64,000 nucleotides of DNA from Vulcanimicrobiota bacterium (GTDB taxonomy: Bacteria; Vulcanimicrobiota; Xenobia; Xenobiales; JADMJV01): NCBI GenBank assembly GCA_050250895.1, contig JBFWNU010000001.1, positions 3,044,891-3,108,890 of the forward strand, read 5' to 3'. The position numbers and the translations under genes were made by a program. The notes beneath the pieces are model-generated. The model saw only the letters and a program-made list of their open reading frames with translations. It did no database searches and had not been told where the DNA came from. Below are positions 1 through 64,000 of this stretch, piece by piece. Position 1 is the stretch's first letter. The number at the start of each line of letters is the position of its first letter.

Positions 1-1045
1 GGGCCACCGCCCGCGAAGCCCAGGCCACAACCCGCGAAGCCAGGCCACCGCCCGCGAAGCCCGGGCCACAACCCGCGAAGCCAGGCCACCGCCCGCGAAA
101 GCCCGGGCCACTGCCCGCTCTGCCTCGCTGGGGCGGGTGGCTCCCACGAAAGCCCGGAGCATGCTCCCACAAAACCCCGGAGCAAGCCCGGCCTGCCTCG
201 CTGTGGGCGGGTTGCTCCCACGAAACCCCGGAGCAAGCCCGGCCTGCCTCGCTGTGGCGGGTGGCTCCCACGAAATCCCGGAGCATGCTCCCACGAAACC
301 CCGGAGCAAGCCCGCTCTGCCTCGCTGTGGGCGGGTTGCTCCCACGAAAACCCGGAGCATGCTCCCACAAAACCCCGGAGCAAGCCCGCTCTGCCTCGAT
401 GGGGCGGGTTGCTCCCACGAAAACCCGGAGCATGCCCGCTCTGCCTCGCTTGGGCGGGTTGCTCCCACGAAACCCCGGAGCATGCCCGTTCTGCCTCGCC
501 GGGGCGGGTTGCTCCCACGAAAACCCGGAGCATGCTCCCACAAAACCCCGGAGCAAGCCCGGCCTGCCTCGATGGGGCGGGTTGCTCCGACGAAAACCCG
601 GAGCAAGCCCGCTCTGCCTCGCCGGGGGCGGGTTGCTCCCACGAAAACCGGAGCATGCTCCCACCAAACCCCGGAGCAAGCCCGCTCTGCCTCGCTGTGA
701 CGGGTGGCTCCCACGAAACCCGGGAGCAGGTCCGTTCTGCCAGGCAAGCCCAGACCACCGCCCGCGAAGCCCAGGCCACTGCCCGCTCTGCCTCGCTGTG
801 GGCGGGTTGCTCCCACGAAAGCCCGGAGCATGCTCCCACAAAACCTCGGAGCAAGCCCGCTCTGCCTCGCTGTGGGCGGGTTGCTCCCACGAAAGCCCGG
901 AGCATGCTCCCACAAAACCCCGGCGCAAGCCCGCTCTGCCTCGATGGGGCGGTTTGCTCCCACGAAACCCGGGAGCAGGTCCGTTCTGCCAGGCAAGCCC
1001 AGACCACCGCCCGCGAAGCCCAGGCCATCGCCGCGAAGCCAGCGC
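1..1045. repeat. Mosaic cluster of palindromic REP-like repeats (family A), truncated at window start
   Basis: Reiterated modules GCCCGCTCTGCCTCGCTGTGGGCGGGTTGCTCCCACGAAA(A/G)CCCGGAGCA (~50 bp), TGCTCCCACAAAACCCCGGAGCAA (~24 bp) and GGCCACCGCCCGCGAAGCCCA (~21 bp); TGCTCC...GGAGCA stems; no unique spacers. Confidence 0.9.
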
Positions 1046-1053
1046 AAAGCTAG

Positions 1054-3024
1054 CTAAGGGCGGGAAGCCTGGGGGAGTTCGAGGGTGAACACGGTGCCCT
1101 GCGAGCAGTCGAAGGTGATGCGCCCGCCGTAGGCCTGGGCGTGGGTGTAGGCGAGGTAGAGGCCGAGGCCGGTGCCTGAGCCCACCGGCTTGGTGGTGAA
1201 GAAGGGCTCGAAGAGGCGGTCGCCGATTTCCGGGGGCACGCCGGGGCCGTTGTCGGCCACGGCGATGCGGACCAGGCCGTCCGAGGCGTGGGCCGAGACC
1301 GAGAGGGCGGGGGCGGCCAGGCCGGCCACGGCGTCACGGGCGTTGGCCATGAGGTTCACCAGGCAGGCCACCAGTTCGTCCGAGTGGCCCTGCACCCACA
1401 GCCCATCCGGCACGGATAGGGAGAAGGGGGTGTCGAGGGAGCCCTGGGCCTGGCGAACCAGGTCGGCCACCTCGAGGGGGCGGGTGGGGGTCTCTTGCTT
1501 GCGCGAGAAGGTTAAGAGCTCTTTCACGATGGTCTGGCAGCGGGCCACCGCCTGGGCGATGGTGTCCACGCTCTCGAGGTCTTCGTCGTCGGAGATGGCT
1601 CCCCGCAGCAGATTGAGGTGGACGTTGATGGCCAGCAGGGGGTTGTTGATCTCGTGGGCAACTCCGGCGGCGAGCTGGCCGACCGCGGCCATCTTATTCG
1701 CCTGCAACAGGTCGGCCTGCGAAGTCTGCAAGCGCTTATAGAGGTCGGCGTTGGCTAGAAAGACACCCATCAGGTCGGCCAGCACCGTCAGGTAGCGCTG
1801 TTCGGTCTCGCCGAAGGCGCGCGGGTCCGACGAGGTGAGGATCACCTGACCCCGGGGCAGGGGAGCGACCAACATCGCCTTCTGGCCCACCACCGGCACG
1901 TCGGGCAGACGATCGAGGGCCAGGCGCGAGTCGGGCACCGAGAGATATTTGTGAGCTAGCTGGCCGTCGAGGGTGACCAGCAGGCACTCGGCCGGGATGG
2001 CTCCGCGCAAGCTGGTTTCGAAGCGGGTCAAGAGGTCGCCGCGGTCGAGGGTTCCGCCTACCTCGCGGGCCCCCTCGAGCAGGCGTAGCAGCAGATTCAC
2101 CCAGTGCTCCAGGCGAGCCCCTTCCTGGCCGAGTTCGAGGCGCTGCTCTTTCTGGTGGGCGGTGCGCAGGGCGGCCGCGCTGTGGCGGGCGAAGCGCTCG
2201 AGCAGGGGAGAGACCTCGTCGACCCCGGTCAGGTGGATGACCGCTTCTTTTTGCCAGGGAATCGCCACCGACTTCCCGTCGCGAACGGTCTTGCCCTGAC
2301 GGGCCTGGAGCACCAATTGGGGGGCGTCCTCGAAGGTTTGATAGACGCGGGCCGTGCGGGCTCCGGACAAGCGTGTGAAGGAGCGGACTACCCCGTCGAT
2401 CAGCTCGTCGGGTCGCTGGTGGGCGTGTAGCGAAAAGGCGAAAGCGTCGAGTTCTTCGAGGTGTTGGCGGGCGGTGAGCACTTCGAGGCGCTCGCCCTCT
2501 TCGCGATAGTCGGGGGGGTCTGATGGGGAGCGGGGAGTGAGCGCGAATAGCACGGGGGCGATCCACAGTGGCTGGGTCAACTGGCTGGCCACCAGGCCAG
2601 AGCCGGCCACTCCGAGGTAGAAGGGCCAATGCCCGAGCGACTCGCCCTGAGTGGGCAGCACATTAGACAGAGCCAGGGGCAGGAGCAGGGCCAGCCCCAG
2701 GTAGAGCGCACAGGCGGCCGGTGCTGGTAGCCACACCAGGCTGGCCACAGCCAGCAAGGTGGCCAGGGCATCGTGGCGGGGGCCACGGCGAGCCAGCATG
2801 GCGATGGCCAGGGCCCCGGCGCCGGGCGGGCCGAGGGCCAGATAGAGAGCAGGGGCGGCTGATAGGGCGCCGTAGCCGGCCAGGGGCGGGGCCAACCATT
2901 CGAGGGCCAGAGCCAGCAGGAGGGCCAGACCGTGCCAGGGGGTGAGTTCCAGGCCGTGGCGCAGGCAGACCAGCACCAGCACGGCCGCGGTGACCAGTTC
3001 GAGAGCGAGAAGTAGCTTCTTCAT
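1054..3024 (-). CDS. Membrane sensor histidine kinase (TM region, GAF-like, HisKA, HATPase)
   Basis: H-box LAAGVAHEINNPL, N-box NLMANARDA, DNGPG, FEPFFTTK and GTGLGL motifs; hydrophobic N-terminus. Confidence 0.92.
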   Translation of the reverse strand: MKKLLLALELVTAAVLVLVCLRHGLELTPWHGLALLLALALEWLAPPLAGYGALSAAPALYLALGPPGAGALAIAMLARRGPRHDALATLLAVASLVWLPAPAACALYLGLALLLPLALSNVLPTQGESLGHWPFYLGVAGSGLVASQLTQPLWIAPVLFALTPRSPSDPPDYREEGERLEVLTARQHLEELDAFAFSLHAHQRPDELIDGVVRSFTRLSGARTARVYQTFEDAPQLVLQARQGKTVRDGKSVAIPWQKEAVIHLTGVDEVSPLLERFARHSAAALRTAHQKEQRLELGQEGARLEHWVNLLLRLLEGAREVGGTLDRGDLLTRFETSLRGAIPAECLLVTLDGQLAHKYLSVPDSRLALDRLPDVPVVGQKAMLVAPLPRGQVILTSSDPRAFGETEQRYLTVLADLMGVFLANADLYKRLQTSQADLLQANKMAAVGQLAAGVAHEINNPLLAINVHLNLLRGAISDDEDLESVDTIAQAVARCQTIVKELLTFSRKQETPTRPLEVADLVRQAQGSLDTPFSLSVPDGLWVQGHSDELVACLVNLMANARDAVAGLAAPALSVSAHASDGLVRIAVADNGPGVPPEIGDRLFEPFFTTKPVGSGTGLGLYLAYTHAQAYGGRITFDCSQGTVFTLELPQASRP

Positions 3025-4223
3025 AGCTGGGTCAGCATGGCCATCATAGGTAGGAACGAGGCGGTCACGATGGCCCCCACGATGGCCCCGAGGATGAGCA
3101 AGACCAGCGGCTCGAAGAGCTGGAAGAACTGCTCGACCAGCAGTTGGAACTCTTCGTCGGCGAGGTTGGCATAGAGGGTGAGGAATGGTCCGATGCGGTT
3201 GCTTTCGTAGCCGGTCTCGAGCAACCCCTTGAGCACCGGAGGAAACAGTTCGCAGCCGGCGATGGCCCCGGGCAGGTCGTGGTTCTTGAGGTCGCTGCGG
3301 AAGCGGTCGAGATGACGGTCAAACCCTTCCCAGCCGCTCTTGGAGAGCACCACGGCCCGGTCCCAGTCAAAGCCCACCTCGAGCAGCAAGGCCAGATTGC
3401 GGGCGAAGTCGATGAGCAAGAGGCGGGCCACCAGGGGGCGCAAGGCAGATTCGAAGAGCAGCTTGTGGCGCAGGGCCGGTCCGGCCGGAGAGAACCAGGC
3501 GGCCAGCGCCAGCGCCAATACCAGCAGGCCGACAACCAGGGCCGTCACCAGGCGATGAGGCTCGAACAAGCCCACCACCAGCCGCGTGAAAGCCGGCATC
3601 TCGAGGCCCATGTTGGCGATCAGCGCGTTGACGCGGGGGACCAGATAGCCCACCAGCAAGAGCACCATCGAGCCCACCGCCCCGAGCAAAAAGAGGGGAT
3701 AGGTGAGCGACGAGACCAGCTGATCGCGCCGTCGCTGCTGCTCGCGGCAGGCGGTGGCCAGACGGGACAGCACGCCCACCAGCTTGCCGCTCTCTTCGCC
3801 CAGGCGAATCAGGCTGACCTGGCTTTCGGGAAAGACGCCCGAGCGGGCCATGGCGGCCGAGAGATAATGACCCGAGGCCACCTGGATAGCCAGTTTTTCG
3901 TAGAGTTCAGCGAGGGAGGGGTGTTCGCCCCGGGCGGCTACCTCCAGGGCGTCCAGGATGTGGACTCCGGACTGGGTCAAGACCGACAACTTGAGGTAGA
4001 GGAGCGAGCGGTCTTTGAGGGCGAGCGGTCGACTCGAAGTGGGTTCGGGGTCGGGTGAAGGCCGAGGCGCGAGGCTGGGAGCGCCCTGGACCGACTTTAG
4101 CCGAACCACCGTCCACCCGCGGGCCAGCAGGATTTCTCGAGCCGCAAGTTCAGACCTGGCGTCGACCAAACCGTCGCGCACCTCGCCGGCTTGATCTTGG
4201 CAACGATAATGAAACGATTGCAT
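3021..4223 (-). CDS. pilC: Type II secretion F / PilC inner-membrane platform protein
   Basis: N-terminal FHYRCQDQAGEVRDG, GEESGKL, LTYPLFLL, FEPLVLLILGAIVG, FLPM; overlaps the kinase start by 4 nt. Confidence 0.88.
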   Translation of the reverse strand: MQSFHYRCQDQAGEVRDGLVDARSELAAREILLARGWTVVRLKSVQGAPSLAPRPSPDPEPTSSRPLALKDRSLLYLKLSVLTQSGVHILDALEVAARGEHPSLAELYEKLAIQVASGHYLSAAMARSGVFPESQVSLIRLGEESGKLVGVLSRLATACREQQRRRDQLVSSLTYPLFLLGAVGSMVLLLVGYLVPRVNALIANMGLEMPAFTRLVVGLFEPHRLVTALVVGLLVLALALAAWFSPAGPALRHKLLFESALRPLVARLLLIDFARNLALLLEVGFDWDRAVVLSKSGWEGFDRHLDRFRSDLKNHDLPGAIAGCELFPPVLKGLLETGYESNRIGPFLTLYANLADEEFQLLVEQFFQLFEPLVLLILGAIVGAIVTASFLPMMAMLTQL

Positions 4224-4237
4224 GCTATACTACGGAG
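4224..4237. promoter_or_regulatory. Putative bidirectional overlapping -10 elements
   Basis: TATACT (+, 4226-4231) and TAGTAT (-, 4232-4227) inside a 14-bp gap between divergent starts. Confidence 0.45.
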
Positions 4238-5833
4238 GTGTCAGCCTGGTTTCGACAACGTGGGATGGCCCTGGTCACCGCTCTTTTCGTGGTTCTGCTG
4301 CTACATGCCTTGGTGGCGGTCATCCTGGCCGGGCTGTGGACCGATACCGGGGTTTTGCGCCTGTCTGACCGACAGACAGCCAGTTTTTATCAGGCCAAAG
4401 CGGGCATCCACTACGCTCTCGAACAGTTGGCCGGCCCCGACGCGCTGACCTGGGAGACCGCCCACCTGGTCGATGACCCCAACTATCCCGCCAACCAGGT
4501 GCCGACGGTGGCCGCCCAGGTGCCTCTCGATGGCACCGTGATGGTCTGGGTCCAGAACACCAGCAACCCGTCCTTTCGACTATTGCGGGCGGCCGCCCGC
4601 CAGGGCGAGGGGTGGACCTTCGTCGGCTTGACGGCCCGCCGCTGGGAGCGCATTCCCGGGCTGACCTTCGCCTTTGAGGCAACGCCCCCCGATACTCCCG
4701 ACACCGTCTATAGCCTCGCGGGCGACGATCCCAACTGGAACGTGCTGGGAATGCCTCCAGCCATGATCTGGGATGGACCGGCACCTCGTCCGGTGCCGGA
4801 GCCGCCTCATACCCTGCTCTTCCCCGAGGCGGACAACAGCGGCAACCTGTATGTCCAGGGTCTGACCGGCGACGGCATCAGCAGCCTGCGCTACGACAGT
4901 CGGCGGACGGAATGGGGTCTGCTGCCCACCGTTCCCTCTCCCGATGTCTACGGTTTGGCGGCCGGAGGCGGCCATGTCTACGCCGCCAGTCAAGACCAGA
5001 TCTTCGACTTGCTCGATCCCGAAGCCGCCACCTGGTTTGCTGGCCAGCCGCCTTCGTCGGTGCAGTGGACCACCCTCGAAAAGCCGCCCACGGCCTGGTA
5101 TGACCGCCACGGAGACTTGCAGGTGCTCGCCGACCGGCCTTGTCGCACCTTCGGCCTGGATGCCGACGACTCGGGCAACTTGTACGCTCGTTTGATGGGG
5201 CCGACCCAGCTGTTGGCGCGACGTGACGCCCAGACCGGCAACTGGGACTTCTTGCCCCAGCCGCCTCCCAAAGCCTATCAGAAGAACGCCGCCGGTGAGT
5301 TCGAGGTGGTCGATATCGATCTGCCGCCTCAGGTGCTGAGCCCGCCCACCGTCGACGGCGACGGCAACCTGTTCTGCCTTTGGCAGCCACCGGGACGCGA
5401 GCGACTTCCTGACACCATCTTCAAGTTCGTACCCGAAGGCCGGGTGGTCAATCGCACCGTCCAGGGCCAGTGGAAGGTGCTGCCACCCGCTCCCCTCAAG
5501 GTCTATGACCTGAGCGGCAACCTGCACAGTCTACCCGACGAATTGGCCCGGGATTTTCAAGCCCTGGAGGTCGATTCTCAGGGCCGCTTGCTGGTCAAGT
5601 ATAACGTGCCCAACTACTTTGGCCTGGGACTGGGAGTGGACACGGTCTACCGTTACGATACCCATAGCGGCAAAGCCCAGATGACCGACATTCTGCCTCC
5701 CATCCAGCGCCAGAAACCCACGGGGGCCGGCCCGATCACCCTGCCCGGCTACGTGACGAGACTACCGTTTTTGGGGGCCGGCGGCAGCCATCAGCCCGGA
5801 CAGTTGGAGTATGTCCCGCTTAGCTGGTTCTAG
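4238..5833 (+). CDS. PilX/GspK-like minor pilin with large C-terminal beta-propeller-like domain
   Basis: RQRG|MALVTALFVVLLL prepilin-like N-terminus, AFYQAKAG-type PilX motif (SFYQAKAGI), repeated DxDxxGNLY blades; start moved to GTG 4238. Confidence 0.7.
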   Translation: MSAWFRQRGMALVTALFVVLLLHALVAVILAGLWTDTGVLRLSDRQTASFYQAKAGIHYALEQLAGPDALTWETAHLVDDPNYPANQVPTVAAQVPLDGTVMVWVQNTSNPSFRLLRAAARQGEGWTFVGLTARRWERIPGLTFAFEATPPDTPDTVYSLAGDDPNWNVLGMPPAMIWDGPAPRPVPEPPHTLLFPEADNSGNLYVQGLTGDGISSLRYDSRRTEWGLLPTVPSPDVYGLAAGGGHVYAASQDQIFDLLDPEAATWFAGQPPSSVQWTTLEKPPTAWYDRHGDLQVLADRPCRTFGLDADDSGNLYARLMGPTQLLARRDAQTGNWDFLPQPPPKAYQKNAAGEFEVVDIDLPPQVLSPPTVDGDGNLFCLWQPPGRERLPDTIFKFVPEGRVVNRTVQGQWKVLPPAPLKVYDLSGNLHSLPDELARDFQALEVDSQGRLLVKYNVPNYFGLGLGVDTVYRYDTHSGKAQMTDILPPIQRQKPTGAGPITLPGYVTRLPFLGAGGSHQPGQLEYVPLSWF

Positions 5834-6188
5834 GGGCCTGACCCTGGCCGAGATTTTGTTGTGCGTCTTCATCCTGGCCGTGGCCATTCTGGGCCTGGTC
5901 AGCGTTCAGGTGTTCGCGCTCAAGTCGCGCACCGTCACCTCCGAGCGGTTGCGCGCCGCCAACGCCGCGGCCGGGGTGATGGCCGGCCTCGAGAGCCAGG
6001 CCGGGATCGATTACGCCACCAGTTTCGGGCGGGCGAGAGGCGCTCTCGAGCCGGGGTTGGAGTATGCCGTCGACGACCAGCCTCGCTCGGCGTCGTTGCG
6101 GCAGTTGACCATCACAGTCTATTTTCGCGATTTAGAAGGCGGGAGGGAAAGTGCCTACACCTTGCAGACGCTCCTGCACCGGCGTTAG
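5811..6188 (+). CDS. PilV-like minor pilin
   Basis: SRG|LTLAEILL class III signal with Glu+5. Confidence 0.8.
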   Translation: MSRLAGSRGLTLAEILLCVFILAVAILGLVSVQVFALKSRTVTSERLRAANAAAGVMAGLESQAGIDYATSFGRARGALEPGLEYAVDDQPRSASLRQLTITVYFRDLEGGRESAYTLQTLLHRR

Positions 6189-6660
6189 CCTGGTCGAGGT
6201 GATGGTAGCCGGCGGCCTGTTTCTGGTCCTGGTTACGGCTGTTCTCTTCACCCTTGAGCTGGGGCGTCGCAATCAGGGCAAACAGGGCGAGCGCGAGGCC
6301 GCCGTGCGGGCTTGCCTGCTCACGGTCGAGCATCTGCGCAAAGCCCTGGCCACCGGCTTCGTCGAGTCGGTCACGGCCGATGAGCTGGTCTATCGGCAGG
6401 CTCGCATCGGCGCCAACGGCATGCCCGAACTGGGCGCCACCGGCGAGGTCATGTGGCTGGCTCCTAATCGGGTCTGGCTCGAGCAAGGTACCGTGTGGCG
6501 TGACTACGAAGGGCAGTCGCGCGTCCTGGCCCGGCTGGGCGACGAGGGGAGCCTGAGTTTTGCGCAGGTGCGCTCGGACCTGCTCGAGGTCTCGGTGAGC
6601 TCGAGCTTGGGGACGGGCTATTCCGTGACCACCCGGCTACGCCTGCTCAATCAGTTCTGA
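6151..6660 (+). CDS. PilW/PulJ-like minor pilin
   Basis: TG|VSLVEVMV class III signal with Glu+5, then hydrophobic helix. Confidence 0.75.
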   Translation: MPTPCRRSCTGVSLVEVMVAGGLFLVLVTAVLFTLELGRRNQGKQGEREAAVRACLLTVEHLRKALATGFVESVTADELVYRQARIGANGMPELGATGEVMWLAPNRVWLEQGTVWRDYEGQSRVLARLGDEGSLSFAQVRSDLLEVSVSSSLGTGYSVTTRLRLLNQF

Positions 6661-7085
6661 ACCGCCTCGGCCCCCTGGGTGCCGGTGCTGCTGCCCGATT
6701 TTTCGCCGCTGGGGTCGAAGGTCTGCCCGGGCTGTTGTCGTTGCCGGTCTTGACCGCCTCCCAGGGCGGTAGGCAGGTCGCGAGCCGCGGGCGACTTTGG
6801 CCAGTTGTTGGTCTGGACCCGCGAGCCCCAGGCCATGTGGTTATGCTTGGGGTCCAGCCGCTCTTGACTCATCGGTCGGGAGAGCGCCTCGACCACGGCC
6901 ATGGCGTGGGCCGAAGGTGGGCTCTGGGGCCGGCGAGCCTCCGGCGAGAGATGAGCCAGATCCTGCGGCCAGGTCGACTGGGGGGTGGGGGCCGGCGGGG
7001 GGGCCACGGCCAGCCCCCGGGCCTCCATCAGTTCTTCCCAGCGGCGCGGTCGCTCCTGATTGATTCCACTCAGATAGTTAGCCAC
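6651..7085 (-). CDS. Hypothetical low-complexity protein
   Basis: 144-aa ORF filling the intergenic gap; Pro-rich with a DLAHLSPEA motif; -10 TAAGCT 6 nt upstream of GTG. Confidence 0.6.
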   Translation of the reverse strand: MANYLSGINQERPRRWEELMEARGLAVAPPPAPTPQSTWPQDLAHLSPEARRPQSPPSAHAMAVVEALSRPMSQERLDPKHNHMAWGSRVQTNNWPKSPAARDLPTALGGGQDRQRQQPGQTFDPSGEKSGSSTGTQGAEAVQN

Positions 7086-7157
7086 CCCACCAGCTTAGCA
7101 GGCCCAGCCGGAGAATCTCTTGGAATTGTTACCGCGAGCTTGCCCGCGGCTGAACAT

Positions 7158-8183
7158 TTAGGGCAAGATGGCGAAGGCCCGGGCCGGAAAGCCCAGCCCT
7201 TTCTCGGGCTTAGGCCAGCTGACCACTAGCAGAGCCCCGGTGGGCGGCACCTGGTCGAGATTGGTCATCACCTCGACCTGCCAGTGACCGTGCTGCAAAA
7301 GCCAGGTTTCGGCCTCGAGGTTGGGCGTGTTGTCGGTATCGAGGGCTTCGTGGCCGTTGGCCGTAATGCCGCGCTGTTGGTAGAGAAAGCGGATGGCTTC
7401 GGGGGACCAGGCCGGAAAGGGGTGGCGGCGGAAACGGTTGGTGTTCCAGTCCTTCGACAGATCGGTGCGCAGGGCCGCAAAGCATCCTTCCGGCACTCGG
7501 CCGTGCTCGTTCTCCCACTCGAGAATGTCGTCCACGGTCAGTTCGTAGGCCGGATGGTCCGCCAGCTTGGGGGTGATGTCGAAGACCACCATGGGCAGGA
7601 TCATCTGCTCGATAGGAATCTCGTCCACGGTCTGGCCCTCGGCCGAAAAATGGGCGGGAGGATCGATGTGGGTGCCGTACTGGCCCACCAGCGAATAGTG
7701 GGTCGCGCGAAAGCCGTCTTTTTCGAGGCTATAGGCCCGTCCCGTCTTGGGGTCGGCGGCGGGTCGGAATTGGGACGGACCAAAGCCTTCCCAGACCGGA
7801 GTGGTGGGGCTGAAGCGGTGAGTAAGGTCGACCCACTTTCGGGATTTCAGCCAGCGGTAGGCCTCGGCCAGGGCGGCCTTCTCGACATCCGCCAGGCCGC
7901 CGCCGTTCACGACCTGGCTGTAGCCGCGCTCCTCGAGTTGGGCTTTGAGTTGGGCGGCTCGACGGCCGCTCTTGCAGTAGAGCAGGATAGGCCGGGCCTT
8001 CTCGGACGGCAGCACCTCGAGGTGCTCTTGCAGACGGTCGTGGGGCACGTTGATGGCCCCCTCGAAGTGGCCTTCGGAATATTCCTGGGGAGTGCGGGCA
8101 TCGATCACCAACTGGCCGCGCAGGACCGGCTGGGCCCAGGCCACCGTGTTCAGGCAAAGTAGAAAAATGAGTAACCGTTTCAC
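7158..8183 (-). CDS. Exported rhodanese + cyclase (kynurenine formamidase-like) fusion
   Basis: Signal peptide ending AWA; IDARTPQEY...GHFEGAINVP...LYCKSGRRA rhodanese; VDLTH, QYGTHIDPPAHF, EVMTNLDQVP, GFPARAFA cyclase. Confidence 0.85.
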   Translation of the reverse strand: MKRLLIFLLCLNTVAWAQPVLRGQLVIDARTPQEYSEGHFEGAINVPHDRLQEHLEVLPSEKARPILLYCKSGRRAAQLKAQLEERGYSQVVNGGGLADVEKAALAEAYRWLKSRKWVDLTHRFSPTTPVWEGFGPSQFRPAADPKTGRAYSLEKDGFRATHYSLVGQYGTHIDPPAHFSAEGQTVDEIPIEQMILPMVVFDITPKLADHPAYELTVDDILEWENEHGRVPEGCFAALRTDLSKDWNTNRFRRHPFPAWSPEAIRFLYQQRGITANGHEALDTDNTPNLEAETWLLQHGHWQVEVMTNLDQVPPTGALLVVSWPKPEKGLGFPARAFAILP

Positions 8184-8254
8184 GCCCTTGACTACGACCC
8201 CGCCCGGGGCCGTTCCTTGGGGGTGAACTCAGCTCGGACCAAGAAGTAGACGGA

Positions 8255-8857
8255 ATGAAGCCACCTGCGTTCTTGCCCTCCTTTTGCATCTTTCTGGTGC
8301 TGGACTTGCTGGGGATTGTGAGCATCCCGTTCCTGCTGGGGATCGATCCCAATCTGGCCATCATGGTGTTGCTGGCGTTGCTTTATCTCGTGCCCGCCCT
8401 GGCCAGCACGGCCGGTTGGAGCACCATCAACTGGATGAAAGAGCAAGCCGGAGACACGGGCTCCGGCTTGGCCCGGCTCATCGCCGGCAGCAGCCTGGTG
8501 TTCTTGCTTTGCGCCGTGCTGGTCACCGTGCTCGATGGTCAGCACAACCTGGGTGTGGCGCTGTTCTATATCTACTGCCTGATTCTGTGCCTGCGGCTGG
8601 CGCCGGGAGCGATCATCAACGTGGCCGTGGCCGCGCCTCTAGCCTTTATAGGCAAGAGCAAGCGAGCCCGTGTGGCCGCCCTGGTCGCCGGCCTGTCCAG
8701 TGGTGTGGGGTTGTGGTTGGTGCGTGAGATCTACGCGTCCAATAGCGGCCAGCAGAACCTGATGATGGCCCTCTTTATGGCCTTGAGCTTTGGCTACGGT
8801 CTGACCTGGGGAGGCGCTCTCAGCTGGGTGGCCGCCAAGATCCGTCAGCGAGGCTAA
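8255..8857 (+). CDS. Hypothetical integral membrane protein
   Basis: Multiple hydrophobic segments; abuts the next gene. Confidence 0.7.
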   Translation: MKPPAFLPSFCIFLVLDLLGIVSIPFLLGIDPNLAIMVLLALLYLVPALASTAGWSTINWMKEQAGDTGSGLARLIAGSSLVFLLCAVLVTVLDGQHNLGVALFYIYCLILCLRLAPGAIINVAVAAPLAFIGKSKRARVAALVAGLSSGVGLWLVREIYASNSGQQNLMMALFMALSFGYGLTWGGALSWVAAKIRQRG

Positions 8858-10807
8858 GTGGGAGGCGAAGAGTCGTTAGACCTTTTCCTGGCTCAGCTGA
8901 GAGGGGCGGGGGAGGTCGACTCGGAAGGCGGGTTCTCGATCGACCTGCGCAAAGCCATCGCGCGTTTGGACTCGATCCAGATCGCCCGGCCCGATCTCTA
9001 CTTTCGTCATTTGGTGGCGGCCGGGATTGCCTCCGCGGCCACCTGGGTGCGGGTCCAAACCAGGGGACGGCGAGTCTGTATCGAGCATGACGGCCAGCCC
9101 CTGTCGTTCGAGACCATGCAGGAGATCTTTCCCAGTCTTTTCATGAGCCCGCTCAAAGCCAGAGCCTATCTGCGTGAACTGGCCGTGGGGCTCCACGGCG
9201 CTCGGATGGCAGGCCTCACTTCGTTGGTGCTCGAGTCGTGGTCGGGCGGGGAGGGGGCTCGACTCCAAGTCGCTGGCTGCAGGCTCGAGATTCGGCCTTT
9301 GAAGACTCAGCCCAAATGGCAGAACGCCGGCGCCACTTGCTCGGTCACCCTCAAAGACCCGCGGGCCCTGATGGATTACCTCTTCGTCAATCCCTACGCT
9401 CCTAAGGAGCCGGACTGGCGCCAGCTACGCTATGCCGCGGTTCCGATCGAAGTCAACGGTTCCCTATGTAACGCGCTCCCGACGCTCGAGGACCCGGTGC
9501 TGGTGGTGGCTCTCCGGGGCACTGACGGGACCTTGCCAGAGGTCCCGCTGGATGAGCAGGTCCAGAGCGCTCGAGTGGACTTGCCGATCAGTGGCTATCT
9601 CTATCTCGACCAGAGCCCGCGAGTCAGACTGCAGGGCATCGGTCCGCTCGACTTGCAGCTCGGCGGCCATCTCTACCTCGAAGGTGGGCCTGGCAGCACG
9701 ATCCATATCGTCATCCACGGAATCGACTACCCCTGCCGGATGGACCTGCAATTGCCTGGCTCGGCTGGACTGATCTACTGCAACGAGGTGCTTCGGGACG
9801 CCTCGCTATCGGGCGTGGTCCAAAACGAGTTTTTCGAGACGTTGCGGCAACGGCTTGCTCGTGAACTGGCCAGGGCCATCGTTCGCCTGGCCCAGACCAC
9901 TGACAACTCGGCTCTGGTCGATTGTTTCCGCCAGGCGGTGGCCGGCCTGGTCGAGCCCGACGAGGTTTCCCAGCAGAGCGGAATCCAGGCTTTCGATACC
10001 TCCAGCGGGCCCAGATCGCTGCGAGAGTTGGCGGCCAGCTATCAGCAGCACAGATTTCTCGTCGCCGGCGACGGCTCTGACTATCGACCCCCGTTTTCGG
10101 CTCTGGTGGTGGCAGTCGACGATTGGTGCCGCCATCTGCTCGAGACCCGCTTTGCGGGCTGGGTGGACATCAGGACGCTTCGCTTGCTCTATGCCGGCTC
10201 TGAGCCAAGAGACGAGCCGCTGGCCGGCGTCCCTTTTGCTTTTGCTCACCAACTGGGGACCGTCTTCGCTCATCTGCGCCTGCCCGCCACGCCATTCTTG
10301 CGCCCCGCGCGCCTATTGCTGGTCTCCAAAGGTCAAGTCATTAAACAGAGCTGGCTGGCCGGGCAACCCCGAGGATTGGAACTGGTGTTTGAGGTGGGAG
10401 CCCATCGCCAGGTTGCAATCGAAGGCTTTCTGCATCAGGTCCTCTCCCAGGTGGACCACCTCTATCAGCTGCTGCTCGAGAGTCACCACGACCTGTCCGA
10501 GGTGGCTCAGGAGCACGTGTTGGCGTTTCTGGCCACTCGGTCCGGGCGACTCGACGAGTACCAGGAACTCGTCTCGCGCGTATCGATTCGCTTTGATGAG
10601 GCGCGAGTGGGTCTGGCCGAGATCTTGAGCGGACAGAACTGGGCTTACACCTGTACCGACTCCGAAGGCGCTCTTCGTTTGACCGCTTTCCAGCTGGTCT
10701 GCCTGCGCGAGCTGATGCCTTCAGGCACGCTGGTGTCGGTCGACCCGGTCGAGATTCTGCCGGAGTCTGGCCAGGTCGACTCAGGTTACTTCATACCATT
10801 TCCCTGA
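8858..10807 (+). CDS. Hypothetical protein with degenerate HSP90/GHKL-like N-terminal domain
   Basis: DSEGGFSID..KAIARL, RHLVAAGIAS (N-box without Asn), EHDG, RELAVGL; 649 aa. Confidence 0.6.
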   Translation: MGGEESLDLFLAQLRGAGEVDSEGGFSIDLRKAIARLDSIQIARPDLYFRHLVAAGIASAATWVRVQTRGRRVCIEHDGQPLSFETMQEIFPSLFMSPLKARAYLRELAVGLHGARMAGLTSLVLESWSGGEGARLQVAGCRLEIRPLKTQPKWQNAGATCSVTLKDPRALMDYLFVNPYAPKEPDWRQLRYAAVPIEVNGSLCNALPTLEDPVLVVALRGTDGTLPEVPLDEQVQSARVDLPISGYLYLDQSPRVRLQGIGPLDLQLGGHLYLEGGPGSTIHIVIHGIDYPCRMDLQLPGSAGLIYCNEVLRDASLSGVVQNEFFETLRQRLARELARAIVRLAQTTDNSALVDCFRQAVAGLVEPDEVSQQSGIQAFDTSSGPRSLRELAASYQQHRFLVAGDGSDYRPPFSALVVAVDDWCRHLLETRFAGWVDIRTLRLLYAGSEPRDEPLAGVPFAFAHQLGTVFAHLRLPATPFLRPARLLLVSKGQVIKQSWLAGQPRGLELVFEVGAHRQVAIEGFLHQVLSQVDHLYQLLLESHHDLSEVAQEHVLAFLATRSGRLDEYQELVSRVSIRFDEARVGLAEILSGQNWAYTCTDSEGALRLTAFQLVCLRELMPSGTLVSVDPVEILPESGQVDSGYFIPFP

Positions 10808-10849
10808 GTCGCCTTTCCTCTACCCGTCTGGCATGTTAGAACTATAGGG

Positions 10850-11221
10850 ATGCGAGGCAGAGCGGCCATGGTGTTGACCGAGGCGGTGGTAGCATTGGCT
10901 GCCCTGATTCCAATCGTCATCATCCTGATAGGCATTTTCCCTTATGCTTATTCCGTCGATCAGACAGCCTGGCAACGAGTAGGGGCTCAAGATCTTGCGG
11001 TCAGCGCCCTGGCCCAGGCGCGCCAGAGCGACTTCGACAGCCTCTCCTCTTCCAGCCGCCTGGCGCAGGTCGAGGGGATTGACTATACCGTCGAGGTGAC
11101 CGTCACTCCCACTCCCTCCAGCGGCACCGCGCGCAAGAAGGCAGTGCTCGTCGAAGTCAGCTGGCAGACACCGCGGCGACGCGAAGTGATGTCCATCGAG
11201 ACCAGGCTGGTTCGGCAATGA
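10850..11221 (+). CDS. PilV-like minor pilin
   Basis: RAA|MVLTEAVV with Glu+5; C-terminal KKAVLVEVSW. Confidence 0.75.
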   Translation: MRGRAAMVLTEAVVALAALIPIVIILIGIFPYAYSVDQTAWQRVGAQDLAVSALAQARQSDFDSLSSSSRLAQVEGIDYTVEVTVTPTPSSGTARKKAVLVEVSWQTPRRREVMSIETRLVRQ

Positions 11222-11808
11222 GGCGCGGCTTCACCCTCGGCGAAACGCTGGTAGGCCTGGCCGTGGTCTCGGTGATCTTGACCATTCTGCTGATGGTCTT
11301 TAGCCACAGTCTACGGGTCTGGAACCTCACCCAGGCTCGCTCCACCGACCGCTCGGCCCTGATGTTCGCCGAGAAGGCGCTGTCAGACGATCTTTCGGGC
11401 AGTTCCGCCGATACCTTGACGGTGCTAACCGATCCCGGCCTGTGGGCGGTATCGTTTCTCGAGTCGAGGCGGTTCGACACGCTGTCCGGGCGACCCGTCT
11501 GGGAAAGGTTGGTGGTCTACAGCCTGGTTGACGGCCAGCTCCACCGCCGAACTTGGACTCCGCCCGGACCTCCGGTGTTGGTGCGGGTGCTTCCCTCCAC
11601 CATCGGCTTTGCTATCACCCAGGCCGAACTGCGCACGATCTGCGCCACTCCCAACCCCCAGCGCCGCTTGATTGCCACCGGCGTCGATAGCGTCGAGCTG
11701 GCGGCCCAGGCGGACGGCAGCTGGCGCCTGACCCTGCAAGCCCGCACCTTGACCCAGAAAGGGGTCGAGGTCCAGCAACGCCAGCTCGACCTGGGGATGC
11801 TGCAATGA
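11218..11808 (+). CDS. Prepilin-type N-terminal cleavage/methylation protein (PilW/PulJ-like)
   Basis: MRRG|FTLGETLV. Confidence 0.85.
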   Translation: MRRGFTLGETLVGLAVVSVILTILLMVFSHSLRVWNLTQARSTDRSALMFAEKALSDDLSGSSADTLTVLTDPGLWAVSFLESRRFDTLSGRPVWERLVVYSLVDGQLHRRTWTPPGPPVLVRVLPSTIGFAITQAELRTICATPNPQRRLIATGVDSVELAAQADGSWRLTLQARTLTQKGVEVQQRQLDLGMLQ

Positions 11809-13082
11809 GGCGCCGCGGCCTGGCCCTGTTGCCAGTCTTGATGGTCGGCTTGCTGTTGTTGTTGTTCGGTCTGACCCTGGTGAATCTGGCCACGGTCAAC
11901 TATCGAGCCGCAGCCATTCGCTTCGACCAGCAGGTGGCCCTCGAGGGGGCCCGGGCGGGGGTCGACGAAGTGGCGGCCGAGCTCATGGACAACGTCGACT
12001 TCGGGAAGGCCGGCGAGGTGGTGAGCCAGCCCCTGGCCAACGGCTGCAGCTATACAGTGACCTTCGCGGTGGGGCCCGAGCCTTATTCGACCAACAATCT
12101 CGACGGATTGGGCACGGCTTCGGGATGGAACGGTCGCACCGTTCCTCCTCACTGCGCCCACCTGGTGGCCGTGGCCACTACCCGCACCGGCCGACGCCGG
12201 ATCGTCGAGTCGGTCATCACCCTCGAAGCCATCCCCTACACCCTGGCCGGCTCGGGCCCCGTGTCGGGCGACGCGATCACGGTGGCTGGGGCCGATTCGC
12301 TGTTGTCCGCTCTGGCGGGCGAGAATCTGCTGGCCGCCCATGTCTATAGCGACTCCAGTAGCGCCGCGGCCATCACCTTGACCGGCCCGTCGGTGGTCAG
12401 CGGCGATGTCCGCACTCCTGGCGGCGTGAATCTGGACGCCCTCACCACGGTGGCCGGCTCCATCGATACCGGAGCCAGTTCGATCCAGCTGCCCCTGCTC
12501 GACATCCAGTCTTTTAGCAACGTGAGCTTTCCGGGCGTCCAGGTGGTACCGGGCGGCAGTTACGGTCTGCTCAGCCCCCTCAACACCACCGGGGGTCCGG
12601 GGTTGCCGGCCACCCACGTGCTGAGCGGGCCCGTCTACATCGACGGCTCGGTGCACCTGACCGGCAATGTCCTGCTGCAGAACGCCTTCGTGTTCGTGGA
12701 TGGCTCGGGAAGCTTCGAAGTCGACGGGATGCTGACCGGCACGGGCTCGCTGTTCGTGACCGGAGATACCTCGTTTCTGGGGGCGGCCGTGCTCGACCAG
12801 GATAACAAGATCGCGGTCTTTGGGCAGGGTCAGATCGACATACCGACCGGAAGCTTCTTTCAGGGAGCGCTCTATTCCAATACTGGCATCACCACGGCCA
12901 CCAACATCACGGTGCTGGGGTCGGTCATCGCCAACGGGCCGGGGGGGCCGGCCTCGGTTCACATGGGCGCCCTCTCCCGGGTGATCCATGTTCCCGAGAT
13001 TTCGGCCTTTGCCAGCTACTGGTTTGCCCGGGGAGGGAATTCGGCAGGCGTTCGCCGCTTGTTCTGGAACGAAGTCCGGTGA
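11805..13082 (+). CDS. PilX-like minor pilin with C-terminal beta-helix-like region
   Basis: MRRRG|LALLPVL, ALEGARAG motif, repeated GxxYxxGxV strands. Confidence 0.75.
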   Translation: MRRRGLALLPVLMVGLLLLLFGLTLVNLATVNYRAAAIRFDQQVALEGARAGVDEVAAELMDNVDFGKAGEVVSQPLANGCSYTVTFAVGPEPYSTNNLDGLGTASGWNGRTVPPHCAHLVAVATTRTGRRRIVESVITLEAIPYTLAGSGPVSGDAITVAGADSLLSALAGENLLAAHVYSDSSSAAAITLTGPSVVSGDVRTPGGVNLDALTTVAGSIDTGASSIQLPLLDIQSFSNVSFPGVQVVPGGSYGLLSPLNTTGGPGLPATHVLSGPVYIDGSVHLTGNVLLQNAFVFVDGSGSFEVDGMLTGTGSLFVTGDTSFLGAAVLDQDNKIAVFGQGQIDIPTGSFFQGALYSNTGITTATNITVLGSVIANGPGGPASVHMGALSRVIHVPEISAFASYWFARGGNSAGVRRLFWNEVR

Positions 13083-14347
13083 AAATCCGCTGGCTCGCGC
13101 TGCTCCTGGCCATCTGGACTGTGCCGGGGCTGGCGCAGGAGCGATTCTTGCAGCTCGAGACCGTCCCCCCCGAGGCTCAGGTGACGGTGTACTCACCCAG
13201 CCTTCCCACCGGCAAGATGGAGGGCAAGGAACTTACCCTGCCGGCGCAGGTGGGGTCCGTTACGGTCCGGGTTATTGCTCCAGGCTATCTTGCCCGGGAA
13301 CAAGACTTGCAGTTGTTGAGTCGCAATCAGCACGGGCCCAACAGCTGGGCCTTCACCATCGTACTCGAGCCTCAGGGAGTTCTCGGTCACTTGCGCCACC
13401 TGGTCCGGTACCGACCCTGGCTGGTGGCTCTCGGGCTGGGCGGGTTCGGCCTGCTGGGATTTGGCTACCACCGTCGCCAGAGCCACCGGCGCCTGACGGT
13501 GGAGCGCGAGAAGGAAGCCCTGCAACAATGTTATGACGAGGTCAATCCTGATCTCACGGGGAAACAGATCGACTCCTATCATCTACTCGAGTTGTTGGGC
13601 GAAGGCGGTTTTGCCCAGGTCTATAAGGTCCGCCACGTCGACTATGACGAGTATGCCGCCTTGAAGGTCCTCAAGGAGAAGGTGCTCGACGAGCGGTCAT
13701 GGCGACGGCTGGCTCGCGAAGCCAAGATAGGGACCCAGCTCGACCACCCCGGGGTGGTCAAGACGATGGCCTACGGCACCTACCGCGACCGGCCTTACCT
13801 GGTGATGGAACTGGCGGAAGGCCGGTCCCTCGAGAAGCTGGTAGAGCAACCCTTGCCGCTGGAAGAGGCCCTGACGATCTTTGCCGAGTTGTGCCAGGTG
13901 ATGGCCTACGCTCACGGTCAGGGCGTGATCCACCGCGACCTCAAGCCCGGCAACATTCTGGTGGGCCCGCAAGGCGTGAAGGTGTTGGACTTCGGGGTCG
14001 CTCGGCTGCGTTCGGACCTCAAGATCACGGCTCAGGGCGAAGTGGTCGGTACGCCCGACTACATGTCGCCCGAGCACATCCAGGGTAAGCCCGATGCCCG
14101 CTCGGACATCTATTGCTTGGGTTTGATCCTGTACGAGATGTTGACCGGGCAGGCCGCTTACGAGGGTACGACTCCGGCCCGGGTGATGGCCATGCATCTA
14201 CACGCGCCGCCGCCCAAGGTCAGGGCGGTGCGTCCCGAACTTCCCTCCGAGGTCGATCAGCTACTGGAGGCTTTGCTAGCCAAGCGGCCCAAGAATCGTA
14301 TCCAGACCGTGGAAGAGGTGCTCTTTCGTCTGGCGGACATCGTTTAA
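13079..14347 (+). CDS. Membrane Ser/Thr protein kinase with N-terminal PEGA-like extracellular domain
   Basis: Signal peptide, ETVPPEAQV, TM segment, LGEGGFAQVY, AALK, HRDLKPGN, DFG, GTPDYMSPE, DIYCLG. Confidence 0.93.
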   Translation: MKIRWLALLLAIWTVPGLAQERFLQLETVPPEAQVTVYSPSLPTGKMEGKELTLPAQVGSVTVRVIAPGYLAREQDLQLLSRNQHGPNSWAFTIVLEPQGVLGHLRHLVRYRPWLVALGLGGFGLLGFGYHRRQSHRRLTVEREKEALQQCYDEVNPDLTGKQIDSYHLLELLGEGGFAQVYKVRHVDYDEYAALKVLKEKVLDERSWRRLAREAKIGTQLDHPGVVKTMAYGTYRDRPYLVMELAEGRSLEKLVEQPLPLEEALTIFAELCQVMAYAHGQGVIHRDLKPGNILVGPQGVKVLDFGVARLRSDLKITAQGEVVGTPDYMSPEHIQGKPDARSDIYCLGLILYEMLTGQAAYEGTTPARVMAMHLHAPPPKVRAVRPELPSEVDQLLEALLAKRPKNRIQTVEEVLFRLADIV

Positions 14348-14429
14348 CAACTCGTTTACCGAGCCCCGCCTCGGTAAGGCTATGCTCAGGCCGGTCTCCA
14401 AAGCTCTCTCACCACTTTGGAGGACGACC

Positions 14430-14876
14430 ATGAGAATTCACAACGGTTTTACCCCGGCCGCGCCGATGGCCCTGCGCTCGGCCCGCCAACCCGACCCCGG
14501 GCCGATGGACCAGATAACCCTCGGCAGCCCGGTTCGCACGGCGGCCGTGGCCGCCGGTGTGGGTGCCGCGATTGGTGCGGGCACTTCGCTGCTCTATGCC
14601 ACGATGGACCGGGGCACGGCCACTTCTATCCATATGGGCCTGATTCTGGCCGGCGGACTGGCTGGAGCCCTCACCCTCAACGGCGCCCTCGAGCCGCGCG
14701 TCGGTGATGCTGGCCTTGCCCGGGCCCTGGGCGGCCTGGCCGGGGCCGGCTTCGTGTGGGGAACGAGCGGTTTCGGCATTCTGGCCTCCGTGCCGATGGG
14801 AACGGTGGCAGGGGCCCTGATCGGCGCAACCTACGGTGGAATGGGCGCCGTGATTCTGGGTACCACCGGGTCCTGA
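14430..14876 (+). CDS. Hypothetical glycine-zipper membrane protein with low-complexity leader
   Basis: GGAGG RBS; MRIHNGFTPAAP...PMDQITLG leader followed by GxxxG-rich helices. Confidence 0.7.
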   Translation: MRIHNGFTPAAPMALRSARQPDPGPMDQITLGSPVRTAAVAAGVGAAIGAGTSLLYATMDRGTATSIHMGLILAGGLAGALTLNGALEPRVGDAGLARALGGLAGAGFVWGTSGFGILASVPMGTVAGALIGATYGGMGAVILGTTGS

Positions 14877-14959
14877 GTCGGTCGGCGCGGCAGGTCTCAC
14901 AGTGTATTGATGTTTTTGTGTATTGCGTTTCGGATCGCTTTCGACTACACTGAGCGTAT

Positions 14960-15265
14960 ATGGAGACTATGCAAAAACTCACCCAGGAGCGAGTGGAGTT
15001 CGCGGCCAACATGTTCAAGCTGCTCGGCCACCCCCTTCGCTTGCGGATCGTCGAGTTGCTCGACCTCAACGGCGAGATGACGGTGACCGAGATTCAGACC
15101 GCCACCGAAGAGCCACAATCGACCGTCTCGATCTATCTCAATCGAATGAAGACGGTCGGCTTGCTGACCAGCCGGCGCGACGGCAACCAGAGCTACTACA
15201 CCCTGGCCGAGCCCAAATTGCGCACCTTGCTCGACTGCCTGCGCGGCTGCCCCCTCGACGCCTAG
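14960..15265 (+). CDS. ArsR/SmtB family transcriptional regulator
   Basis: FKLLGHPLRLRIVELL, QSTVS..L..MK..GLL..RRDG..YY. Confidence 0.92.
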   Translation: METMQKLTQERVEFAANMFKLLGHPLRLRIVELLDLNGEMTVTEIQTATEEPQSTVSIYLNRMKTVGLLTSRRDGNQSYYTLAEPKLRTLLDCLRGCPLDA

Positions 15266-15319
15266 CGCGAAGCCCCGCCAAGAAAAGAGCGGCCGTCGCC
15301 GGCCCGCGCTCGGTCCCCC

Positions 15320-17365
15320 CTAGCCTTTCTTCCAGGTGAAGTAAGGCTGGGCGTCTTTACCTCTACGCAGGTTGATCTCTTCGAGGTTGCTAGCGGTGAT
15401 CTGCGAGTCTTTGTCGGTCCAGCCCTCGGACTGGTAAAGCACCTTGCCGTCGGGATCCATCAGACGCAAGCGATTCTGCCCGGTGTCGACGCTGAGGCGA
15501 TCGTGCTCGCTGGTGAGATAGTTGCTGCCACCGTCGACGGTGAAGCGATTGCGGCCGGCGCCGAGTTTGATGTTCGCCGTGTCGTCGCCGCGACCCAGCC
15601 GGATGTCGCCGGTATTGTTGCCTTTGGTGGCATCGATATCGGTCGTGTTGCTCGAACTGTTGCCGTCGATGGAGATTCGATTGTCGCCGTTGCCGGTGGT
15701 GACGCTGTGGCTGGAGCCACTCCACCAACCGGCCTTCTGGGTGATGGTCTGGCCGCCGTCCTGGCCGGCGACGGTCTGGTTGGTCTGGCCGATGAGCGAG
15801 CCCTTCTGGGTGACTTCTTTGCCGGTGCCGAACTGGTCGGTCTGGCCGACCCACGAGCCACTTTGGGTGACCTTGTCACCACGTCCGGTCTGAGCCGAGT
15901 CGCCCCAGATCGAGCCGTTCTGTTGGACGGTGCCCTGGTCGGCCCGAGCGGCTTGCTTGCTATCGGCGAAGGCCGACCCGTTCTGGGTGATCTGACCCTG
16001 GCCCAGGACCCGGGCCTGTTGGTCGACTTTGCCAGTGGAGCTGCCGTTCTGCGTGATCTCTCCCGACTTGACGATAGCCTTCTGGGTGCCGCTGGTCGAG
16101 CCGTTGATGTCCTGGGTGACGGTGGCATCCTTACGGCCGACCGCCTGCTGCTCGACCTTCACTCCGGGACTTGCCGTGGCCGTCTGATCGATCTTGCCCT
16201 GGTCGCCGACCGCCGCCTGCTGGGTGGTCTGGCCGCCTTTGTTGCCCACATTGACGGCGGTCTGCTTGATCGTCGCCTCGGGGCCGGCCGCCTGAGCCTG
16301 CTGCAAGGTGGTGGCCTGGCCCTGATTGCCCTGGGCCACCACGGTCTGGTCGGTTCTGGCTTTCTCGCCTTTGGTCGTGGCTGCCTGGGTGGTGCTGACA
16401 TCGCCCTGGTTGGCGCGGGCGACATCGGTCTGGCGCACATCCGAGCCTTTACCGGTGGTGGTGGCGACCTGCTGGCTGGCTACCGGTCCTTTGTTCTTGA
16501 CGGCCTGGTTGCGCTGGGCTACATCGGCGTCTTGACCGGTGGTAGAAGCCTGTTGGCGGCTGGTGACCGGACCTTTGTTCGCAGTGGCCGTGTTGACCTG
16601 GTTGACCTTCGAGCTGTCGCCGCTGGTGGCTGCCTGCTGGCGGCTGGTGACCGGTCCTTGGTTGGCCACGGCGGTATTGCGCTGATCGACCGGGGAGCGG
16701 TCACCGGTGGTTTGCGCCTTCTGGGTGTTGTCGGCACCACCCTTGTTGGCGATGGCTGTATTGCTCTGCTTGACCGGCGAGTCCTTACCCGTGGTGGTGC
16801 CAGTCTGCTTGTTGACCACTTTGCCATCGACGCCGATGTCGCTGTTGCGCTGCTCGACGGGGGCCTTGTCGCCGGTGGTTGCCTTGGTGTCGGTGTTGGT
16901 TTTGGCCGCTTCGTCTTTGAGCTTGCTGGGGACGCTGAGGTCCTGGCCATCGTGAATCAGGTTGGGGTTGCGCAACTGGTTGGCCGCGGCCACCCGGTCG
17001 ACCAGGGTCTTGCCGTCTTTGCCTTTGCTCCAAATCTCCTTGAGCGAGTAGCCCTGGCCTCGCAGGATCCCTTCGACGGAACTGTTCTTGCCTTTGCCCC
17101 ACGGTTCGACCTTCACGCTGCGGCTCTCGACGCCGAGGTCGGCATAGGGATTATCTTTCTTGCCGGTGTCGCTGTAGGCATTGGTCAGCCCGCTCTGGAG
17201 GGCCGCGCCGTTTCTGGTGGGAGCTGCCTCGGAACCTCTTACGGTAGAGCGATCACGAGCCGCCGGTGCCGGACCCCGGTTGGCTTGGCTGCGCGTGGGG
17301 GCAGGCGCAGTCTTCTTCGTGGTCGGTGCGGGGGATTTCTTTTGCGTTGCAGTTCCAATAGCCAT
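15320..17365 (-). CDS. LysM-like domain plus Gln/Thr/Gly-rich beta-solenoid repeat protein
   Basis: VAAANQLRNPNLIHDGQDLSVP (LysM C-half); about 8 x 28-aa repeats TTGxxxxVxQxNxAxxNxGxVxxxQxA; further TQxGS repeats. Confidence 0.8.
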   Translation of the reverse strand: MAIGTATQKKSPAPTTKKTAPAPTRSQANRGPAPAARDRSTVRGSEAAPTRNGAALQSGLTNAYSDTGKKDNPYADLGVESRSVKVEPWGKGKNSSVEGILRGQGYSLKEIWSKGKDGKTLVDRVAAANQLRNPNLIHDGQDLSVPSKLKDEAAKTNTDTKATTGDKAPVEQRNSDIGVDGKVVNKQTGTTTGKDSPVKQSNTAIANKGGADNTQKAQTTGDRSPVDQRNTAVANQGPVTSRQQAATSGDSSKVNQVNTATANKGPVTSRQQASTTGQDADVAQRNQAVKNKGPVASQQVATTTGKGSDVRQTDVARANQGDVSTTQAATTKGEKARTDQTVVAQGNQGQATTLQQAQAAGPEATIKQTAVNVGNKGGQTTQQAAVGDQGKIDQTATASPGVKVEQQAVGRKDATVTQDINGSTSGTQKAIVKSGEITQNGSSTGKVDQQARVLGQGQITQNGSAFADSKQAARADQGTVQQNGSIWGDSAQTGRGDKVTQSGSWVGQTDQFGTGKEVTQKGSLIGQTNQTVAGQDGGQTITQKAGWWSGSSHSVTTGNGDNRISIDGNSSSNTTDIDATKGNNTGDIRLGRGDDTANIKLGAGRNRFTVDGGSNYLTSEHDRLSVDTGQNRLRLMDPDGKVLYQSEGWTDKDSQITASNLEEINLRRGKDAQPYFTWKKG

Positions 17366-17494
17366 AGTCTGAAGATATCGGACTCGACTGGTAGCGGGTT
17401 TTGGATCTTCTCCAAAGATTTGTTACAGGTTTGTTAAAAAATGGCGAGATGTTTCCACAAGGAACCACCCTTTCTCTCTTGAAGCGCACTGGCC

Positions 17495-20038
17495 ATGAGG
17501 CAGGCTTTTCGGCGTTATTTGGTCGTTTTTTTGGCCCTGTGTCTGTCTCGAACCACCTTCGCTCAAGAGACGACCGTGGCCGATCGAGCCTACGAGTTCA
17601 AAGCCCTACCCCTACAGCTCGAGGTCCTTCGCGGTGGACGGAGCTTGCCCATCACCCAGGTGCCGGAGCTGCAAAAAGGGGATCGGGTTCGCTTGCGCAT
17701 CGACCTGAGTCGCCCCGAGTTCAACTCGGACAATGGCCGCGAGCGGCAGCGCTTGCGGGACTGGTCGATCGGCTGGTTCTTGACCACCCGCGATGGTAGT
17801 CTGGTTTACAACAACGACAACCCCCGCCGGGGGCCCGCCGACCTGGGACGGATCGACCTCTATCGCGAACAGACCGAGAGCGTGATGGAGGTTGCCGACG
17901 AGCAGCAGAAGTTTCCGGTGCTGGTGTTGGTGCGCACCCGCACCCTCGACTCGTGGGACTACATTCGCCAAACCCGCGAGAAGAAACAGGCCAATTTCGT
18001 GGATGTCTTCGGGCGCTACTCGGAAGCCGTCGACCACTATCGCAATCTTCAGCTGTTTTTGCGGGCACTCGACACCGAGGGAAGCCGGGGAGAGCACCTC
18101 GCCGAGCGTCTGGCCGACGGCTTTACTGAACTCGGGTTCACGGTCGACACTAGAATGCAGCTGACCAAACCCGAAACCGTGGCCAAGCTGCTCTCGGAGG
18201 TCGACCGCAACTTCCTGCGGGATGGCAAGACCATTCAGGCCGATGTCGCCGGCAAAGCGGTCTCGAGGATGATTGCCGACAATAACCTGGGGTTGGTGGG
18301 GGTGGCCGTGCAGCTCGGATTGCTGGTCTACGAGGCCTCGGAATACGAGGAGTCCTACCGCTGGAGTTCGGCTCGCCTCAAGCCAGACAAGGCTGGCTAT
18401 GTGGTCATGAGCTCCGAGAGCATCCGCTATGGCGAGAAGGAAGAGGCGCCCGACGGCCAGGTGCGCAACAACGTGCGCTCGATTTTGGTGTGCACTCCGA
18501 TGCCGACCGAGGCGGTCAAGACGCCCACCCTCGGTTGGAGCTGTAATGATGACAACCATCTGGTTCCCGGTCAACAGCAGCGACTCGAGCTGCGCATCGG
18601 GGAAGACGTGTATCGCGCCGGAACTCAGCCGGCCCTGGTCGAGCGTTTCGCCTCGTCAGACTGCCGAGTCTGGGACTCGCTCAACGGACAGGCCAGCCCC
18701 GTCGAGGCCCGCCTCAGCCCGCGCGGCGAACTGGTGCTGAGCAACCTCGACGAACTATGGAAAGAGGGCGCTCTCGAGGCCGACCTGCGGGTGGTCGGCC
18801 AATGGGGCTTTGAACCGTTGCCCCTGCTGGAATGTCGCTTGTTCAAGACGCCGGCCGAAGTCGAACTGACCCTCTCGCGCTCGGCCCACATTCTCACTCG
18901 AGGCAAGAAATACCGATTGGAGTTGACGGCGAGCGACACCACCGCGGTGGGGCGGGCCCGCTTTCGTGACCAGGACCTGCCCCTGGAGGCAGCGCTGGCT
19001 CCCGCCGAACGGGGCAAACGCTACGCTCTGGTGCTCGATCTGAGCGAGGCGCCCGTTGGTCCAGGGGACCTGGACCTTTATGCCGGCCACGAACTCAGTC
19101 GATCGATGCGGCTACTGCACCGGAAGATTCAGGTGGTGCCTTCGGCTCGCTTTCATGTCGTCTTGCCCCAGGGTAGCCCGGTCTGTGAACTGGTCACTGA
19201 TGACGAAGCGGTCAAAGACGCCCTCAGGGACGTAGCCCGGATTCGCCTGGGGACGAACCAGGTTTTTCAACGCAAGGGCCAGAGCTGGCTGTTCGAGGGC
19301 AAGCCCCCCCAGGCTCAAGAACTCAAGTCTTCAGGTTACCAGGCCGAGTTGCTGTATGAAGATGCCGAGAAAGATCCCGTTCCCAACGTCTTCTTGCAGT
19401 ACGAGCAACACCCCGACGACCTCGACTTCATCCTCTATCCCCCCGCCCCGGCCCAGCCGCAGGGTTACCGGGTCGAACTCGATTCGCTCCACAGCAGGGT
19501 GTTGGCCAGCGGCAGGCCGGTCGAGTTCAGGGTGGTGGCCCCCAACGCCTGGCGGGGCGACAGCATGGTCGGTCTATGCATCGAGACACCGCTGTTCTCG
19601 GACCGCTGTACCACCTTCGCCTATAACCCGGCCGAGGGCCAGTCGCGCCTGAGGATCAAGCGCAACATCCTGTTCGGCAGCTTCACGCCTGACCGAGCCG
19701 GCCAGCTCGGTTGCCGATTTTCTACCGGTATCGAGGGGGCCCAGTTGCAGGTGCAGTGGGAAATGCCTACCGAGTGGGTCGTGGTGGACGTGCCCGCCAT
19801 CGACAAGGTCGAATACACCTCGGGACGTTGCTATCTGGAAGGCAAAGATCTCGACGTGCTGGTAGCCCGGGTATTCCGCTCGGGCGATCCCGCCGTCGAC
19901 GCTATCGGGGCCGGACTGACCCGAACACCGGAAGGAGTGTGCACAGCCAAGATCGATAACTTCGACCCGGCCGACTTCTGGTTGGAGCTACGTGACCTCG
20001 AGGGCCAGCGCTTCCGGGTCCGCGCCAACGACGACTAG
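17495..20038 (+). CDS. Large exported hypothetical protein
   Basis: Signal peptide ending TFA|QE; 847-aa ORF. Confidence 0.75.
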   Translation: MRQAFRRYLVVFLALCLSRTTFAQETTVADRAYEFKALPLQLEVLRGGRSLPITQVPELQKGDRVRLRIDLSRPEFNSDNGRERQRLRDWSIGWFLTTRDGSLVYNNDNPRRGPADLGRIDLYREQTESVMEVADEQQKFPVLVLVRTRTLDSWDYIRQTREKKQANFVDVFGRYSEAVDHYRNLQLFLRALDTEGSRGEHLAERLADGFTELGFTVDTRMQLTKPETVAKLLSEVDRNFLRDGKTIQADVAGKAVSRMIADNNLGLVGVAVQLGLLVYEASEYEESYRWSSARLKPDKAGYVVMSSESIRYGEKEEAPDGQVRNNVRSILVCTPMPTEAVKTPTLGWSCNDDNHLVPGQQQRLELRIGEDVYRAGTQPALVERFASSDCRVWDSLNGQASPVEARLSPRGELVLSNLDELWKEGALEADLRVVGQWGFEPLPLLECRLFKTPAEVELTLSRSAHILTRGKKYRLELTASDTTAVGRARFRDQDLPLEAALAPAERGKRYALVLDLSEAPVGPGDLDLYAGHELSRSMRLLHRKIQVVPSARFHVVLPQGSPVCELVTDDEAVKDALRDVARIRLGTNQVFQRKGQSWLFEGKPPQAQELKSSGYQAELLYEDAEKDPVPNVFLQYEQHPDDLDFILYPPAPAQPQGYRVELDSLHSRVLASGRPVEFRVVAPNAWRGDSMVGLCIETPLFSDRCTTFAYNPAEGQSRLRIKRNILFGSFTPDRAGQLGCRFSTGIEGAQLQVQWEMPTEWVVVDVPAIDKVEYTSGRCYLEGKDLDVLVARVFRSGDPAVDAIGAGLTRTPEGVCTAKIDNFDPADFWLELRDLEGQRFRVRANDD

Positions 20039-20370
20039 CGGGCCACTTCCTGGCTTAGATCCTGGCCCAGCTCGGTCATCTGCTGGCCCAGTTGCAAGAC
20101 CAGGGCATCTAGCTTGTCGCCGCTTCGCTCCTTGGCGAGTTGCTCGATGGAGCGGGCGGTATCGGCGGCCGGGGTGGCATGCAGATAGACCATGCCCCCC
20201 TTGATCCAGTGCGCTTTCTCGCGTAGGGAGTCGAAGTCGCGGGCGTCGGCTGCCTGGCGCAGCTGGCCGAACATTCCCTCCGCCTCAGCGAGATAGACAG
20301 CCCCGGCTTCGCGAAGGACATCGGCGCTACCAAATGTCTTTAGCGCCTTCTCTCGGTCAAAAGACTGCAT
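20035..20370 (-). CDS. Stand-alone Hpt phosphotransfer protein
   Basis: LREKAHWIKGG motif; GGAGGG RBS upstream of ATG 20370. Confidence 0.85.
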   Translation of the reverse strand: MQSFDREKALKTFGSADVLREAGAVYLAEAEGMFGQLRQAADARDFDSLREKAHWIKGGMVYLHATPAADTARSIEQLAKERSGDKLDALVLQLGQQMTELGQDLSQEVAR

Positions 20371-20562
20371 CAGGTTGATCCCTCCACTCTCGAGGATGCG
20401 TGCTGGGGCGACACCCTCCCACCCACCTGGGGATGACCCGGGGGCATCCCCAGGGATATTTCGTCTGGTTATCCACCGGGATGCCCCGATTGGCTCCACA
20501 AGACGCCTGTCACCTCAACTAGCCCCGCCTATGATGGCATGAGACTCAAACTGGAGGTAACA

Positions 20563-21126
20563 ATGGAAACTCTCTTCGCACGATTTAAAGATGTCGACCT
20601 GGCTGTCAAAGCGGTCGGTGCCCTGATCGACCACGGGGTCAAAGAGGAGCACCTGGATCTGATCGCCGATACGGCCAAAGGCCAGTTTTTGGTGGAGAAA
20701 AAGCACAGTGACGCGGCCAAGAAGGCCACCGACGGGGTGACGACCACGACGGCCGCCGATGCTCTCGAAGGAGCCAAGGAGGGCGGTTTGGCTGGTTTGG
20801 CGCTGGGCGCCGTGGCCGGACTGGCTAGTCTCATCATTCCCGGCTTCGGGATCGTGCTGGGCGGCGGAGCAGTGGCAACCGCTATCGGCGCGGCCATCGG
20901 TACCGGAGTGGCTGGAGCCGCCGCTGGTGGAGTGGCCGGTTACCTGAAAGATATGGGCGTCGAGGAAGCCATCGCCCGCGACTATGGCAAGGTCATCGAA
21001 GAAGGGGGAGCCGTGGTCAGCGTGACCCTGCCCTCTGGTAAAGTGGACGAAGCCAAAGCTCGCATGCTGTTAAGCAAGTATCGCGCCGACCATTTGATGG
21101 TGCGTCAGACGGCAGCGATTCGATAA
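20563..21126 (+). CDS. General stress protein-like membrane protein
   Basis: GGLAGLALG..IPGFGIVLGGG..GGVAGYLKDMGV..YGKVIEEGG pattern; GGAGG RBS. Confidence 0.75.
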   Translation: METLFARFKDVDLAVKAVGALIDHGVKEEHLDLIADTAKGQFLVEKKHSDAAKKATDGVTTTTAADALEGAKEGGLAGLALGAVAGLASLIIPGFGIVLGGGAVATAIGAAIGTGVAGAAAGGVAGYLKDMGVEEAIARDYGKVIEEGGAVVSVTLPSGKVDEAKARMLLSKYRADHLMVRQTAAIR

Positions 21127-21189
21127 GCTCGACGATCATAGCCCTTGGAGGCTTGTTCCATCCCTCTGACTCTGCTAGGTTAGGAGGGT

Positions 21190-21756
21190 ATGAGGACAAG
21201 CCTGCTTGGGTTTGTGGTTTTGTTAGCTCTGGTGGTCCAGGCTTTCGCTCCTCCGGCCGCCTACAGGGCAGTGAGTTTTGACGGTCGAGTGAGTCGTCTC
21301 GAGGCCCTGCCGGTGCGCCTGCCATCAGCCCCCGAAGAATATCAACTCGCTTTGCGTGAGGCGGCCGAGACGTGGAATCGAGCCGGAATCGGTCAGGTTT
21401 TCGTGCTCGATTGTCCTCAATCCGACCTGGCTATCGACTGGACGGGGCGTGGGCTCGAGGACGCCAGTGCGGCCAGGACAACTCTCTCGCCCATCGCTCC
21501 GGGGCGACTGCAACTAGCCGGCTTGTCGGTGCGTGCCGAGGGGCGCGAGCATCACGTGTTGAGGCACATCCTCACCCACGAGCTAGGGCACGTGCTGGGT
21601 CTGGAACACTCGGAAATTCCCGGGGATGTCATGTTCTGTCGCCATCAAAACGGAACCGGGCGCCTCAGCAATCGCGACCGCCGAATGCTTCGTTGGCTCT
21701 ATCGCCGGCCCGCATATACTCCGCTATTGGCCGGGCGGGTAGGGCAGGGCGGATAG
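21190..21756 (+). CDS. Matrixin (M10) family zinc metalloprotease
   Basis: HELGHVLGLEHS..DVM Met-turn; signal peptide. Confidence 0.9.
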   Translation: MRTSLLGFVVLLALVVQAFAPPAAYRAVSFDGRVSRLEALPVRLPSAPEEYQLALREAAETWNRAGIGQVFVLDCPQSDLAIDWTGRGLEDASAARTTLSPIAPGRLQLAGLSVRAEGREHHVLRHILTHELGHVLGLEHSEIPGDVMFCRHQNGTGRLSNRDRRMLRWLYRRPAYTPLLAGRVGQGG

Positions 21757-21826
21757 GGTGGCTCTATCCCAGAGCCGGTTAGCAGCGGCTCGTCTTTAGC
21801 TCCATACTGGTCTTACAACGAACAAT

Positions 21827-22186
21827 ATGGAGGCTATGATGATTAAGAATTTTGTGAACCTGTGTCTGGCTCTAATGCTATCCTGTGTAATGCTTAACGG
21901 CGCCGCCCTGGCCCAGGATGAAAATAGCAGCGCGCCTGCCGACAGTCCTGCCCCGGTGACCGAGAAGGTCGAAGTCAACATGCCCGACGTCAAGGTCGAG
22001 CCCCCCTCGATGCCCGACGTGCACGTCACCAGCGAGAGCGCGCCAGCGCCGAACCCCGACATCCACCTCGACGTCAAAGAATCGCCGGCCACCCCGGATA
22101 ACACCCCGGTGATGATGTGGGTTCTCGGCATTGCGATGCTAGCCGTGGTAGGCGTCGGTGTCGCTGCCGCCGCTTCGCGAGCCTAA
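21827..22186 (+). CDS. Small exported Pro-rich protein with C-terminal TM anchor
   Basis: Signal peptide ALA|QD; MPDVxV repeats; C-terminal hydrophobic helix. Confidence 0.7.
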   Translation: MEAMMIKNFVNLCLALMLSCVMLNGAALAQDENSSAPADSPAPVTEKVEVNMPDVKVEPPSMPDVHVTSESAPAPNPDIHLDVKESPATPDNTPVMMWVLGIAMLAVVGVGVAAAASRA

Positions 22187-22204
22187 CCCGACCCCTTAAA
22201 GGCC

Positions 22205-22232
22205 AGGGCCGGTCCTCGGACCGGCCCTTTTT
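22205..22232 (+). terminator. Rho-independent terminator
   Basis: AGGGCCGGTCC-TC-GGACCGGCCCT followed by a T-tract. Confidence 0.85.
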
Positions 22233-22309
22233 CGATCTATCCGAAAGGATGCCCGAACCCACTTCACTGGTGGGCTCTAGCTCTGCCCGGATGTGGGTAG
22301 AATTGGTCT

Positions 22310-24073
22310 ATGACGGTCGAGATCTTCTTCACACTGGTGGTGGCTGCGGCCACCGTCGTTTTGTTCGTCACCGAGAAGTTTCGAGTCGATGTCGTGGCAG
22401 CCCTGACAATGACTGCCTTTCTGGTCTCGGGAATCATCACTCCCGAGCAGGGCATCTCGGGCTTCTCCAATCCGGCTACGGTCACGGTCGCAGCCATGTT
22501 CATCCTCAGCGCCGGGCTCTATCGCACCGGCGCCCTGGATAACGTGGCCGCGCTCATCTCGCGCCTGGGCGGCAGCTCGCCGCTCTTGACGGCGCTCTGC
22601 CTGATGCTGGTGGTGGGGACCATCTCGGCCTTCATCAACAACACCGCGGCGGTGGCCATCTTCCTTCCGATCACTTTCGAGCTAGCCCGGCGCTGCAAGA
22701 TCAGCCCGTCCAAATTGCTGATTCCGCTCTCGTTTGCCTCGCTATTTGGCGGGGCTTGCACGCTGGTGGGGACGTCGACCAACGTCCTGGTCAGCTCGAT
22801 CGCCAAGAATCACGGAATGGAGCCTTTCGGGATGTTCGAGATGGCTCCCCTGGGCCTGCTGCTGGCCGGGTTCGGCATCGTCTATATGCTGACCATCGGC
22901 ATGCCGCTCTTGCCCAGCGCCCGCCTGCCCGAGAGCCTCGAGGGCGAGTTTGAAGTGGCCCCCTATCTGTGCGAAATCGTGGTGGGGTCCGAATCGCTCA
23001 GTTGCGGGCAACCGTTGGCCACCGCCCCCTTGATTCAGGCGCAAGACCTGGATGTGCTCGAGGTGCGCCGCCAGGGCCAAAACTTCTGGAACCCAAGCGG
23101 CGACTTCGTGCTGCAGGCCGGCGACGTGCTCAGGGTCCGTTGTGCCGTGCACGACCTGATGGCCAGCGCCCAACATCACGGGGTGACCTTTCGGGCCGAG
23201 GGCCCCGGTCCGGTGGAAGAACGCGCCTTTGTTGAGGCGGTGGTGGGACCCGGTTCGCCCTTGATCGGTCACTCGCTGAGTTCTTACCGGTTTCGCGAAC
23301 GTTTTCCGGCCTCGGCTATTGCCCTGCGCCGCTCGGACACCATTCGCCACAGCCGCCTGAGCGCCAGCCGTCTACGGGTGGGCGATGTGCTGCTGTTGGC
23401 CACCAAGAAAGACGCGGTAGATCGGCTGCGCAATGACCCGGCCTTCGTGCTGGTCAGCGAGGTCAACCATCAAGAGGACCGCCGCCGTCTGATGTTGCCG
23501 GCTCTAGCCATCATGGTGCTGGTGGTTGGGTTAGCCGCCCTCGACCTGCTGCCCATCGTGGTCTCGTCGATCCTCGGCTGTGCCCTGATGTTACTCCTGG
23601 GCTGTCTCAAGCCCGATGAAGCCTACGCAGCTATCGACTGGAAAGTGATCGTGCTGCTGGGGGGAATGTTGACCCTGGGCACGGCCATGGAAGAGACCGG
23701 GGCCGCCCGTCTACTGGCCGAGAGCCTGGTTCACACCGCCGGGGAAATGGGTCCCTGGGCGGCCGTCTCGGCCCTCTATCTGCTCACCTCGATCCTCACC
23801 GAGGCGCTCTCGAACAACGCCACTGCCGTTCTGCTAGCCCCCATCGCGATCTTGAGCGCCGAGAGCATGCAGGTCGACCCCCGGCCGTTTATCATGGCCA
23901 TTACCTTCGCCGCGTCAGCCAGTTTCATGACGCCGGTGGGTTATCAAACCAACACCCTGGTTTATGGCCCCGGGCGCTATCGTTTCACCGACTTCTTGCG
24001 GGTGGGAACGCCACTCAACCTGCTCTTCTGGGGCCTGGCCAGCGTCTTCATCCCCCGCATCTGGCCGTTCTAA
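22310..24073 (+). CDS. SLC13/CitMHS family permease with two TrkA-C domains
   Basis: [35 protein letters not shown] motifs. Confidence 0.92.
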
Positions 24074-24097
24074 CGACCGGGCCTAACGCGCGGCAGT

Positions 24098-24496
24098 TTA
24101 GCGGAAGAGCGAGCTGCCGTTTTGGCCGAGGTTGTGGCTCATCTGGTTGAAGCCCTGGCTCAGCATGGCCATCGGGTCGGGCTTTTCGGCGCCGCGAACG
24201 CCCTGGGCGTTCTCTTCGTCGAGGCGCTGCTGGAGCGTCACCTGGGCCAGGCACGCACAACTCACCGAGCCGCACTCGGGACAGACGACCATCTCTTTCT
24301 CGTACTCGACCTCGGTCCCATCGGCCAGGCGCTCTTTAAACTTGACCATCTTGGTCTCGACATCTTTGAGGTCCATCGTCAGCCAGGGGTTGAACTCTTC
24401 GCCCTGGGCACCCTGGTCGCCACGAACTTCAGCCGGCGAGCGAACGCCACCGAGTTGGCTGACCGTGTTGTTGGCAAAGTGAACCGGAAGATTCAT
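24098..24496 (-). CDS. Hypothetical protein with CxxCxxxxCxC motif
   Basis: VCPECGSVSCAC; plausible codon usage. Confidence 0.7.
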   Translation of the reverse strand: MNLPVHFANNTVSQLGGVRSPAEVRGDQGAQGEEFNPWLTMDLKDVETKMVKFKERLADGTEVEYEKEMVVCPECGSVSCACLAQVTLQQRLDEENAQGVRGAEKPDPMAMLSQGFNQMSHNLGQNGSSLFR

Positions 24497-24559
24497 CTCT
24501 TCATTGTTTCACTTTGCCCCCGTTTCCCCTGCGCTGACACAAAAAGTTAACAGGTGGGG

Positions 24560-24750
24560 CCGCCGAAGCCGACCTTCTCCCCGCGATTCTCGGGGTGAAC
24601 CCCCGAAACCGGCCTTCACCCCGCGATTTCTCGGGGTGAACCCCCGAAACCGGCCTTCACCCCGCGATTCTCGGGGTGAACCCCGCCGCAGCCCCGCCAT
24701 GCCCGGCGAAGCCCCGGCGGTCTCAAAGACTCCCGCGACCGGCAACGCCC
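24560..24750. repeat. Palindromic repeat cluster, family B copy 1
   Basis: 3 x ~40-bp unit TTCACCCCGCGATTCTCGGGGTGAACCCCCGAAACCGGCC, then tail CCCGGCGAAGCCCCGGCGGTCT. Confidence 0.85.
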
Positions 24751-24812
24751 CTCCAGCCACGCCAAACCCGGCCTCCGAAGGCTCGCTCGTGGTCACCGAC
24801 GAAGAGCCTTCG

Positions 24813-25103
24813 ATGCTCTCCTCGCGTCGAATTGACCCGGAGACCGAGTTCGTCTACCTGGCCAAACTCTCTGACGAGGTTCGCGTGATCAGATATTCCG
24901 GCGGGGTCGACCTCTATCCCCCGACCGACGTCCGGTTCACCCCGGCCGGACTGGCCGACTTCGCCCGCTACCGACCCCTGGAAGCCAACGGTTTGCGAGT
25001 TCGATTGTCGAAATTTCAGCCAGTGTTGCTCGAGCTGGCGGCTTTCGACTGCCGGACCGAGCGCCAGGCCGCGGCTTTAGCCCGCAAACTCTTCCAAAGT
25101 TAG
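24813..25103 (+). CDS. Hypothetical protein
   Basis: Non-repetitive 3' part of ORF 24504-25103; start uncertain. Confidence 0.4.
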   Translation: MLSSRRIDPETEFVYLAKLSDEVRVIRYSGGVDLYPPTDVRFTPAGLADFARYRPLEANGLRVRLSKFQPVLLELAAFDCRTERQAAALARKLFQS

Positions 25104-25138
25104 AACCTGAAAGCCTGGGAGGGTTTTATCTCCCCGAT

Positions 25139-25930
25139 GTGGAGGCCGAAATCGCCCTCGACGCGTACCTCCTTTATCGGTGCGGCTGTCGGCCGTGGGC
25201 CTTGCATCCCGTCTGTCGCTCCCTTTCTTTTTCCGGCCCCGAGGCGTCGGCCTCAGGGGTCTTGGCCACCCTGCGCAAGCAATTCCCGGAGGCTCAGTGC
25301 CAAACACTGGCCAGTTACGTCTACCGCAACTTTTTTGACTCGCCGAGCCCGGCGCTGGGCCTCAAGTTCCCCAAGCCTCGGCTTTCATGGGATGCCATTC
25401 ATCGCGAAGTTCCCGGAGGGGGCGGGCTGCTGACCGTGTCACGCGTGGGCCTTTCGAGCGATGGTCGCGAGGCCTTTCTGTCGGCCCATAATCGGGTTGA
25501 CTCGAGTCCGGCCCAGCCCCTCAATCGCGCTTCCGGTACACTTCCCTTCGCCGAGCAGGCTCTCTTGCGCCTTGAGGACGAGCGCTGGAAGGTGGTCAAG
25601 TCGCGGGTCAGGCTCTATCCTGAGCACCAGGGCGACGAAGACAGGCGATTTACCTGGAACGACGGCTTGCCTCGCTCCCTGTACGCCGGCCGTTTCGATG
25701 GCAGCTGGCTCGGGGCTGTTCGGTTGGGTGAAAGCGTGTTGAAGTTGGGTCCCGACGGGTTGATGCTCGATCAAGAGATGATTCCCTTCGAGGCTGGCCC
25801 CGAACTGCTAAAGAAGCTCGTCGTGGGCGGCAGGAAGGCTCAACAAAGGGCGGCCCGCAAGGCGGTCGCCCGGCTTCTTCGTCGCGCCATGGACCTGGCC
25901 GCAGTGGCTAACCGTTCGGGCCGGCGCTAA
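25139..25930 (+). CDS. Hypothetical protein
   Basis: 263-aa ORF with GLLTVSRVGLSSDGREA motif; start uncertain. Confidence 0.55.
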   Translation: MEAEIALDAYLLYRCGCRPWALHPVCRSLSFSGPEASASGVLATLRKQFPEAQCQTLASYVYRNFFDSPSPALGLKFPKPRLSWDAIHREVPGGGGLLTVSRVGLSSDGREAFLSAHNRVDSSPAQPLNRASGTLPFAEQALLRLEDERWKVVKSRVRLYPEHQGDEDRRFTWNDGLPRSLYAGRFDGSWLGAVRLGESVLKLGPDGLMLDQEMIPFEAGPELLKKLVVGGRKAQQRAARKAVARLLRRAMDLAAVANRSGRR

Positions 25931-25939
25931 ACCGACCTT

Positions 25940-26250
25940 GCACCCCGCGACGTCTCGGGGTGAACCCCCGAAACCGGCCTTCCCCCCGCGATTCTCGGGG
26001 TGAAGCCCCGAAACCGGCCTTCACCCCGCGATTCTCGGGGTGAACCCCCGAAACCGGCCTTCACCCCGCGATTTCTCGGGGTGAACCCCCGAAATCGCCC
26101 TTCACCCCGCGATTCTCGGGGTGAACCCCCGAAATCGCCCTTCACCCCGCGATTCTCGCGGTGAACTCGGCCGCAGACCCGCCAGGCCCGGCGAAGCCCC
26201 GGCGGTCTTACCGAACGCCGCGACCGGCAAGGACCCCCGCGACCGGCAAA
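25940..26250. repeat. Palindromic repeat cluster, family B copy 2
   Basis: 6 x the same ~40-bp unit plus the same tail as 24560-24750, direct orientation. Confidence 0.88.
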
Positions 26251-26346
26251 GCCAGGCCCAGCCTGGCCAAGACCGCGGCCCGCAACGCGGTCGGCCGGCT
26301 CTAAGCGCCTCTGCAATAAACGCGGTCGCTGGTTCGTTTCATCCAT

Positions 26347-27360
26347 GTGCTCAACCATGTCTTTTTAGAGTCGATAGCTTATGAACTCCCACCCTACGTG
26401 ATTTCTAGCGACTCGATCGTCGAGCGGCTCGAGCCGGCGGCGGTTCGATTCGGGCTGGATGTGGGGGCGGTGATGGCCGCCTCGGGGGTCGAGGAGAGAC
26501 GATTCTGGGCGCCGGCCGCCACGATGGTGTCGGCCGGTGCGGTCGCAGCCCGCAAGGCTATCGAGCGGTCGGGTATCGACCCCAACGAGATCGGAGCCCT
26601 GGTCAGCACCTCGGTCTGCAAGGACTATATCGAACCCTCGATGGCCAGCCTGATCCACGGAGAACTGGGGCTGGGGCCGAGCTGTCTGAATCTAGACGTG
26701 GGCAACGCCTGTCTGGGCTTTCTCAACGGCATCGCGCTGGTGGCCGACCTGATCGAATTAGGGCGAATCCGGGCGGCCGTGGTGGTCGATGCCGAATCGT
26801 CGCGCGAGGTCGTCGAGGCTACCATCGAGCGGCTTTTGAGCGACCAGGCCCGCCGTCAAGACTTTCACCTGAATTTCGCCACTTTGACGCTGGGCTCGGG
26901 GGCGGTGGCCGTAGTCATGGCTCACTCGAGCCTGAGCCAGAAACGTCATCGGCTGGTGGGGCACGTTTCCCTGGCGGATACCGTCCATCGCCACCTGTGT
27001 CTGGGCAGCCCTCAACAGATGCTGGTGCATGCCCAACAGCTGTTGGAAGCAGGATTGCTGCTGGCACGCCAGACCTGGGGTATGGCTCAGCGTCTATTGG
27101 GTTGGAGTTCGGCCAACCTCGATTTCATCATCGGACACCAGGTGGGAGCCCGCCACTTTCGCTGCTTGCTCGAGTTGTTCGGACTCGATTCGCGACGCAC
27201 GTTCGTGACCTATCCATTCCTGGGCAATGTGGGGCCGGCTTCGCTGCCCTTGACCCTGGCGATCGCTGTCGAGCGCGGCGTGATCCGACCGGGCTATCGA
27301 CTGGCTCTGATGGGCATCGGCAGCGGCCTCAACTGCTCGATGATGGAGCTTGAATGGTGA
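26347..27360 (+). CDS. oleA: OleA-like thiolase-fold condensing enzyme (3-oxoacyl-ACP synthase III family)
   Basis: YIEPSMA, NACLGFLNG, FATLTLGSGA, HQVG, LGNVGPAS, GIGSGLNC. Confidence 0.8.
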   Translation: MLNHVFLESIAYELPPYVISSDSIVERLEPAAVRFGLDVGAVMAASGVEERRFWAPAATMVSAGAVAARKAIERSGIDPNEIGALVSTSVCKDYIEPSMASLIHGELGLGPSCLNLDVGNACLGFLNGIALVADLIELGRIRAAVVVDAESSREVVEATIERLLSDQARRQDFHLNFATLTLGSGAVAVVMAHSSLSQKRHRLVGHVSLADTVHRHLCLGSPQQMLVHAQQLLEAGLLLARQTWGMAQRLLGWSSANLDFIIGHQVGARHFRCLLELFGLDSRRTFVTYPFLGNVGPASLPLTLAIAVERGVIRPGYRLALMGIGSGLNCSMMELEW

Positions 27361-27363
27361 TGG

Positions 27364-27630
27364 CTACGGGAGCGGCAGATAGGTGTCCTGAATCCAGAGA
27401 CCGCCTTCGTCGGACTCGATAGCCACGGCCGAGGGCGTCTCGAGGGCTTTTGCCAGGGTCTCGACCTGCTGGCGCGGCGGGGGCTCTAGCGGGCGGGGGA
27501 CGGCCGGGCGGGGAGCCGGCGCGCGGCCAGAACGGGAGGGCCGGCGAGGCGGCGGCGCTGGAGCGGAATAGCGGCCTCCGAAGTCAAAGTCGATATGGGC
27601 AATGGCGCGATGGACGGGTGGAAAATGCAT
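27364..27630 (-). CDS. Small Pro-rich hypothetical protein with acidic C-terminal tag
   Basis: 88 aa from ATG 27630; ends IESDEGGLWIQDTYLPLP. Confidence 0.55.
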   Translation of the reverse strand: MHFPPVHRAIAHIDFDFGGRYSAPAPPPRRPSRSGRAPAPRPAVPRPLEPPPRQQVETLAKALETPSAVAIESDEGGLWIQDTYLPLP

Positions 27631-27820
27631 GGTCACAGTATGCGAGAGAGGGCTTGGACCAGGGCTGGATCGGGTCGGCCTGAGGCCGTAGAGTGTGAAC
27701 GTCAGGTTGCCTTCCGGCGAAACGAAAAAGGGCCCGTGGCAAAGCCACGGACCCGCGAACCCGACTGACCAGGAGCTCGGGGGGGTAGGGACCTCCCGAG
27801 TCAGCCGAGTCCTTTCTGGA

Positions 27821-28654
27821 TCACCGGTGGCGACGTTGATAGTCCCATCCGGCGAAGATTTTGCCGCGGGCCGGTTCGTATTCTCCGCCGTAGTGCGAGC
27901 GGAGCGAATCCTCCACCGCCGGACCCCAATCCCGGTCGTGATAGTGGATAGCCGCGCAGTAACCGTAGCGAAAGGCGGGCTCGTCCGCTTCAAAGCCGGC
28001 CAGGGGAGCATCAGCCGGGACGGGCCTGGTGCCGGCCATCTGCCCGAGCGTGTCCCCGGCGGTCTGGCCTGGACCTTCGTCCGAGCGGAAGCGGGACTTG
28101 GTTTGATCCCAGTCTCGACGGAAGGCAGTCTTGACGCGCTGCCAGGCGGTCGAGTGCTCACGCGTCCACCAGCTGGCCCGCCAGTGGATCTGGTGAGTAG
28201 CGATGTGAGAAAGCCTTTCGTCGGCAGCTCTGGTGGTGTCGAGAAAGCCTCTCAGGTCGGCGGCCAGGGCCTCGCGGTCGACGAGATGGGCCAGTCGTGC
28301 GGCCAGTCCCAGCCCCGCCATCTGGTAGTGAAGAATGCGCTGGGCCGAGACGATCAGTTCGGCGTCGACGATGTTCTGGTCTCCCAACACCGCCAGCCGC
28401 TCGTTGGCTTCGACCAACATTCCGCGCACGGCCTGGCGTGGACTTTTAGTGGGAGTCACCGGATACTCGGCCAGCTTGTTGACTTGCTGGTCGACCTGGC
28501 GGCGGATGCTCTCGAAGGCTTCACCCAGCACCGGATTGTGGGCGTGCTGTCGAAATCGGTCCAGCGCCTCGGCCAGGATCGCCGCGTCTTGCAATATCGT
28601 CGTCATCTCGTGGTACAGAAGGTCCTCGAGACTCATCTTTTCTGACGTTTTCAT
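27821..28654 (-). CDS. Ferritin-like DUF892/YciF-like protein with C-terminal extension
   Basis: SLEDLLYHEM, AVRGMLVEA, DAELIVSAQRILHYQMA, ADERLS; extra STAWQRVKTAFRRDWDQTK domain. Confidence 0.75.
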   Translation of the reverse strand: MKTSEKMSLEDLLYHEMTTILQDAAILAEALDRFRQHAHNPVLGEAFESIRRQVDQQVNKLAEYPVTPTKSPRQAVRGMLVEANERLAVLGDQNIVDAELIVSAQRILHYQMAGLGLAARLAHLVDREALAADLRGFLDTTRAADERLSHIATHQIHWRASWWTREHSTAWQRVKTAFRRDWDQTKSRFRSDEGPGQTAGDTLGQMAGTRPVPADAPLAGFEADEPAFRYGYCAAIHYHDRDWGPAVEDSLRSHYGGEYEPARGKIFAGWDYQRRHR

Positions 28655-28825
28655 AGTCCCAGATTAGAGTTCAAGAGCCAGCGCGCACACCCCACCGGGG
28701 TCCTTTTACGGGCATCCTGTGGGATACCCCTGGGGGTGGTCCGGCCGGATGCTGGTTGTCTATGCCGACTGAGGGCGCCCAGCATCGGGCAAGCACACAA
28801 CATAGGAGTAAGGAGGATTTGATCC

Positions 28826-29251
28826 ATGAAATTCATTCGCATATGCCTGATCTTACTTGCCGCGTTGGTAACCTCAGCGGCCGCCGCGCCCTGGTTCCTG
28901 GGCCCGAACGGCGTCTCGCCGACCGGCTATGAGAAACACCCCACACCCTACAACGCCCGACCTGACGCCGAGACCTATCACAAGCAACCTTCGGCTTCCC
29001 CTCGCAGTGACGCGGAGAGCTACGAGAAGCCGGTTCGCCCAAACCGTGAAACTCCAGAGGCTTCTTCCTACCAAGATCGACCCACGCCGGCCCAGGACAC
29101 CCTGGACGCCAAGACTTATCAGAAACATCCCGACCCGGAGGGCCAGGACCAGGACTTCGACGCCAAAACCTATGAGAAACACCCAGACCCCCAGGGCCGT
29201 GATCAGAGCCTGGATTCCGTCGACTACGAGACCAAGCCGGGCCAGCGCTAA
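28826..29251 (+). CDS. Small exported protein with 7 Tyr-centred tandem repeats
   Basis: AGGAGG RBS, signal peptide, (D/E)AxxYxKxPxP repeats. Confidence 0.8.
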   Translation: MKFIRICLILLAALVTSAAAAPWFLGPNGVSPTGYEKHPTPYNARPDAETYHKQPSASPRSDAESYEKPVRPNRETPEASSYQDRPTPAQDTLDAKTYQKHPDPEGQDQDFDAKTYEKHPDPQGRDQSLDSVDYETKPGQR

Positions 29252-29323
29252 TTAGCGGTCAGGGCAGGATTGCGGCACGGGCGGCCCAAAGGGCGCGGCA
29301 TCAGCATCACCAGGGGGGCGACC

Positions 29324-31372
29324 GTGAAGCATTACCTTTCCATTCTACTATTAGTTCTGGGGCTGACCGCCTGCGGCGGCGGAGGGGCAACCCCTGGAGG
29401 AAGAGCCAGCCAGGGGCCCGGCCCCGCTTCGGCAGTGCTCAACCTACGACTCCGAACGGCCAGCCCTCGTGGCGTTCTTGCCCAGGGGCTGGCCTCTCTT
29501 GTTCGAGTCAGCCTCTACGCTGAGGATAGCGAGGCGGCGGTGGCGGGCTCGGGCCAGACGCCTTTGGACCCCAGCGGCGTGACTGTGGTCACTTTACACG
29601 ATCTTACGCCGGGCCGCTTCAAGCTGGTGGTCGAGCTACTCGATCAGGACGGCAATGGGCTCGAATCGCAAGAGCGAGGGGTTGACCTGGTGGTCGGGCA
29701 GGTGGTGACTGTGGAGTTTAACCTGGGCTCACCTTCACCCCCTGTCCCAGGGATCGCCGACCCCTTCTTGCTGGGCACTTCGCTGCAACGGCCCGCCGTC
29801 ACTCTGGTTGGCAATCAGGCGGTGGTGGTGGCCATCGATACCACCACCCAGGTGGTGATGGCCAGCCTGCTTACCATCGACAGCTTTGGCTCGGCTCCGT
29901 CCAGCCAGCTCTCCTATCAGCTCAGCTCGCTCGGGCCGGCCGATCGGCCCGATGTCTGCATGACCGGTCCCACCCAGGTGACGGCCACCTGGGAGGTGGG
30001 TTCGACCACTGCGGTCCGCAGCTTCGACGCCAACGACAACTCAGGCCTCGAGCTGATTGTAGCTGGGGGTGCGGCTTTGACTCCCAGTCTGGCAACTCCC
30101 GGCCCGGCCGGCATCCCTGTGATCAACTTCGACCTGGGCCAAGAGGCGGTCTTGAGGTTTCTGGGCCCGTCACTAGCCACCGGTCTCACCACTACCGCCA
30201 GCGAGACCGGGCCATTCATGGCCGCCCTGGACTACAGCCCCTATCCGGTCATCGCCAGCAATCCGACCCATCTGGTGGCCACCGTGCTGACCCATCGACA
30301 GACGCCCAAGCTGGCCTTTGCCCTCTACGATCTGGGCGCGCCGGCCACGCCCATCGATAGGTTGGCCCTCACCTTGCCGGGCACCGGCGCCACGGCCGGG
30401 GGCAGCGCTCAGGTAGCCGGTCCCAAAATGGCCATGGATACGGCCGGTAATATCGTGGTGGTTTTCGAGTTCGACGCTAGAATCTTGGCAACCGCTTTGC
30501 ACGTTGGCTCTGGCACACTGGTGCTCGATGCGGTGCGAGTGCTCATCGACCAGCATGACAGCGATCTCGAGCCCGAGGTCGCGTTTGGGCCCGACGGAAC
30601 CTTTTGGGTGGCCTGGACTGGCTACACCGGGCCCGATGGCGAGGTCTATCTCCAGCAGTTTAGCTATCCCACCCTGACCGCCCCCACCAGCGCTTTCAAC
30701 GCTTCCGTGTCGGGGTCCCCCGACAGTTGGCCAAGCCTGGGGGTCAACGGCAACGGTGACGTGCTGGTGGTGTGGCAGCAGATGGGGCCGAGTGGACCTC
30801 AGCTGATGGGTCGTTGCCTGCCCGGCGGTTTTGACCCTGGCAACCCTTTCACTCCACCCTTGCAAGAGCCCGCCAACCTGCTGGTAAATGGAGATTTTTC
30901 CAACGGTCTCAGCGGTTGGACCCAGGTGGTTGTCCACGCGATTCCTGGCTATCCGCAATTCACCCTGGATGACGAGGCGTTGTGCATTGGGCAATTCGAC
31001 AATGAGCGCTTTGCTCTGGACGTGCCCAATACGTCCGATGGCTACATTTTTCAGCAGGTGACCCTGCCGTCGCTGGCTGCCGGGCAGACGCTGCGCCTGG
31101 AATACAGAACCTGGAATAACCTGGACCCGGTCAACGCCCGCGTCGAGATCTTCGACGTGGGCACCAACACGGTGGTGGCTTCCGACCACTACATTCCCAA
31201 TACCATCGAAGGTATGGGGGTCGACTGCAGCGGCAACAACGATGCCCTGCGCACTCTCGACTTGACGGCCTCGGCCGGACGCACCGTGCAGGTTCGCCTG
31301 GGGGGCAGCAGCACCCTGGGAATCGGGACACTCGTGAATTGGGACGACCTGCGTCTATCGGTCATTCCCTAG
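29324..31372 (+). CDS. Large lipoprotein with C-terminal carbohydrate-binding-like domain
   Basis: Lipobox LTAC-GGGG; NLLVNGDFSNGLSGW; start GTG 29324. Confidence 0.75.
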   Translation: MKHYLSILLLVLGLTACGGGGATPGGRASQGPGPASAVLNLRLRTASPRGVLAQGLASLVRVSLYAEDSEAAVAGSGQTPLDPSGVTVVTLHDLTPGRFKLVVELLDQDGNGLESQERGVDLVVGQVVTVEFNLGSPSPPVPGIADPFLLGTSLQRPAVTLVGNQAVVVAIDTTTQVVMASLLTIDSFGSAPSSQLSYQLSSLGPADRPDVCMTGPTQVTATWEVGSTTAVRSFDANDNSGLELIVAGGAALTPSLATPGPAGIPVINFDLGQEAVLRFLGPSLATGLTTTASETGPFMAALDYSPYPVIASNPTHLVATVLTHRQTPKLAFALYDLGAPATPIDRLALTLPGTGATAGGSAQVAGPKMAMDTAGNIVVVFEFDARILATALHVGSGTLVLDAVRVLIDQHDSDLEPEVAFGPDGTFWVAWTGYTGPDGEVYLQQFSYPTLTAPTSAFNASVSGSPDSWPSLGVNGNGDVLVVWQQMGPSGPQLMGRCLPGGFDPGNPFTPPLQEPANLLVNGDFSNGLSGWTQVVVHAIPGYPQFTLDDEALCIGQFDNERFALDVPNTSDGYIFQQVTLPSLAAGQTLRLEYRTWNNLDPVNARVEIFDVGTNTVVASDHYIPNTIEGMGVDCSGNNDALRTLDLTASAGRTVQVRLGGSSTLGIGTLVNWDDLRLSVIP

Positions 31373-32662
31373 AGTGAACTCGAACCCCGTCTCGCTGGTT
31401 CGAAAGTTGTCGGTCGCGGCGTACGGTCCACCGACCACCGGATGACCCACCACTCGGCGAACGGCGGCGGGAACCTCCACTCTCAGCCGATTTTCGGCGG
31501 GTTCGTAGACGACCATCGAGGGGGCAAGTCCCAGGCCTTCGACCTCAAGTTTGGCCGGCAGGCTGTGATGGTTGGCTCGATAGGCGAGGATTTCGGTGAC
31601 CAGAGTGGCAGCCGCCATCCGATAGCGATTGTACAGCAACTGTGCCGAAACCTTGCTCAGGTCGGGAACCATCATATTGGCCACGATACCGGTCTTGCCG
31701 GTCAGATAACTGGCGGTGCCAGGGTTGGTCAAATGGGCCGGCATGACGACCATCTCGTCCTGGTGACTGGCCGCTAGCAGGCCCGTCATGACGTTGTAAT
31801 AGACCCTCTCTTCGCGCCGCATCAGCCAGGGCCATTTGGTCAGAGGGTGGGCGGATTGGCCCTGATAAAGATCCTGGAAACTGTTGTGGGCAAAGGCGAT
31901 CTCTTCTTCAAGCAAAGTCGAAATCTGCCCCTGAGGAGGCATCGAACGGCGCACTCGTACGGCCAGTTCTTGCCACTGCGCCGGGCTGAGCGCAGTCTCT
32001 GGCGGCAGCAGGTGAACCAGGGCGTTGAAACCGATGGCCTGGATCGACACCCCTAGCAAAGCGTTGGTAAGACAGGGGTCGAGGGTGACATGCGAACCCA
32101 TTTCGATGACGTCGCCGATGGCCTGAGCGGCGATTTCGGGGTGACCCTCGAGTAGTGCGTTCTCGGCCCAGGCGCACAGAGCCTGAGCCGTTTGACGCAG
32201 AGCCACCAGGTCGATCATGTCGGTCCCAAAGGCCGGCCGTTCTATCGCAGCCGTGAACACCGGCCTGGTCAGGGCCTGATGGAGCGGTGGCCACAGTTCG
32301 GCGAAGTCGGCCCGGGCCTGGATATACTCGGGAACGGTGGCCATGGCTTGGTGATCGATGGGCTGTCCGGTCTCGGAGGCCGAGGTGCTGAAGCCTCGCC
32401 AGGTCTCGATGATCGTACCGGCCGGAGTCTTCGGCTTGGGATGAGAGCGCGAGCCCCAAAACGCCAGGAAAGGTTCGCTGAGATAGCCATTCTGTTTGGG
32501 GTCGGTCGCTTTCACCATCAGGTTCGCTCGTCGCTGACGGGAGGTCTCGATGGCGGCCTTGACGTCTTCGGCCCGCTGATTGAGAGGGAACCGCAGGAAC
32601 ATTACCAGGGCTAACAAGCTGACGACGGCCAGCACGGTGGCAACCTGGAGAAGGCTTCTCAT
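31355..32662 (-). CDS. Membrane-anchored hypothetical protein with GspG-like C-terminal motif
   Basis: N-terminal TM from MRSLLQV; C-terminal LAYRANHHSLPAKL. Confidence 0.65.
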   Translation of the reverse strand: MRSLLQVATVLAVVSLLALVMFLRFPLNQRAEDVKAAIETSRQRRANLMVKATDPKQNGYLSEPFLAFWGSRSHPKPKTPAGTIIETWRGFSTSASETGQPIDHQAMATVPEYIQARADFAELWPPLHQALTRPVFTAAIERPAFGTDMIDLVALRQTAQALCAWAENALLEGHPEIAAQAIGDVIEMGSHVTLDPCLTNALLGVSIQAIGFNALVHLLPPETALSPAQWQELAVRVRRSMPPQGQISTLLEEEIAFAHNSFQDLYQGQSAHPLTKWPWLMRREERVYYNVMTGLLAASHQDEMVVMPAHLTNPGTASYLTGKTGIVANMMVPDLSKVSAQLLYNRYRMAAATLVTEILAYRANHHSLPAKLEVEGLGLAPSMVVYEPAENRLRVEVPAAVRRVVGHPVVGGPYAATDNFRTSETGFEFTLGNDR

Positions 32663-32700
32663 GAAAGGATCGTTCGGGGAAAGGGGAGGTTTGCCCTGGA

Positions 32701-33396
32701 TCAGGGCAGGCGGGCTGACATCTCGCGTAAGATGTCGGTCTGGATCTGCTGAATCTCGACTAGATGTTGCCACTGTTGAGTGAGAAGCTGGTCGATCTTG
32801 AGGGTCAGGCCGCGTACCTCCAGCTCGGCTTTGAGGTTGGTTACGTAATCTTGCTCGGAACGCAGACGGTCCTTGGCCTCCTGCCGGTTCTGACTCATCA
32901 TGATGATGGGAGCCTGGATCGAGGCCAGACAAGAGAGCACCAGATTGAGCAGGATGTAGGGATAAGGGTCAAAGGCCGTCTGCCGCAGCAGTAAAGTATT
33001 GGTGAGCATCCAGGCCACCAGGGCCGCGAAGAACAGGATGATGAAGGTCCAACTGCCACCGAAGTCGGCCACTTTGTCGGCCAGCGCTTCGCCGAGGGTC
33101 TTGTCTGCCTCGAACTGCTTGTTGATGTCTTTGGTCAACAATTCTTGCTCTTCGAGGCTGTTGATGACCTGAAGGTCGAGCCGGGTCAACTGCCCCCGAT
33201 CTTCTTCGAGTTGCGTCCGCACATAGTCGGCTCGTTGAGCGTTGAGATCATCATGACAGATATAGCCCTCGTTGGGATTCCACTGGCTGTGCTCTCGCCC
33301 AATGAAGGCCGACACATTGTCACGCACGGCGCTGGCGGGATAGAGGTCGCGCAGGTCTTTGAGTTGACCACAAATCTGGCAGGCATGTCTTTCCAT
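32701..33396 (-). CDS. DUF1003 membrane protein
   Basis: ADKVADFGGSWTF, FDPYPYILLNLVLS, QAPIIMMSQNRQ, NLKAELE. Confidence 0.92.
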   Translation of the reverse strand: MERHACQICGQLKDLRDLYPASAVRDNVSAFIGREHSQWNPNEGYICHDDLNAQRADYVRTQLEEDRGQLTRLDLQVINSLEEQELLTKDINKQFEADKTLGEALADKVADFGGSWTFIILFFAALVAWMLTNTLLLRQTAFDPYPYILLNLVLSCLASIQAPIIMMSQNRQEAKDRLRSEQDYVTNLKAELEVRGLTLKIDQLLTQQWQHLVEIQQIQTDILREMSARLP

Positions 33397-33546
33397 TGGC
33401 GGGGTTTCGACCGCCGCGGGAGGATGCCCCGCTCCCAGACAGGCAGGTCTCGTTTGAAAATATGAGAAAAACGCAATAAACAGAGTAACTCGATCCGGGT
33501 ATCGAGGTTTCATCCATCATCATGGGATAAAGGGGATTGTTCTGAG

Positions 33547-34116
33547 ATGCGCTTTCTGTCTCACCTGGGGGTCCTGTTGCTATTGACCGCGCCCGTTTGG
33601 GCCAAGGACTACAAAGCTTATGCCAAGGATAGCAAAGTGGGGTTTTCGATCTCGCACTTTGCGGACCGAGCCGAAGGCAAGTTTGGCCAGTTTCACGGCA
33701 CATTACATTTCAATAGCCAGGATCCAGCCAGTTCTTCGGTGGAATTTCAAGTCGGCACCAACAGTATCGACACCCGCAACCAGGAGCGCGATTCTCACCT
33801 GCGCGGGACGGACTATTTCGATAGCGGGCGCTTTCCCGAGATGACCTTTCAAAGCAAGAGCTTTCGCAAGGTCGGTAGCAACAAGTATATGGTCACGGGG
33901 CCGCTCACCATCAAGGGCGTGAGTAAGCCTGTAACGGTCCCCGTCAAGTTGGTCGAGGACAAGATGCTGTGGGCCACCGGGGTCCAGGCCTTGCGGTTCG
34001 AGTCGACCTTCGAGATCAACCGGCTGGACTTCGGGGTGGGCGGCGAGAATGCGTTTCTCGGCAATGAAGTGCGCATCGAGTTAAGACTCGAGTTTCACGA
34101 TGAAGCCGGACACTAG
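33547..34116 (+). CDS. yceI: YceI family polyisoprenoid-binding protein
   Basis: SIDTRNQERDSHLR..DYFD..FPEMTF, GPLTIKGVSKPV, INRLDFGV. Confidence 0.9.
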   Translation: MRFLSHLGVLLLLTAPVWAKDYKAYAKDSKVGFSISHFADRAEGKFGQFHGTLHFNSQDPASSSVEFQVGTNSIDTRNQERDSHLRGTDYFDSGRFPEMTFQSKSFRKVGSNKYMVTGPLTIKGVSKPVTVPVKLVEDKMLWATGVQALRFESTFEINRLDFGVGGENAFLGNEVRIELRLEFHDEAGH

Positions 34117-34846
34117 CCCTAACCGTAAGGGCCTGGCACTGGTCTACGCGGTAGCTTGTCACAGTCTCTTCGGTGCTGGCGTGGCGGCGATGATCTACTC
34201 GATGTATTTCGGACTCACGCGTGGGGCCGTGCACTTGAGCAGTCCTTGGAACTGGCTGTTGGATGTGGTTCTGCTGCTCCAGTTTCCGGTGATGCATAGC
34301 TTCCTGCTCAGTAATCCGGGCCGCAAGTGGCTGAATCGCCTGGCGCCCGAGGGTCTGGGCGGGGTTCTGGCCACCACCACCTACGTGGTCGTGGCCTCGC
34401 TGCAACTGCTGTGTCTATTTCTGCTGTGGAGTCCTAGCGGGCGGGTCTATTGGCAGGCCCACGGCTTGGTGCGGGGGCTGCTTTCACTGCTCTATGGGCT
34501 GTCCTGGCTGTTGGTAGCCCGGGCCATGCGTGACGCCGGACTAGGTATTCAGACGGGATGGCTGGGCTGGAAAGCCGTCTATGACGGCCAGTCACCGCGC
34601 TACGGTCAGATGCCTCGGCAGGGTCTGTTTCGCTACACGCGCCAGCCGATCTATCTGGCCTTCTGTCTGACCCTTTGGACGGTGCCCACCTGGACACCGG
34701 ACCAACTGGTGTTAGCCCTGTGGTTTAGCCTCTACTGCCTGGTCGGGCCGCTGTTCAAGGAAAGGCGTTACCGTCAGCGCTATGGCCAGCAATTCGAGGA
34801 TTACCAGGGAGAGGTGCCTTACTTCCTGCCACGCCCGGCCGGTTAG
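34100..34846 (+). CDS. Isoprenylcysteine carboxylmethyltransferase / MddA-like membrane methyltransferase
   Basis: QFPVMHSFL, GLFRYTRQPIY, WTVPTWTPD, KERRY..YG..F..Y..VP. Confidence 0.75.
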   Translation: MKPDTSPNRKGLALVYAVACHSLFGAGVAAMIYSMYFGLTRGAVHLSSPWNWLLDVVLLLQFPVMHSFLLSNPGRKWLNRLAPEGLGGVLATTTYVVVASLQLLCLFLLWSPSGRVYWQAHGLVRGLLSLLYGLSWLLVARAMRDAGLGIQTGWLGWKAVYDGQSPRYGQMPRQGLFRYTRQPIYLAFCLTLWTVPTWTPDQLVLALWFSLYCLVGPLFKERRYRQRYGQQFEDYQGEVPYFLPRPAG

Positions 34847-34849
34847 AAG

Positions 34850-35035
34850 TTAGAATTGGGGAGGTCGGTTCTTTGTGAGGGTGCGACCACCTTGCCAACT
34901 GCCCAGTTCGGCCAGGCTGGTCACGAAGACCGCCAGAGCAGCGAAGAAGAAGAAGCTGTAAGTCCAGTCGGCCAGCGAGATCACAGCGAAGAAGAAGCAA
35001 GCCAGCAGGGATATGAAGCAAAATAGCGGGTTCAT
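34850..35035 (-). CDS. Small two-TM membrane protein
   Basis: Hydrophobic 61-aa ORF; TATGCT 6 nt upstream of ATG 35035. Confidence 0.55.
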   Translation of the reverse strand: MNPLFCFISLLACFFFAVISLADWTYSFFFFAALAVFVTSLAELGSWQGGRTLTKNRPPQF

Positions 35036-35201
35036 AGGCTCAGCATAGTCCCAGAGCGCCGTCAAACCGACACCCGGCCAAGTATTCCACCCCCATCCCG
35101 GAGGATGGATCCGCCTGGACCCACCCGCTGGGACGGGGGGTCTGGAGCCCGCCGAATCCCGTGCTGCGCTTGGAGTTGGCTTAGGCTAGTGAAGAACGGA
35201 G

Positions 35202-35621
35202 GTGGCCGAAATGCCCGAACAACACGACTTCTTCGAACTGCTAGAACTGGCGGCCGAGTCATTCAATTACTCTGATGTGGACACGGCCTCGCTTGAACTC
35301 GGCAAGGCCCTGACACTGATCTCGCCCCGGGTCAACGAGGCCGCCTCGCCTGCCCCCAATGCGACCGACCCCTGGTCCGAAGCCCACAAAGCCCTGGACG
35401 CTCTGGCCATCAAAGATTTTCCGCTGGCCGCTTTGTTGTTCAGGAAGGCACTGGCCGAACAGAAGGCCACCCTGCCCGAGCAGCGAGCGGCGCTGGAGTC
35501 GGCCCGCCGCTTCGCTACCGCCATCGAGGGCGCAATGTTCACCTCGGCAGCTCTGCACTTGCGGGCTATCCGAGACAGCCTAGAAAAAGCCGGGCTTCGC
35601 GTCACGGCTGGATTGGTGTAA
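35202..35621 (+). CDS. Hypothetical helical protein
   Basis: ORF with GGAGG near the start (true start may be ATG 35211). Confidence 0.6.
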   Translation: MAEMPEQHDFFELLELAAESFNYSDVDTASLELGKALTLISPRVNEAASPAPNATDPWSEAHKALDALAIKDFPLAALLFRKALAEQKATLPEQRAALESARRFATAIEGAMFTSAALHLRAIRDSLEKAGLRVTAGLV

Positions 35622-35624
35622 ATC

Positions 35625-36458
35625 ATGGTCAGAACCCGCAGCCGCAAACTCTATTCCCCCTCGCCGAATCTGGCTCCCCGACGATGCCTGTCCCGGTGGC
35701 GCCGCTTTTATCCCGAGCTGCGCACCCTGGATGGACGTTCCGAAGAGTCGCGCACCGACGTGCCCCGCGGTGGTGAAACCCTGCTCTGCGCCCTGGCCCG
35801 CCGGGGTGATGTCCGAGCCTTGTGGCGTCTGTTGCGGCGCGGCTGGGATCCCGACTGCTGCAATCTCGACGGGCAGACGGCTCTAGCTCTGGCGGCGGCC
35901 CGCGGGCATGTCCGGGCCGTCGAGTTGTTGCTCGACCACGGCGCTGACCCGGGCGCTCACGGACTCGAGGCCGCCTCACCCCTGATCGCGGCTGCCGCCA
36001 ACGGTCATCTTCGCATTGTGGAGCTTCTGCTGGAGGCCGGGGCCCCCATCGACCAGTGTTCGAATCGGGCCGGCTTGACGGCTTTGATGGCGGCCGCTGG
36101 CACGGGCCGTCGCAAGATCGTGGACCTGCTGGTGGCCCGAGGGGCCAACCTGAACGCCCGCGATGGCCGCGGACGCACCGCCTTCCATCACGCCGTGTTC
36201 TGCTTGCACTTACCCACCATCGAGAGCTTGTGGGAGTTCGGGGCGGATCCCGAGGCCCGGGACCGTCAGGGCCGGACTGCCCTGGCCCAGTTGGTGGCCG
36301 GAGAAACCAAGCATGACGCCCATCGATACGGCTATCACTGCGGACAGGTGATGGACTTTCTGCTGGCTCTGCCCGGCTCGCAAGCCCAGGTCAGCGCCCT
36401 GCGTCTGGCCTGCGAGACCTCTCATCGCCACGACCTTTCCGACAAGCTGGCGAGCTAG
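35625..36458 (+). CDS. Ankyrin repeat protein
   Basis: GQTALALAAARGH, PLIAAAANGH, TALMAAA, GRTAFHHA repeats. Confidence 0.9.
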   Translation: MVRTRSRKLYSPSPNLAPRRCLSRWRRFYPELRTLDGRSEESRTDVPRGGETLLCALARRGDVRALWRLLRRGWDPDCCNLDGQTALALAAARGHVRAVELLLDHGADPGAHGLEAASPLIAAAANGHLRIVELLLEAGAPIDQCSNRAGLTALMAAAGTGRRKIVDLLVARGANLNARDGRGRTAFHHAVFCLHLPTIESLWEFGADPEARDRQGRTALAQLVAGETKHDAHRYGYHCGQVMDFLLALPGSQAQVSALRLACETSHRHDLSDKLAS

Positions 36459-36534
36459 CTTTTAAGGGTTCGTTCAGGCAACGAGCATAGCATCCGAGTG
36501 GGTCCTAGCCAGGCGAAGAATGCCAGGTGGTGTC

Positions 36535-37824
36535 ATGGTCGTTATCAATCCCCGTTCGGCCGCTCGGGGCGTGCAAGCGCATCCGGCTGCGGCCGTTCCA
36601 GGTCCTGCTGCTGAGGAAGTCACCGAATTTCGAGGCGACAAAACCCGAGTGCTGCGACTCGGCGAAGAGCCCCCGGTCGAGCAGACGGTCGCTCAGGACT
36701 GGTCTCGCCGCGTCCTGACCGGCATGCAGACGTTCTTTCTGCCGGCTAACCTGCCCCATTCGGTGAGCGCCGACTATCTGGCTACCCGCAAATGGTGGTT
36801 TGCGCGCGATGTGCTGTCGAACGCCGCCGGCTTCTGTGCCGGGGCTGCCATGGGCACGGCCCTGGGAGTGAGCCCGATATGGGGCGGAGCGGCCATGGCG
36901 ACCTTCAACATGATTCGTGATCGAGTGTCGCAGGGCGTGGGCTTTGCCGCCTCGTTCGCCACCCCCATCGCCGACAAGAACCCGCGACCCTGGATCGTCG
37001 CGGGGGAGACGCTCGAGCACATAGGCACTACCCTCGACAGTACGGTGGGACTATTTCCCCAACACATCTTGCCCATCGCCCTGACCGGGGCGGTGCTCAG
37101 GACCACGGCCGGGACCCTCAAAGGAGCGGCCATGGCCAACATCGGACCGCGCCAGGCCATCGCCGACAACCTGGGCGAGGTGGGAGCCAAGAACGGCAAC
37201 CAGGGCTTCGTGGCCAGCCTGCTGGGGACCACCATCGGACTGGTGGCCCACAGCGTGCTGGCCCATTCTTTGGGCCCGTCGGCGCCCCTCATCATTGCCG
37301 CCATCGGCTCGGCCGGGGCGGTGGCGGCCAATTCGATGATGGTGAACAACCTGGACATGTTCCCCATCAACGAGGCCACCCTGCGTTCGGTAGTCGAGCG
37401 TCAGGGTCAGGAGATCCCCTCGCCAGCGAGCAATGTCTGGACCGACACTCCCAGCCTGTGGACCAGCAACCACCACAAAGTAGGTCGCTCCATCGAGCCG
37501 CTCGTGGCCGATAAGCCTCGCTTCGAGCAATTGCGCTCGCTGTATGCCGGGCGCAAGTACTTGCTCGAGTTGATCGACGGTATGCCCTACGTCGTCATGC
37601 GCAAGGGCGCCGAAGCCGAGGATCGTTTTCTGGCTGGACTGCAATGTGTCACCATCGACAAACTGCAAAGAGAGAATCCGCAGGCTGATCGGGACGCTCT
37701 CATCAGCCAGAGCTTGCAGGCGACCCCTGATAACCCCACCGCCCTGCTCAAACAGCTGGGCCAGGCCGGCTGGAGCACCGACATGATCCGAGTCGCCGAC
37801 GACGGGCTGCGAGCCGAGTGGTAA
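36535..37824 (+). CDS. RUS1/DUF647 (root UVB sensitive) family protein
   Basis: FFLPANLPHSVSADYL..W and DNLGEVGAKNGNQ...LLG resemble the RUS motifs FLPxGxPxSVxxDY and NLADVxAKxxxQ; INEATL ~ LNxxRL. Confidence 0.78.
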   Translation: MVVINPRSAARGVQAHPAAAVPGPAAEEVTEFRGDKTRVLRLGEEPPVEQTVAQDWSRRVLTGMQTFFLPANLPHSVSADYLATRKWWFARDVLSNAAGFCAGAAMGTALGVSPIWGGAAMATFNMIRDRVSQGVGFAASFATPIADKNPRPWIVAGETLEHIGTTLDSTVGLFPQHILPIALTGAVLRTTAGTLKGAAMANIGPRQAIADNLGEVGAKNGNQGFVASLLGTTIGLVAHSVLAHSLGPSAPLIIAAIGSAGAVAANSMMVNNLDMFPINEATLRSVVERQGQEIPSPASNVWTDTPSLWTSNHHKVGRSIEPLVADKPRFEQLRSLYAGRKYLLELIDGMPYVVMRKGAEAEDRFLAGLQCVTIDKLQRENPQADRDALISQSLQATPDNPTALLKQLGQAGWSTDMIRVADDGLRAEW

Positions 37825-37825
37825 G

Positions 37826-38248
37826 TCAGGCGGCCGAGGCCAGACCGTAGAGTTTTTCGAGCAAAGTGCGCAGCTTGACGGCTGCCTCGGCGGGTTTGAA
37901 TGGCTTCACGATAAAGTACTTGGCGCCCGCATCAATGGCCTTCTTGACGATGTCCTGGTGACCCAGGGAGCTGGCCATCACGATATTCGAGGCGGGGTCG
38001 ATGGACTGCAGTGCCTGCACGACTTCCACGCCACCCATGTTGGGCATCACGATGTCACAGGTTACCAGATCCGGGCGCGTCTTTTTGTAGAGTTCCACGG
38101 CCTGGATTCCGTCGCTGGCTTCGCCGACGACCTCGCCTCCCAGTAGTTTCACGGTAACCCGAAGGGCTTTGAGAATAAAGTCCGAGTCGTCTACCAGCAG
38201 AAACCTGAATGCCGATCCGTCCTTTTTGCGAACCTCCAGGTTGGACAT
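37826..38248 (-). CDS. cheY: CheY-like single-domain response regulator
   Basis: LLVDDS, DLVTCDIVMP, MASS, FIVKPF; divergent from cheA. Confidence 0.85.
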   Translation of the reverse strand: MSNLEVRKKDGSAFRFLLVDDSDFILKALRVTVKLLGGEVVGEASDGIQAVELYKKTRPDLVTCDIVMPNMGGVEVVQALQSIDPASNIVMASSLGHQDIVKKAIDAGAKYFIVKPFKPAEAAVKLRTLLEKLYGLASAA

Positions 38249-38378
38249 GAGTGCGTTCCTCCTAGCTTGAATGCTGATGGCATCATCGGCGCAATTCGAT
38301 TTTCTTTAAGCCCTTAAGCCGTTCGAGGTCGTTCCGATGATAGCTTTGCCGGCCCGGCTGGTGTGAAGGGAGGACTTC

Positions 38379-40934
38379 GTGAACGAATTTGATTCCGAGA
38401 TGCTGACCGACTTTCTGTTGGAAGCTTGTGAACAGCTCGAGATTCTCGATCAGGAGCTGGTCAAACTCGAAGACGCGCCTGAGGACCGAGATTGTCTCAA
38501 TGTCATTTTTCGGGTGATGCACACTCTCAAGGGAGGCGCGGGCTTCCTGGGCCTGGATTGCCTCGAGGGGGTGGCCCACAAAGCCGAGACCGTACTTGAC
38601 ATGCTGCGCGACGGTCGGCTGCAGGTCGACCGCCATGTGATCGATGTCTTGCTCGAGTCGGCGGACGCCATCCGTCAGGTGGTGGCTAGCCTCGAGAACG
38701 ACCAAACCGAGGGAGAACTCGATGTTGGCTCCCTCAAAAGGCGGCTCGACGCGGTAGCAGCCCAGGAGGGTCCGCCCCCCGCGGCCGTGTTCGATGAGGC
38801 TGACGAGGCCGCCGTGGCCAAAGCCCTGGAAATGGCCCAGCTCGAGGACTTTCAGGCCTCGCTGATGGCGGCCCTCGAGGGGTCCCCAGCCTCGCTCCCG
38901 CCGACGCCGGCTGAGGTGGCTGCCGAGAAGTCGGCCAAGAAGGAGGGCGGCGGCAACCAGGTACGGGTGAAGGTCGAGTTGCTCGATAAGCTGATGAACC
39001 TGGTCGGCGAACTGGTGCTTTCTCGCAACCAGATTCTGCAGTTGGCCGGCGGCCTCGAGAGCGTCCAGCTCAACTCGGCCTGCCAGCGCATCAACCTGGT
39101 CACCAGCGAACTGCAAGAGCACATCATGCAAACCCGCATGCAGCCTATCGGAACCGTGCTCAAGCGCTTTCCACGCCTGGTCCGCGATCTGGCCGCCCAG
39201 ACCGGCAAAGAGGTCAGGCTGACTATTGAGGGCCAGGATACGGGACTTGATCGCACCGTGGTCGAGGCCATCAAGGATCCCTTGACCCACATCCTGCGCA
39301 ACTCGATCGACCACGGCCTCGAACCGCCCGAACAGCGAGTGGCAGCAGGCAAGCCACCCCAGGGTAACATCCACATCCGAGCCTATCACGAAGGCGGCCA
39401 GGTCACCATCGAGTTCATCGATGACGGTCGCGGCATCGATCCGGCCAACATTCGCGAGAAGGCCATCGCGCGGGGTGTGCTCACCCGCCAGGAAGCCGAC
39501 ACCATGTCAGACCGCGACCTGTTGAGCATCCTCTTCCGGCCGGGCTTTTCGACCGCGGCCGAAGTCACCAACCTCTCGGGTCGCGGGGTTGGCATGGACG
39601 TGGTCAAATCGTCCACCGAAAAAATTGGTGGTTCCATCGACCTGCAGTCTGCAGTCGGCCAGGGAACCACCGTCAAGATGCGGATCCCGCTCACACTGGC
39701 CATCATCCCAGCCTTGATCGTCGAGACCTCGGGCGAGCGCTACGCCATTCCCCAGGTCAACCTGCAAGAGCTGGTGCGGCTGGAGGGGACCCATACGATG
39801 GATCGGCTCTATGGGGCTGAGGTCTACCGTCTTCGGGGGCAGCTCCTGCCGCTGTTGAGACTGCGCGACCTGTTGGGGCTGTCGCCGGCCGAAGAGTCGA
39901 GCGAGACCAACATCGTCGTGCTCAATGCCGACACCCTGACCTTCGGACTCATCGTAGACGGAGTCTGCGACACCGAAGAGATCGTGGTCAAGCCGCTGGG
40001 CACCGACCTGAAACGACTGCAACTCTATGCCGGCGCCACCATCATGGGCGACGGTCGCATCGCCCTGATCCTGGACGTGGGTGGACTGGCCCGCGCGGCT
40101 GAGCTACGGGTAGACGATCAGCGCCAGACCGAGCGCGAGGCGGTCGAGCAGAAGGCCCGCCGGGCCACTCAGGCCCTGTTGATGTTCAACCTGGGTGACG
40201 ACGAGCGGTTCGTGATTCCCCTGGCACTGGTTTCGCGTCTCGAGGAGTTCGAACGCTCGCGCGTCGAGACCATCTCGGGCCAGCAAGTGGTCCAGTACCG
40301 GGGCAAGTTGCTGCCCTTGATCGACCTGGCCCGCCAGCTTGGATGCGCTGGCGGCATGCACCGAGACGTGCTCCACGTGCTGGTGTTCGAGCGCGAGGGT
40401 CGGGCCCTCGGCCTGATGGTCGAGCAGATCCTCGATGTCATCGAAGACGAGCTGGTCATCGGCCGTACCGGGGCCGAGGGTTTCGGAGTGTTGGGCTCAG
40501 GCATCTTGTGCGGCAAAGCCGTGTCGGTGGTGGATCTCGAGGCCGTGATCTCTTCGGTTCAACCCGATTGGCTGTCGTCTCGCAACGGCAACGGCAAGCG
40601 CTCGCGGCGCGTCCTGTTGGCGGCTGCTCCCAGCTTCACCAGCGCTTTGATTCGTTCCCACCTCGAGACCGACGGCCATCGGGTCTATCAGGTCGAGCAA
40701 CTCGAACTCGCCTTCTCTCGGGTCCAGGACGAGGCCTTCGATTGCTTGCTGTTGGACCCGGCTCTCAGTGGCAGCCGTCGCTACCTCGAGCGCCATCTCG
40801 AGCTGCCTTCGCGAGTGCCGGTGCTGGCGCTCGACAACGGGCAGCGCCTGCCAGGCGTCGAGATGGTGGCAGACACTTCTCGAGATGGGCTGCTGCGCCG
40901 CCTCGAGTCGATTTGTGAAGGAGTGCCGGCATGA
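38379..40934 (+). CDS. cheA: Chemotaxis kinase CheA (Hpt, dimerisation, HATPase, 2x CheW, degenerate REC)
   Basis: IFRVMHTLKG, HILRNSIDHG, DDGRG, GFSTA..SGRGVGMDVV, IPLTLAI. Confidence 0.96.
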   Translation: MNEFDSEMLTDFLLEACEQLEILDQELVKLEDAPEDRDCLNVIFRVMHTLKGGAGFLGLDCLEGVAHKAETVLDMLRDGRLQVDRHVIDVLLESADAIRQVVASLENDQTEGELDVGSLKRRLDAVAAQEGPPPAAVFDEADEAAVAKALEMAQLEDFQASLMAALEGSPASLPPTPAEVAAEKSAKKEGGGNQVRVKVELLDKLMNLVGELVLSRNQILQLAGGLESVQLNSACQRINLVTSELQEHIMQTRMQPIGTVLKRFPRLVRDLAAQTGKEVRLTIEGQDTGLDRTVVEAIKDPLTHILRNSIDHGLEPPEQRVAAGKPPQGNIHIRAYHEGGQVTIEFIDDGRGIDPANIREKAIARGVLTRQEADTMSDRDLLSILFRPGFSTAAEVTNLSGRGVGMDVVKSSTEKIGGSIDLQSAVGQGTTVKMRIPLTLAIIPALIVETSGERYAIPQVNLQELVRLEGTHTMDRLYGAEVYRLRGQLLPLLRLRDLLGLSPAEESSETNIVVLNADTLTFGLIVDGVCDTEEIVVKPLGTDLKRLQLYAGATIMGDGRIALILDVGGLARAAELRVDDQRQTEREAVEQKARRATQALLMFNLGDDERFVIPLALVSRLEEFERSRVETISGQQVVQYRGKLLPLIDLARQLGCAGGMHRDVLHVLVFEREGRALGLMVEQILDVIEDELVIGRTGAEGFGVLGSGILCGKAVSVVDLEAVISSVQPDWLSSRNGNGKRSRRVLLAAAPSFTSALIRSHLETDGHRVYQVEQLELAFSRVQDEAFDCLLLDPALSGSRRYLERHLELPSRVPVLALDNGQRLPGVEMVADTSRDGLLRRLESICEGVPA

Positions 40935-41371
40935 GCAAGATTCAACAATATTGCACCTTCTATCTGGGCGGCAACTGTCTGGGCGTAGATGTCTTGCGGG
41001 TGCAAGAGGTCCTGCGCAGCCAGGAAATGACGCCGGTTCCCCGGGCTCCTGAGGACGTCTTGGGGCTGATCAACCTGCGCGGGCAGATCGTGACGGCCGT
41101 CGACCTCAAACGGCGACTGTCGATGGAAAGCAAGGTCGGTGAGCAGTCGATGAACGTCATCGTGCGCACCCCCGAGGGTCCCGTGAGCTTGTTGGTCGAT
41201 TCTATCGGCGACGTGATCGAGGTAGACTCGAGCACCCTCGAGTCGACTCCCGACACGGTGGCCGCCAGTGCCCGGCGATTTCTGGCCGGGGTCCACAAAC
41301 TCGACGGCGCCCTGCTGGCGGTGCTCGACGTCGACAAACTTTGCGCATCAACCAACGAGGTCGGCTGCTAA
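40931..41371 (+). CDS. cheW: Chemotaxis adaptor CheW
   Basis: VQEVL..TPVPRAP..GLINLRGQIV. Confidence 0.95.
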   Translation: MSKIQQYCTFYLGGNCLGVDVLRVQEVLRSQEMTPVPRAPEDVLGLINLRGQIVTAVDLKRRLSMESKVGEQSMNVIVRTPEGPVSLLVDSIGDVIEVDSSTLESTPDTVAASARRFLAGVHKLDGALLAVLDVDKLCASTNEVGC

Positions 41372-41404
41372 GGCGCCACCCGCATTATTCAACCAGGAGG
41401 AAAG

Positions 41405-43321
41405 ATGGCTACAAAAACAGCGAAAAGCAACGGGAGCCCGCAACACGGAATGCCGGTCGAGGCGGCTCTAGAGGAGGCCAAGGCCAATCAGGCTGCTCTG
41501 ATTCGCGTGGTGGAGAAGATTACCGAGGCTAGCAATCGTCGCGAGGTGATTCAGTTTGCGCTCGACGAAGTGCGGGAGGCTTACGGCTGGGCTTACGGGT
41601 CCTTCTGGGAACACGACCCCAACCGCGACGCCCTGGTGTTTTCTCAAGACTCGGGGACGGTCAACCGCGAGTTCAAGAAGGTGACCGAGTCGGCCTCGTT
41701 TCGTCGAGGCGAGGGGCTCTCGGGAAGAGCCTGGCAGAGCGAGGCTCTGGTCTTCGTGGAGGACATCGGTGAGGTCTCGGATTGCTGTCGGGCCCCTGTT
41801 GCTCGCGAGGCCGGCGTCGTCTCTGGTCTGTGCTTTCCCATCATCGTCAAGGGCCGGGTCATGGGGACGATGGACTTCTTCGTGACCCGGGGAATCGAGT
41901 TGTCGGCCCAAAGACGGGCTGCCCTCGATATGATCGGCCGCCTGGTCTCGACCACCGTCGAGCAGAGGGGTGCCTACGAGCGACTCCACGGGATGGTCGA
42001 AAATTCTCCCACCAACATCATGACGGTAGACCTCGACCTGACGGTAACCTACATGAATCCGGCCTCGATCCGGACCTTGACTCGGCTCGAATCCCATCTG
42101 CCCTGCAAGGCCAAGGCGATCTTGGGTCGCAGCATCGATATCTTTCACAAGCATCCCGAGCATCAACGCCGATTGCTGGCCAATCCCGACAACCTTCCAC
42201 ACAAGGCCCGAATTCGGGTTGGCCCTGAACATCTGGATCTGCTGGTCAGCGCCATGCGCAATGACCTGGGCGAGTATGTGGGCGCTATGCTCACCTGGGA
42301 ACTGATCACCGAGAAGGTCCAACTCGAGGAACGTGAGCGAGAACGCCAGGAGGCCGACCGTCGCACCGCCGAGGAGCTGCAACAAAAGGTGTCGTCCATC
42401 CTCGAGACGGTCCAAGCCTGCAGCCGCGGCGACCTGACTGTGGAAGTGCCCGTGCGGGGCAACGACCCTATCGGTCAGGTCGGTCAGGGGCTAGAAGACT
42501 TCCTTACCCAGCTGCGCAACAGCCTGCGCGAGATTGGCGGAAAGGCCACCATCCTGACCAGCTCGTCCTCCGACTTGAGCAATCTGGCCGGCAAGATGGC
42601 CACCTCGGCCGAAGACTCTTCGGTCCAGGCGACCTCGGCTTCGGCTGCCGGAGAACAGGTCAACCAGAACATCCACACGGTGGCCTCGGCCACTGAAGAG
42701 ATGGCCAGCTCCATTCGAGAGATCTCCAAGAATGCAGGCCAGGCCGCCCGAGTCGCGGCCAACGCCGTGGCCGTGGCCGAGTCGACCAACGACACCATCG
42801 CCAAACTGGGCGAGAGTTCGACCGAAATCGGCAAAGTTATCAAGGTCATCACCTCTATCGCCCAACAGACCAACCTGCTGGCCCTCAACGCCACCATCGA
42901 GGCGGCTCGGGCCGGCGAGGCCGGGCGCGGTTTTGCGGTGGTAGCCAACGAAGTCAAAGAGCTGGCCAAAGAAACGGCCCGGGCTACTGAGGACATCTCG
43001 CGCAAGATCGAGACGATCCAGGAAGACAGCTCGGGTGCTGTCCGGGCCATCGCCGAGATCACCGACATCATCAATCAAATCTCCGACATCGCCAACAGCA
43101 TCGCGGGAGCGGTCGAAGAACAATCCTCCACCACCTCCGAAATCAGTCGCAATGTGGCCGAAGCTGCACGCGGCAGTAACGAGATCACTTCCGCTTTGAG
43201 CCAGGTCGCCTCGGCGTCCGAGAACAGTCGTGCGGGTGCTACTGACACCCTCGCGGCCTCGCGGTCGCTGAGCCAGTTGGCCAACGAGCTCCAGGACCTG
43301 CTGGGGCAATTCCAGACCTAA
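41405..43321 (+). CDS. Soluble methyl-accepting chemotaxis protein (GAF, PAS, HAMP, MCP signal)
   Basis: [12 protein letters not shown]; [15 protein letters not shown]; [34 protein letters not shown]; no TM. Confidence 0.95.
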
Positions 43322-43327
43322 ACCCCC

Positions 43328-43358
43328 GCCGGGCCCGGGCCGGCGACCCGGGCCCGGC
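43328..43358. other. Strong GC hairpin between mcp and cheY
   Basis: GCCGGGCCCGGG-N7-CCCGGGCCCGGC, no immediate U-tract. Confidence 0.6.
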
Positions 43359-43381
43359 ACAATTTTGGAAGGACCCCGACC

Positions 43382-43774
43382 ATGAAGATACTGGTAATCG
43401 ACGACTCCCGATTCGTTCGCAAACAGATCATCAAGTTTCTCGACGACTTCAGCGCCAGCATCTATGAAGCCGCCGACGGCCAGGAGGCCCTGGATGTCCA
43501 CAAAGTCCAGCAGGTCGACCTCATCCTGACCGACTGGAACATGCCGGTAAAGACCGGGCTGGAGCTGGTGCAGGAACTCAAAGAAGGTCACGTCGAGCGC
43601 GACCCGCCCATCTTGATGATTACCACCAACAATCAGCAGGATGCGATCGTGGCCGCCATCGAGGCGGGTTGCGACGACTTCCTCATGAAACCTTTTGACC
43701 GCGAAGACCTGCACCTGAAGCTTCGCTCGATGTTGGGTGATGACCACCCCATCTTTGGAGGGTGTCATGCCTAG
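43382..43774 (+). CDS. cheY: Chemotaxis response regulator CheY
   Basis: ILVIDDS, LTDWNMP, LMITT, LMKPF. Confidence 0.92.
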   Translation: MKILVIDDSRFVRKQIIKFLDDFSASIYEAADGQEALDVHKVQQVDLILTDWNMPVKTGLELVQELKEGHVERDPPILMITTNNQQDAIVAAIEAGCDDFLMKPFDREDLHLKLRSMLGDDHPIFGGCHA

Positions 43775-44819
43775 TGTTCGTGTGTTGATTGTGGATGACT
43801 CGTCGCTGTTTCGGCGCATCCTCACCACCGTCTTTCGCGCAATCCCCGGGGTCGAAGTGGTGGGCAGCGCGTCCAACGGAGCCGAGGCCTTGCGTCTGGT
43901 CGAGAGCTTGAAGCCCGAGCTGGTTTCCTTGGACCTCGAGATGCCCGAGATGGACGGTCTCGAGACCCTGCGCCGGCTGCGCCTTCTCGACACGCGCTCC
44001 AAGGTGCTGATGGTCAGCGCTCACACCACCCGGGGAGCACGCCGCACTATCGAAGCCCTTTGTTTGGGAGCCGAGGACTTCATCACCAAGCAAAATGCCC
44101 AGGGGGACGCCAGCACCAACCTGGAAGCCCTCAGGGCCCAGCTCGAGCCCAAGGTCGAACAGCTATTTCCTCGCCAGGCCGGTGTCCGGGCTCAGGTCGC
44201 GCGGCGCCCACCTCTCCCCGGTGCCCCCAAGAAGGCCGTGGTGATCGGCGTGTCGACGGGCGGACCAAACGCCCTCTCCGAGGTCTTCTCGACCCTTCCG
44301 GCCGGTCTACCGGTGCCCATCCTGATAGTCCAACACATGCCGCCGACTTTCACCCGCATGCTGGCCGAGCGCCTGTCGGCCAAAGGAAAGATTCCCGTCA
44401 GCGAGGCTCGCGAAGGCGAGCCGATTCTCAACGGACATGCCTACATCGCTCCCGGAGACTTCCACCTCGAGATAGCCGGCGACGCCCGTCGCCCACTGGT
44501 GGCGCTCAGCCAGGGCCCTCGTGAGAACAGTTGCCGTCCGGCCGCGGACGTGCTCTTTCGCTCGGCCGCCCGCGTCTACGGCCGGGACTGTCTGGGTGTG
44601 GTGATGACCGGAATGGGCTCGGACGGCTGTCTGGGAGCCCGCGAGATTCAACGGGTTGGCGGCGAGGTTCTGATTCAGAACGAGGCCACCTGCGTGGTCT
44701 ATGGCATGCCCCGGGCCGTCGCCGAGGCGGCCATTGTCCATGAAAGCTATCCCCTCGACGAGCTGGCCTCGGCCATTACCGAAAGAGCCACCAGGAGGAC
44801 CCAATGGCGCACAGCGTAA
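43767..44819 (+). CDS. cheB: Chemotaxis methylesterase CheB
   Basis: REC domain plus IGVSTGGP, VQHMP, RPAADVLF, MTGMGSDG, VYGMP. Confidence 0.95.
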   Translation: MPSVRVLIVDDSSLFRRILTTVFRAIPGVEVVGSASNGAEALRLVESLKPELVSLDLEMPEMDGLETLRRLRLLDTRSKVLMVSAHTTRGARRTIEALCLGAEDFITKQNAQGDASTNLEALRAQLEPKVEQLFPRQAGVRAQVARRPPLPGAPKKAVVIGVSTGGPNALSEVFSTLPAGLPVPILIVQHMPPTFTRMLAERLSAKGKIPVSEAREGEPILNGHAYIAPGDFHLEIAGDARRPLVALSQGPRENSCRPAADVLFRSAARVYGRDCLGVVMTGMGSDGCLGAREIQRVGGEVLIQNEATCVVYGMPRAVAEAAIVHESYPLDELASAITERATRRTQWRTA

Positions 44820-45631
44820 GACATGAAGACTATGGATTTCTGTGCCGGGTGCTCCACCGCGAGGCCGGCATCAGCCTGGGCGACGATAAGAAATACCTGG
44901 TGGAAGCCCGCCTGGGTGAACTGTGCCGCACCATGGGAGTGGGCAGCCTGGACCAACTAGTATCGCGAGTGCGTGAGGGCCAGGATCCGACCACCCTCAA
45001 GCTGGTGGTCGAGGCGATGACTACCAACGAGACCTCGTTCTTTCGCGACCAGGCTCCCTTCGAGGCTTTACGCGACCGCATCTTGCCTGGCTTGCTGGCG
45101 GCCCGCGCGGCCACCCGGCGGCTGCGGATCTGGTCGGCTGCCTGCTCGACCGGGCAAGAGCCGTATTCGCTAGCCATTACGTTGCTGGACCATTTTCCTC
45201 AACTCCAGGGCTGGGATGTCTCGATCCTGGCCACCGATCTGGCCGAGCAAAAGGTGCTCGAGCGGGCTCAACAAGGCCGCTTCACCCAGCACGAAGTGAA
45301 CCGCGGCCTGCCCGCTCGGATGTTGCTCAATCACTTTGAACAGCGCGATGACGCCTGGTTTGTCAAAGAGCCGACCCGACGGCTGGTCAAGTTCCAGAAA
45401 GTCAACCTTCTGAACATCCCTCGCTGGCTCGGCGAGTTCGACCTGGTCCTGTGTCGCAACGTCCTGATCTACTTCGATGTCGAGACCAAGCAGCAAGTCC
45501 TGGGCCGAATCCATAGTCATCTGGCCAAAGACGGCTATCTGATGATCGGAGCCTCCGAGATCCTCTTCGGAGTCACCGAAAGCTTCCGGCGCGAAACCTA
45601 CGGACGCACCAGCTACTACCTTCGCGACTGA
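44804..45631 (+). CDS. cheR: Chemotaxis methyltransferase CheR
   Basis: TTNETSFFRD, IWSAACSTGQEPYS, CRNVLIYFD. Confidence 0.96.
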   Translation: MAHSVRHEDYGFLCRVLHREAGISLGDDKKYLVEARLGELCRTMGVGSLDQLVSRVREGQDPTTLKLVVEAMTTNETSFFRDQAPFEALRDRILPGLLAARAATRRLRIWSAACSTGQEPYSLAITLLDHFPQLQGWDVSILATDLAEQKVLERAQQGRFTQHEVNRGLPARMLLNHFEQRDDAWFVKEPTRRLVKFQKVNLLNIPRWLGEFDLVLCRNVLIYFDVETKQQVLGRIHSHLAKDGYLMIGASEILFGVTESFRRETYGRTSYYLRD

Positions 45632-45634
45632 CGT

Positions 45635-45972
45635 CTCGGCCTGGCGGCCGACAGGGAGCCTCGGCTTCGCCTCGGAGATTTCGGCCTGGCGGCCGACGGG
45701 GAGCGACGACTTCGTCGTCGGGAAAAGGTGCCGTGCGCTTCGCGCGGAGATTTCGGCCTGCGGCCGACGGGGAGCGCCGACTTCGTCGTCGGGAAAAGGA
45801 GCCGTGCGCTTCGCGCGGAGATTTCGGCCTGGCGGCCGACGGGGAGCGCCGACTTCGTCGTCGAGAGAGCCTGCCTCCCGGCCGAAGGCCGCTCCTTCTC
45901 CCGGCCCAAAGGGCCGCTCCTTCTCCCTCGAGCGCAGCAAGAGCTCCTTCTCCCTGCCCGAAGGGCCGCTCC
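45635..45972. repeat. Repeat cluster family C between convergent genes
   Basis: 3-4 x CGGAGATTTCGGCCTGGCGGCCGACGGGGAGCGCCGACTTCGTCGTCG (~72-bp period), then 3-4 x GCTCCTT(CTCCC). Confidence 0.85.
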
Positions 45973-46818
45973 TTACCGGTCGGGGGACGCTGCCTCGCGG
46001 AGGAGTTCGGCCTTGGTGACCTCGCCCATGGCCAGGGCTTTCACCTTGGGGTCTTTCCAGCTATTGGGCTCGGCGCCGGTGATTTTGTGGACGCCTTTCT
46101 CCATTTTGCGCCAGAAGTTGGTGCGGGTCAAAAGCGGGTTGAACTTGCCGTTGACGATGCAATAGTACTCGTCGAAGGGGTCGGTGTGGTGCTTGGCATG
46201 GTTGGCCGAAGTCTGCGAGATGCCGAGCTTTTGCAGCACCCTGGCCGTCGTCGGCGGATTGGACATGTGTGACCAACGATGAGAGGCCTGGGCCAGCACC
46301 GCGCCTCCGGTGAAGGCCAGTCCGGCGGCCGCCAGCATGGGGTGAGGAGTGAAGATGGCCAGAGCCGCCATCGGGCCCACCATGGCCGTGGCCGCGGGGG
46401 CCACGTTTTCCCAGACACTGACGTGATCCATGCTGGGTGTGTCGTGGTGGTTTTGGAATTCTTTAGCGATACCCCCTACCAACGGGGTGTTCTCGTTGGG
46501 ATAGTTGTCGATGGCCCAGTGGAAGACACCGCTGGTGAAGTCGGCGGCCATCAGGCCGGCGGCAGCGCTGGCCACCACTCCGGCTCCCAGGGCTACTTTC
46601 GCGGCTACCCCCGGGGCCGAGGCGACCTCGGCGGCGATGCGGGCGGCGGCGATGCCACCGGCCAGCACACAACCCGCGCCGGTGATCTTGGCCACGGTCG
46701 CTCGGCGCGAAGTCTGGCCCGGCGAGAAGGTCTCCTGGGGTTCGGCCGGCTGCTCGGGGCGAGCAGGAACGGCGGTCCGCGACGCGGGGGTCGCGCTGGT
46801 GAATTGTGAAATTCGCAT
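45973..46818 (-). CDS. carF: CarF/TMEM189/FAD4-family lipid desaturase with low-complexity leader
   Basis: ADFTSGVFHWAID, FQNHH, SHRWSH, HAKHH, YCIVNG; start ATG 46818. Confidence 0.85.
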   Translation of the reverse strand: MRISQFTSATPASRTAVPARPEQPAEPQETFSPGQTSRRATVAKITGAGCVLAGGIAAARIAAEVASAPGVAAKVALGAGVVASAAAGLMAADFTSGVFHWAIDNYPNENTPLVGGIAKEFQNHHDTPSMDHVSVWENVAPAATAMVGPMAALAIFTPHPMLAAAGLAFTGGAVLAQASHRWSHMSNPPTTARVLQKLGISQTSANHAKHHTDPFDEYYCIVNGKFNPLLTRTNFWRKMEKGVHKITGAEPNSWKDPKVKALAMGEVTKAELLREAASPDR

Positions 46819-46994
46819 TGGTCTCTCTCCGTTGGACCTCTCGTGGAGGTCTCTATCTGTCACCAGAGTAGCCCTTCCCAGCTTAAGGAAGACTGAAAAC
46901 GATGCTGATGCGCCATTGTGTAACGAAAAGTCCACGAAAATTCAATCTTGGCAACGCAATGGCAAGATCTCGGGTGGCGTGGTATGGTGTGAGT

Positions 46995-47345
46995 ATGGCG
47001 ATCGTGACCGTTCCCGTAGTGGTAGCTTCTATTCTGGCGTATCGCTATCTCAGGAAGCGCCGCCGGCGAGGGCGAGCGCTCAAGAAAGAGCCGGGCCTGG
47101 CCCACGCTGCGCTAGCTTTGACGGCCTTTCCGCCCCACACCGCCGAACAGATCATGAAGCAGTTGCCACCACCGGTGGCCCGAGCCCTGGCGCTAGCTAC
47201 CACCGAGCTTCCGTCCATTCAAGAGACCAACCAGCGCAGGGCCCTGTGCGCCCTGCAGCAAGAACTCGGGGAGCAAGACCTGGATCGGCTCGACCCGGCC
47301 GCCCTGGCGGCGGGCATCATCCGGTTGATGCTCAAAGCGGGCTAA
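46995..47345 (+). CDS. Membrane-anchored protein with FliG N-terminal-like domain
   Basis: TM, basic patch, then HAALALTAFPPHTAEQIMKQL...LPSI resembling FliG_N. Confidence 0.5.
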   Translation: MAIVTVPVVVASILAYRYLRKRRRRGRALKKEPGLAHAALALTAFPPHTAEQIMKQLPPPVARALALATTELPSIQETNQRRALCALQQELGEQDLDRLDPAALAAGIIRLMLKAG

Positions 47346-47433
47346 GCCCCAAGCTCGGATAGTGGGGTCCGAGCCTATCGGATGTCGTAGTCGCACCCGT
47401 CCCTCCTCCACACTGAAAGTCGGAGGTGTCCCT

Positions 47434-48786
47434 ATGCGAGCTTTTCCCAAAGCCAAGACCAGAGCGGTGGTGATTGGAGCCGGTTTCGGCGGCCTGAGAG
47501 CTGCGCGCGAGTTGATGCGGGCTCGCCGCGACGACCTGGAGGTGGTGGTGATCGACAAGCATAACCATCACACCTTTACCCCGTTGCTCTATCAGGTGGC
47601 CACCAGCGGCCTGAGCCCCTCGGACATTTGCTTTCCCATCCGCGAGCTGGCCCGCGGACGCCGGGATGTCGAAGTGGTGATGGCCCGCCTGAGCGCGGTC
47701 GACTATGGCCAGCGCCGCCTGGTTCTTGACGATGGTCAACTGACCCTCGACTACGATTATCTGGTATTGGCCCTGGGGGGCAAGACGTCTTATTTTGGCC
47801 AGGACCAGTGGCGGGACCGGACTTTCGCTCTCAAGAGCGTGCCTGAGGCCGAGGCTTTGCGCGACCGAATTCTCTCGGCCTTCGAGCAGGCCGAGCAGCA
47901 CGACGACCCCGAGCAGCGAGCTCGTTTGCTGACCTTCGTCATTATCGGCGGGGGGCCGACCGGCGTCGAACTGGCCGGAGCCATCGCCGAGTTGCGCAGC
48001 CGGGTGCTCGATGACCAGTTTCGACGGTTTGACAGCGAGCAGGCCCGAGTGGTTTTGCTCGAAGGCGGCCAGCGCCTGCTCAAGTCGATGTCAGAGCGGG
48101 CCGGCAACTACGCCAGAGAGCGACTGCGGGCCATGGGAGTCGAGGTCCACCTGGGCGAACTCGCCCAGGAGGTAAGTCCCGGCCAGGTGGTCACGGCCGA
48201 GCGACGACTCGAGGCCGCCACCGTCATCTGGGCGGCCGGGGTGGGAGGCTGCGAGCTGGCGCCGCGCCTGGCCAGCGAGGATCAGCGAGACCGAGGGGAT
48301 CGCGTCAAGGTCGAGAGCGACTTGCGCCTGACCGGCCACAGCCGAGTCTATTGCGTTGGTGACATGGCCCATTTTGAGCACGATTGCACCTATGACGGCA
48401 AGCAGCTGCCCGGCCTGGCTCCGGTCGCCATGCAACAGGGCCGGCACGCGGCCCGCAACATCCTGCGCCAGCTCGATGGCCAGCCCACGCGCGACTTTCA
48501 CTATATCGACAAAGGCTCGATGGCCACGGTGGGACGCACCGCCGCCGCCGCCGATCTGCCGTCGGGCCGCAATCTGAGCGGTCCAGCCGCGTGGCTGGCC
48601 TGGCTCGGGGTCCACCTCTATTATCTGGCCGGCCTGCAGAATCGGGTGGTCGTGTCGATCCGATGGCTGTGGGCGTATCTCACCTGGCGCTGGGGCTCGA
48701 GGCTGATTCGGGCTTCCCAGGTTAGCCCCGCCCGTGGTCCTTCCCCCGGTGAATTGCCCAGCGAGCGGTCGGCCGCTGGCTTGTGA
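47434..48786 (+). CDS. ndh: Type II NADH dehydrogenase
   Basis: VVIGAGFGG, FTPLLYQVAT, IIGGGPTGVELAG, LAPVAMQQG, DKGSMATVGR. Confidence 0.93.
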   Translation: MRAFPKAKTRAVVIGAGFGGLRAARELMRARRDDLEVVVIDKHNHHTFTPLLYQVATSGLSPSDICFPIRELARGRRDVEVVMARLSAVDYGQRRLVLDDGQLTLDYDYLVLALGGKTSYFGQDQWRDRTFALKSVPEAEALRDRILSAFEQAEQHDDPEQRARLLTFVIIGGGPTGVELAGAIAELRSRVLDDQFRRFDSEQARVVLLEGGQRLLKSMSERAGNYARERLRAMGVEVHLGELAQEVSPGQVVTAERRLEAATVIWAAGVGGCELAPRLASEDQRDRGDRVKVESDLRLTGHSRVYCVGDMAHFEHDCTYDGKQLPGLAPVAMQQGRHAARNILRQLDGQPTRDFHYIDKGSMATVGRTAAAADLPSGRNLSGPAAWLAWLGVHLYYLAGLQNRVVVSIRWLWAYLTWRWGSRLIRASQVSPARGPSPGELPSERSAAGL

Positions 48787-48836
48787 CGATTTTTTGACGC
48801 AGCTTTGGCACAGTATGTCCAACGGAGGATTACCAA

Positions 48837-49151
48837 ATGAACATCAACGCATTCAAAGCTTTTCAATCGATCACGAATTCGCGAGCAGCCACCACGCCGG
48901 CCACTCCCGCAGAGCCTCAGGCCAACGCCCAGCCTCAGGATGGTTTCACCCCCAGCGAGCCCCAGGAGAAAGAGACCTTGCTTGGTCGCACCCTGAAAGG
49001 CGCTTGCATCGGTGGAGCCGTCGGCCTGATCGCGCCGGGTATCATCGTGCCGTTGGTTGGCTTTGCGGCTTCCCCCATCACCGGTCCGCTTGGCTTCGTG
49101 CTCGGCGCCTACGCCGGAGCCGTCAGCTACGAGCGCGGCGGGGCCGAATAG
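48837..49151 (+). CDS. Small glycine-zipper protein with low-complexity leader
   Basis: GGAGG RBS; MNINAF...PQDGFTPS leader, then GxxxG helices. Confidence 0.75.
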   Translation: MNINAFKAFQSITNSRAATTPATPAEPQANAQPQDGFTPSEPQEKETLLGRTLKGACIGGAVGLIAPGIIVPLVGFAASPITGPLGFVLGAYAGAVSYERGGAE

Positions 49152-49169
49152 CCCGAACCGAGTCTTGTG

Positions 49170-49204
49170 AAAAAGACCGCTCTTGAGAAGAGCGGTCTTT
49201 TTTT
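49170..49204. terminator. Bidirectional Rho-independent terminator
   Basis: AAAAAGACCGCTCTT-GAG-AAGAGCGGTCTTTTTTT between convergent genes. Confidence 0.9.
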
Positions 49205-49652
49205 ATTGCTCGAGCTCGAAGCGAACCACCCGAAAGACTCCGATCAGGTCGGTCCATTCAGCCTGACGGCTGCCGAACACGGCCATCAACATCCTGGTGG
49301 CCCAGGGATGGCGCCGAGCGTAGTCGTCAAGCTCGGCTCGTCCCTCGCTTGGTCCGAGCAGTTCGGCTCGGGCCCGATGTTTGCGACCTCCCACCTGGAT
49401 CAGTACCTCAGGAGCAGCCTCGATATTGCGATACCAGTCGGCCTTGACTCCAAAACCCGACACCACCACATAGACCCCCGGTGCGTGACGCACCACCTCG
49501 AGCACGACCTGGCGCAACTTGCCGCTCTCGCGCCCGCGGTGGTGTAGCAGCAAGAAGCGCTTTCCGAGCAGCCAGCCCAGGCCCCAGCGGTAGAACAAGA
49601 TGGGCAGACGGGCCAGCCAGCGCAGCACCCCACGAGGCGGTGAAAGACTCAT
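49203..49652 (-). CDS. Deazaflavin-dependent nitroreductase (DDN)-family protein
   Basis: LLLHHRGRESGKLR, ADWYRNI..P.V. Confidence 0.85.
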   Translation of the reverse strand: MSLSPPRGVLRWLARLPILFYRWGLGWLLGKRFLLLHHRGRESGKLRQVVLEVVRHAPGVYVVVSGFGVKADWYRNIEAAPEVLIQVGGRKHRARAELLGPSEGRAELDDYARRHPWATRMLMAVFGSRQAEWTDLIGVFRVVRFELEQ

Positions 49653-50077
49653 TGGCGCGAGGTAGCCACCACTTCGGCGTGCAAGTGAATCGGACAACGG
49701 ATGGAATGGGCCACCAGACATCCTTTCTCGGCTCGCTCCATCAATGCTTGCATTTCGGCGGGATCGCCCTCGATGACCGCCCTGGGATAGAGGTCGACCT
49801 GGGTGAAGCGCATCTGCCCGTCTACTCGCTCGAGTACGCCGTCGGCTTTGCTTTCATACTCGACCAGCCGGACGTTCGAGCGTTTGAGTTCGAACACCAG
49901 GGTCAAGAAGAAGCACGTCTCGACGGCGCTGACGAAGAAATCTTCGGGGCTGAACATCCCTTCGGGACCCTTGAAAACGGGAGGGGGAGCCACTTCCAAC
50001 GCCGGTCGTCCTTCCAGGGCGACCTCGCCAAGATTGGACTCTTTCCAGCGATAATTGGTTTTGAAGTGAAGTTTCAT
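49649..50077 (-). CDS. OsmC family protein
   Basis: PPVFKG..SPEDFFVSAVETC...AEKGCLVAHS. Confidence 0.88.
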   Translation of the reverse strand: MKLHFKTNYRWKESNLGEVALEGRPALEVAPPPVFKGPEGMFSPEDFFVSAVETCFFLTLVFELKRSNVRLVEYESKADGVLERVDGQMRFTQVDLYPRAVIEGDPAEMQALMERAEKGCLVAHSIRCPIHLHAEVVATSRQ

Positions 50078-50120
50078 AGTTTCAGTATATATCAATCCAG
50101 TTGCACCGGAATGATCTGAA

Positions 50121-52556
50121 TCAGTCGCCCCGGACGGCCACGGTATGCTCGCCCACGCTCAAGTGCTCATCGTCGAGTTCGAAGTCCTTGACTACATCGG
50201 GCGAGCGATTGACGGTTTGGCGAGCCAGGATGGTCTGCCAGTCGTCGAGGGCTCCCATGGGGTCGGTGGCGATCCGAGCGTCGGAAATCTCGGGAGCCAA
50301 GAGGGCTTCGACCGCGTTGCGGGGCCGGTTCATCCGGCCCAGTTCGCTAAAAGCCAGCTGGACCACGCCGGGCTGGCTTTTTCGGGAACAGGCCTGAGCG
50401 GCGGCCCGAGCCATGGCCACCAGGGCCACCGGACCCGTCTGCTGTTCGCGCGCCCTCCAGGCGGCCAGGGCCGATTTCGCGGCCGACTCGTAATCGCCGG
50501 GAAACCGCAGGCGCCCCAGCCCGGCCAAAAAGCGCGCTTCGGCCGAGTCCGGACAGGCCTCGCCCACCAGGGCCAGCAGGCCGGAGGCGCTCTTGCTGCT
50601 GGCGGCAGCGCAGGCGCCCATCAGAAAGTCCACCCGGCGGTGGGCCGGCGACGAGTCTTTGCTTGCCTCGAGAGCGGCCCGGTAGGACTTGGTAAAGGAC
50701 TCGTAGTCCCCGGGAAAACGCTGGTTCGACAGCTGCTCGACCAGCTCCGGGAAGTCTTCGGCAGCCAGCATCCCCAGACCCGTGCGAGCCACCTCCGGGG
50801 CTCTTCTGCTGCTGACGGTGTCGAGCGCCTTCAGCAGCAGGTTCGAGCCCGTCAGGCCTTCTTGATAGAGGCCCGCCAACACCGTTCGAGCGGTCTTGGG
50901 GTGACTTTCGTAGTCGCCGGGCAGCTGAACCTGGGACAGGTCGGTGAGAAACTGGAGAACGGCCGTATTTTTCGGCGTCCTTTCGATGGTAGGCAAAGTC
51001 GCCTCGAGATAGGTTCGGGCCCGCCCCTTGTTCAGGGTTTCCAGTCCACCCAACAGGGCCCGCTCGGCGGCCGGAGTGGCGGCGTCTTCCTGATTTTCAA
51101 AGCCCGCGATCATGGCGCCCAGAGTCTTGGCGAGCGACTCGTAGTCGCCCGGATAGCTCAGGGGCAGGGCAGCTTCGAGCATGGCCTGGAGTTGGGGGTT
51201 GGCGTCGGGATTGGCCCGATCGAGTTCCAGCACCGTGGCCAGGACCTGGGCCTGTTCGCCTTTGCGCACGCTGTGGGCGGCCTGCAGACCCGCCTGCCAG
51301 AGGCTGACGTCTGGCTGGCAAAGGGCCTGCAGAGTTCTGCCGAGACTGCAGTAGTCACCCTGGTGGGGCACTCGAGCCAGGCTGCGGGCGGCTTTTGCCA
51401 GGGGATCATCCAGTCCCTCGGTCAGGGCCTCGATGACCTTCTTCTGGTCGGCTTTGCGCACCCTGGCCGCAGCTCCGGCCAGCCTGCTCAGAAAGTCTTG
51501 CTCCATCAAACTCTGGCTGGTCTGGAGCAGGTCGAGATAGTAACGGTCCTCGAGCTTGCCCGCCAGGGAACTCAGGCGGGTGAAGAACTCGGCCTCGGGA
51601 CCCTGCAGACCTTTGCAACGCTCCTGGGTGGCCTCGGCCAGCAGGGCCTGGCGGGCCGTCGCATCGGGAAGCTGTCGCTGCAGGCTGAAGGCCAGCGTCA
51701 AGGGGTCTATCTCGGGGTTTTGCAGGGCCTGGACCAGGTTTTGAGGAGTGGCCAGAGCGTGATTTTCGAGCAGCAACAGGCTCGGCGATTTTTGCTCTTG
51801 AGGCAGCTGCGCAAAGAGTAGCGGGACCAGCTCATGGGCAGCTGGGGTGCCGGCCGCCGCCTGCAGATTGGCGGCGTCGACGGTCGGGGTCAAGACGGCC
51901 AGACTGGTCAGCATGGCGGCCGGGCGCGAGGTCTTTTCCAACAGCGGGGCCAGTAACGGTCCGACCTGGTTGTCGGCCTGCTTGAGGTCGTCGACCACCT
52001 GGGGCCGGAGGGCCGTGGCGACCGGGTCGGCCAGAGAAAATCGGGCCGCCTCGGTCAGCATGGCCTGGGCCAGGGCCACCGAGGCGGCAGGCCCGGTCAA
52101 AGCCGGGGCGCTGGCTTCGAGGGTAGCCTTGGCGGCCTGCAGGCTACCATAGGGAACCGCCAGAGCGGCGCGCTTGAGGGGGTCGGCCTGAGCCGTCTGG
52201 ACTAACTGTTGGGCCTGGGCCAGCTCGCGGCGGGCCGACTCGATGGCTGAGGGGGCGGGATAGGCGGCCGGCCGAGGGCGGCCTTTGGGGTCGAAGGCCA
52301 GCTGCTGCTGACCATCGCTGGCCCAGACCGTGTCCTGGGTGAAACCGACCCAGCCCAGGAGCCCGGCCTGCTTGGCCGTGCCCTGTTGATAGCTCTGGCC
52401 GCTATCCTGGTTGAAGACGACCAGGTCGTCGCCGCGTTGGGCCAGCCACGTGCCCGGCTCGTCGGGCACTTCGACGGCAAAAGGAAGCTGTTGCAGCCGC
52501 GGGTCGCGACTGCTCTGGCTGAGCTGGCGAAAGCGCTCGAGCGAAAGCGGGTTCAC
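50121..52556 (-). CDS. Large helical repeat protein (5 x ~70-aa PGDYES repeats) with acidic C-terminal tag
   Basis: HQGDYCS, YPGDYES, LPGDYES, FPGDYES x2; ends FELDDEHLSVGEHTVAVRGD. Confidence 0.8.
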   Translation of the reverse strand: MNPLSLERFRQLSQSSRDPRLQQLPFAVEVPDEPGTWLAQRGDDLVVFNQDSGQSYQQGTAKQAGLLGWVGFTQDTVWASDGQQQLAFDPKGRPRPAAYPAPSAIESARRELAQAQQLVQTAQADPLKRAALAVPYGSLQAAKATLEASAPALTGPAASVALAQAMLTEAARFSLADPVATALRPQVVDDLKQADNQVGPLLAPLLEKTSRPAAMLTSLAVLTPTVDAANLQAAAGTPAAHELVPLLFAQLPQEQKSPSLLLLENHALATPQNLVQALQNPEIDPLTLAFSLQRQLPDATARQALLAEATQERCKGLQGPEAEFFTRLSSLAGKLEDRYYLDLLQTSQSLMEQDFLSRLAGAAARVRKADQKKVIEALTEGLDDPLAKAARSLARVPHQGDYCSLGRTLQALCQPDVSLWQAGLQAAHSVRKGEQAQVLATVLELDRANPDANPQLQAMLEAALPLSYPGDYESLAKTLGAMIAGFENQEDAATPAAERALLGGLETLNKGRARTYLEATLPTIERTPKNTAVLQFLTDLSQVQLPGDYESHPKTARTVLAGLYQEGLTGSNLLLKALDTVSSRRAPEVARTGLGMLAAEDFPELVEQLSNQRFPGDYESFTKSYRAALEASKDSSPAHRRVDFLMGACAAASSKSASGLLALVGEACPDSAEARFLAGLGRLRFPGDYESAAKSALAAWRAREQQTGPVALVAMARAAAQACSRKSQPGVVQLAFSELGRMNRPRNAVEALLAPEISDARIATDPMGALDDWQTILARQTVNRSPDVVKDFELDDEHLSVGEHTVAVRGD

Positions 52557-52598
52557 CCATCCAGGCTACTTCTCGCCCCTCAAAGGAAGCTGAACGGC

Positions 52599-54206
52599 CT
52601 AGGCCAGCTCGATTTCGAGGTCGCGATTGCGCATCATGCAGCGTCCCGAGCGCGCCAGCACCTTGCCGACGAACTGCTCGGGCACGTCGACCAGGGTGTA
52701 ACGCTGCTTGATCTGGATGGCTCCGACAGTGGGGCCGGGGATGCGGGCTTGCTTGGCCAGCGTGGCCACCACCTCGCCCGGACGCAACCCGTCGTTCTTG
52801 CCCACATTGAGCTTGAGCCGAACCATGCCGGCTTCGTGAGACTTCTTGGTGTGAGTTCGGAGGTGGCGGCTCGACCGCCTGGGTTCGGGCATTTTGACCT
52901 CAGAGATGGCCGCGATGGGACGCTGTTTCTCGCGCGCTCTCGAGAGTTTGAGGGCGGCCGCCGCGATCGCTTTGAGCTCGAAGCCCTCGGCCAGCAGTTC
53001 GTCGACCATCTCCAACTCGCGACGAAAGCGAGCACGCCGCACCCACATGGTGACACCCTCCATGACCTGCCGATCCCGGTGGGCCATGATCTCGTCGCGG
53101 CTGGGGACTTCGCAGCGTTGGGCTTTCTGCTTGGTGTAGCTCTCGATGCGGCGCAGCAGTCGCTCTTCGCGCGGCGTCAGCAGGGCGATGGCGATGCCGG
53201 TCCGACCGGCCCGCCCGGTGCGGCCGATGCGGTGGACGTAGCTCTCGGGCTGCTGGGGCAGATCGAAGTTGAAGACATGGGTGAGGTGGTCGATGTCGAG
53301 GCCGCGGGCCGCGATGTCGGTGGCTACCAGCACCTTGATCTTCTCGGCCTTGAAGCGTTCCAGCACCTGCTCACGCGCCTCCTGGCTGAGGTCTCCGTTA
53401 AGCACCTCGGCTGGGTAGCCGCGACTCATGAGTTCGTTGGCCAGGGTCGCCGTGCGGGCCCGGGTGCGGGCGAAGATCAGCGCGCTGGTGATGTCCTCGA
53501 CCTCGAAGATGCGGGTGAGGGCGGCCACCTTGTCCTGTTCGTTGACCACATAGCAACGTTGCTCGATGGCCGCCACCGCCGGTTGGGAAGGCGTGATCGA
53601 GACCGAGGCGGGTTGGCGCAGATAGCGACCGGCCAGCCCTCGGATCTCGTCGGGAAGGGTGGCCGAGAAGAGAGCCGTCTGGCGGTCCTGGGGCAGAGCG
53701 GCCAGAATCGTTTCGACCTCGTCGAGAAAGCCCATGCTGAGCATCTCGTCGGCCTCGTCGAGGACGACCGTTCGCACCCCCTCGAGTCGCAGTACCTGTT
53801 GCTGTAGCAGGTCCAGCAAACGACCGGGGGTGCCCACCACCACCCGGGCTCCGCGTTTGAGGGCCTTCACCTGGACCGGGTAGGGCTGACCGCCATAGAT
53901 GGTCACGGTGGGCACGTCGCCCCCCAGGGCCTCGAAGGCCTCGTTCACCTGCAAAGCAAGCTCTCGGGTCGGGGTCACCACCAGGGCCTGGACCCGGGCC
54001 ACCGCCTCGAGGCTCTGCAGGATGGGCAAAGCGAAGGCGGCCGTCTTCCCGGTGCCGGTCTGGGCTTGCCCGATGACGTCTTTTCCGGCTAGCATCAACG
54101 GGATGATGCCGGCCTGGATGGGCGTGGGTTCTTGATACTCTAGGCGCGCCACCGCCTCGATGAGGTTTGGGGCGAGGCCCAACTCTTCAAATTTCGACAA
54201 AGTCAT
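52599..54206 (-). CDS. deaD: DEAD-box RNA helicase with DbpA RNA-binding domain
   Basis: PTPIQ, AQTGTGKT, PTRELA, TPGR, DEAD, SAT, ARGLD, HRIGRTGRAG; C-terminal LNVGKNDGLRPG. Confidence 0.93.
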   Translation of the reverse strand: MTLSKFEELGLAPNLIEAVARLEYQEPTPIQAGIIPLMLAGKDVIGQAQTGTGKTAAFALPILQSLEAVARVQALVVTPTRELALQVNEAFEALGGDVPTVTIYGGQPYPVQVKALKRGARVVVGTPGRLLDLLQQQVLRLEGVRTVVLDEADEMLSMGFLDEVETILAALPQDRQTALFSATLPDEIRGLAGRYLRQPASVSITPSQPAVAAIEQRCYVVNEQDKVAALTRIFEVEDITSALIFARTRARTATLANELMSRGYPAEVLNGDLSQEAREQVLERFKAEKIKVLVATDIAARGLDIDHLTHVFNFDLPQQPESYVHRIGRTGRAGRTGIAIALLTPREERLLRRIESYTKQKAQRCEVPSRDEIMAHRDRQVMEGVTMWVRRARFRRELEMVDELLAEGFELKAIAAAALKLSRAREKQRPIAAISEVKMPEPRRSSRHLRTHTKKSHEAGMVRLKLNVGKNDGLRPGEVVATLAKQARIPGPTVGAIQIKQRYTLVDVPEQFVGKVLARSGRCMMRNRDLEIELA

Positions 54207-54216
54207 AACCTTTCCT

Positions 54217-54249
54217 AAAAGAGAGAACCCGGGATGGACCCCCGGGTTC
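54217..54249 (-). terminator. Rho-independent terminator just upstream of deaD
   Basis: GAACCCGGG-N7-CCCGGGTTC followed by TCTCTTTT on the minus strand. Confidence 0.65.
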
Positions 54250-54274
54250 CCCATTCGCCTGACGGCTCTCTGAT

Positions 54275-54751
54275 CTAGTTGACCAGTTCGAGCCCACGGT
54301 TAGAGAGCAGATAGCCGCTGTACGAGGCGGCCGCCCCCATGGCGGCGGCCGGCAAGAAGCCTGTATAGGTCAGTCCGGCCATCGTGCCGGCGGCGGCTCC
54401 GACCACTCCTGCGCCGACGGCCAGATAGGTCGAGTAGCTCAGGTTCTCGTTGCCGAGCACCCGGTCAAGCACGCGTCCAGCTACCATGCCGGCTGCGGCT
54501 CCGACGATTCCGCCTGCCATGGCGCCGGCTCCGGCCGCGGCCAGGCCATCGGCGGCTCCTGCATAGACACCGGCCCCCAGACCTGTCAGGATCCCGACCT
54601 GGCGCCAGACGAACCGCTGGGTGGCCTGGATCGAGTGGCAGTCACAGTTGGCCTCTTCAGCCTGCGGCTGGGGCGTCTCTTCGGCAGCAGCCTTGACGGC
54701 AGGGGGCGTGGAGGTGAGCGTGGGCGTAGCACGGTAGGCTGAAATCAGCAT
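54275..54751 (-). CDS. Glycine-zipper protein with low-complexity leader
   Basis: GAGGAG RBS; MLISAYRATPTLTSTPPAV leader; Gly/Ala-rich helices. Confidence 0.75.
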   Translation of the reverse strand: MLISAYRATPTLTSTPPAVKAAAEETPQPQAEEANCDCHSIQATQRFVWRQVGILTGLGAGVYAGAADGLAAAGAGAMAGGIVGAAAGMVAGRVLDRVLGNENLSYSTYLAVGAGVVGAAAGTMAGLTYTGFLPAAAMGAAASYSGYLLSNRGLELVN

Positions 54752-54907
54752 GGGAGTTCTCCTCTATGTTTGGGGATACCCGAACCTATTCGATCCAGGT
54801 GTCGGGTTTGTTGCCGGGGTGTTGCCGAATGGACCGACAGGGGGAGTGAAGCCTGGCGCGAACGGTGCTTCGTGCCCCTGGATTTCTTTGCCGGTCAGCG
54901 CCCCCTG

Positions 54908-55750
54908 ATGAACTGGGGAGCCCGTATTCGCCGATTTCTCGGCTCGTCGGTCTTTCGCCGGACCACCTCTTGCGTGCTGGGACTGACTGCCTACACGGCG
55001 GCTGGCAACTTTTTGCAGGATTATTATCAGAACGACATCCTGATGCCGGCCGGGGCCCAGGCCCTGTTCGGAGCCGCCCTGAGTATCTTGTTGGTCCTGC
55101 GCACCAACTCTGCTTACGACCGCTGGTGGGAGGGTCGCAAGTTGTGGGGCCAGCTCACCAACGAGTGCCGCAACCTGGCCGTCAAGCTCAAGGCCATGGC
55201 CGATGTCGAAGCGGCCGAACTGGCTCTGGCCCGCCGCTGGCTGACTGCCGTTCCGATCTGTCTGCGCGACCATCTGCGCCAGGGCGTCAGCGATGAAACT
55301 CTGAGCCGCCTGCCCGAGCCGGTGCCCCAGGGCCAGTCTCACGTGCCGGGATTCGTCAGTTCTCGTTTGTTCGCGCTGGTCCGCCGCTGGCGCGACCAGG
55401 GCAAGCTGCATCGTCTGGACCACCACCTGATCGACCGCCACATTGCGGCCCTGCTCGACATCTGCGGCGGTTGCGAGCGAATCCGCAACACACCCCTGCC
55501 GCTGTCTCATCGGGCTTTGATTCCGCAGTTGCTGGTGGTCTATCTGGTGTTGCTGCCGGTGGGCATGGATACCAACCCCTGGAACCTGGCTCTGGTGGCC
55601 GGGGTGGGCTACTTCCTGATCGGGCTGGAACTGGTGGCCGAAGATATCGAAGAGCCTTTCGGCCTGGATCTCGACGACCTTCCGCTGGACCGCCTCTGCG
55701 ACAATATCGGTCGCTTCGCCAGCGAGACCCTGCCCGAACACGAGGCGTAG
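54908..55750 (+). CDS. Bestrophin-family (YneE-like) ion channel
   Basis: LRTNSAYDRWWEGRKLWG, CERIRNTPLP, IEEPFG..DDLPL; start uncertain. Confidence 0.92.
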   Translation: MNWGARIRRFLGSSVFRRTTSCVLGLTAYTAAGNFLQDYYQNDILMPAGAQALFGAALSILLVLRTNSAYDRWWEGRKLWGQLTNECRNLAVKLKAMADVEAAELALARRWLTAVPICLRDHLRQGVSDETLSRLPEPVPQGQSHVPGFVSSRLFALVRRWRDQGKLHRLDHHLIDRHIAALLDICGGCERIRNTPLPLSHRALIPQLLVVYLVLLPVGMDTNPWNLALVAGVGYFLIGLELVAEDIEEPFGLDLDDLPLDRLCDNIGRFASETLPEHEA

Positions 55751-55835
55751 TTCTACTACCGGCGCGAAGGGTAGCTTCCAGATTAGCTCGCCTCCCCGGC
55801 TTGTGGGAAGATAGGTGCGTAGAGGAGGCAAGCCG

Positions 55836-56261
55836 ATGAAACCCCGTAGTATCGCCCTGGTTTGTAATCTCAAAGATGACGAGCAGCCTCGCGCCACGCG
55901 TCTGTTAAGCTGGCTGGCCAGCCAGGAAGAGGTGGGCCAGATTCTCTTCATCGTCGACGAATCCCAATGCACGGCCGCCAATCTGGATGTCGATGTCGTC
56001 CTCTTTCAAGTGGGCAGCCGTCAGCAAGCGGTAGTGGCTGCCTTCGACCGCACCCGCCAAACCGACAACGTGCTGGCCTCTGGCCCCTGGTGTGAGCACT
56101 TCCGGGCCATCGCCCGGAGAGGTCTCGACAATGTTCCGCTCAGCGACGCCGCCCGCCTGGGTCGCCGGCTGAAGGGGAGGGCCGAAGCGCCCTGGCATCT
56201 GACCGTGGTGCCCGACGCCCTGAGCCAAGAGGCCCACCTCGAGGCGCTCTTTGTGGCCTGA
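55836..56261 (+). CDS. Hypothetical protein
   Basis: GAGGAGG RBS before ATG 55836. Confidence 0.6.
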   Translation: MKPRSIALVCNLKDDEQPRATRLLSWLASQEEVGQILFIVDESQCTAANLDVDVVLFQVGSRQQAVVAAFDRTRQTDNVLASGPWCEHFRAIARRGLDNVPLSDAARLGRRLKGRAEAPWHLTVVPDALSQEAHLEALFVA

Positions 56262-56314
56262 CCACGATCCCATTCGTCAGCATCTTTAGGAACCGGTCGG
56301 ATTGCCGAGGAGCA

Positions 56315-58411
56315 ATGCAAGATAGCATTCCTATGACTTTCGAGCAGTACCACTCTGACTACCTGCGCAGCACCCACCGGCCAGGCAGCATCGCCTGGGC
56401 GCTGGGTCTCTGGCTTTCGTTCGGCCTCGAGTTCTGGCTCGATTTCGCCCATGCCCCCTTGCCCCTGCGGGAACTTTTCCTCAATCGCGTCGGCATGACC
56501 CTCATTGTGATCCTGTTCTATCGGGCCCGAAGCGAGGCGACAGGCAACCGCCAGATGCTGTTTGTAGCGCTGAATTTTCTGGCTTTCGCCTCGTTTGCGG
56601 GTCTGGTCGGCGCGCGAGTCGATATGCTCGCCGGGGTGCCGGTGTTCGCCGCCATGGGGTTGGCCATCATGCCGGCCTGCGCTCTCTACCCCGCCCGCCT
56701 CAAGGGAGCGCTACTCTTGCCTCTGGTGGTGGGGCTCGATTTCTTCTTGGGCTATTGGCTCGGCTCCGGCCAGGTCTGGAGCCCGGGGCTGACCATCGCG
56801 CTTCTGACCCTCACGCTCAGCCCGGTTTTGGCCACCTACGGCTCGGTCCGCCTCTACCGCGCCCTGGAAGGAGCCTTCGAGCTCAACCAACGCCTACGGG
56901 ACACGGTGGCCCAACTGGCCGAGGCCAAGCAGCGACTCTCCGTCACTCTCGAGCATATGGGCGACGCGGTGGTGGCCGTCGACACCGAGCTGAGGGTCGA
57001 GCGATTCAACGCGGCCGCGGTCCGACTCACAGGCGTGCCCGCCAGCCAGGCTATCGGACGGCGACTGGAGCGGGTCCTATGCCTGGTCGACCGCGAGGGC
57101 AACACCGTTCAAGCTTGCCCTCAGCAGGCTCTTTCCCGGGCACAAGAGTGGCAAGCCCCTCCCGACACCAGACTGGCCAGCGCTCCCACCCAGCCCTGGG
57201 TGAAATTGGCCGGCTCGACCATCGTCGACGAGCAGCAGCAGCCTCACGGGGCCGTGCTCGTGCTCCACGATCTAACCTCGCTGAAGCGTCTGGATGAAGA
57301 GCGCTTACGGGCCTCCAAGCTCGAGTCGCTGGGTCGCCTGGCGGGAGGGATCGCCCACGATTTCAACAATGCCCTCACCAGCGTCCAGGGACATCTCTCC
57401 TTGCTCGAGGTCGAGCTGCAGAAGAACTCGGTCACCGAGTCGCTGTTCGAGGCGCGCCAGGGGGCCGTGCGGGCCCGCGAGCTGGCCAGCCAGTTGTTGA
57501 CCTTTTCGGCCGGAGGAGCTCCCATCAAGCGCACGATCGAGTTGGCGGAACTGGTGCGAAAGGAAGTTGCCGTGGCTCTCACCGGCACCAAGGTCGGGCT
57601 GGATTTTCGTGGTCAGGCGGGATTGCAGGCCGAGGTCGACCCAAATCAGCTGGCCCAGGCGCTGCAGAGCCTCACCCTCAACGCCGTGGAAGCTATGCCC
57701 GAAGGGGGTTGCCTGACGGTGAGCGTCGAGGAATCGGGCGACGGCTCTATGGTCCACCCCAACCTGCGGCCAGGTCCCTACCTGCGCGTCGTCTTCCAAG
57801 ACCACGGCAAAGGTATACCGCCCGAAGCCCTGGACCGGATCTTCGACCCCTACTACAGCACCAAGGGGGGCCACACCGGCCTGGGATTGACCACCGCCTT
57901 TTCCGTGGCGGTGCGCCATGGCGGTACGCTTACGGCCAGGACCTCGTCAGAAGGGGCGACTTTCGAACTGTATCTCCCTCGTTTGAAGACCGTCGCCGCC
58001 GAGCCGGATCCGGCCATTCTTGCCCCGACGCCCGGTCGGCGAATCCTGGTCATGGACGACGAGGCATCGGTGCGGACCGTCACCTTCAAGATGCTCAACC
58101 GGCTTGGCTTTGAGGCCGAGACTTGCAGCGACGGCAGCCAGGCTCTCGAACTCTATCAGCAGGCTGCCGAGGAGGCCCGGCCTTTCGGACTGGTCATCAT
58201 GGATCTGACCATACCGGGTGGAATGGGTGGCGAAGAAGCGGTTCGACGATTGCTCTCCATCGACCCCGAAGCGGTGGTCATGGTGGCTAGCGGTTATAGC
58301 AACGACCCGGTCATGAGCGAATTTGCCAGTTACGGTTTTCGGGCCTGTTTGACCAAGCCGTTCGGGCTCGAAGAGCTGCGCACGGCGCTTCGCGAACTGG
58401 GCTACAAATAG
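56315..58411 (+). CDS. Hybrid sensor histidine kinase (TM, PAS, HisKA, HATPase, REC)
   Basis: LAGGIAHDFNN, NAVEAM, DHGKG, GLGL, ILVMDDE..MDLTIPG..KPF. Confidence 0.94.
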   Translation: MQDSIPMTFEQYHSDYLRSTHRPGSIAWALGLWLSFGLEFWLDFAHAPLPLRELFLNRVGMTLIVILFYRARSEATGNRQMLFVALNFLAFASFAGLVGARVDMLAGVPVFAAMGLAIMPACALYPARLKGALLLPLVVGLDFFLGYWLGSGQVWSPGLTIALLTLTLSPVLATYGSVRLYRALEGAFELNQRLRDTVAQLAEAKQRLSVTLEHMGDAVVAVDTELRVERFNAAAVRLTGVPASQAIGRRLERVLCLVDREGNTVQACPQQALSRAQEWQAPPDTRLASAPTQPWVKLAGSTIVDEQQQPHGAVLVLHDLTSLKRLDEERLRASKLESLGRLAGGIAHDFNNALTSVQGHLSLLEVELQKNSVTESLFEARQGAVRARELASQLLTFSAGGAPIKRTIELAELVRKEVAVALTGTKVGLDFRGQAGLQAEVDPNQLAQALQSLTLNAVEAMPEGGCLTVSVEESGDGSMVHPNLRPGPYLRVVFQDHGKGIPPEALDRIFDPYYSTKGGHTGLGLTTAFSVAVRHGGTLTARTSSEGATFELYLPRLKTVAAEPDPAILAPTPGRRILVMDDEASVRTVTFKMLNRLGFEAETCSDGSQALELYQQAAEEARPFGLVIMDLTIPGGMGGEEAVRRLLSIDPEAVVMVASGYSNDPVMSEFASYGFRACLTKPFGLEELRTALRELGYK

Positions 58412-59178
58412 CCCTCGGACTTGAGAATGGCCCTGGCTACAGATTGGCGCAATCCCAACTGATCGGCGCTCGCGATATCGAGGTTCAGGGCGAAGAAGAC
58501 CACCTCGGTGTCGCGCTCGACCCAGCCGACCCACCAGCCCACTCCGGGACGCTCGGGATGTCCGTACCCCTCGACGCCGTTCTCGTAGCCGGTCTTGGCC
58601 CGGATTACGTATTCGGGGGTGGCCTCGACCAGCATGGCCGTCTTGACGAGCAGCTGGTTCTCGGGCCTAAACGGCAATTCGTCGGCATAGAGGTGCTGGA
58701 GGAATTCGACCTGCTGGCGGGCTGAAATGCGCAGCTTGCCGTCGAGCCAGAAACGGTCGATGCCGCCGTCGATGTCGGCGTTGCCATAGTGGATTTTCTC
58801 GAGATAGGTTCGCATTCTCTCTTCGCCGATAGCCCGGGCGAAGCGCTGATAAATCGGCACCACCGAGTATTTCATGGCGGTCCTGAGTACATGATCACGG
58901 TTCCAGGTGGCATACTGCCGTTCGACCCCATCCCAGCGGAGTTGCTCATGCCCATCGCGCAGCACGCCCGTCTCGAGCGCGATCAGAGAGTGGGGAACTT
59001 TGTAGGTCGAGGCGGGAACAAAGCCCCGGTCGGCTCGGGCAGGGCTGTAGACGTCGGTCTCGCCCTGGTGGACCACCACCATGGTCCCCGGCACTCCCTC
59101 AAAAAAGCTCTCCCAGTCGGGGCGTTCTTTGGCCGCCGCGGCCAGGCTCAATAGCAGCAATAGGATCAGACATCGCAT
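58402..59178 (-). CDS. Class D (OXA-type) beta-lactamase-like protein
   Basis: PASTYK, YSVV, YGN, FWLDG.L.ISA, AKTG, GWWVGWVE; signal peptide. Confidence 0.88.
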   Translation of the reverse strand: MRCLILLLLLSLAAAAKERPDWESFFEGVPGTMVVVHQGETDVYSPARADRGFVPASTYKVPHSLIALETGVLRDGHEQLRWDGVERQYATWNRDHVLRTAMKYSVVPIYQRFARAIGEERMRTYLEKIHYGNADIDGGIDRFWLDGKLRISARQQVEFLQHLYADELPFRPENQLLVKTAMLVEATPEYVIRAKTGYENGVEGYGHPERPGVGWWVGWVERDTEVVFFALNLDIASADQLGLRQSVARAILKSEGYL

Positions 59179-59214
59179 GGCCGGCTGTTCTCGGCCGGAC
59201 CCAGACCGACCTGG

Positions 59215-59871
59215 CTAGACGGTCTCGGTTTGGACCTGAGCCAGGGCTTGCCCGATCAGGTGACCCATGGCCACCTGAGCATAGAGAGCCACAAAAACGA
59301 CCAGTAACCCGCCCACCAGGGTGAACATCAAGGCCAGACTGACGATGCACATCAGGACGTTGATGACCAGGCACAGCCAGGTCAAGCGAAAGATGGCCGA
59401 CCAGCCGAGCCGGGCGACATCGTCGCGCCAGGCCGAGAGCTTGAACAGACAGCCGAACGTCTCGGCCCGGGTGCCCCGAATCATCACCAGGGTGACGATG
59501 ATGAATCCGAAGGGTAGGGCCGGCAGAAGCAGCGCCACCGCTGTCAGGCCCCCCAGATTCTGGTCGATCTGGGCGAGCCCGAACCCGGCCGCCATGGCCA
59601 GAGCCAGGTAGACAAAGGTAGGCACCAGCAAGAGAAAGACACCCACGATGAAATAGAGGGTGCGCATCACGATCGGCTCGATGGCGTTCCATTCGGGCAT
59701 CAGTTCAGAGTCGTCGAGGCCACGGGCCCGGTTGCGGGCCACTTCGAGCATGTAGCCGTTGTTGAGAACGCCGCCGCTGACGAAGGCCAGGGCGCCCCCG
59801 ATCAGGAGCTTGCGGGCCATCTCGGGGTCGCGTCGGGGAAAGGCAAGAGCTTGGCTAAGATCAAGATTCAT
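59215..59871 (-). CDS. DUF4013-like membrane protein
   Basis: ALAFPRRD..KLLIGG..GY...MPEW pattern. Confidence 0.7.
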   Translation of the reverse strand: MNLDLSQALAFPRRDPEMARKLLIGGALAFVSGGVLNNGYMLEVARNRARGLDDSELMPEWNAIEPIVMRTLYFIVGVFLLLVPTFVYLALAMAAGFGLAQIDQNLGGLTAVALLLPALPFGFIIVTLVMIRGTRAETFGCLFKLSAWRDDVARLGWSAIFRLTWLCLVINVLMCIVSLALMFTLVGGLLVVFVALYAQVAMGHLIGQALAQVQTETV

Positions 59872-59908
59872 ACCCTGAAATTATAGGGGCAAATTGGCCC
59901 GCCTGCAA

Positions 59909-60496
59909 TCAGGTAGGTGCCGAGACTTCGGCCAGGCTCACCTGGCTACACAGGATGGGAGAAGCCCAAGGGTTATCGAGGAAGTGGGCATAGAAGTAAC
60001 CGCCTGCTCCGTACGGATGCTGGTCGAGAAACTTGATGTCGGCCGGGGTGAAGGTCTCGGCCTTCAGGCCTGCCTGGGCCAGGGCCGGCATCAGATTCTG
60101 ACCGATCACCTCGACCCGAGTGGGAAGATAGGCCGATGGCGAGGCGTCGAAGTCGGCTTCGTTGCCGGGGGTCTGGGCCACCGCCTTGCCGAGGGCGGTC
60201 AGCACCTGCTGCAGCTTTTCGATGGGCACCTCGCCCACCAGGATGAGCTCGGGGGTGAAATAGTTGTACCAGTAGCCTATCGAATAGGCCATGTTGGGTT
60301 CACCGGTGACGCCCACGGCGGCAAAGCCGTTCTTGATGATGGCCGGAACGAAGTCGAGATTGGACTTGGCGCATTCGGCATCCTGGGCCACGAAAAAGGC
60401 GTGGCGCTGCTCGAGGTTCTGCTGACGATCGAGGTCGTGGAACTTCTGCATGTCGAGAGGGGAGGCAGTGAAGTCGGTAAAGGGCTCAAAACTCAT
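59909..60496 (-). CDS. Hypothetical protein (DUF4262-like)
   Basis: MAYSIGYW...PELILVG motif. Confidence 0.55.
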   Translation of the reverse strand: MSFEPFTDFTASPLDMQKFHDLDRQQNLEQRHAFFVAQDAECAKSNLDFVPAIIKNGFAAVGVTGEPNMAYSIGYWYNYFTPELILVGEVPIEKLQQVLTALGKAVAQTPGNEADFDASPSAYLPTRVEVIGQNLMPALAQAGLKAETFTPADIKFLDQHPYGAGGYFYAHFLDNPWASPILCSQVSLAEVSAPT

Positions 60497-60569
60497 CTGC
60501 CCCTGTTCGTGGTGGGATGGCCAACGCCTTTTGCGGGGGATGGGTCCCTCCGAGGCGAATTGGCGGGCT

Positions 60570-63500
60570 ATGCGTAGATTCGAGTTCGTAGAGGGTAACT
60601 CCAGGAAATTCTGGATGATCGAGCGAGACGGCCAGACCTTGCATCTAGAGTGGGGCCGAATCGGGACGGCGGGTCAGCGCAAGAGCAAGGACTATGCCAG
60701 CGAAGCGGCTGCCCAGGCCGACTACGACAAGCAGGTCGCGGGCAAGGTCAAGAAGGGGTATGAAGAGGTTGGCGCCGCGGTCTCGGCGCGACCCCAGCCT
60801 ACCGCTGCCGCCGCCCAGGCCGAGTCGGCCGTGGCCGTGCTCGAACCTCCGCCCGCCCCGGTTGCCCCACCGCCGCCGGCCTCAGCTGACTTGCCCGACG
60901 AGGAGAGGTTCGAGTTTCCCGCAGCCTGGAGCAAGAAGCTGATTCCCTGGCCGGGTCGCGATGAGTGCAAGCCGGTTCGAGGCACCTTAGACAAAGTGAC
61001 CCGGCATTTGTCGGCCGATTCTTTCTGGGTCTTCCCCGATTTCTCGGATCGGGGCCCCCTGGAAGCGCGCCTTAAGACCTGGCTGGCCAACGGCGACCTC
61101 AGCCAACGACCCCAGGACGAAGCGACCTTTTTTCCCTATATCTGCTTCCACGATAAGGCCACGAGCGCGATGGTCGACTGGGTGGTGGCCAGCCGTGGTC
61201 TGGTCTATGCGGTCGAGCTGGCCCTGGGGGCCAACTGGCCGGCCGCCTGTCTGGGCGGCTACCGGTCCGAGGTGCGCGAGACCGTCTTGGTACGGCTGCG
61301 CCATCACCTGGCCGCCGCCTCCCCGGAGCAACGGCAGGCCGCCGAGCAAGTGGCCGAACGGCTGCGCCAGACCAGCCACGAACCCACCCGCCTGGCGGTG
61401 GGACCCGCCAGTTCGTTTCTCTTCCCTTTGCGCCAGGACTGGGTCCGCTACGACGCCGCCCGCGACACCCTGCGCGGCGACGCCGTCTTGCTGTTCTACT
61501 CGGTCACCGAACTCGAGTCGGCCCAGCAGGTGGCGGCCAAGAACACGGCTCCGGGCGACGAACTTTACTCGCTGCTTTACAATCTGGGGGTCGAGGCCCT
61601 GCCGATCTTGCTCGAGTATCTAAGCAAGCCTTATCTCAGCGAGCGGTTGGGAATGCTCGCGAGCATGCTGGCAACCCTGCCCAGCGACGAAGCCCTCGAG
61701 GCCATCTTCGCTCGCTTCCACGAACGTCATTGCAAGCAGGCTTGCTCGGAGGCGGCGGTGCGCTTTCCCCAGCGGACTGTTCGGCTTTGCCTGGGCCATC
61801 GCCAGCGGGCCTCGCTGGTGGAGCTGGCCCTGGCTCGCTGGCCCCAGGTGGCGAGCGTGTGCGAGGGGGTCGAGGCCCCCGAGCTCCTGCCCCTGGCTCC
61901 GCCCGAGAGCTGGCCCAGCGTGCTGGCCGACCCTCCCTGGCTGGGGGTGGCCCGCTCGCGCCCCAAGCCGGTAGCCCTCGAGCCCCTGCCGCACCAGGCC
62001 GAGTTCGTTTGGGAGCCGGGCCAGCAAGAGCAGTGGCGAGCCCGGCGCGGCTTTCATTGGCAGGGCAACAAAACCTTCGAGCAGCAGTGGGCCGAGCGGC
62101 GTAAGGGCCACATCTCCTCGAGCTTCCTGGCGCTGGCTCCCGACCAGCTGGCTGCCCAGGCCCTGGCCGAGTGGAACCCTCGCGACGAGTACGGAATGGC
62201 TGATTGGTTTCCGGCGATCCTGGCTCGTTTCGAGCAGCGGGCCTTGCGGCATCTGGTCGACCTGCTCAACTCTTCCGTGACCCAGGGGCTACCGCTGTTG
62301 GGGCCGATTCGATGGGCTCAGCTGGCCCCGGGGGTGGCGGCGGCACTGAGCAGCAAGACGGTTCGCCACGAGGCGCGGCAGTGGCTGCTGCGCCACCCCG
62401 AGGCGGCCGCCATCGGCCTTATGCCCGACCTTTTGGGAAAAGCCAAGCAGCCTCGGGAGCGGGCCGAAGAGGCTATTCGGCTATTGGCTGCCGAGGGACA
62501 CCGACCGATTGTCGAGCAGGTGGCCGAGCGCTACGGCGTCGCCGAGGCCGTGGCGCAGACCCTGGAAGTCACCCCTCTCGATCTCTTCCCGGCCAAACGA
62601 CCCGACGTGACCCAGTGCGCCTGTTACGACCCCAACCTGTTGCCGCAACTGGTCCTGGCCAACGGGGCCGGGGCTCTGCCGCCCGAGGCGGTCGAGCGCT
62701 TCGCCACCATGCTGGCCTTTTCGGTTCCCGACGATCCCTACGCGGGAGTCGAACTGGTGGCCGAGGCGCTCACCCCGGCCTCGCGGGCCCGTTTTGCCTG
62801 GGCGCTCTTCGAGAACTGGCAGAACACCGGGGGGTCGTCTAAAGAGAACTGGGCCTTTCTGGCTCTGGGCTGGTTGGGCGATGACGAGTGCGCTCGCAAC
62901 CTCTATCCGCTCATTCGCGAGTGGCCCGGCCAGGCTCTCCATGCCCGAGCCGTGCAGGGTCTGGACGTGCTGGCCATGATCGGTAGCGACGAGGCGCTGA
63001 TGTGGCTCTATCGCCTGTCCGTCAAGTCCAAGTTCAAGGGCCTCAAACGCAAGGCCGAGGAGAAGATCGACGAAGTGGCCGAGCGCCGCGGCCTGACCCC
63101 CACGCAGCTGGCCGATCGGCTGGTGCCGGATCTCGGGCTCGACGAGCGGGGAACCATGCTGCTCGACTATGGGCCGCGCCAGTTCACGGTGGGCTTCGAC
63201 GAAGAGCTCAAGCCGTACGTGCTCGACAGCCAGGGCAAGCGCCTCAAGAATCTGCCCAAGCCCGGCAAGAGCGACGACGAATCCCGAGGCCAGGCTGCTT
63301 ACGAGGCTTTCAAAGACCTCAAGAAAGGCGTTCGCGACATCGCCTCGCTCCAGATTCTGCGCCTGGAGCTGGCTATGTGTGGCCAGCGCCGCTGGACCGG
63401 TGATGATTTCCAACGCTTGCTGGTGAAGCATCCTTTGATGATTCACCTGGTTCGACGCCTGATCTGGGGCGTTTTCGAAGGGTCGCAACTCAAAGCGACC

Positions 63501-64000
63501 TTCCGGGTGGCCGAGGACGGCAGCCTGGCCGACCGTAATGAAGACGACTTCGAATTGGAGCCCCTGGCCGAGGTGGGCCTGCTCCATCGTCTCGAGCTGC
63601 CCGACGAGGTGGCCGCGGGTTGGGGAGAGGTGCTGGCCGACTATCAGATCCTGCAACCCTTCGAGCAACTCGGCCGCCAGGTCTTCACCCGCACGCCGGC
63701 CCAGGCCCGCGCTGCCAAGCTCGAGGATTTTAGCGGTGCGGTGGTCCCCACCGGCCGCATTTTGGGCCTGACCAGCCGCGACTGGCAGCGGGGCGAGGCC
63801 CAGGACAACGGGGTCATCTGGTGGGTCAACAAGCTGCTGGGTCCGGGCCACGTCGTCGCCCTGGTTTTCGAGCCAGGCATGATCGTCGGCATGGTGAACG
63901 AAGAACCCGAGCAGCGCCTCGGCTCTATCTACTACATGCAGAATCCTCACCATTGGCCCGAGGAGGATCGCACCTTCGGCGAGATGTCGGCCGTGGCTTT
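60570..64000 (+). CDS. WGR-domain / DUF4132 (MolR-like) protein, truncated at window end
   Basis: Hand translation MRRFEFVEGNSRKFW...WGRIGTAGQ...KVKKGYEE; same frame later gives LADRLVPDLGLDERG, HPLMIHLVRRLIWG, QPFEQLGR; absent from the ORF track, consistent with no stop inside the window. Confidence 0.9.
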   Translation, partial: MRRFEFVEGNSRKFWMIERDGQTLHLEWGRIGTAGQRKSKDYASEAAAQADYDKQVAGKVKKGYEEVGAAVSARPQPTAAAAQAESAVAVLEPPPAPVAPPPPASADLPDEERFEFPAAWSKKLIPWPGRDECKPVRGTLDKVTRHLSADSFWVFPDFSDRGPLEARLKTWLANGDLSQRPQDEATFFPYICFHDKATSAMVDWVVASRGLVYAVELALGANWPAACLGGYRSEVRETVLVRLRHHLAAASPEQRQAAEQVAERLRQTSHEPTRLAVGPASSFLFPLRQDWVRYDAARDTLRGDAVLLFYSVTELESAQQVAAKNTAPGDELYSLLYNLGVEALPILLEYLSKPYLSERLGMLASMLATLPSDEALEAIFARFHERHCKQACSEAAVRFPQRTVRLCLGHRQRASLVELALARWPQVASVCEGVEAPELLPLAPPESWPSVLADPPWLGVARSRPKPVALEPLPHQAEFVWEPGQQEQWRARRGFHWQGNKTFEQQWAERRKGHISSSFLALAPDQLAAQALAEWNPRDEYGMADWFPAILARFEQRALRHLVDLLNSSVTQGLPLLGPIRWAQLAPGVAAALSSKTVRHEARQWLLRHPEAAAIGLMPDLLGKAKQPRERAEEAIRLLAAEGHRPIVEQVAERYGVAEAVAQTLEVTPLDLFPAKRPDVTQCACYDPNLLPQLVLANGAGALPPEAVERFATMLAFSVPDDPYAGVELVAEALTPASRARFAWALFENWQNTGGSSKENWAFLALGWLGDDECARNLYPLIREWPGQALHARAVQGLDVLAMIGSDEALMWLYRLSVKSKFKGLKRKAEEKIDEVAERRGLTPTQLADRLVPDLGLDERGTMLLDYGPRQFTVGFDEELKPYVLDSQGKRLKNLPKPGKSDDESRGQAAYEAFKDLKKGVRDIASLQILRLELAMCGQRRWTGDDFQRLLVKHPLMIHLVRRLIWGVFEGSQLKATFRVAEDGSLADRNEDDFELEPLAEVGLLHRLELPDEVAAGWGEVLADYQILQPFEQLGRQVFTRTPAQARAAKLEDFSGAVVPTGRILGLTSRDWQRGEAQDNGVIWWVNKLLGPGHVVALVFEPGMIVGMVNEEPEQRLGSIYYMQNPHHWPEEDRTFGEMSAVA

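Follow-up and report, generated by a model that had tools for sequence, protein, structure and literature searches.

Dispersed TTCAG direct repeats form a promoter signature upstream of mostly orphan genes in a Vulcanimicrobiota bacterium

Spaced repeats in the window

The window, a stretch of 64,000 nucleotides from the genome of a Vulcanimicrobiota bacterium (GCA_050250895.1, contig JBFWNU010000001.1, positions 3,044,891 to 3,108,890), contains pentamer repeats with a period of 11 bp close to scattered genes, which raises the question of whether they are targets of one regulator, as proposed in an earlier, sequence-only reading. All eight strings named in that proposal are present at the positions and on the strands listed in Table 1, but they do not represent a single motif. 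Two sites (36462 and 52594) are strong members of the signature that is here designated class A, and two others (46897 and 48783) are plausible members, whereas 14344 and 54825 are members of two other repeat classes, and 17437 and 7154 lack support. At least three classes of half-sites exist, which share the same period but differ in their geometry relative to the -10 box, so that the proposal of one regulator for all eight sites is not supported. The degenerate form of the pentamer is very loose (KYNAS-N6-KYNAS; 126 in the window versus 101 in whole-window shuffles), whereas its tight form, TTNAS, is strongly non-random across the genome. No Rfam family was detected within the window at gathering scores.

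Table 1. Repeats listed for the window, their class assignment, and associated features. PWM, score of the class A position weight matrix.
Feature	Position	Strand	Sequence or family	Remarks
Class A, canonical	36462..36493	+	TTAAG-N6-TTCAG-N10-TAGCAT	PWM 20.8; exact geometry
RUS/DUF647-like gene behind site 36462	ATG 36520 or 36535, end 37824	+	Pfam UVB_sens_prot	
Class A, canonical	52563..52594	-	TTCAG-N6-TTGAG-N10-TAGCCT	PWM 22.6
Class A, plausible	46865..46897	-	TTCAG-N6-TTAAG	Both half-sites perfect; -10-like TACTCT at N11
Class A-like, degenerate, plausible	48783..48814	+	GTGAC-N6-TTGAC-N10-CACAGT	PWM 12.5, marginal
Class B repeat	14344..14359	+	TTAACA-N5-TTTACC	Overlaps stop codon of Ser/Thr kinase gene
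Class C repeat	54783..54825	-	GCAAC-N6-GCAAC-N21-TAGGTT	Before 158-aa gene 54275-54751
Unsupported in any class	17422..17437	-	TTAAC-N6-GTAAC	Best nearby PWM 6.5, other register
Unsupported	7128..7154	-	TTCAG-N6-GCAAG-N6-GTAAC	Best nearby PWM 7.2, other register

Several of the genes behind these sites encode proteins with a similar, leader-like N-terminus. This includes the RUS/DUF647-like protein, if read from an internal methionine (MVVINPRSAARG...), and the 104-aa product of the gene behind site 48783 (48837-49151; MNINAFKAFQSITNSRAATTPATPAEPQ...). Site 46897 is located 79 nt upstream of the gene of a CarF-like desaturase (45973-46818), whose product begins with a typical leader (MRISQFTSATPASRTAVPARPEQPAEPQETFSPG); the N11 spacing to its -10-like box is not enriched genome-wide, and a desaturase paralog elsewhere in the genome has a top-scoring class A site. 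The gene behind site 52594 is leaderless; its GTG start codon (52556) and the start of the motif are exactly 38 nt apart. Its 811-aa product matches no Pfam family. A search of genome contigs yielded no homolog, and a comparison with 41 relatives yielded two matches from the same genus and one paralog. The paralog has its own class A site (PWM score 24.8), and a site with a score of 14.8 immediately precedes one of the two same-genus matches.

Site 14344 is the sole class B match within the window; the gene at 14430, located 3' of this site, encodes a leader-like N-terminus (MRIHNGFTPAAP...MDQITLGS), and a weak class A-like site (PWM score 15.0) is present at 14374-14405. Site 54825, one of 20 intergenic class C sites, has no class A match with a PWM score of at least 8; among the 14 class C pairs found upstream of genes, 4 have TAnnnT at N21, the spacing that had been noted for this site. 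The repeat at 17437 and its presumed target, the gene at 17495, are on opposite strands. This gene had been taken to encode a LysM protein but does not match LysM at E <= 1e-5, and the N-terminus of its product (MRQAFRRYLVVFLALCLSRTTFAQE) looks, by eye, like a classical signal peptide, which contradicts the view that all genes in the set lack a Sec signal peptide. The product of the gene behind site 7154 (6651-7085) does not have a leader-like N-terminus.

The class A signature

Class A is a real promoter signature that occurs far above chance. In its refined form, it comprises 32 nt (TTCAG-N6-TTCAG-N10-TAgnCT), with two head-to-tail repeats at a period of 11 bp followed by a -10 box. Among the 4970 upstream regions of the 9.5-Mb genome, TTNAS-N6-TTNAS is found 267 times in sense and 161 times in antisense orientation, compared with 29.4 +/- 6.9 in ten dinucleotide shuffles (expectation about 26-29). 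The motif is not, as would be the case for a chance pattern, equally frequent in shuffled DNA (267 versus about 27). The enrichment is clear only at N6; the other spacers between 0 and 24 yielded 15-56 pairs (19-32 in shuffles), with a mild excess at N17, which corresponds to a period of 22 bp (56 versus 27 in shuffles). When exact repeats of any pentamer at this period were counted without bias, TTCAG gave 60 pairs, TTACA and TTAAC gave 20 and 17, and GGCAA and GCAAC gave 16 and 14.

The distance to the -10 box is equally strict. A TAnnnT hexamer exactly 10 nt downstream of the TTNAS pair was found 109 times, versus 0.0 in shuffles, with only 1 match at N9 and 4 at N11, and the position profile of the aligned sites is consistent with a fixed -10 box at N10. 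Outside the defined positions, the information content is about zero (-30 to -2, and past +32), and the spacer bases differ freely among all listed class A copies. A class A PWM identified 341 of the 4970 upstream regions at a false discovery rate of about 5%, and scores of at least 20 were reached in 218 upstream regions but in none of the shuffles; over the whole genome, there are 524 matches with scores of at least 12 and 292 with scores of at least 20. The dispersed pattern of head-to-tail half-sites that end 10 nt before a TAnnnT box, which had been noticed in the window, is supported genome-wide. Class A probably represents a dispersed and very large set of roughly 300-500 transcription units, which are presumably co-regulated. 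The motif is apparently not in print, judging from a limited check of listed titles and the openings of abstracts, where none of the titles listed for Eremiobacterota promoters or for TTCAG direct repeats and OmpR-type response regulators describes it.

Orientation toward genes and leaderless starts

The 368 class A matches with scores of at least 16 face genes. In spacers between co-directional genes, 162 are in sense and 8 in antisense orientation; the others are located in divergent spacers (160), in convergent spacers (11), or inside the 8.57 Mb of called genes (27). Among 137 strict intergenic sites, the called start codon lies 6 nt past the -10 box in 30 cases and 7 nt past it in 9, and another 20 sites have an in-frame start codon 5-7 nt past the -10 box (18 of them at 6 nt) that is located 5' of the called start. 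Because start codons sit 6-7 nt past the -10 box, class A mRNAs appear to be leaderless in about half of the cases; gene starts were taken from the gene caller of this analysis, and all transcription start sites were deduced from the positions of start codons. With start codons as proxy, this agrees with the expected onset of transcription 6-8 nt past the -10 box. Altogether, 173 genes with a class A site scoring at least 16 are leaderless in frame. The signature would fix transcription starts and, in about half of the cases, also the true start codons, which allows gene models to be corrected and the real N-termini of leader-bearing proteins to be defined.

Downstream genes and their shared N-terminus

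The genes behind class A sites had been described as orphans, which is true for most of them. Among the 80 top-scoring genes, 55 encode proteins without a Pfam family at E <= 1e-4, and the products are mutually unrelated as judged by Pfam. They are enriched for an N-terminus of the type M-x-[I/V], which is non-hydrophobic, rich in proline and alanine, and poor in leucine. This start is present in 109 of the 173 leaderless class A genes but in only 53 of 304 leaderless controls without the motif (p=1.5e-23). The same association emerges from a leader rule that is blind to the promoter and uses uncorrected starts, with class A sites at 55 of 194 leader genes versus 374 of 8172 others. A hidden Markov model of the leader, trained on half of the motif-linked genes, was too weak for this purpose, with 8 of the 72 genes held out reaching E <= 0.1; position-specific residue counts and a simple rule were therefore used instead. 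By eye, the leader resembles FlgM (M-x-V/I ... D-x-V-x-L-S). However, none of the 80 N-termini matches any NCBIfam FlgM model at E <= 1, and the only significant match of Pfam FlgM is the true FlgM of this genome, without any of the leader proteins.

Two components of export systems were considered as partners of the motif. One SecA paralog belongs to the class A regulon, but SecA paralogs are also present in two motif-poor genera (g8 and g9) and therefore have no strict link to the motif. Many motif-rich genomes, but none of the 19 motif-poor ones, encode a second full-length FlhA. This link is not strict either, since a single FlhA is encoded by the motif-rich genome G020, which is 97% complete and has 54 exact sites; the main flagellar region of the present genome (C1:545-600 kb) contains no class A match.

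Conservation in related genomes

The exact 32-nt pattern occurs in 52 copies in this genome, whereas a reversed control yielded none. It is present in all 15 genomes of the same family (3-46 copies each), in all five genomes of a sister family (25-56 copies each), and in all three genomes of another family of the same class (4-9 copies). By contrast, a family of the same order with small genomes has the pattern in only 2 of 19 genomes, with 1-2 copies each. One class A consensus is thus conserved across three families. Also the leaderless arrangement is found outside the family: 14 of 31 unselected sites in a genome of the sister family (G018) are leaderless, and 8 of these 14 genes start with M-x-[V/I].

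Similarity to known activator systems

The layout of class A had been likened to that of promoters controlled by OmpR/PhoB-family activators, and both the repeat spacing and the N10 distance to the -10 box match the OmpR/PhoB/SARP type. In the pho box of Escherichia coli, two head-to-tail repeats with a period of 11 bp are located 10 bp upstream of the -10 box, where they replace the -35 element, and PhoB contacts sigma region 4. Class A shares the period, the N10 distance, and the absence of a -35 element but would control a regulon many times larger than the Pho regulon; the Pfam matches of the 80 top class A genes include none of the phosphate-uptake or phosphatase families typical of Pho. 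The PIP box of HrpX, which marks type III secretion genes and effectors in Xanthomonas and Ralstonia, likewise consists of directly repeated pentamers that keep a set distance to a -10-like box, but it differs from class A in its spacing (N15 versus N6), its AraC-type regulator, and its link to type III secretion. The PmrA element of Legionella and Coxiella is a tandem repeat with a period of 11 bp just upstream of the -10 box. According to PMC2701608, this response-regulator element is common to numerous scattered secretion substrates and is used to predict new effectors. Like the PmrA element, class A precedes many scattered genes, but its half-site is different and its targets number hundreds rather than dozens. 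Moreover, PmrA substrates have a C-terminal signal and a known secretion system, whereas the leader encoded behind class A sites is N-terminal and any export route is only putative.

The closest parallel is with the SARP promoters of Streptomyces. According to PMC10936776, SARP repeats have a period of 11 bp, and 8 bp separate the 3' repeat from the -10 box; the center of the afs box is at -29.5, and the "-35" of afsS reads TTCAGC (-38..-33). The 11-bp direct repeats of class A resemble the afs box of AfsR and the overlapping PHO boxes of PhoP described there, and a pentamer followed by N10 is equivalent to a heptamer followed by 8 bp, with the box centered near -29.5 in place of a -35 element. 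As read from the sequence, the geometry of class A equals that of promoters activated by winged-helix proteins of the SARP/PhoP type. As in SARP systems, the genome also encodes proteins that combine a winged helix with a BTAD domain. Unlike the few pathway-specific promoters and antibiotic clusters controlled by SARPs in Streptomyces, however, class A comprises hundreds of promoters with mostly orphan genes as targets. Another difference concerns the position of the SARP module, which is N-terminal in the Streptomyces proteins covered by PMC10936776 but C-terminal here.

Candidate regulators

The genome has 32 BTAD matches and encodes 29 full SARP modules, 24 of them in proteins with an N-terminal receiver domain. 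The location of the SARP module at the C-terminus, behind a receiver or STAND-type domain, was confirmed in all ten proteins tested; at E <= 0.001, nine of them match Trans_reg_C as well as BTAD, and one (L137) matches BTAD only. The number of BTAD matches ranges from 4 to 24 in the two motif-rich families; G040 has 9, and the motif-poor family has 1-3. Since the expansion of BTAD scales with genome size, as it does for ordinary response regulators, and related genomes are not independent of each other, this phyletic correlation is weak.

An autoregulated regulator was not found among the Trans_reg_C or SARP-module genes: a class A site was assigned to none of the 38 SARP-module matches and to none of the 29 genes matching Trans_reg_C. 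Also the 19 classical OmpR-type regulator genes (REC + Trans_reg_C) have no class A site of their own, and two of them are located in operons, one gene downstream of weak sites (16.6 and 14.5). For the first of these two (C3:281648), the phyletic pattern does not fit the distribution of the motif: orthologs with at least 65% identity are restricted to its genus and the sister family, whereas matches in the other genera of its family reach no more than 55-58%, the same as in the motif-poor family. We infer that the best candidates are the 29 proteins in which a SARP module forms the C-terminal part; many inputs would then converge on one promoter class.

Proposed mechanism and alternative explanations

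The observed motif, its exact spacing and orientation toward genes, the fixed distance to the start codon, the link to the N-terminus, and the conservation in related families provide the basis for a mechanism, in which the binding of a dimer to the repeats, the activation, and the protein family of the regulator are inferred. Class A is probably a dedicated promoter class that combines the -10 box of a sigma-70-type polymerase with an activator dimer of the winged-helix type bound to the repeats. TAnnnT would serve as the -10 box, and transcription would begin 6-7 nt past it, very often on the start codon, yielding a leaderless mRNA. A normal -35 element would be missing, with half-sites at about -38..-34 and -27..-23 in its place. 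Most likely, an OmpR/PhoB/SARP-type activator occupies the repeats as a dimer, with its subunits side by side, and would recruit or adapt sigma region 4. The genes driven in this way would be mostly lineage-specific orphans, with the N-terminal leader present in many of their products.

Class A promoters lack the TTGACA-like -35 element at 17 +/- 1 nt from the -10 box that characterizes canonical sigma-70 promoters; the respective positions read A-G-g-n-T-T. Their -10 box has G at position 3 in 60% and C at position 5 in 66% of the cases and no TG extension, whereas the -10 box of a separate TTGAC-N18-TAnnnT promoter class (83 versus 2 in controls) has a TG extension, lower frequencies of these bases (0.23 each), and A at position 5 in 54%. 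This difference could indicate another sigma, and class A would then be the regulon of a dedicated alternative factor of the sigma-70 family that reads TAgnCT and the TTCAG repeats, with or without an adaptor. Such a factor would be in line with the very large regulon, the all-or-none response of the PWM (218 sites scoring at least 20, none in shuffles), and the lack of an activator among the Trans_reg_C and SARP-module genes. However, the distances of the half-sites to the -10 box, 10 and 21 nt, do not suit the span of sigma regions 2 and 4 (16-19 nt), and directly repeated half-sites one helical turn apart suggest a tandem dimer. Moreover, a G/C-rich -10 box is not unique to class A: in a general set of 382 leaderless promoters, no more than about a fifth of which can be class A, 48% have C at position 5 and 58% have G at -14. 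Overall, control by an alternative sigma factor seems unlikely.

Even less likely, the repeats are operators for a repressor that covers the -35 region of otherwise constitutive, -10-only promoters. Class A sites overlap the footprint of the polymerase, and many promoters of this genome seem to function without a clear -35 element, including 277 of the 382 leaderless promoters, which have neither a strict half-site nor TTGAC. But repressor sites usually tolerate variable placement, whereas activators that touch the polymerase typically keep a fixed distance, and class A sites are placed with single-base precision relative to the -10 box (109 sites at N10, versus 1 and 4 at N9 and N11). The joint occurrence of promoter and N-terminal leader might also reflect a duplicating cassette or dispersed repeat whose copies are similar by descent and not by selection for binding; this is very improbable in view of the freely varying spacers, the zero conservation outside the defined positions, the unrelated downstream proteins, and the same consensus in three families. 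There is hardly any chance that the whole pattern is an artifact of picking a degenerate pentamer by eye. The counts of this pentamer in the window and the four of eight listed sites that are unsupported as class A would fit such an explanation, but genome-wide shuffles, spacing, PWM, and reversed-pattern controls have already refuted it for class A.

The 32-nt signature predicts, from sequence alone, several hundred co-regulated and mostly unannotated genes in an uncultured lineage with large genomes, and the repeat is a defined DNA bait for asking what the leader does and who controls the leader genes. If SARP modules read the class A box, the "sigma adaptation" of SARPs would be a means of global, not pathway-specific, control outside the Actinomycetota. 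A more far-reaching and rather doubtful scenario is that about 29 SARP-module paralogs with receiver, STAND, or HD inputs read one TTCAG repeat and switch on several hundred leaderless genes whose common leader targets an undescribed export or sorting route. Candidates for this route are either one of two type III export apparatuses of the flagellar type, the FlhA-C-domain paralogs, and the SecA paralog of the regulon; if so, the uncultured lineage would possess a self-contained "secretome operon without an operon."

Other repeat classes

Two further classes of repeats are present in the genome. Class B (gTTWACA-N5-gTTWACA) occurs 81 times, with 76 intergenic copies, has no fixed distance to a -10 box, and is found before genes of a flagellar-type operon. 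The CtrA box (TTAA-N7-TTAAC) has the same half-site spacing, and the location before genes of a flagellar-type operon is a further likeness, but class B differs in the lack of a fixed -10 distance and belongs to a different phylum. Class C consists of GGCAAC repeats, with 36 copies genome-wide, of which 20 are intergenic. As a separate observation, the best outside matches of a DEAD-box helicase encoded in the window are from Chloroflexota, with up to 59% identity.

A sharply defined promoter class

The genome carries a real, sharply defined and lineage-wide promoter class, here termed class A (TTCAG-N6-TTCAG-N10-TAgnCT), which is of a known kind in its mechanism but is deployed on an unusual scale, and it goes with an unexplained protein leader. 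Gene calls for the assembly (9.5 Mb, 63% G+C, 17 contigs), in which the window spans C1:3044891-3108890, came from a purpose-written dicodon-based caller (8366 genes, 90.5% coding) and were consistent with the Pfam domains within the window; upstream regions were drawn from the intergenic spacers, with a minimum length of 40 nt, and number 4970 (692 kb together).

The sequence-only reading had proposed an 11-bp-period pentamer repeat upstream of scattered genes. Its pooled pentamer is very loose and hardly enriched in the window (126 matches versus 101 by chance), whereas genome-wide the repeat is evident: TTNAS-N6-TTNAS has 267 matches that read in the direction of the gene, far more than in dinucleotide shuffles of the same upstream regions (29.4 ± 6.9), a comparison that could have refuted the proposal. 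The excess is confined to N6 among spacings of 0–24, with slight bumps at N15 and N17, the latter representing a 22-bp period. Alignment of the intergenic matches places TAnnnT exactly 10 nt past the second pentamer, with no conservation beyond the motif positions. Counts at neighbouring spacings show this distance to be fixed to a single base (N10 in 109 cases, N9 in 1, N11 in 4).

An iterated weight matrix (TTCAG-g-n-T-T-y-T-TTCAG-N10-(c)TAgnCT) detects class A in 341 of the 4970 upstream regions at a false discovery of about 5%; 218 regions score at least 20, versus none in shuffles. Across the entire genome, both strands included, 524 matches score at least 12 and 292 score at least 20. 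Among the 368 matches scoring at least 16, those in co-directional spacers point almost exclusively towards the downstream gene (162 versus 8 away), 160 lie in divergent and 11 in convergent spacers, and just 27 fall within called genes (8.57 Mb).

Leaderless transcripts

The start of the class A motif most often lies 38 nt from the start codon, a sharply peaked distance. Counted from a start codon at +1, the half-sites occupy -38 to -34 and -27 to -23. At 137 strict intergenic sites, the start codon follows the -10 hexamer by 6 nt in 30 cases and by 7 nt in 9, and at another 20 an open in-frame start ahead of the called one lies 5–7 nt past the -10 box (6 nt in 18 of them). These start-codon positions, indirect evidence but exact to the base, indicate that the TAnnnT of class A is a working -10 box, and the inferred starts fit the earlier expectation of transcription beginning 6–8 nt downstream of it. 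Genome-wide, TAnnnT-N6 precedes 382 called starts, versus about 50 at adjacent offsets, suggesting that leaderless mRNAs, which begin at the start codon, are common; this set has G at -14 in 58% and C at -13 in 48% of cases.

Other repeat families

When any exact repeated pentamer is counted at gaps of 0–15, gap 6 stands out (1942 versus 826 in shuffles). TTCAG accounts for 60 pairs (versus 0.25); TTACA (20), TTAAC (17), GGCAA (16), GCAAC (14) and TCAAG (10), with at most 0.75 each in shuffles, show that TTCAG has independent companions at the same period. The eight strings of the sequence-only reading are all present as written, yet they do not share one motif, as several independent families had been pooled. 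Class B (gTTWACA-N5-gTTWACA; 81 copies genome-wide, 76 intergenic) has the spacing of the CtrA-like TTAA-N7-TTAA box and no fixed -10 distance. Class C (GGCAAC-N5-GGCAAC; 36 copies genome-wide, 20 intergenic) has TAnnnT at N21 in 4 of 14 upstream pairs. In some copies the box at this distance reads TAGGnT, suggesting that the site sits farther upstream than that of class A by one turn of the helix. The sites at 17437 and 7154 fit none of the three classes. Class B copies also precede, among other places, C1:1475737, C1:1466500 and C1:1476513 at the second flagellar-type operon.

Features in the window and elsewhere in the genome (contigs C1, C6 and C12)
Feature	Coordinates	Strand	Remarks
Class B site	window 14344-14359	+	sole class B site in window; proposed site 14344
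Class C site	window 54783-54825	-	proposed site 54825
RUS/DUF647, CarF/TMEM189-like, bestrophin, caleosin	window 36520-37824, 45973-46818, 54872-55750; protein L013 elsewhere		some behind class A sites
Single-domain receiver gene	window 37826-38248	opposite to chemotaxis operon	
Complete chemotaxis operon	window 38379-45628	+	CheA, CheW, MCP with GAF + HAMP, CheY, CheB, CheR
DbpA-type DEAD-box helicase	window 52599-54206	-	
SARP-module regulator	C1:3041281-3043692		about 1.2 kb ahead of window start
Flagellar-type export operon, genes in order (coordinates of whole operon)	C1:1458932-1476156		FlgB, FlgC, FliE, FliF, FliG, FliH, FliI, FliJ, lytic transglycosylase, FliK, FlgE/F/G-like protein
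Flagellar-type export operon, genes that follow (coordinates of whole operon)	C1:1458932-1476156		FliM, two FliN, FliO, FliP, FliQ, FliR, FlhB, FlhA
SecA paralog (L051)	C12:63314-66898		1194 aa; 170-residue N-terminal extension; class A site upstream
FlhA-C-domain-only proteins	e.g. C6:529281-530666, C1:2473655-2476609		eight loci

Candidate regulators

The class A half-sites lie 10 and 21 nt from the -10 box, and sigma region 4 could bridge neither distance. Half-sites repeated head to tail with a period of one helical turn are characteristic of winged-helix proteins that bind as tandem dimers. The genome encodes 19 classical OmpR-type regulators and has 32 matches to BTAD, versus 1–3 in a motif-poor family. 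Its expanded family carries winged helix and BTAD at the C-terminus: BTAD is C-terminal in all ten proteins examined and Trans_reg_C is present in nine (L137 has BTAD only), preceded by a receiver domain (six), a STAND ATPase with TPR (two), an HD domain (one) or nothing recognizable (one). There are 29 full SARP modules, 24 with a receiver domain and the others with STAND ATPase and TPR, HD or none. This is an inverted SARP architecture, with the input domain first. A conserved 'S..R' lies in a segment that, by analogy, would be the recognition helix.

In the published account of SARP promoters, repeats have an 11-bp period and 8 bp separate the 3' repeat from the -10 box; the afs box, with its centre at -29.5, covers part of a poor -35 box (TTCAGC at -38 to -33), and the SARP dimer contacts sigma region 4 (PMC10936776). 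Class A agrees with this account base for base. Geometry, published rule and expanded family together favour class A repeats that would act as a SARP- or PhoP-type '-35 replacement', and we infer that the most likely protein to read them would belong to the SARP family. Three observations count against this: regulator numbers scale with genome size, none of the candidate regulator genes carries a class A site of its own, and the phyletic pattern of an OmpR operon behind a weak class A site does not fit. An alternative sigma factor is still a live rival, and it draws support from the -10 box, which in class A is TAGnCT without TG but TAtaAT with TG in a separate canonical class (TTGAC-N18-TAnnnT; 83 versus 2).

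Downstream genes and their leader

No Pfam family was found (E ≤ 1e-4) in 55 of the 80 best-scoring class A genes. The others encode unrelated enzymes and envelope proteins, among them a glycerol-3-phosphate-oxidase-like protein, a CarF-like desaturase, caleosin, flavin reductase, two alpha-amylases, three giant InhA-like MAM proteins, endonuclease I, a P450, a SecA paralog, LysM and PilZ, and the known domain is often preceded by an extension. Leaderless class A genes frequently start with M-x-[I/V] (109 of 173, versus 53 of 304 motif-free leaderless genes; p = 1.5e-23). Their leader is rich in Pro and Ala, with Pro frequent at position 5 and Arg and Ala at 13–20, and poor in Leu (8.6% versus 13.5%). 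A promoter-blind rule (M-x-[I/V], no hydrophobic 12-mer in residues 1–30, at least 11 Pro + Ala in the first 45), run on uncorrected gene starts, selects 194 genes; a class A site precedes 55 of them, versus 374 of 8172 others, so the link between promoter and leader is strong, not exclusive. A leader-like N-terminus is present in five of the genes singled out by the sequence-only reading (14430, RUS-like, CarF-like, 48837 and 54751), whose biological intuition was thus better than its motif definition.

A suggested resemblance of the leader to the N-terminus of FlgM found no support from family models: none of 80 N-termini matched the NCBIfam FlgM models (E ≤ 1), and the Pfam model recovered the true FlgM alone. 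Eight loci encode stand-alone proteins whose sole match is to the substrate-docking C-terminal domain of FlhA, its cytoplasmic part, and class A sites precede two of these genes (scores 17.9 and 12.8). Extra SecA copies (2–6) are common among large-genome relatives and also occur in two motif-poor genera. RUS/DUF647, CarF/TMEM189-like lipid desaturase, bestrophin and caleosin, all present in this genome, are families best known from eukaryotes.

Distribution among relatives

This genome contains 52 copies of TTCAG-N6-TTCAG-N10-TAnnnT in its exact form (reversed control, 0). All 15 genomes of the same family have it (3–46 copies each), as do all 5 of a sister family (25–56 each) and all 3 of a family in the same class (4–9 each). 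A small-genome family of the same order has it in only 2/19 genomes (1–2 copies), and elsewhere in the phylum sample (201 genomes) most counts are 0–2, except for one large-genome family (1–7). Being related, these genomes do not count as independent samples. Among 31 unselected sites of a sister-family genome, 14 are leaderless, and eight of these genes begin with M-x-[V/I]; in another related genome, 3/9 sites are leaderless.

The best matches of the DbpA-type helicase outside the lineage are Chloroflexota MAGs (49–59% identity); Eremiobacterota are absent from the 80 matches kept, from which close relatives may have been excluded. The flagellar-type export operon, which lies outside the window, is a second, compact set that contains no flagellin, motor or FlgM genes; flagellin and FlgM are encoded in the main flagellar region at C1:545-600 kb.
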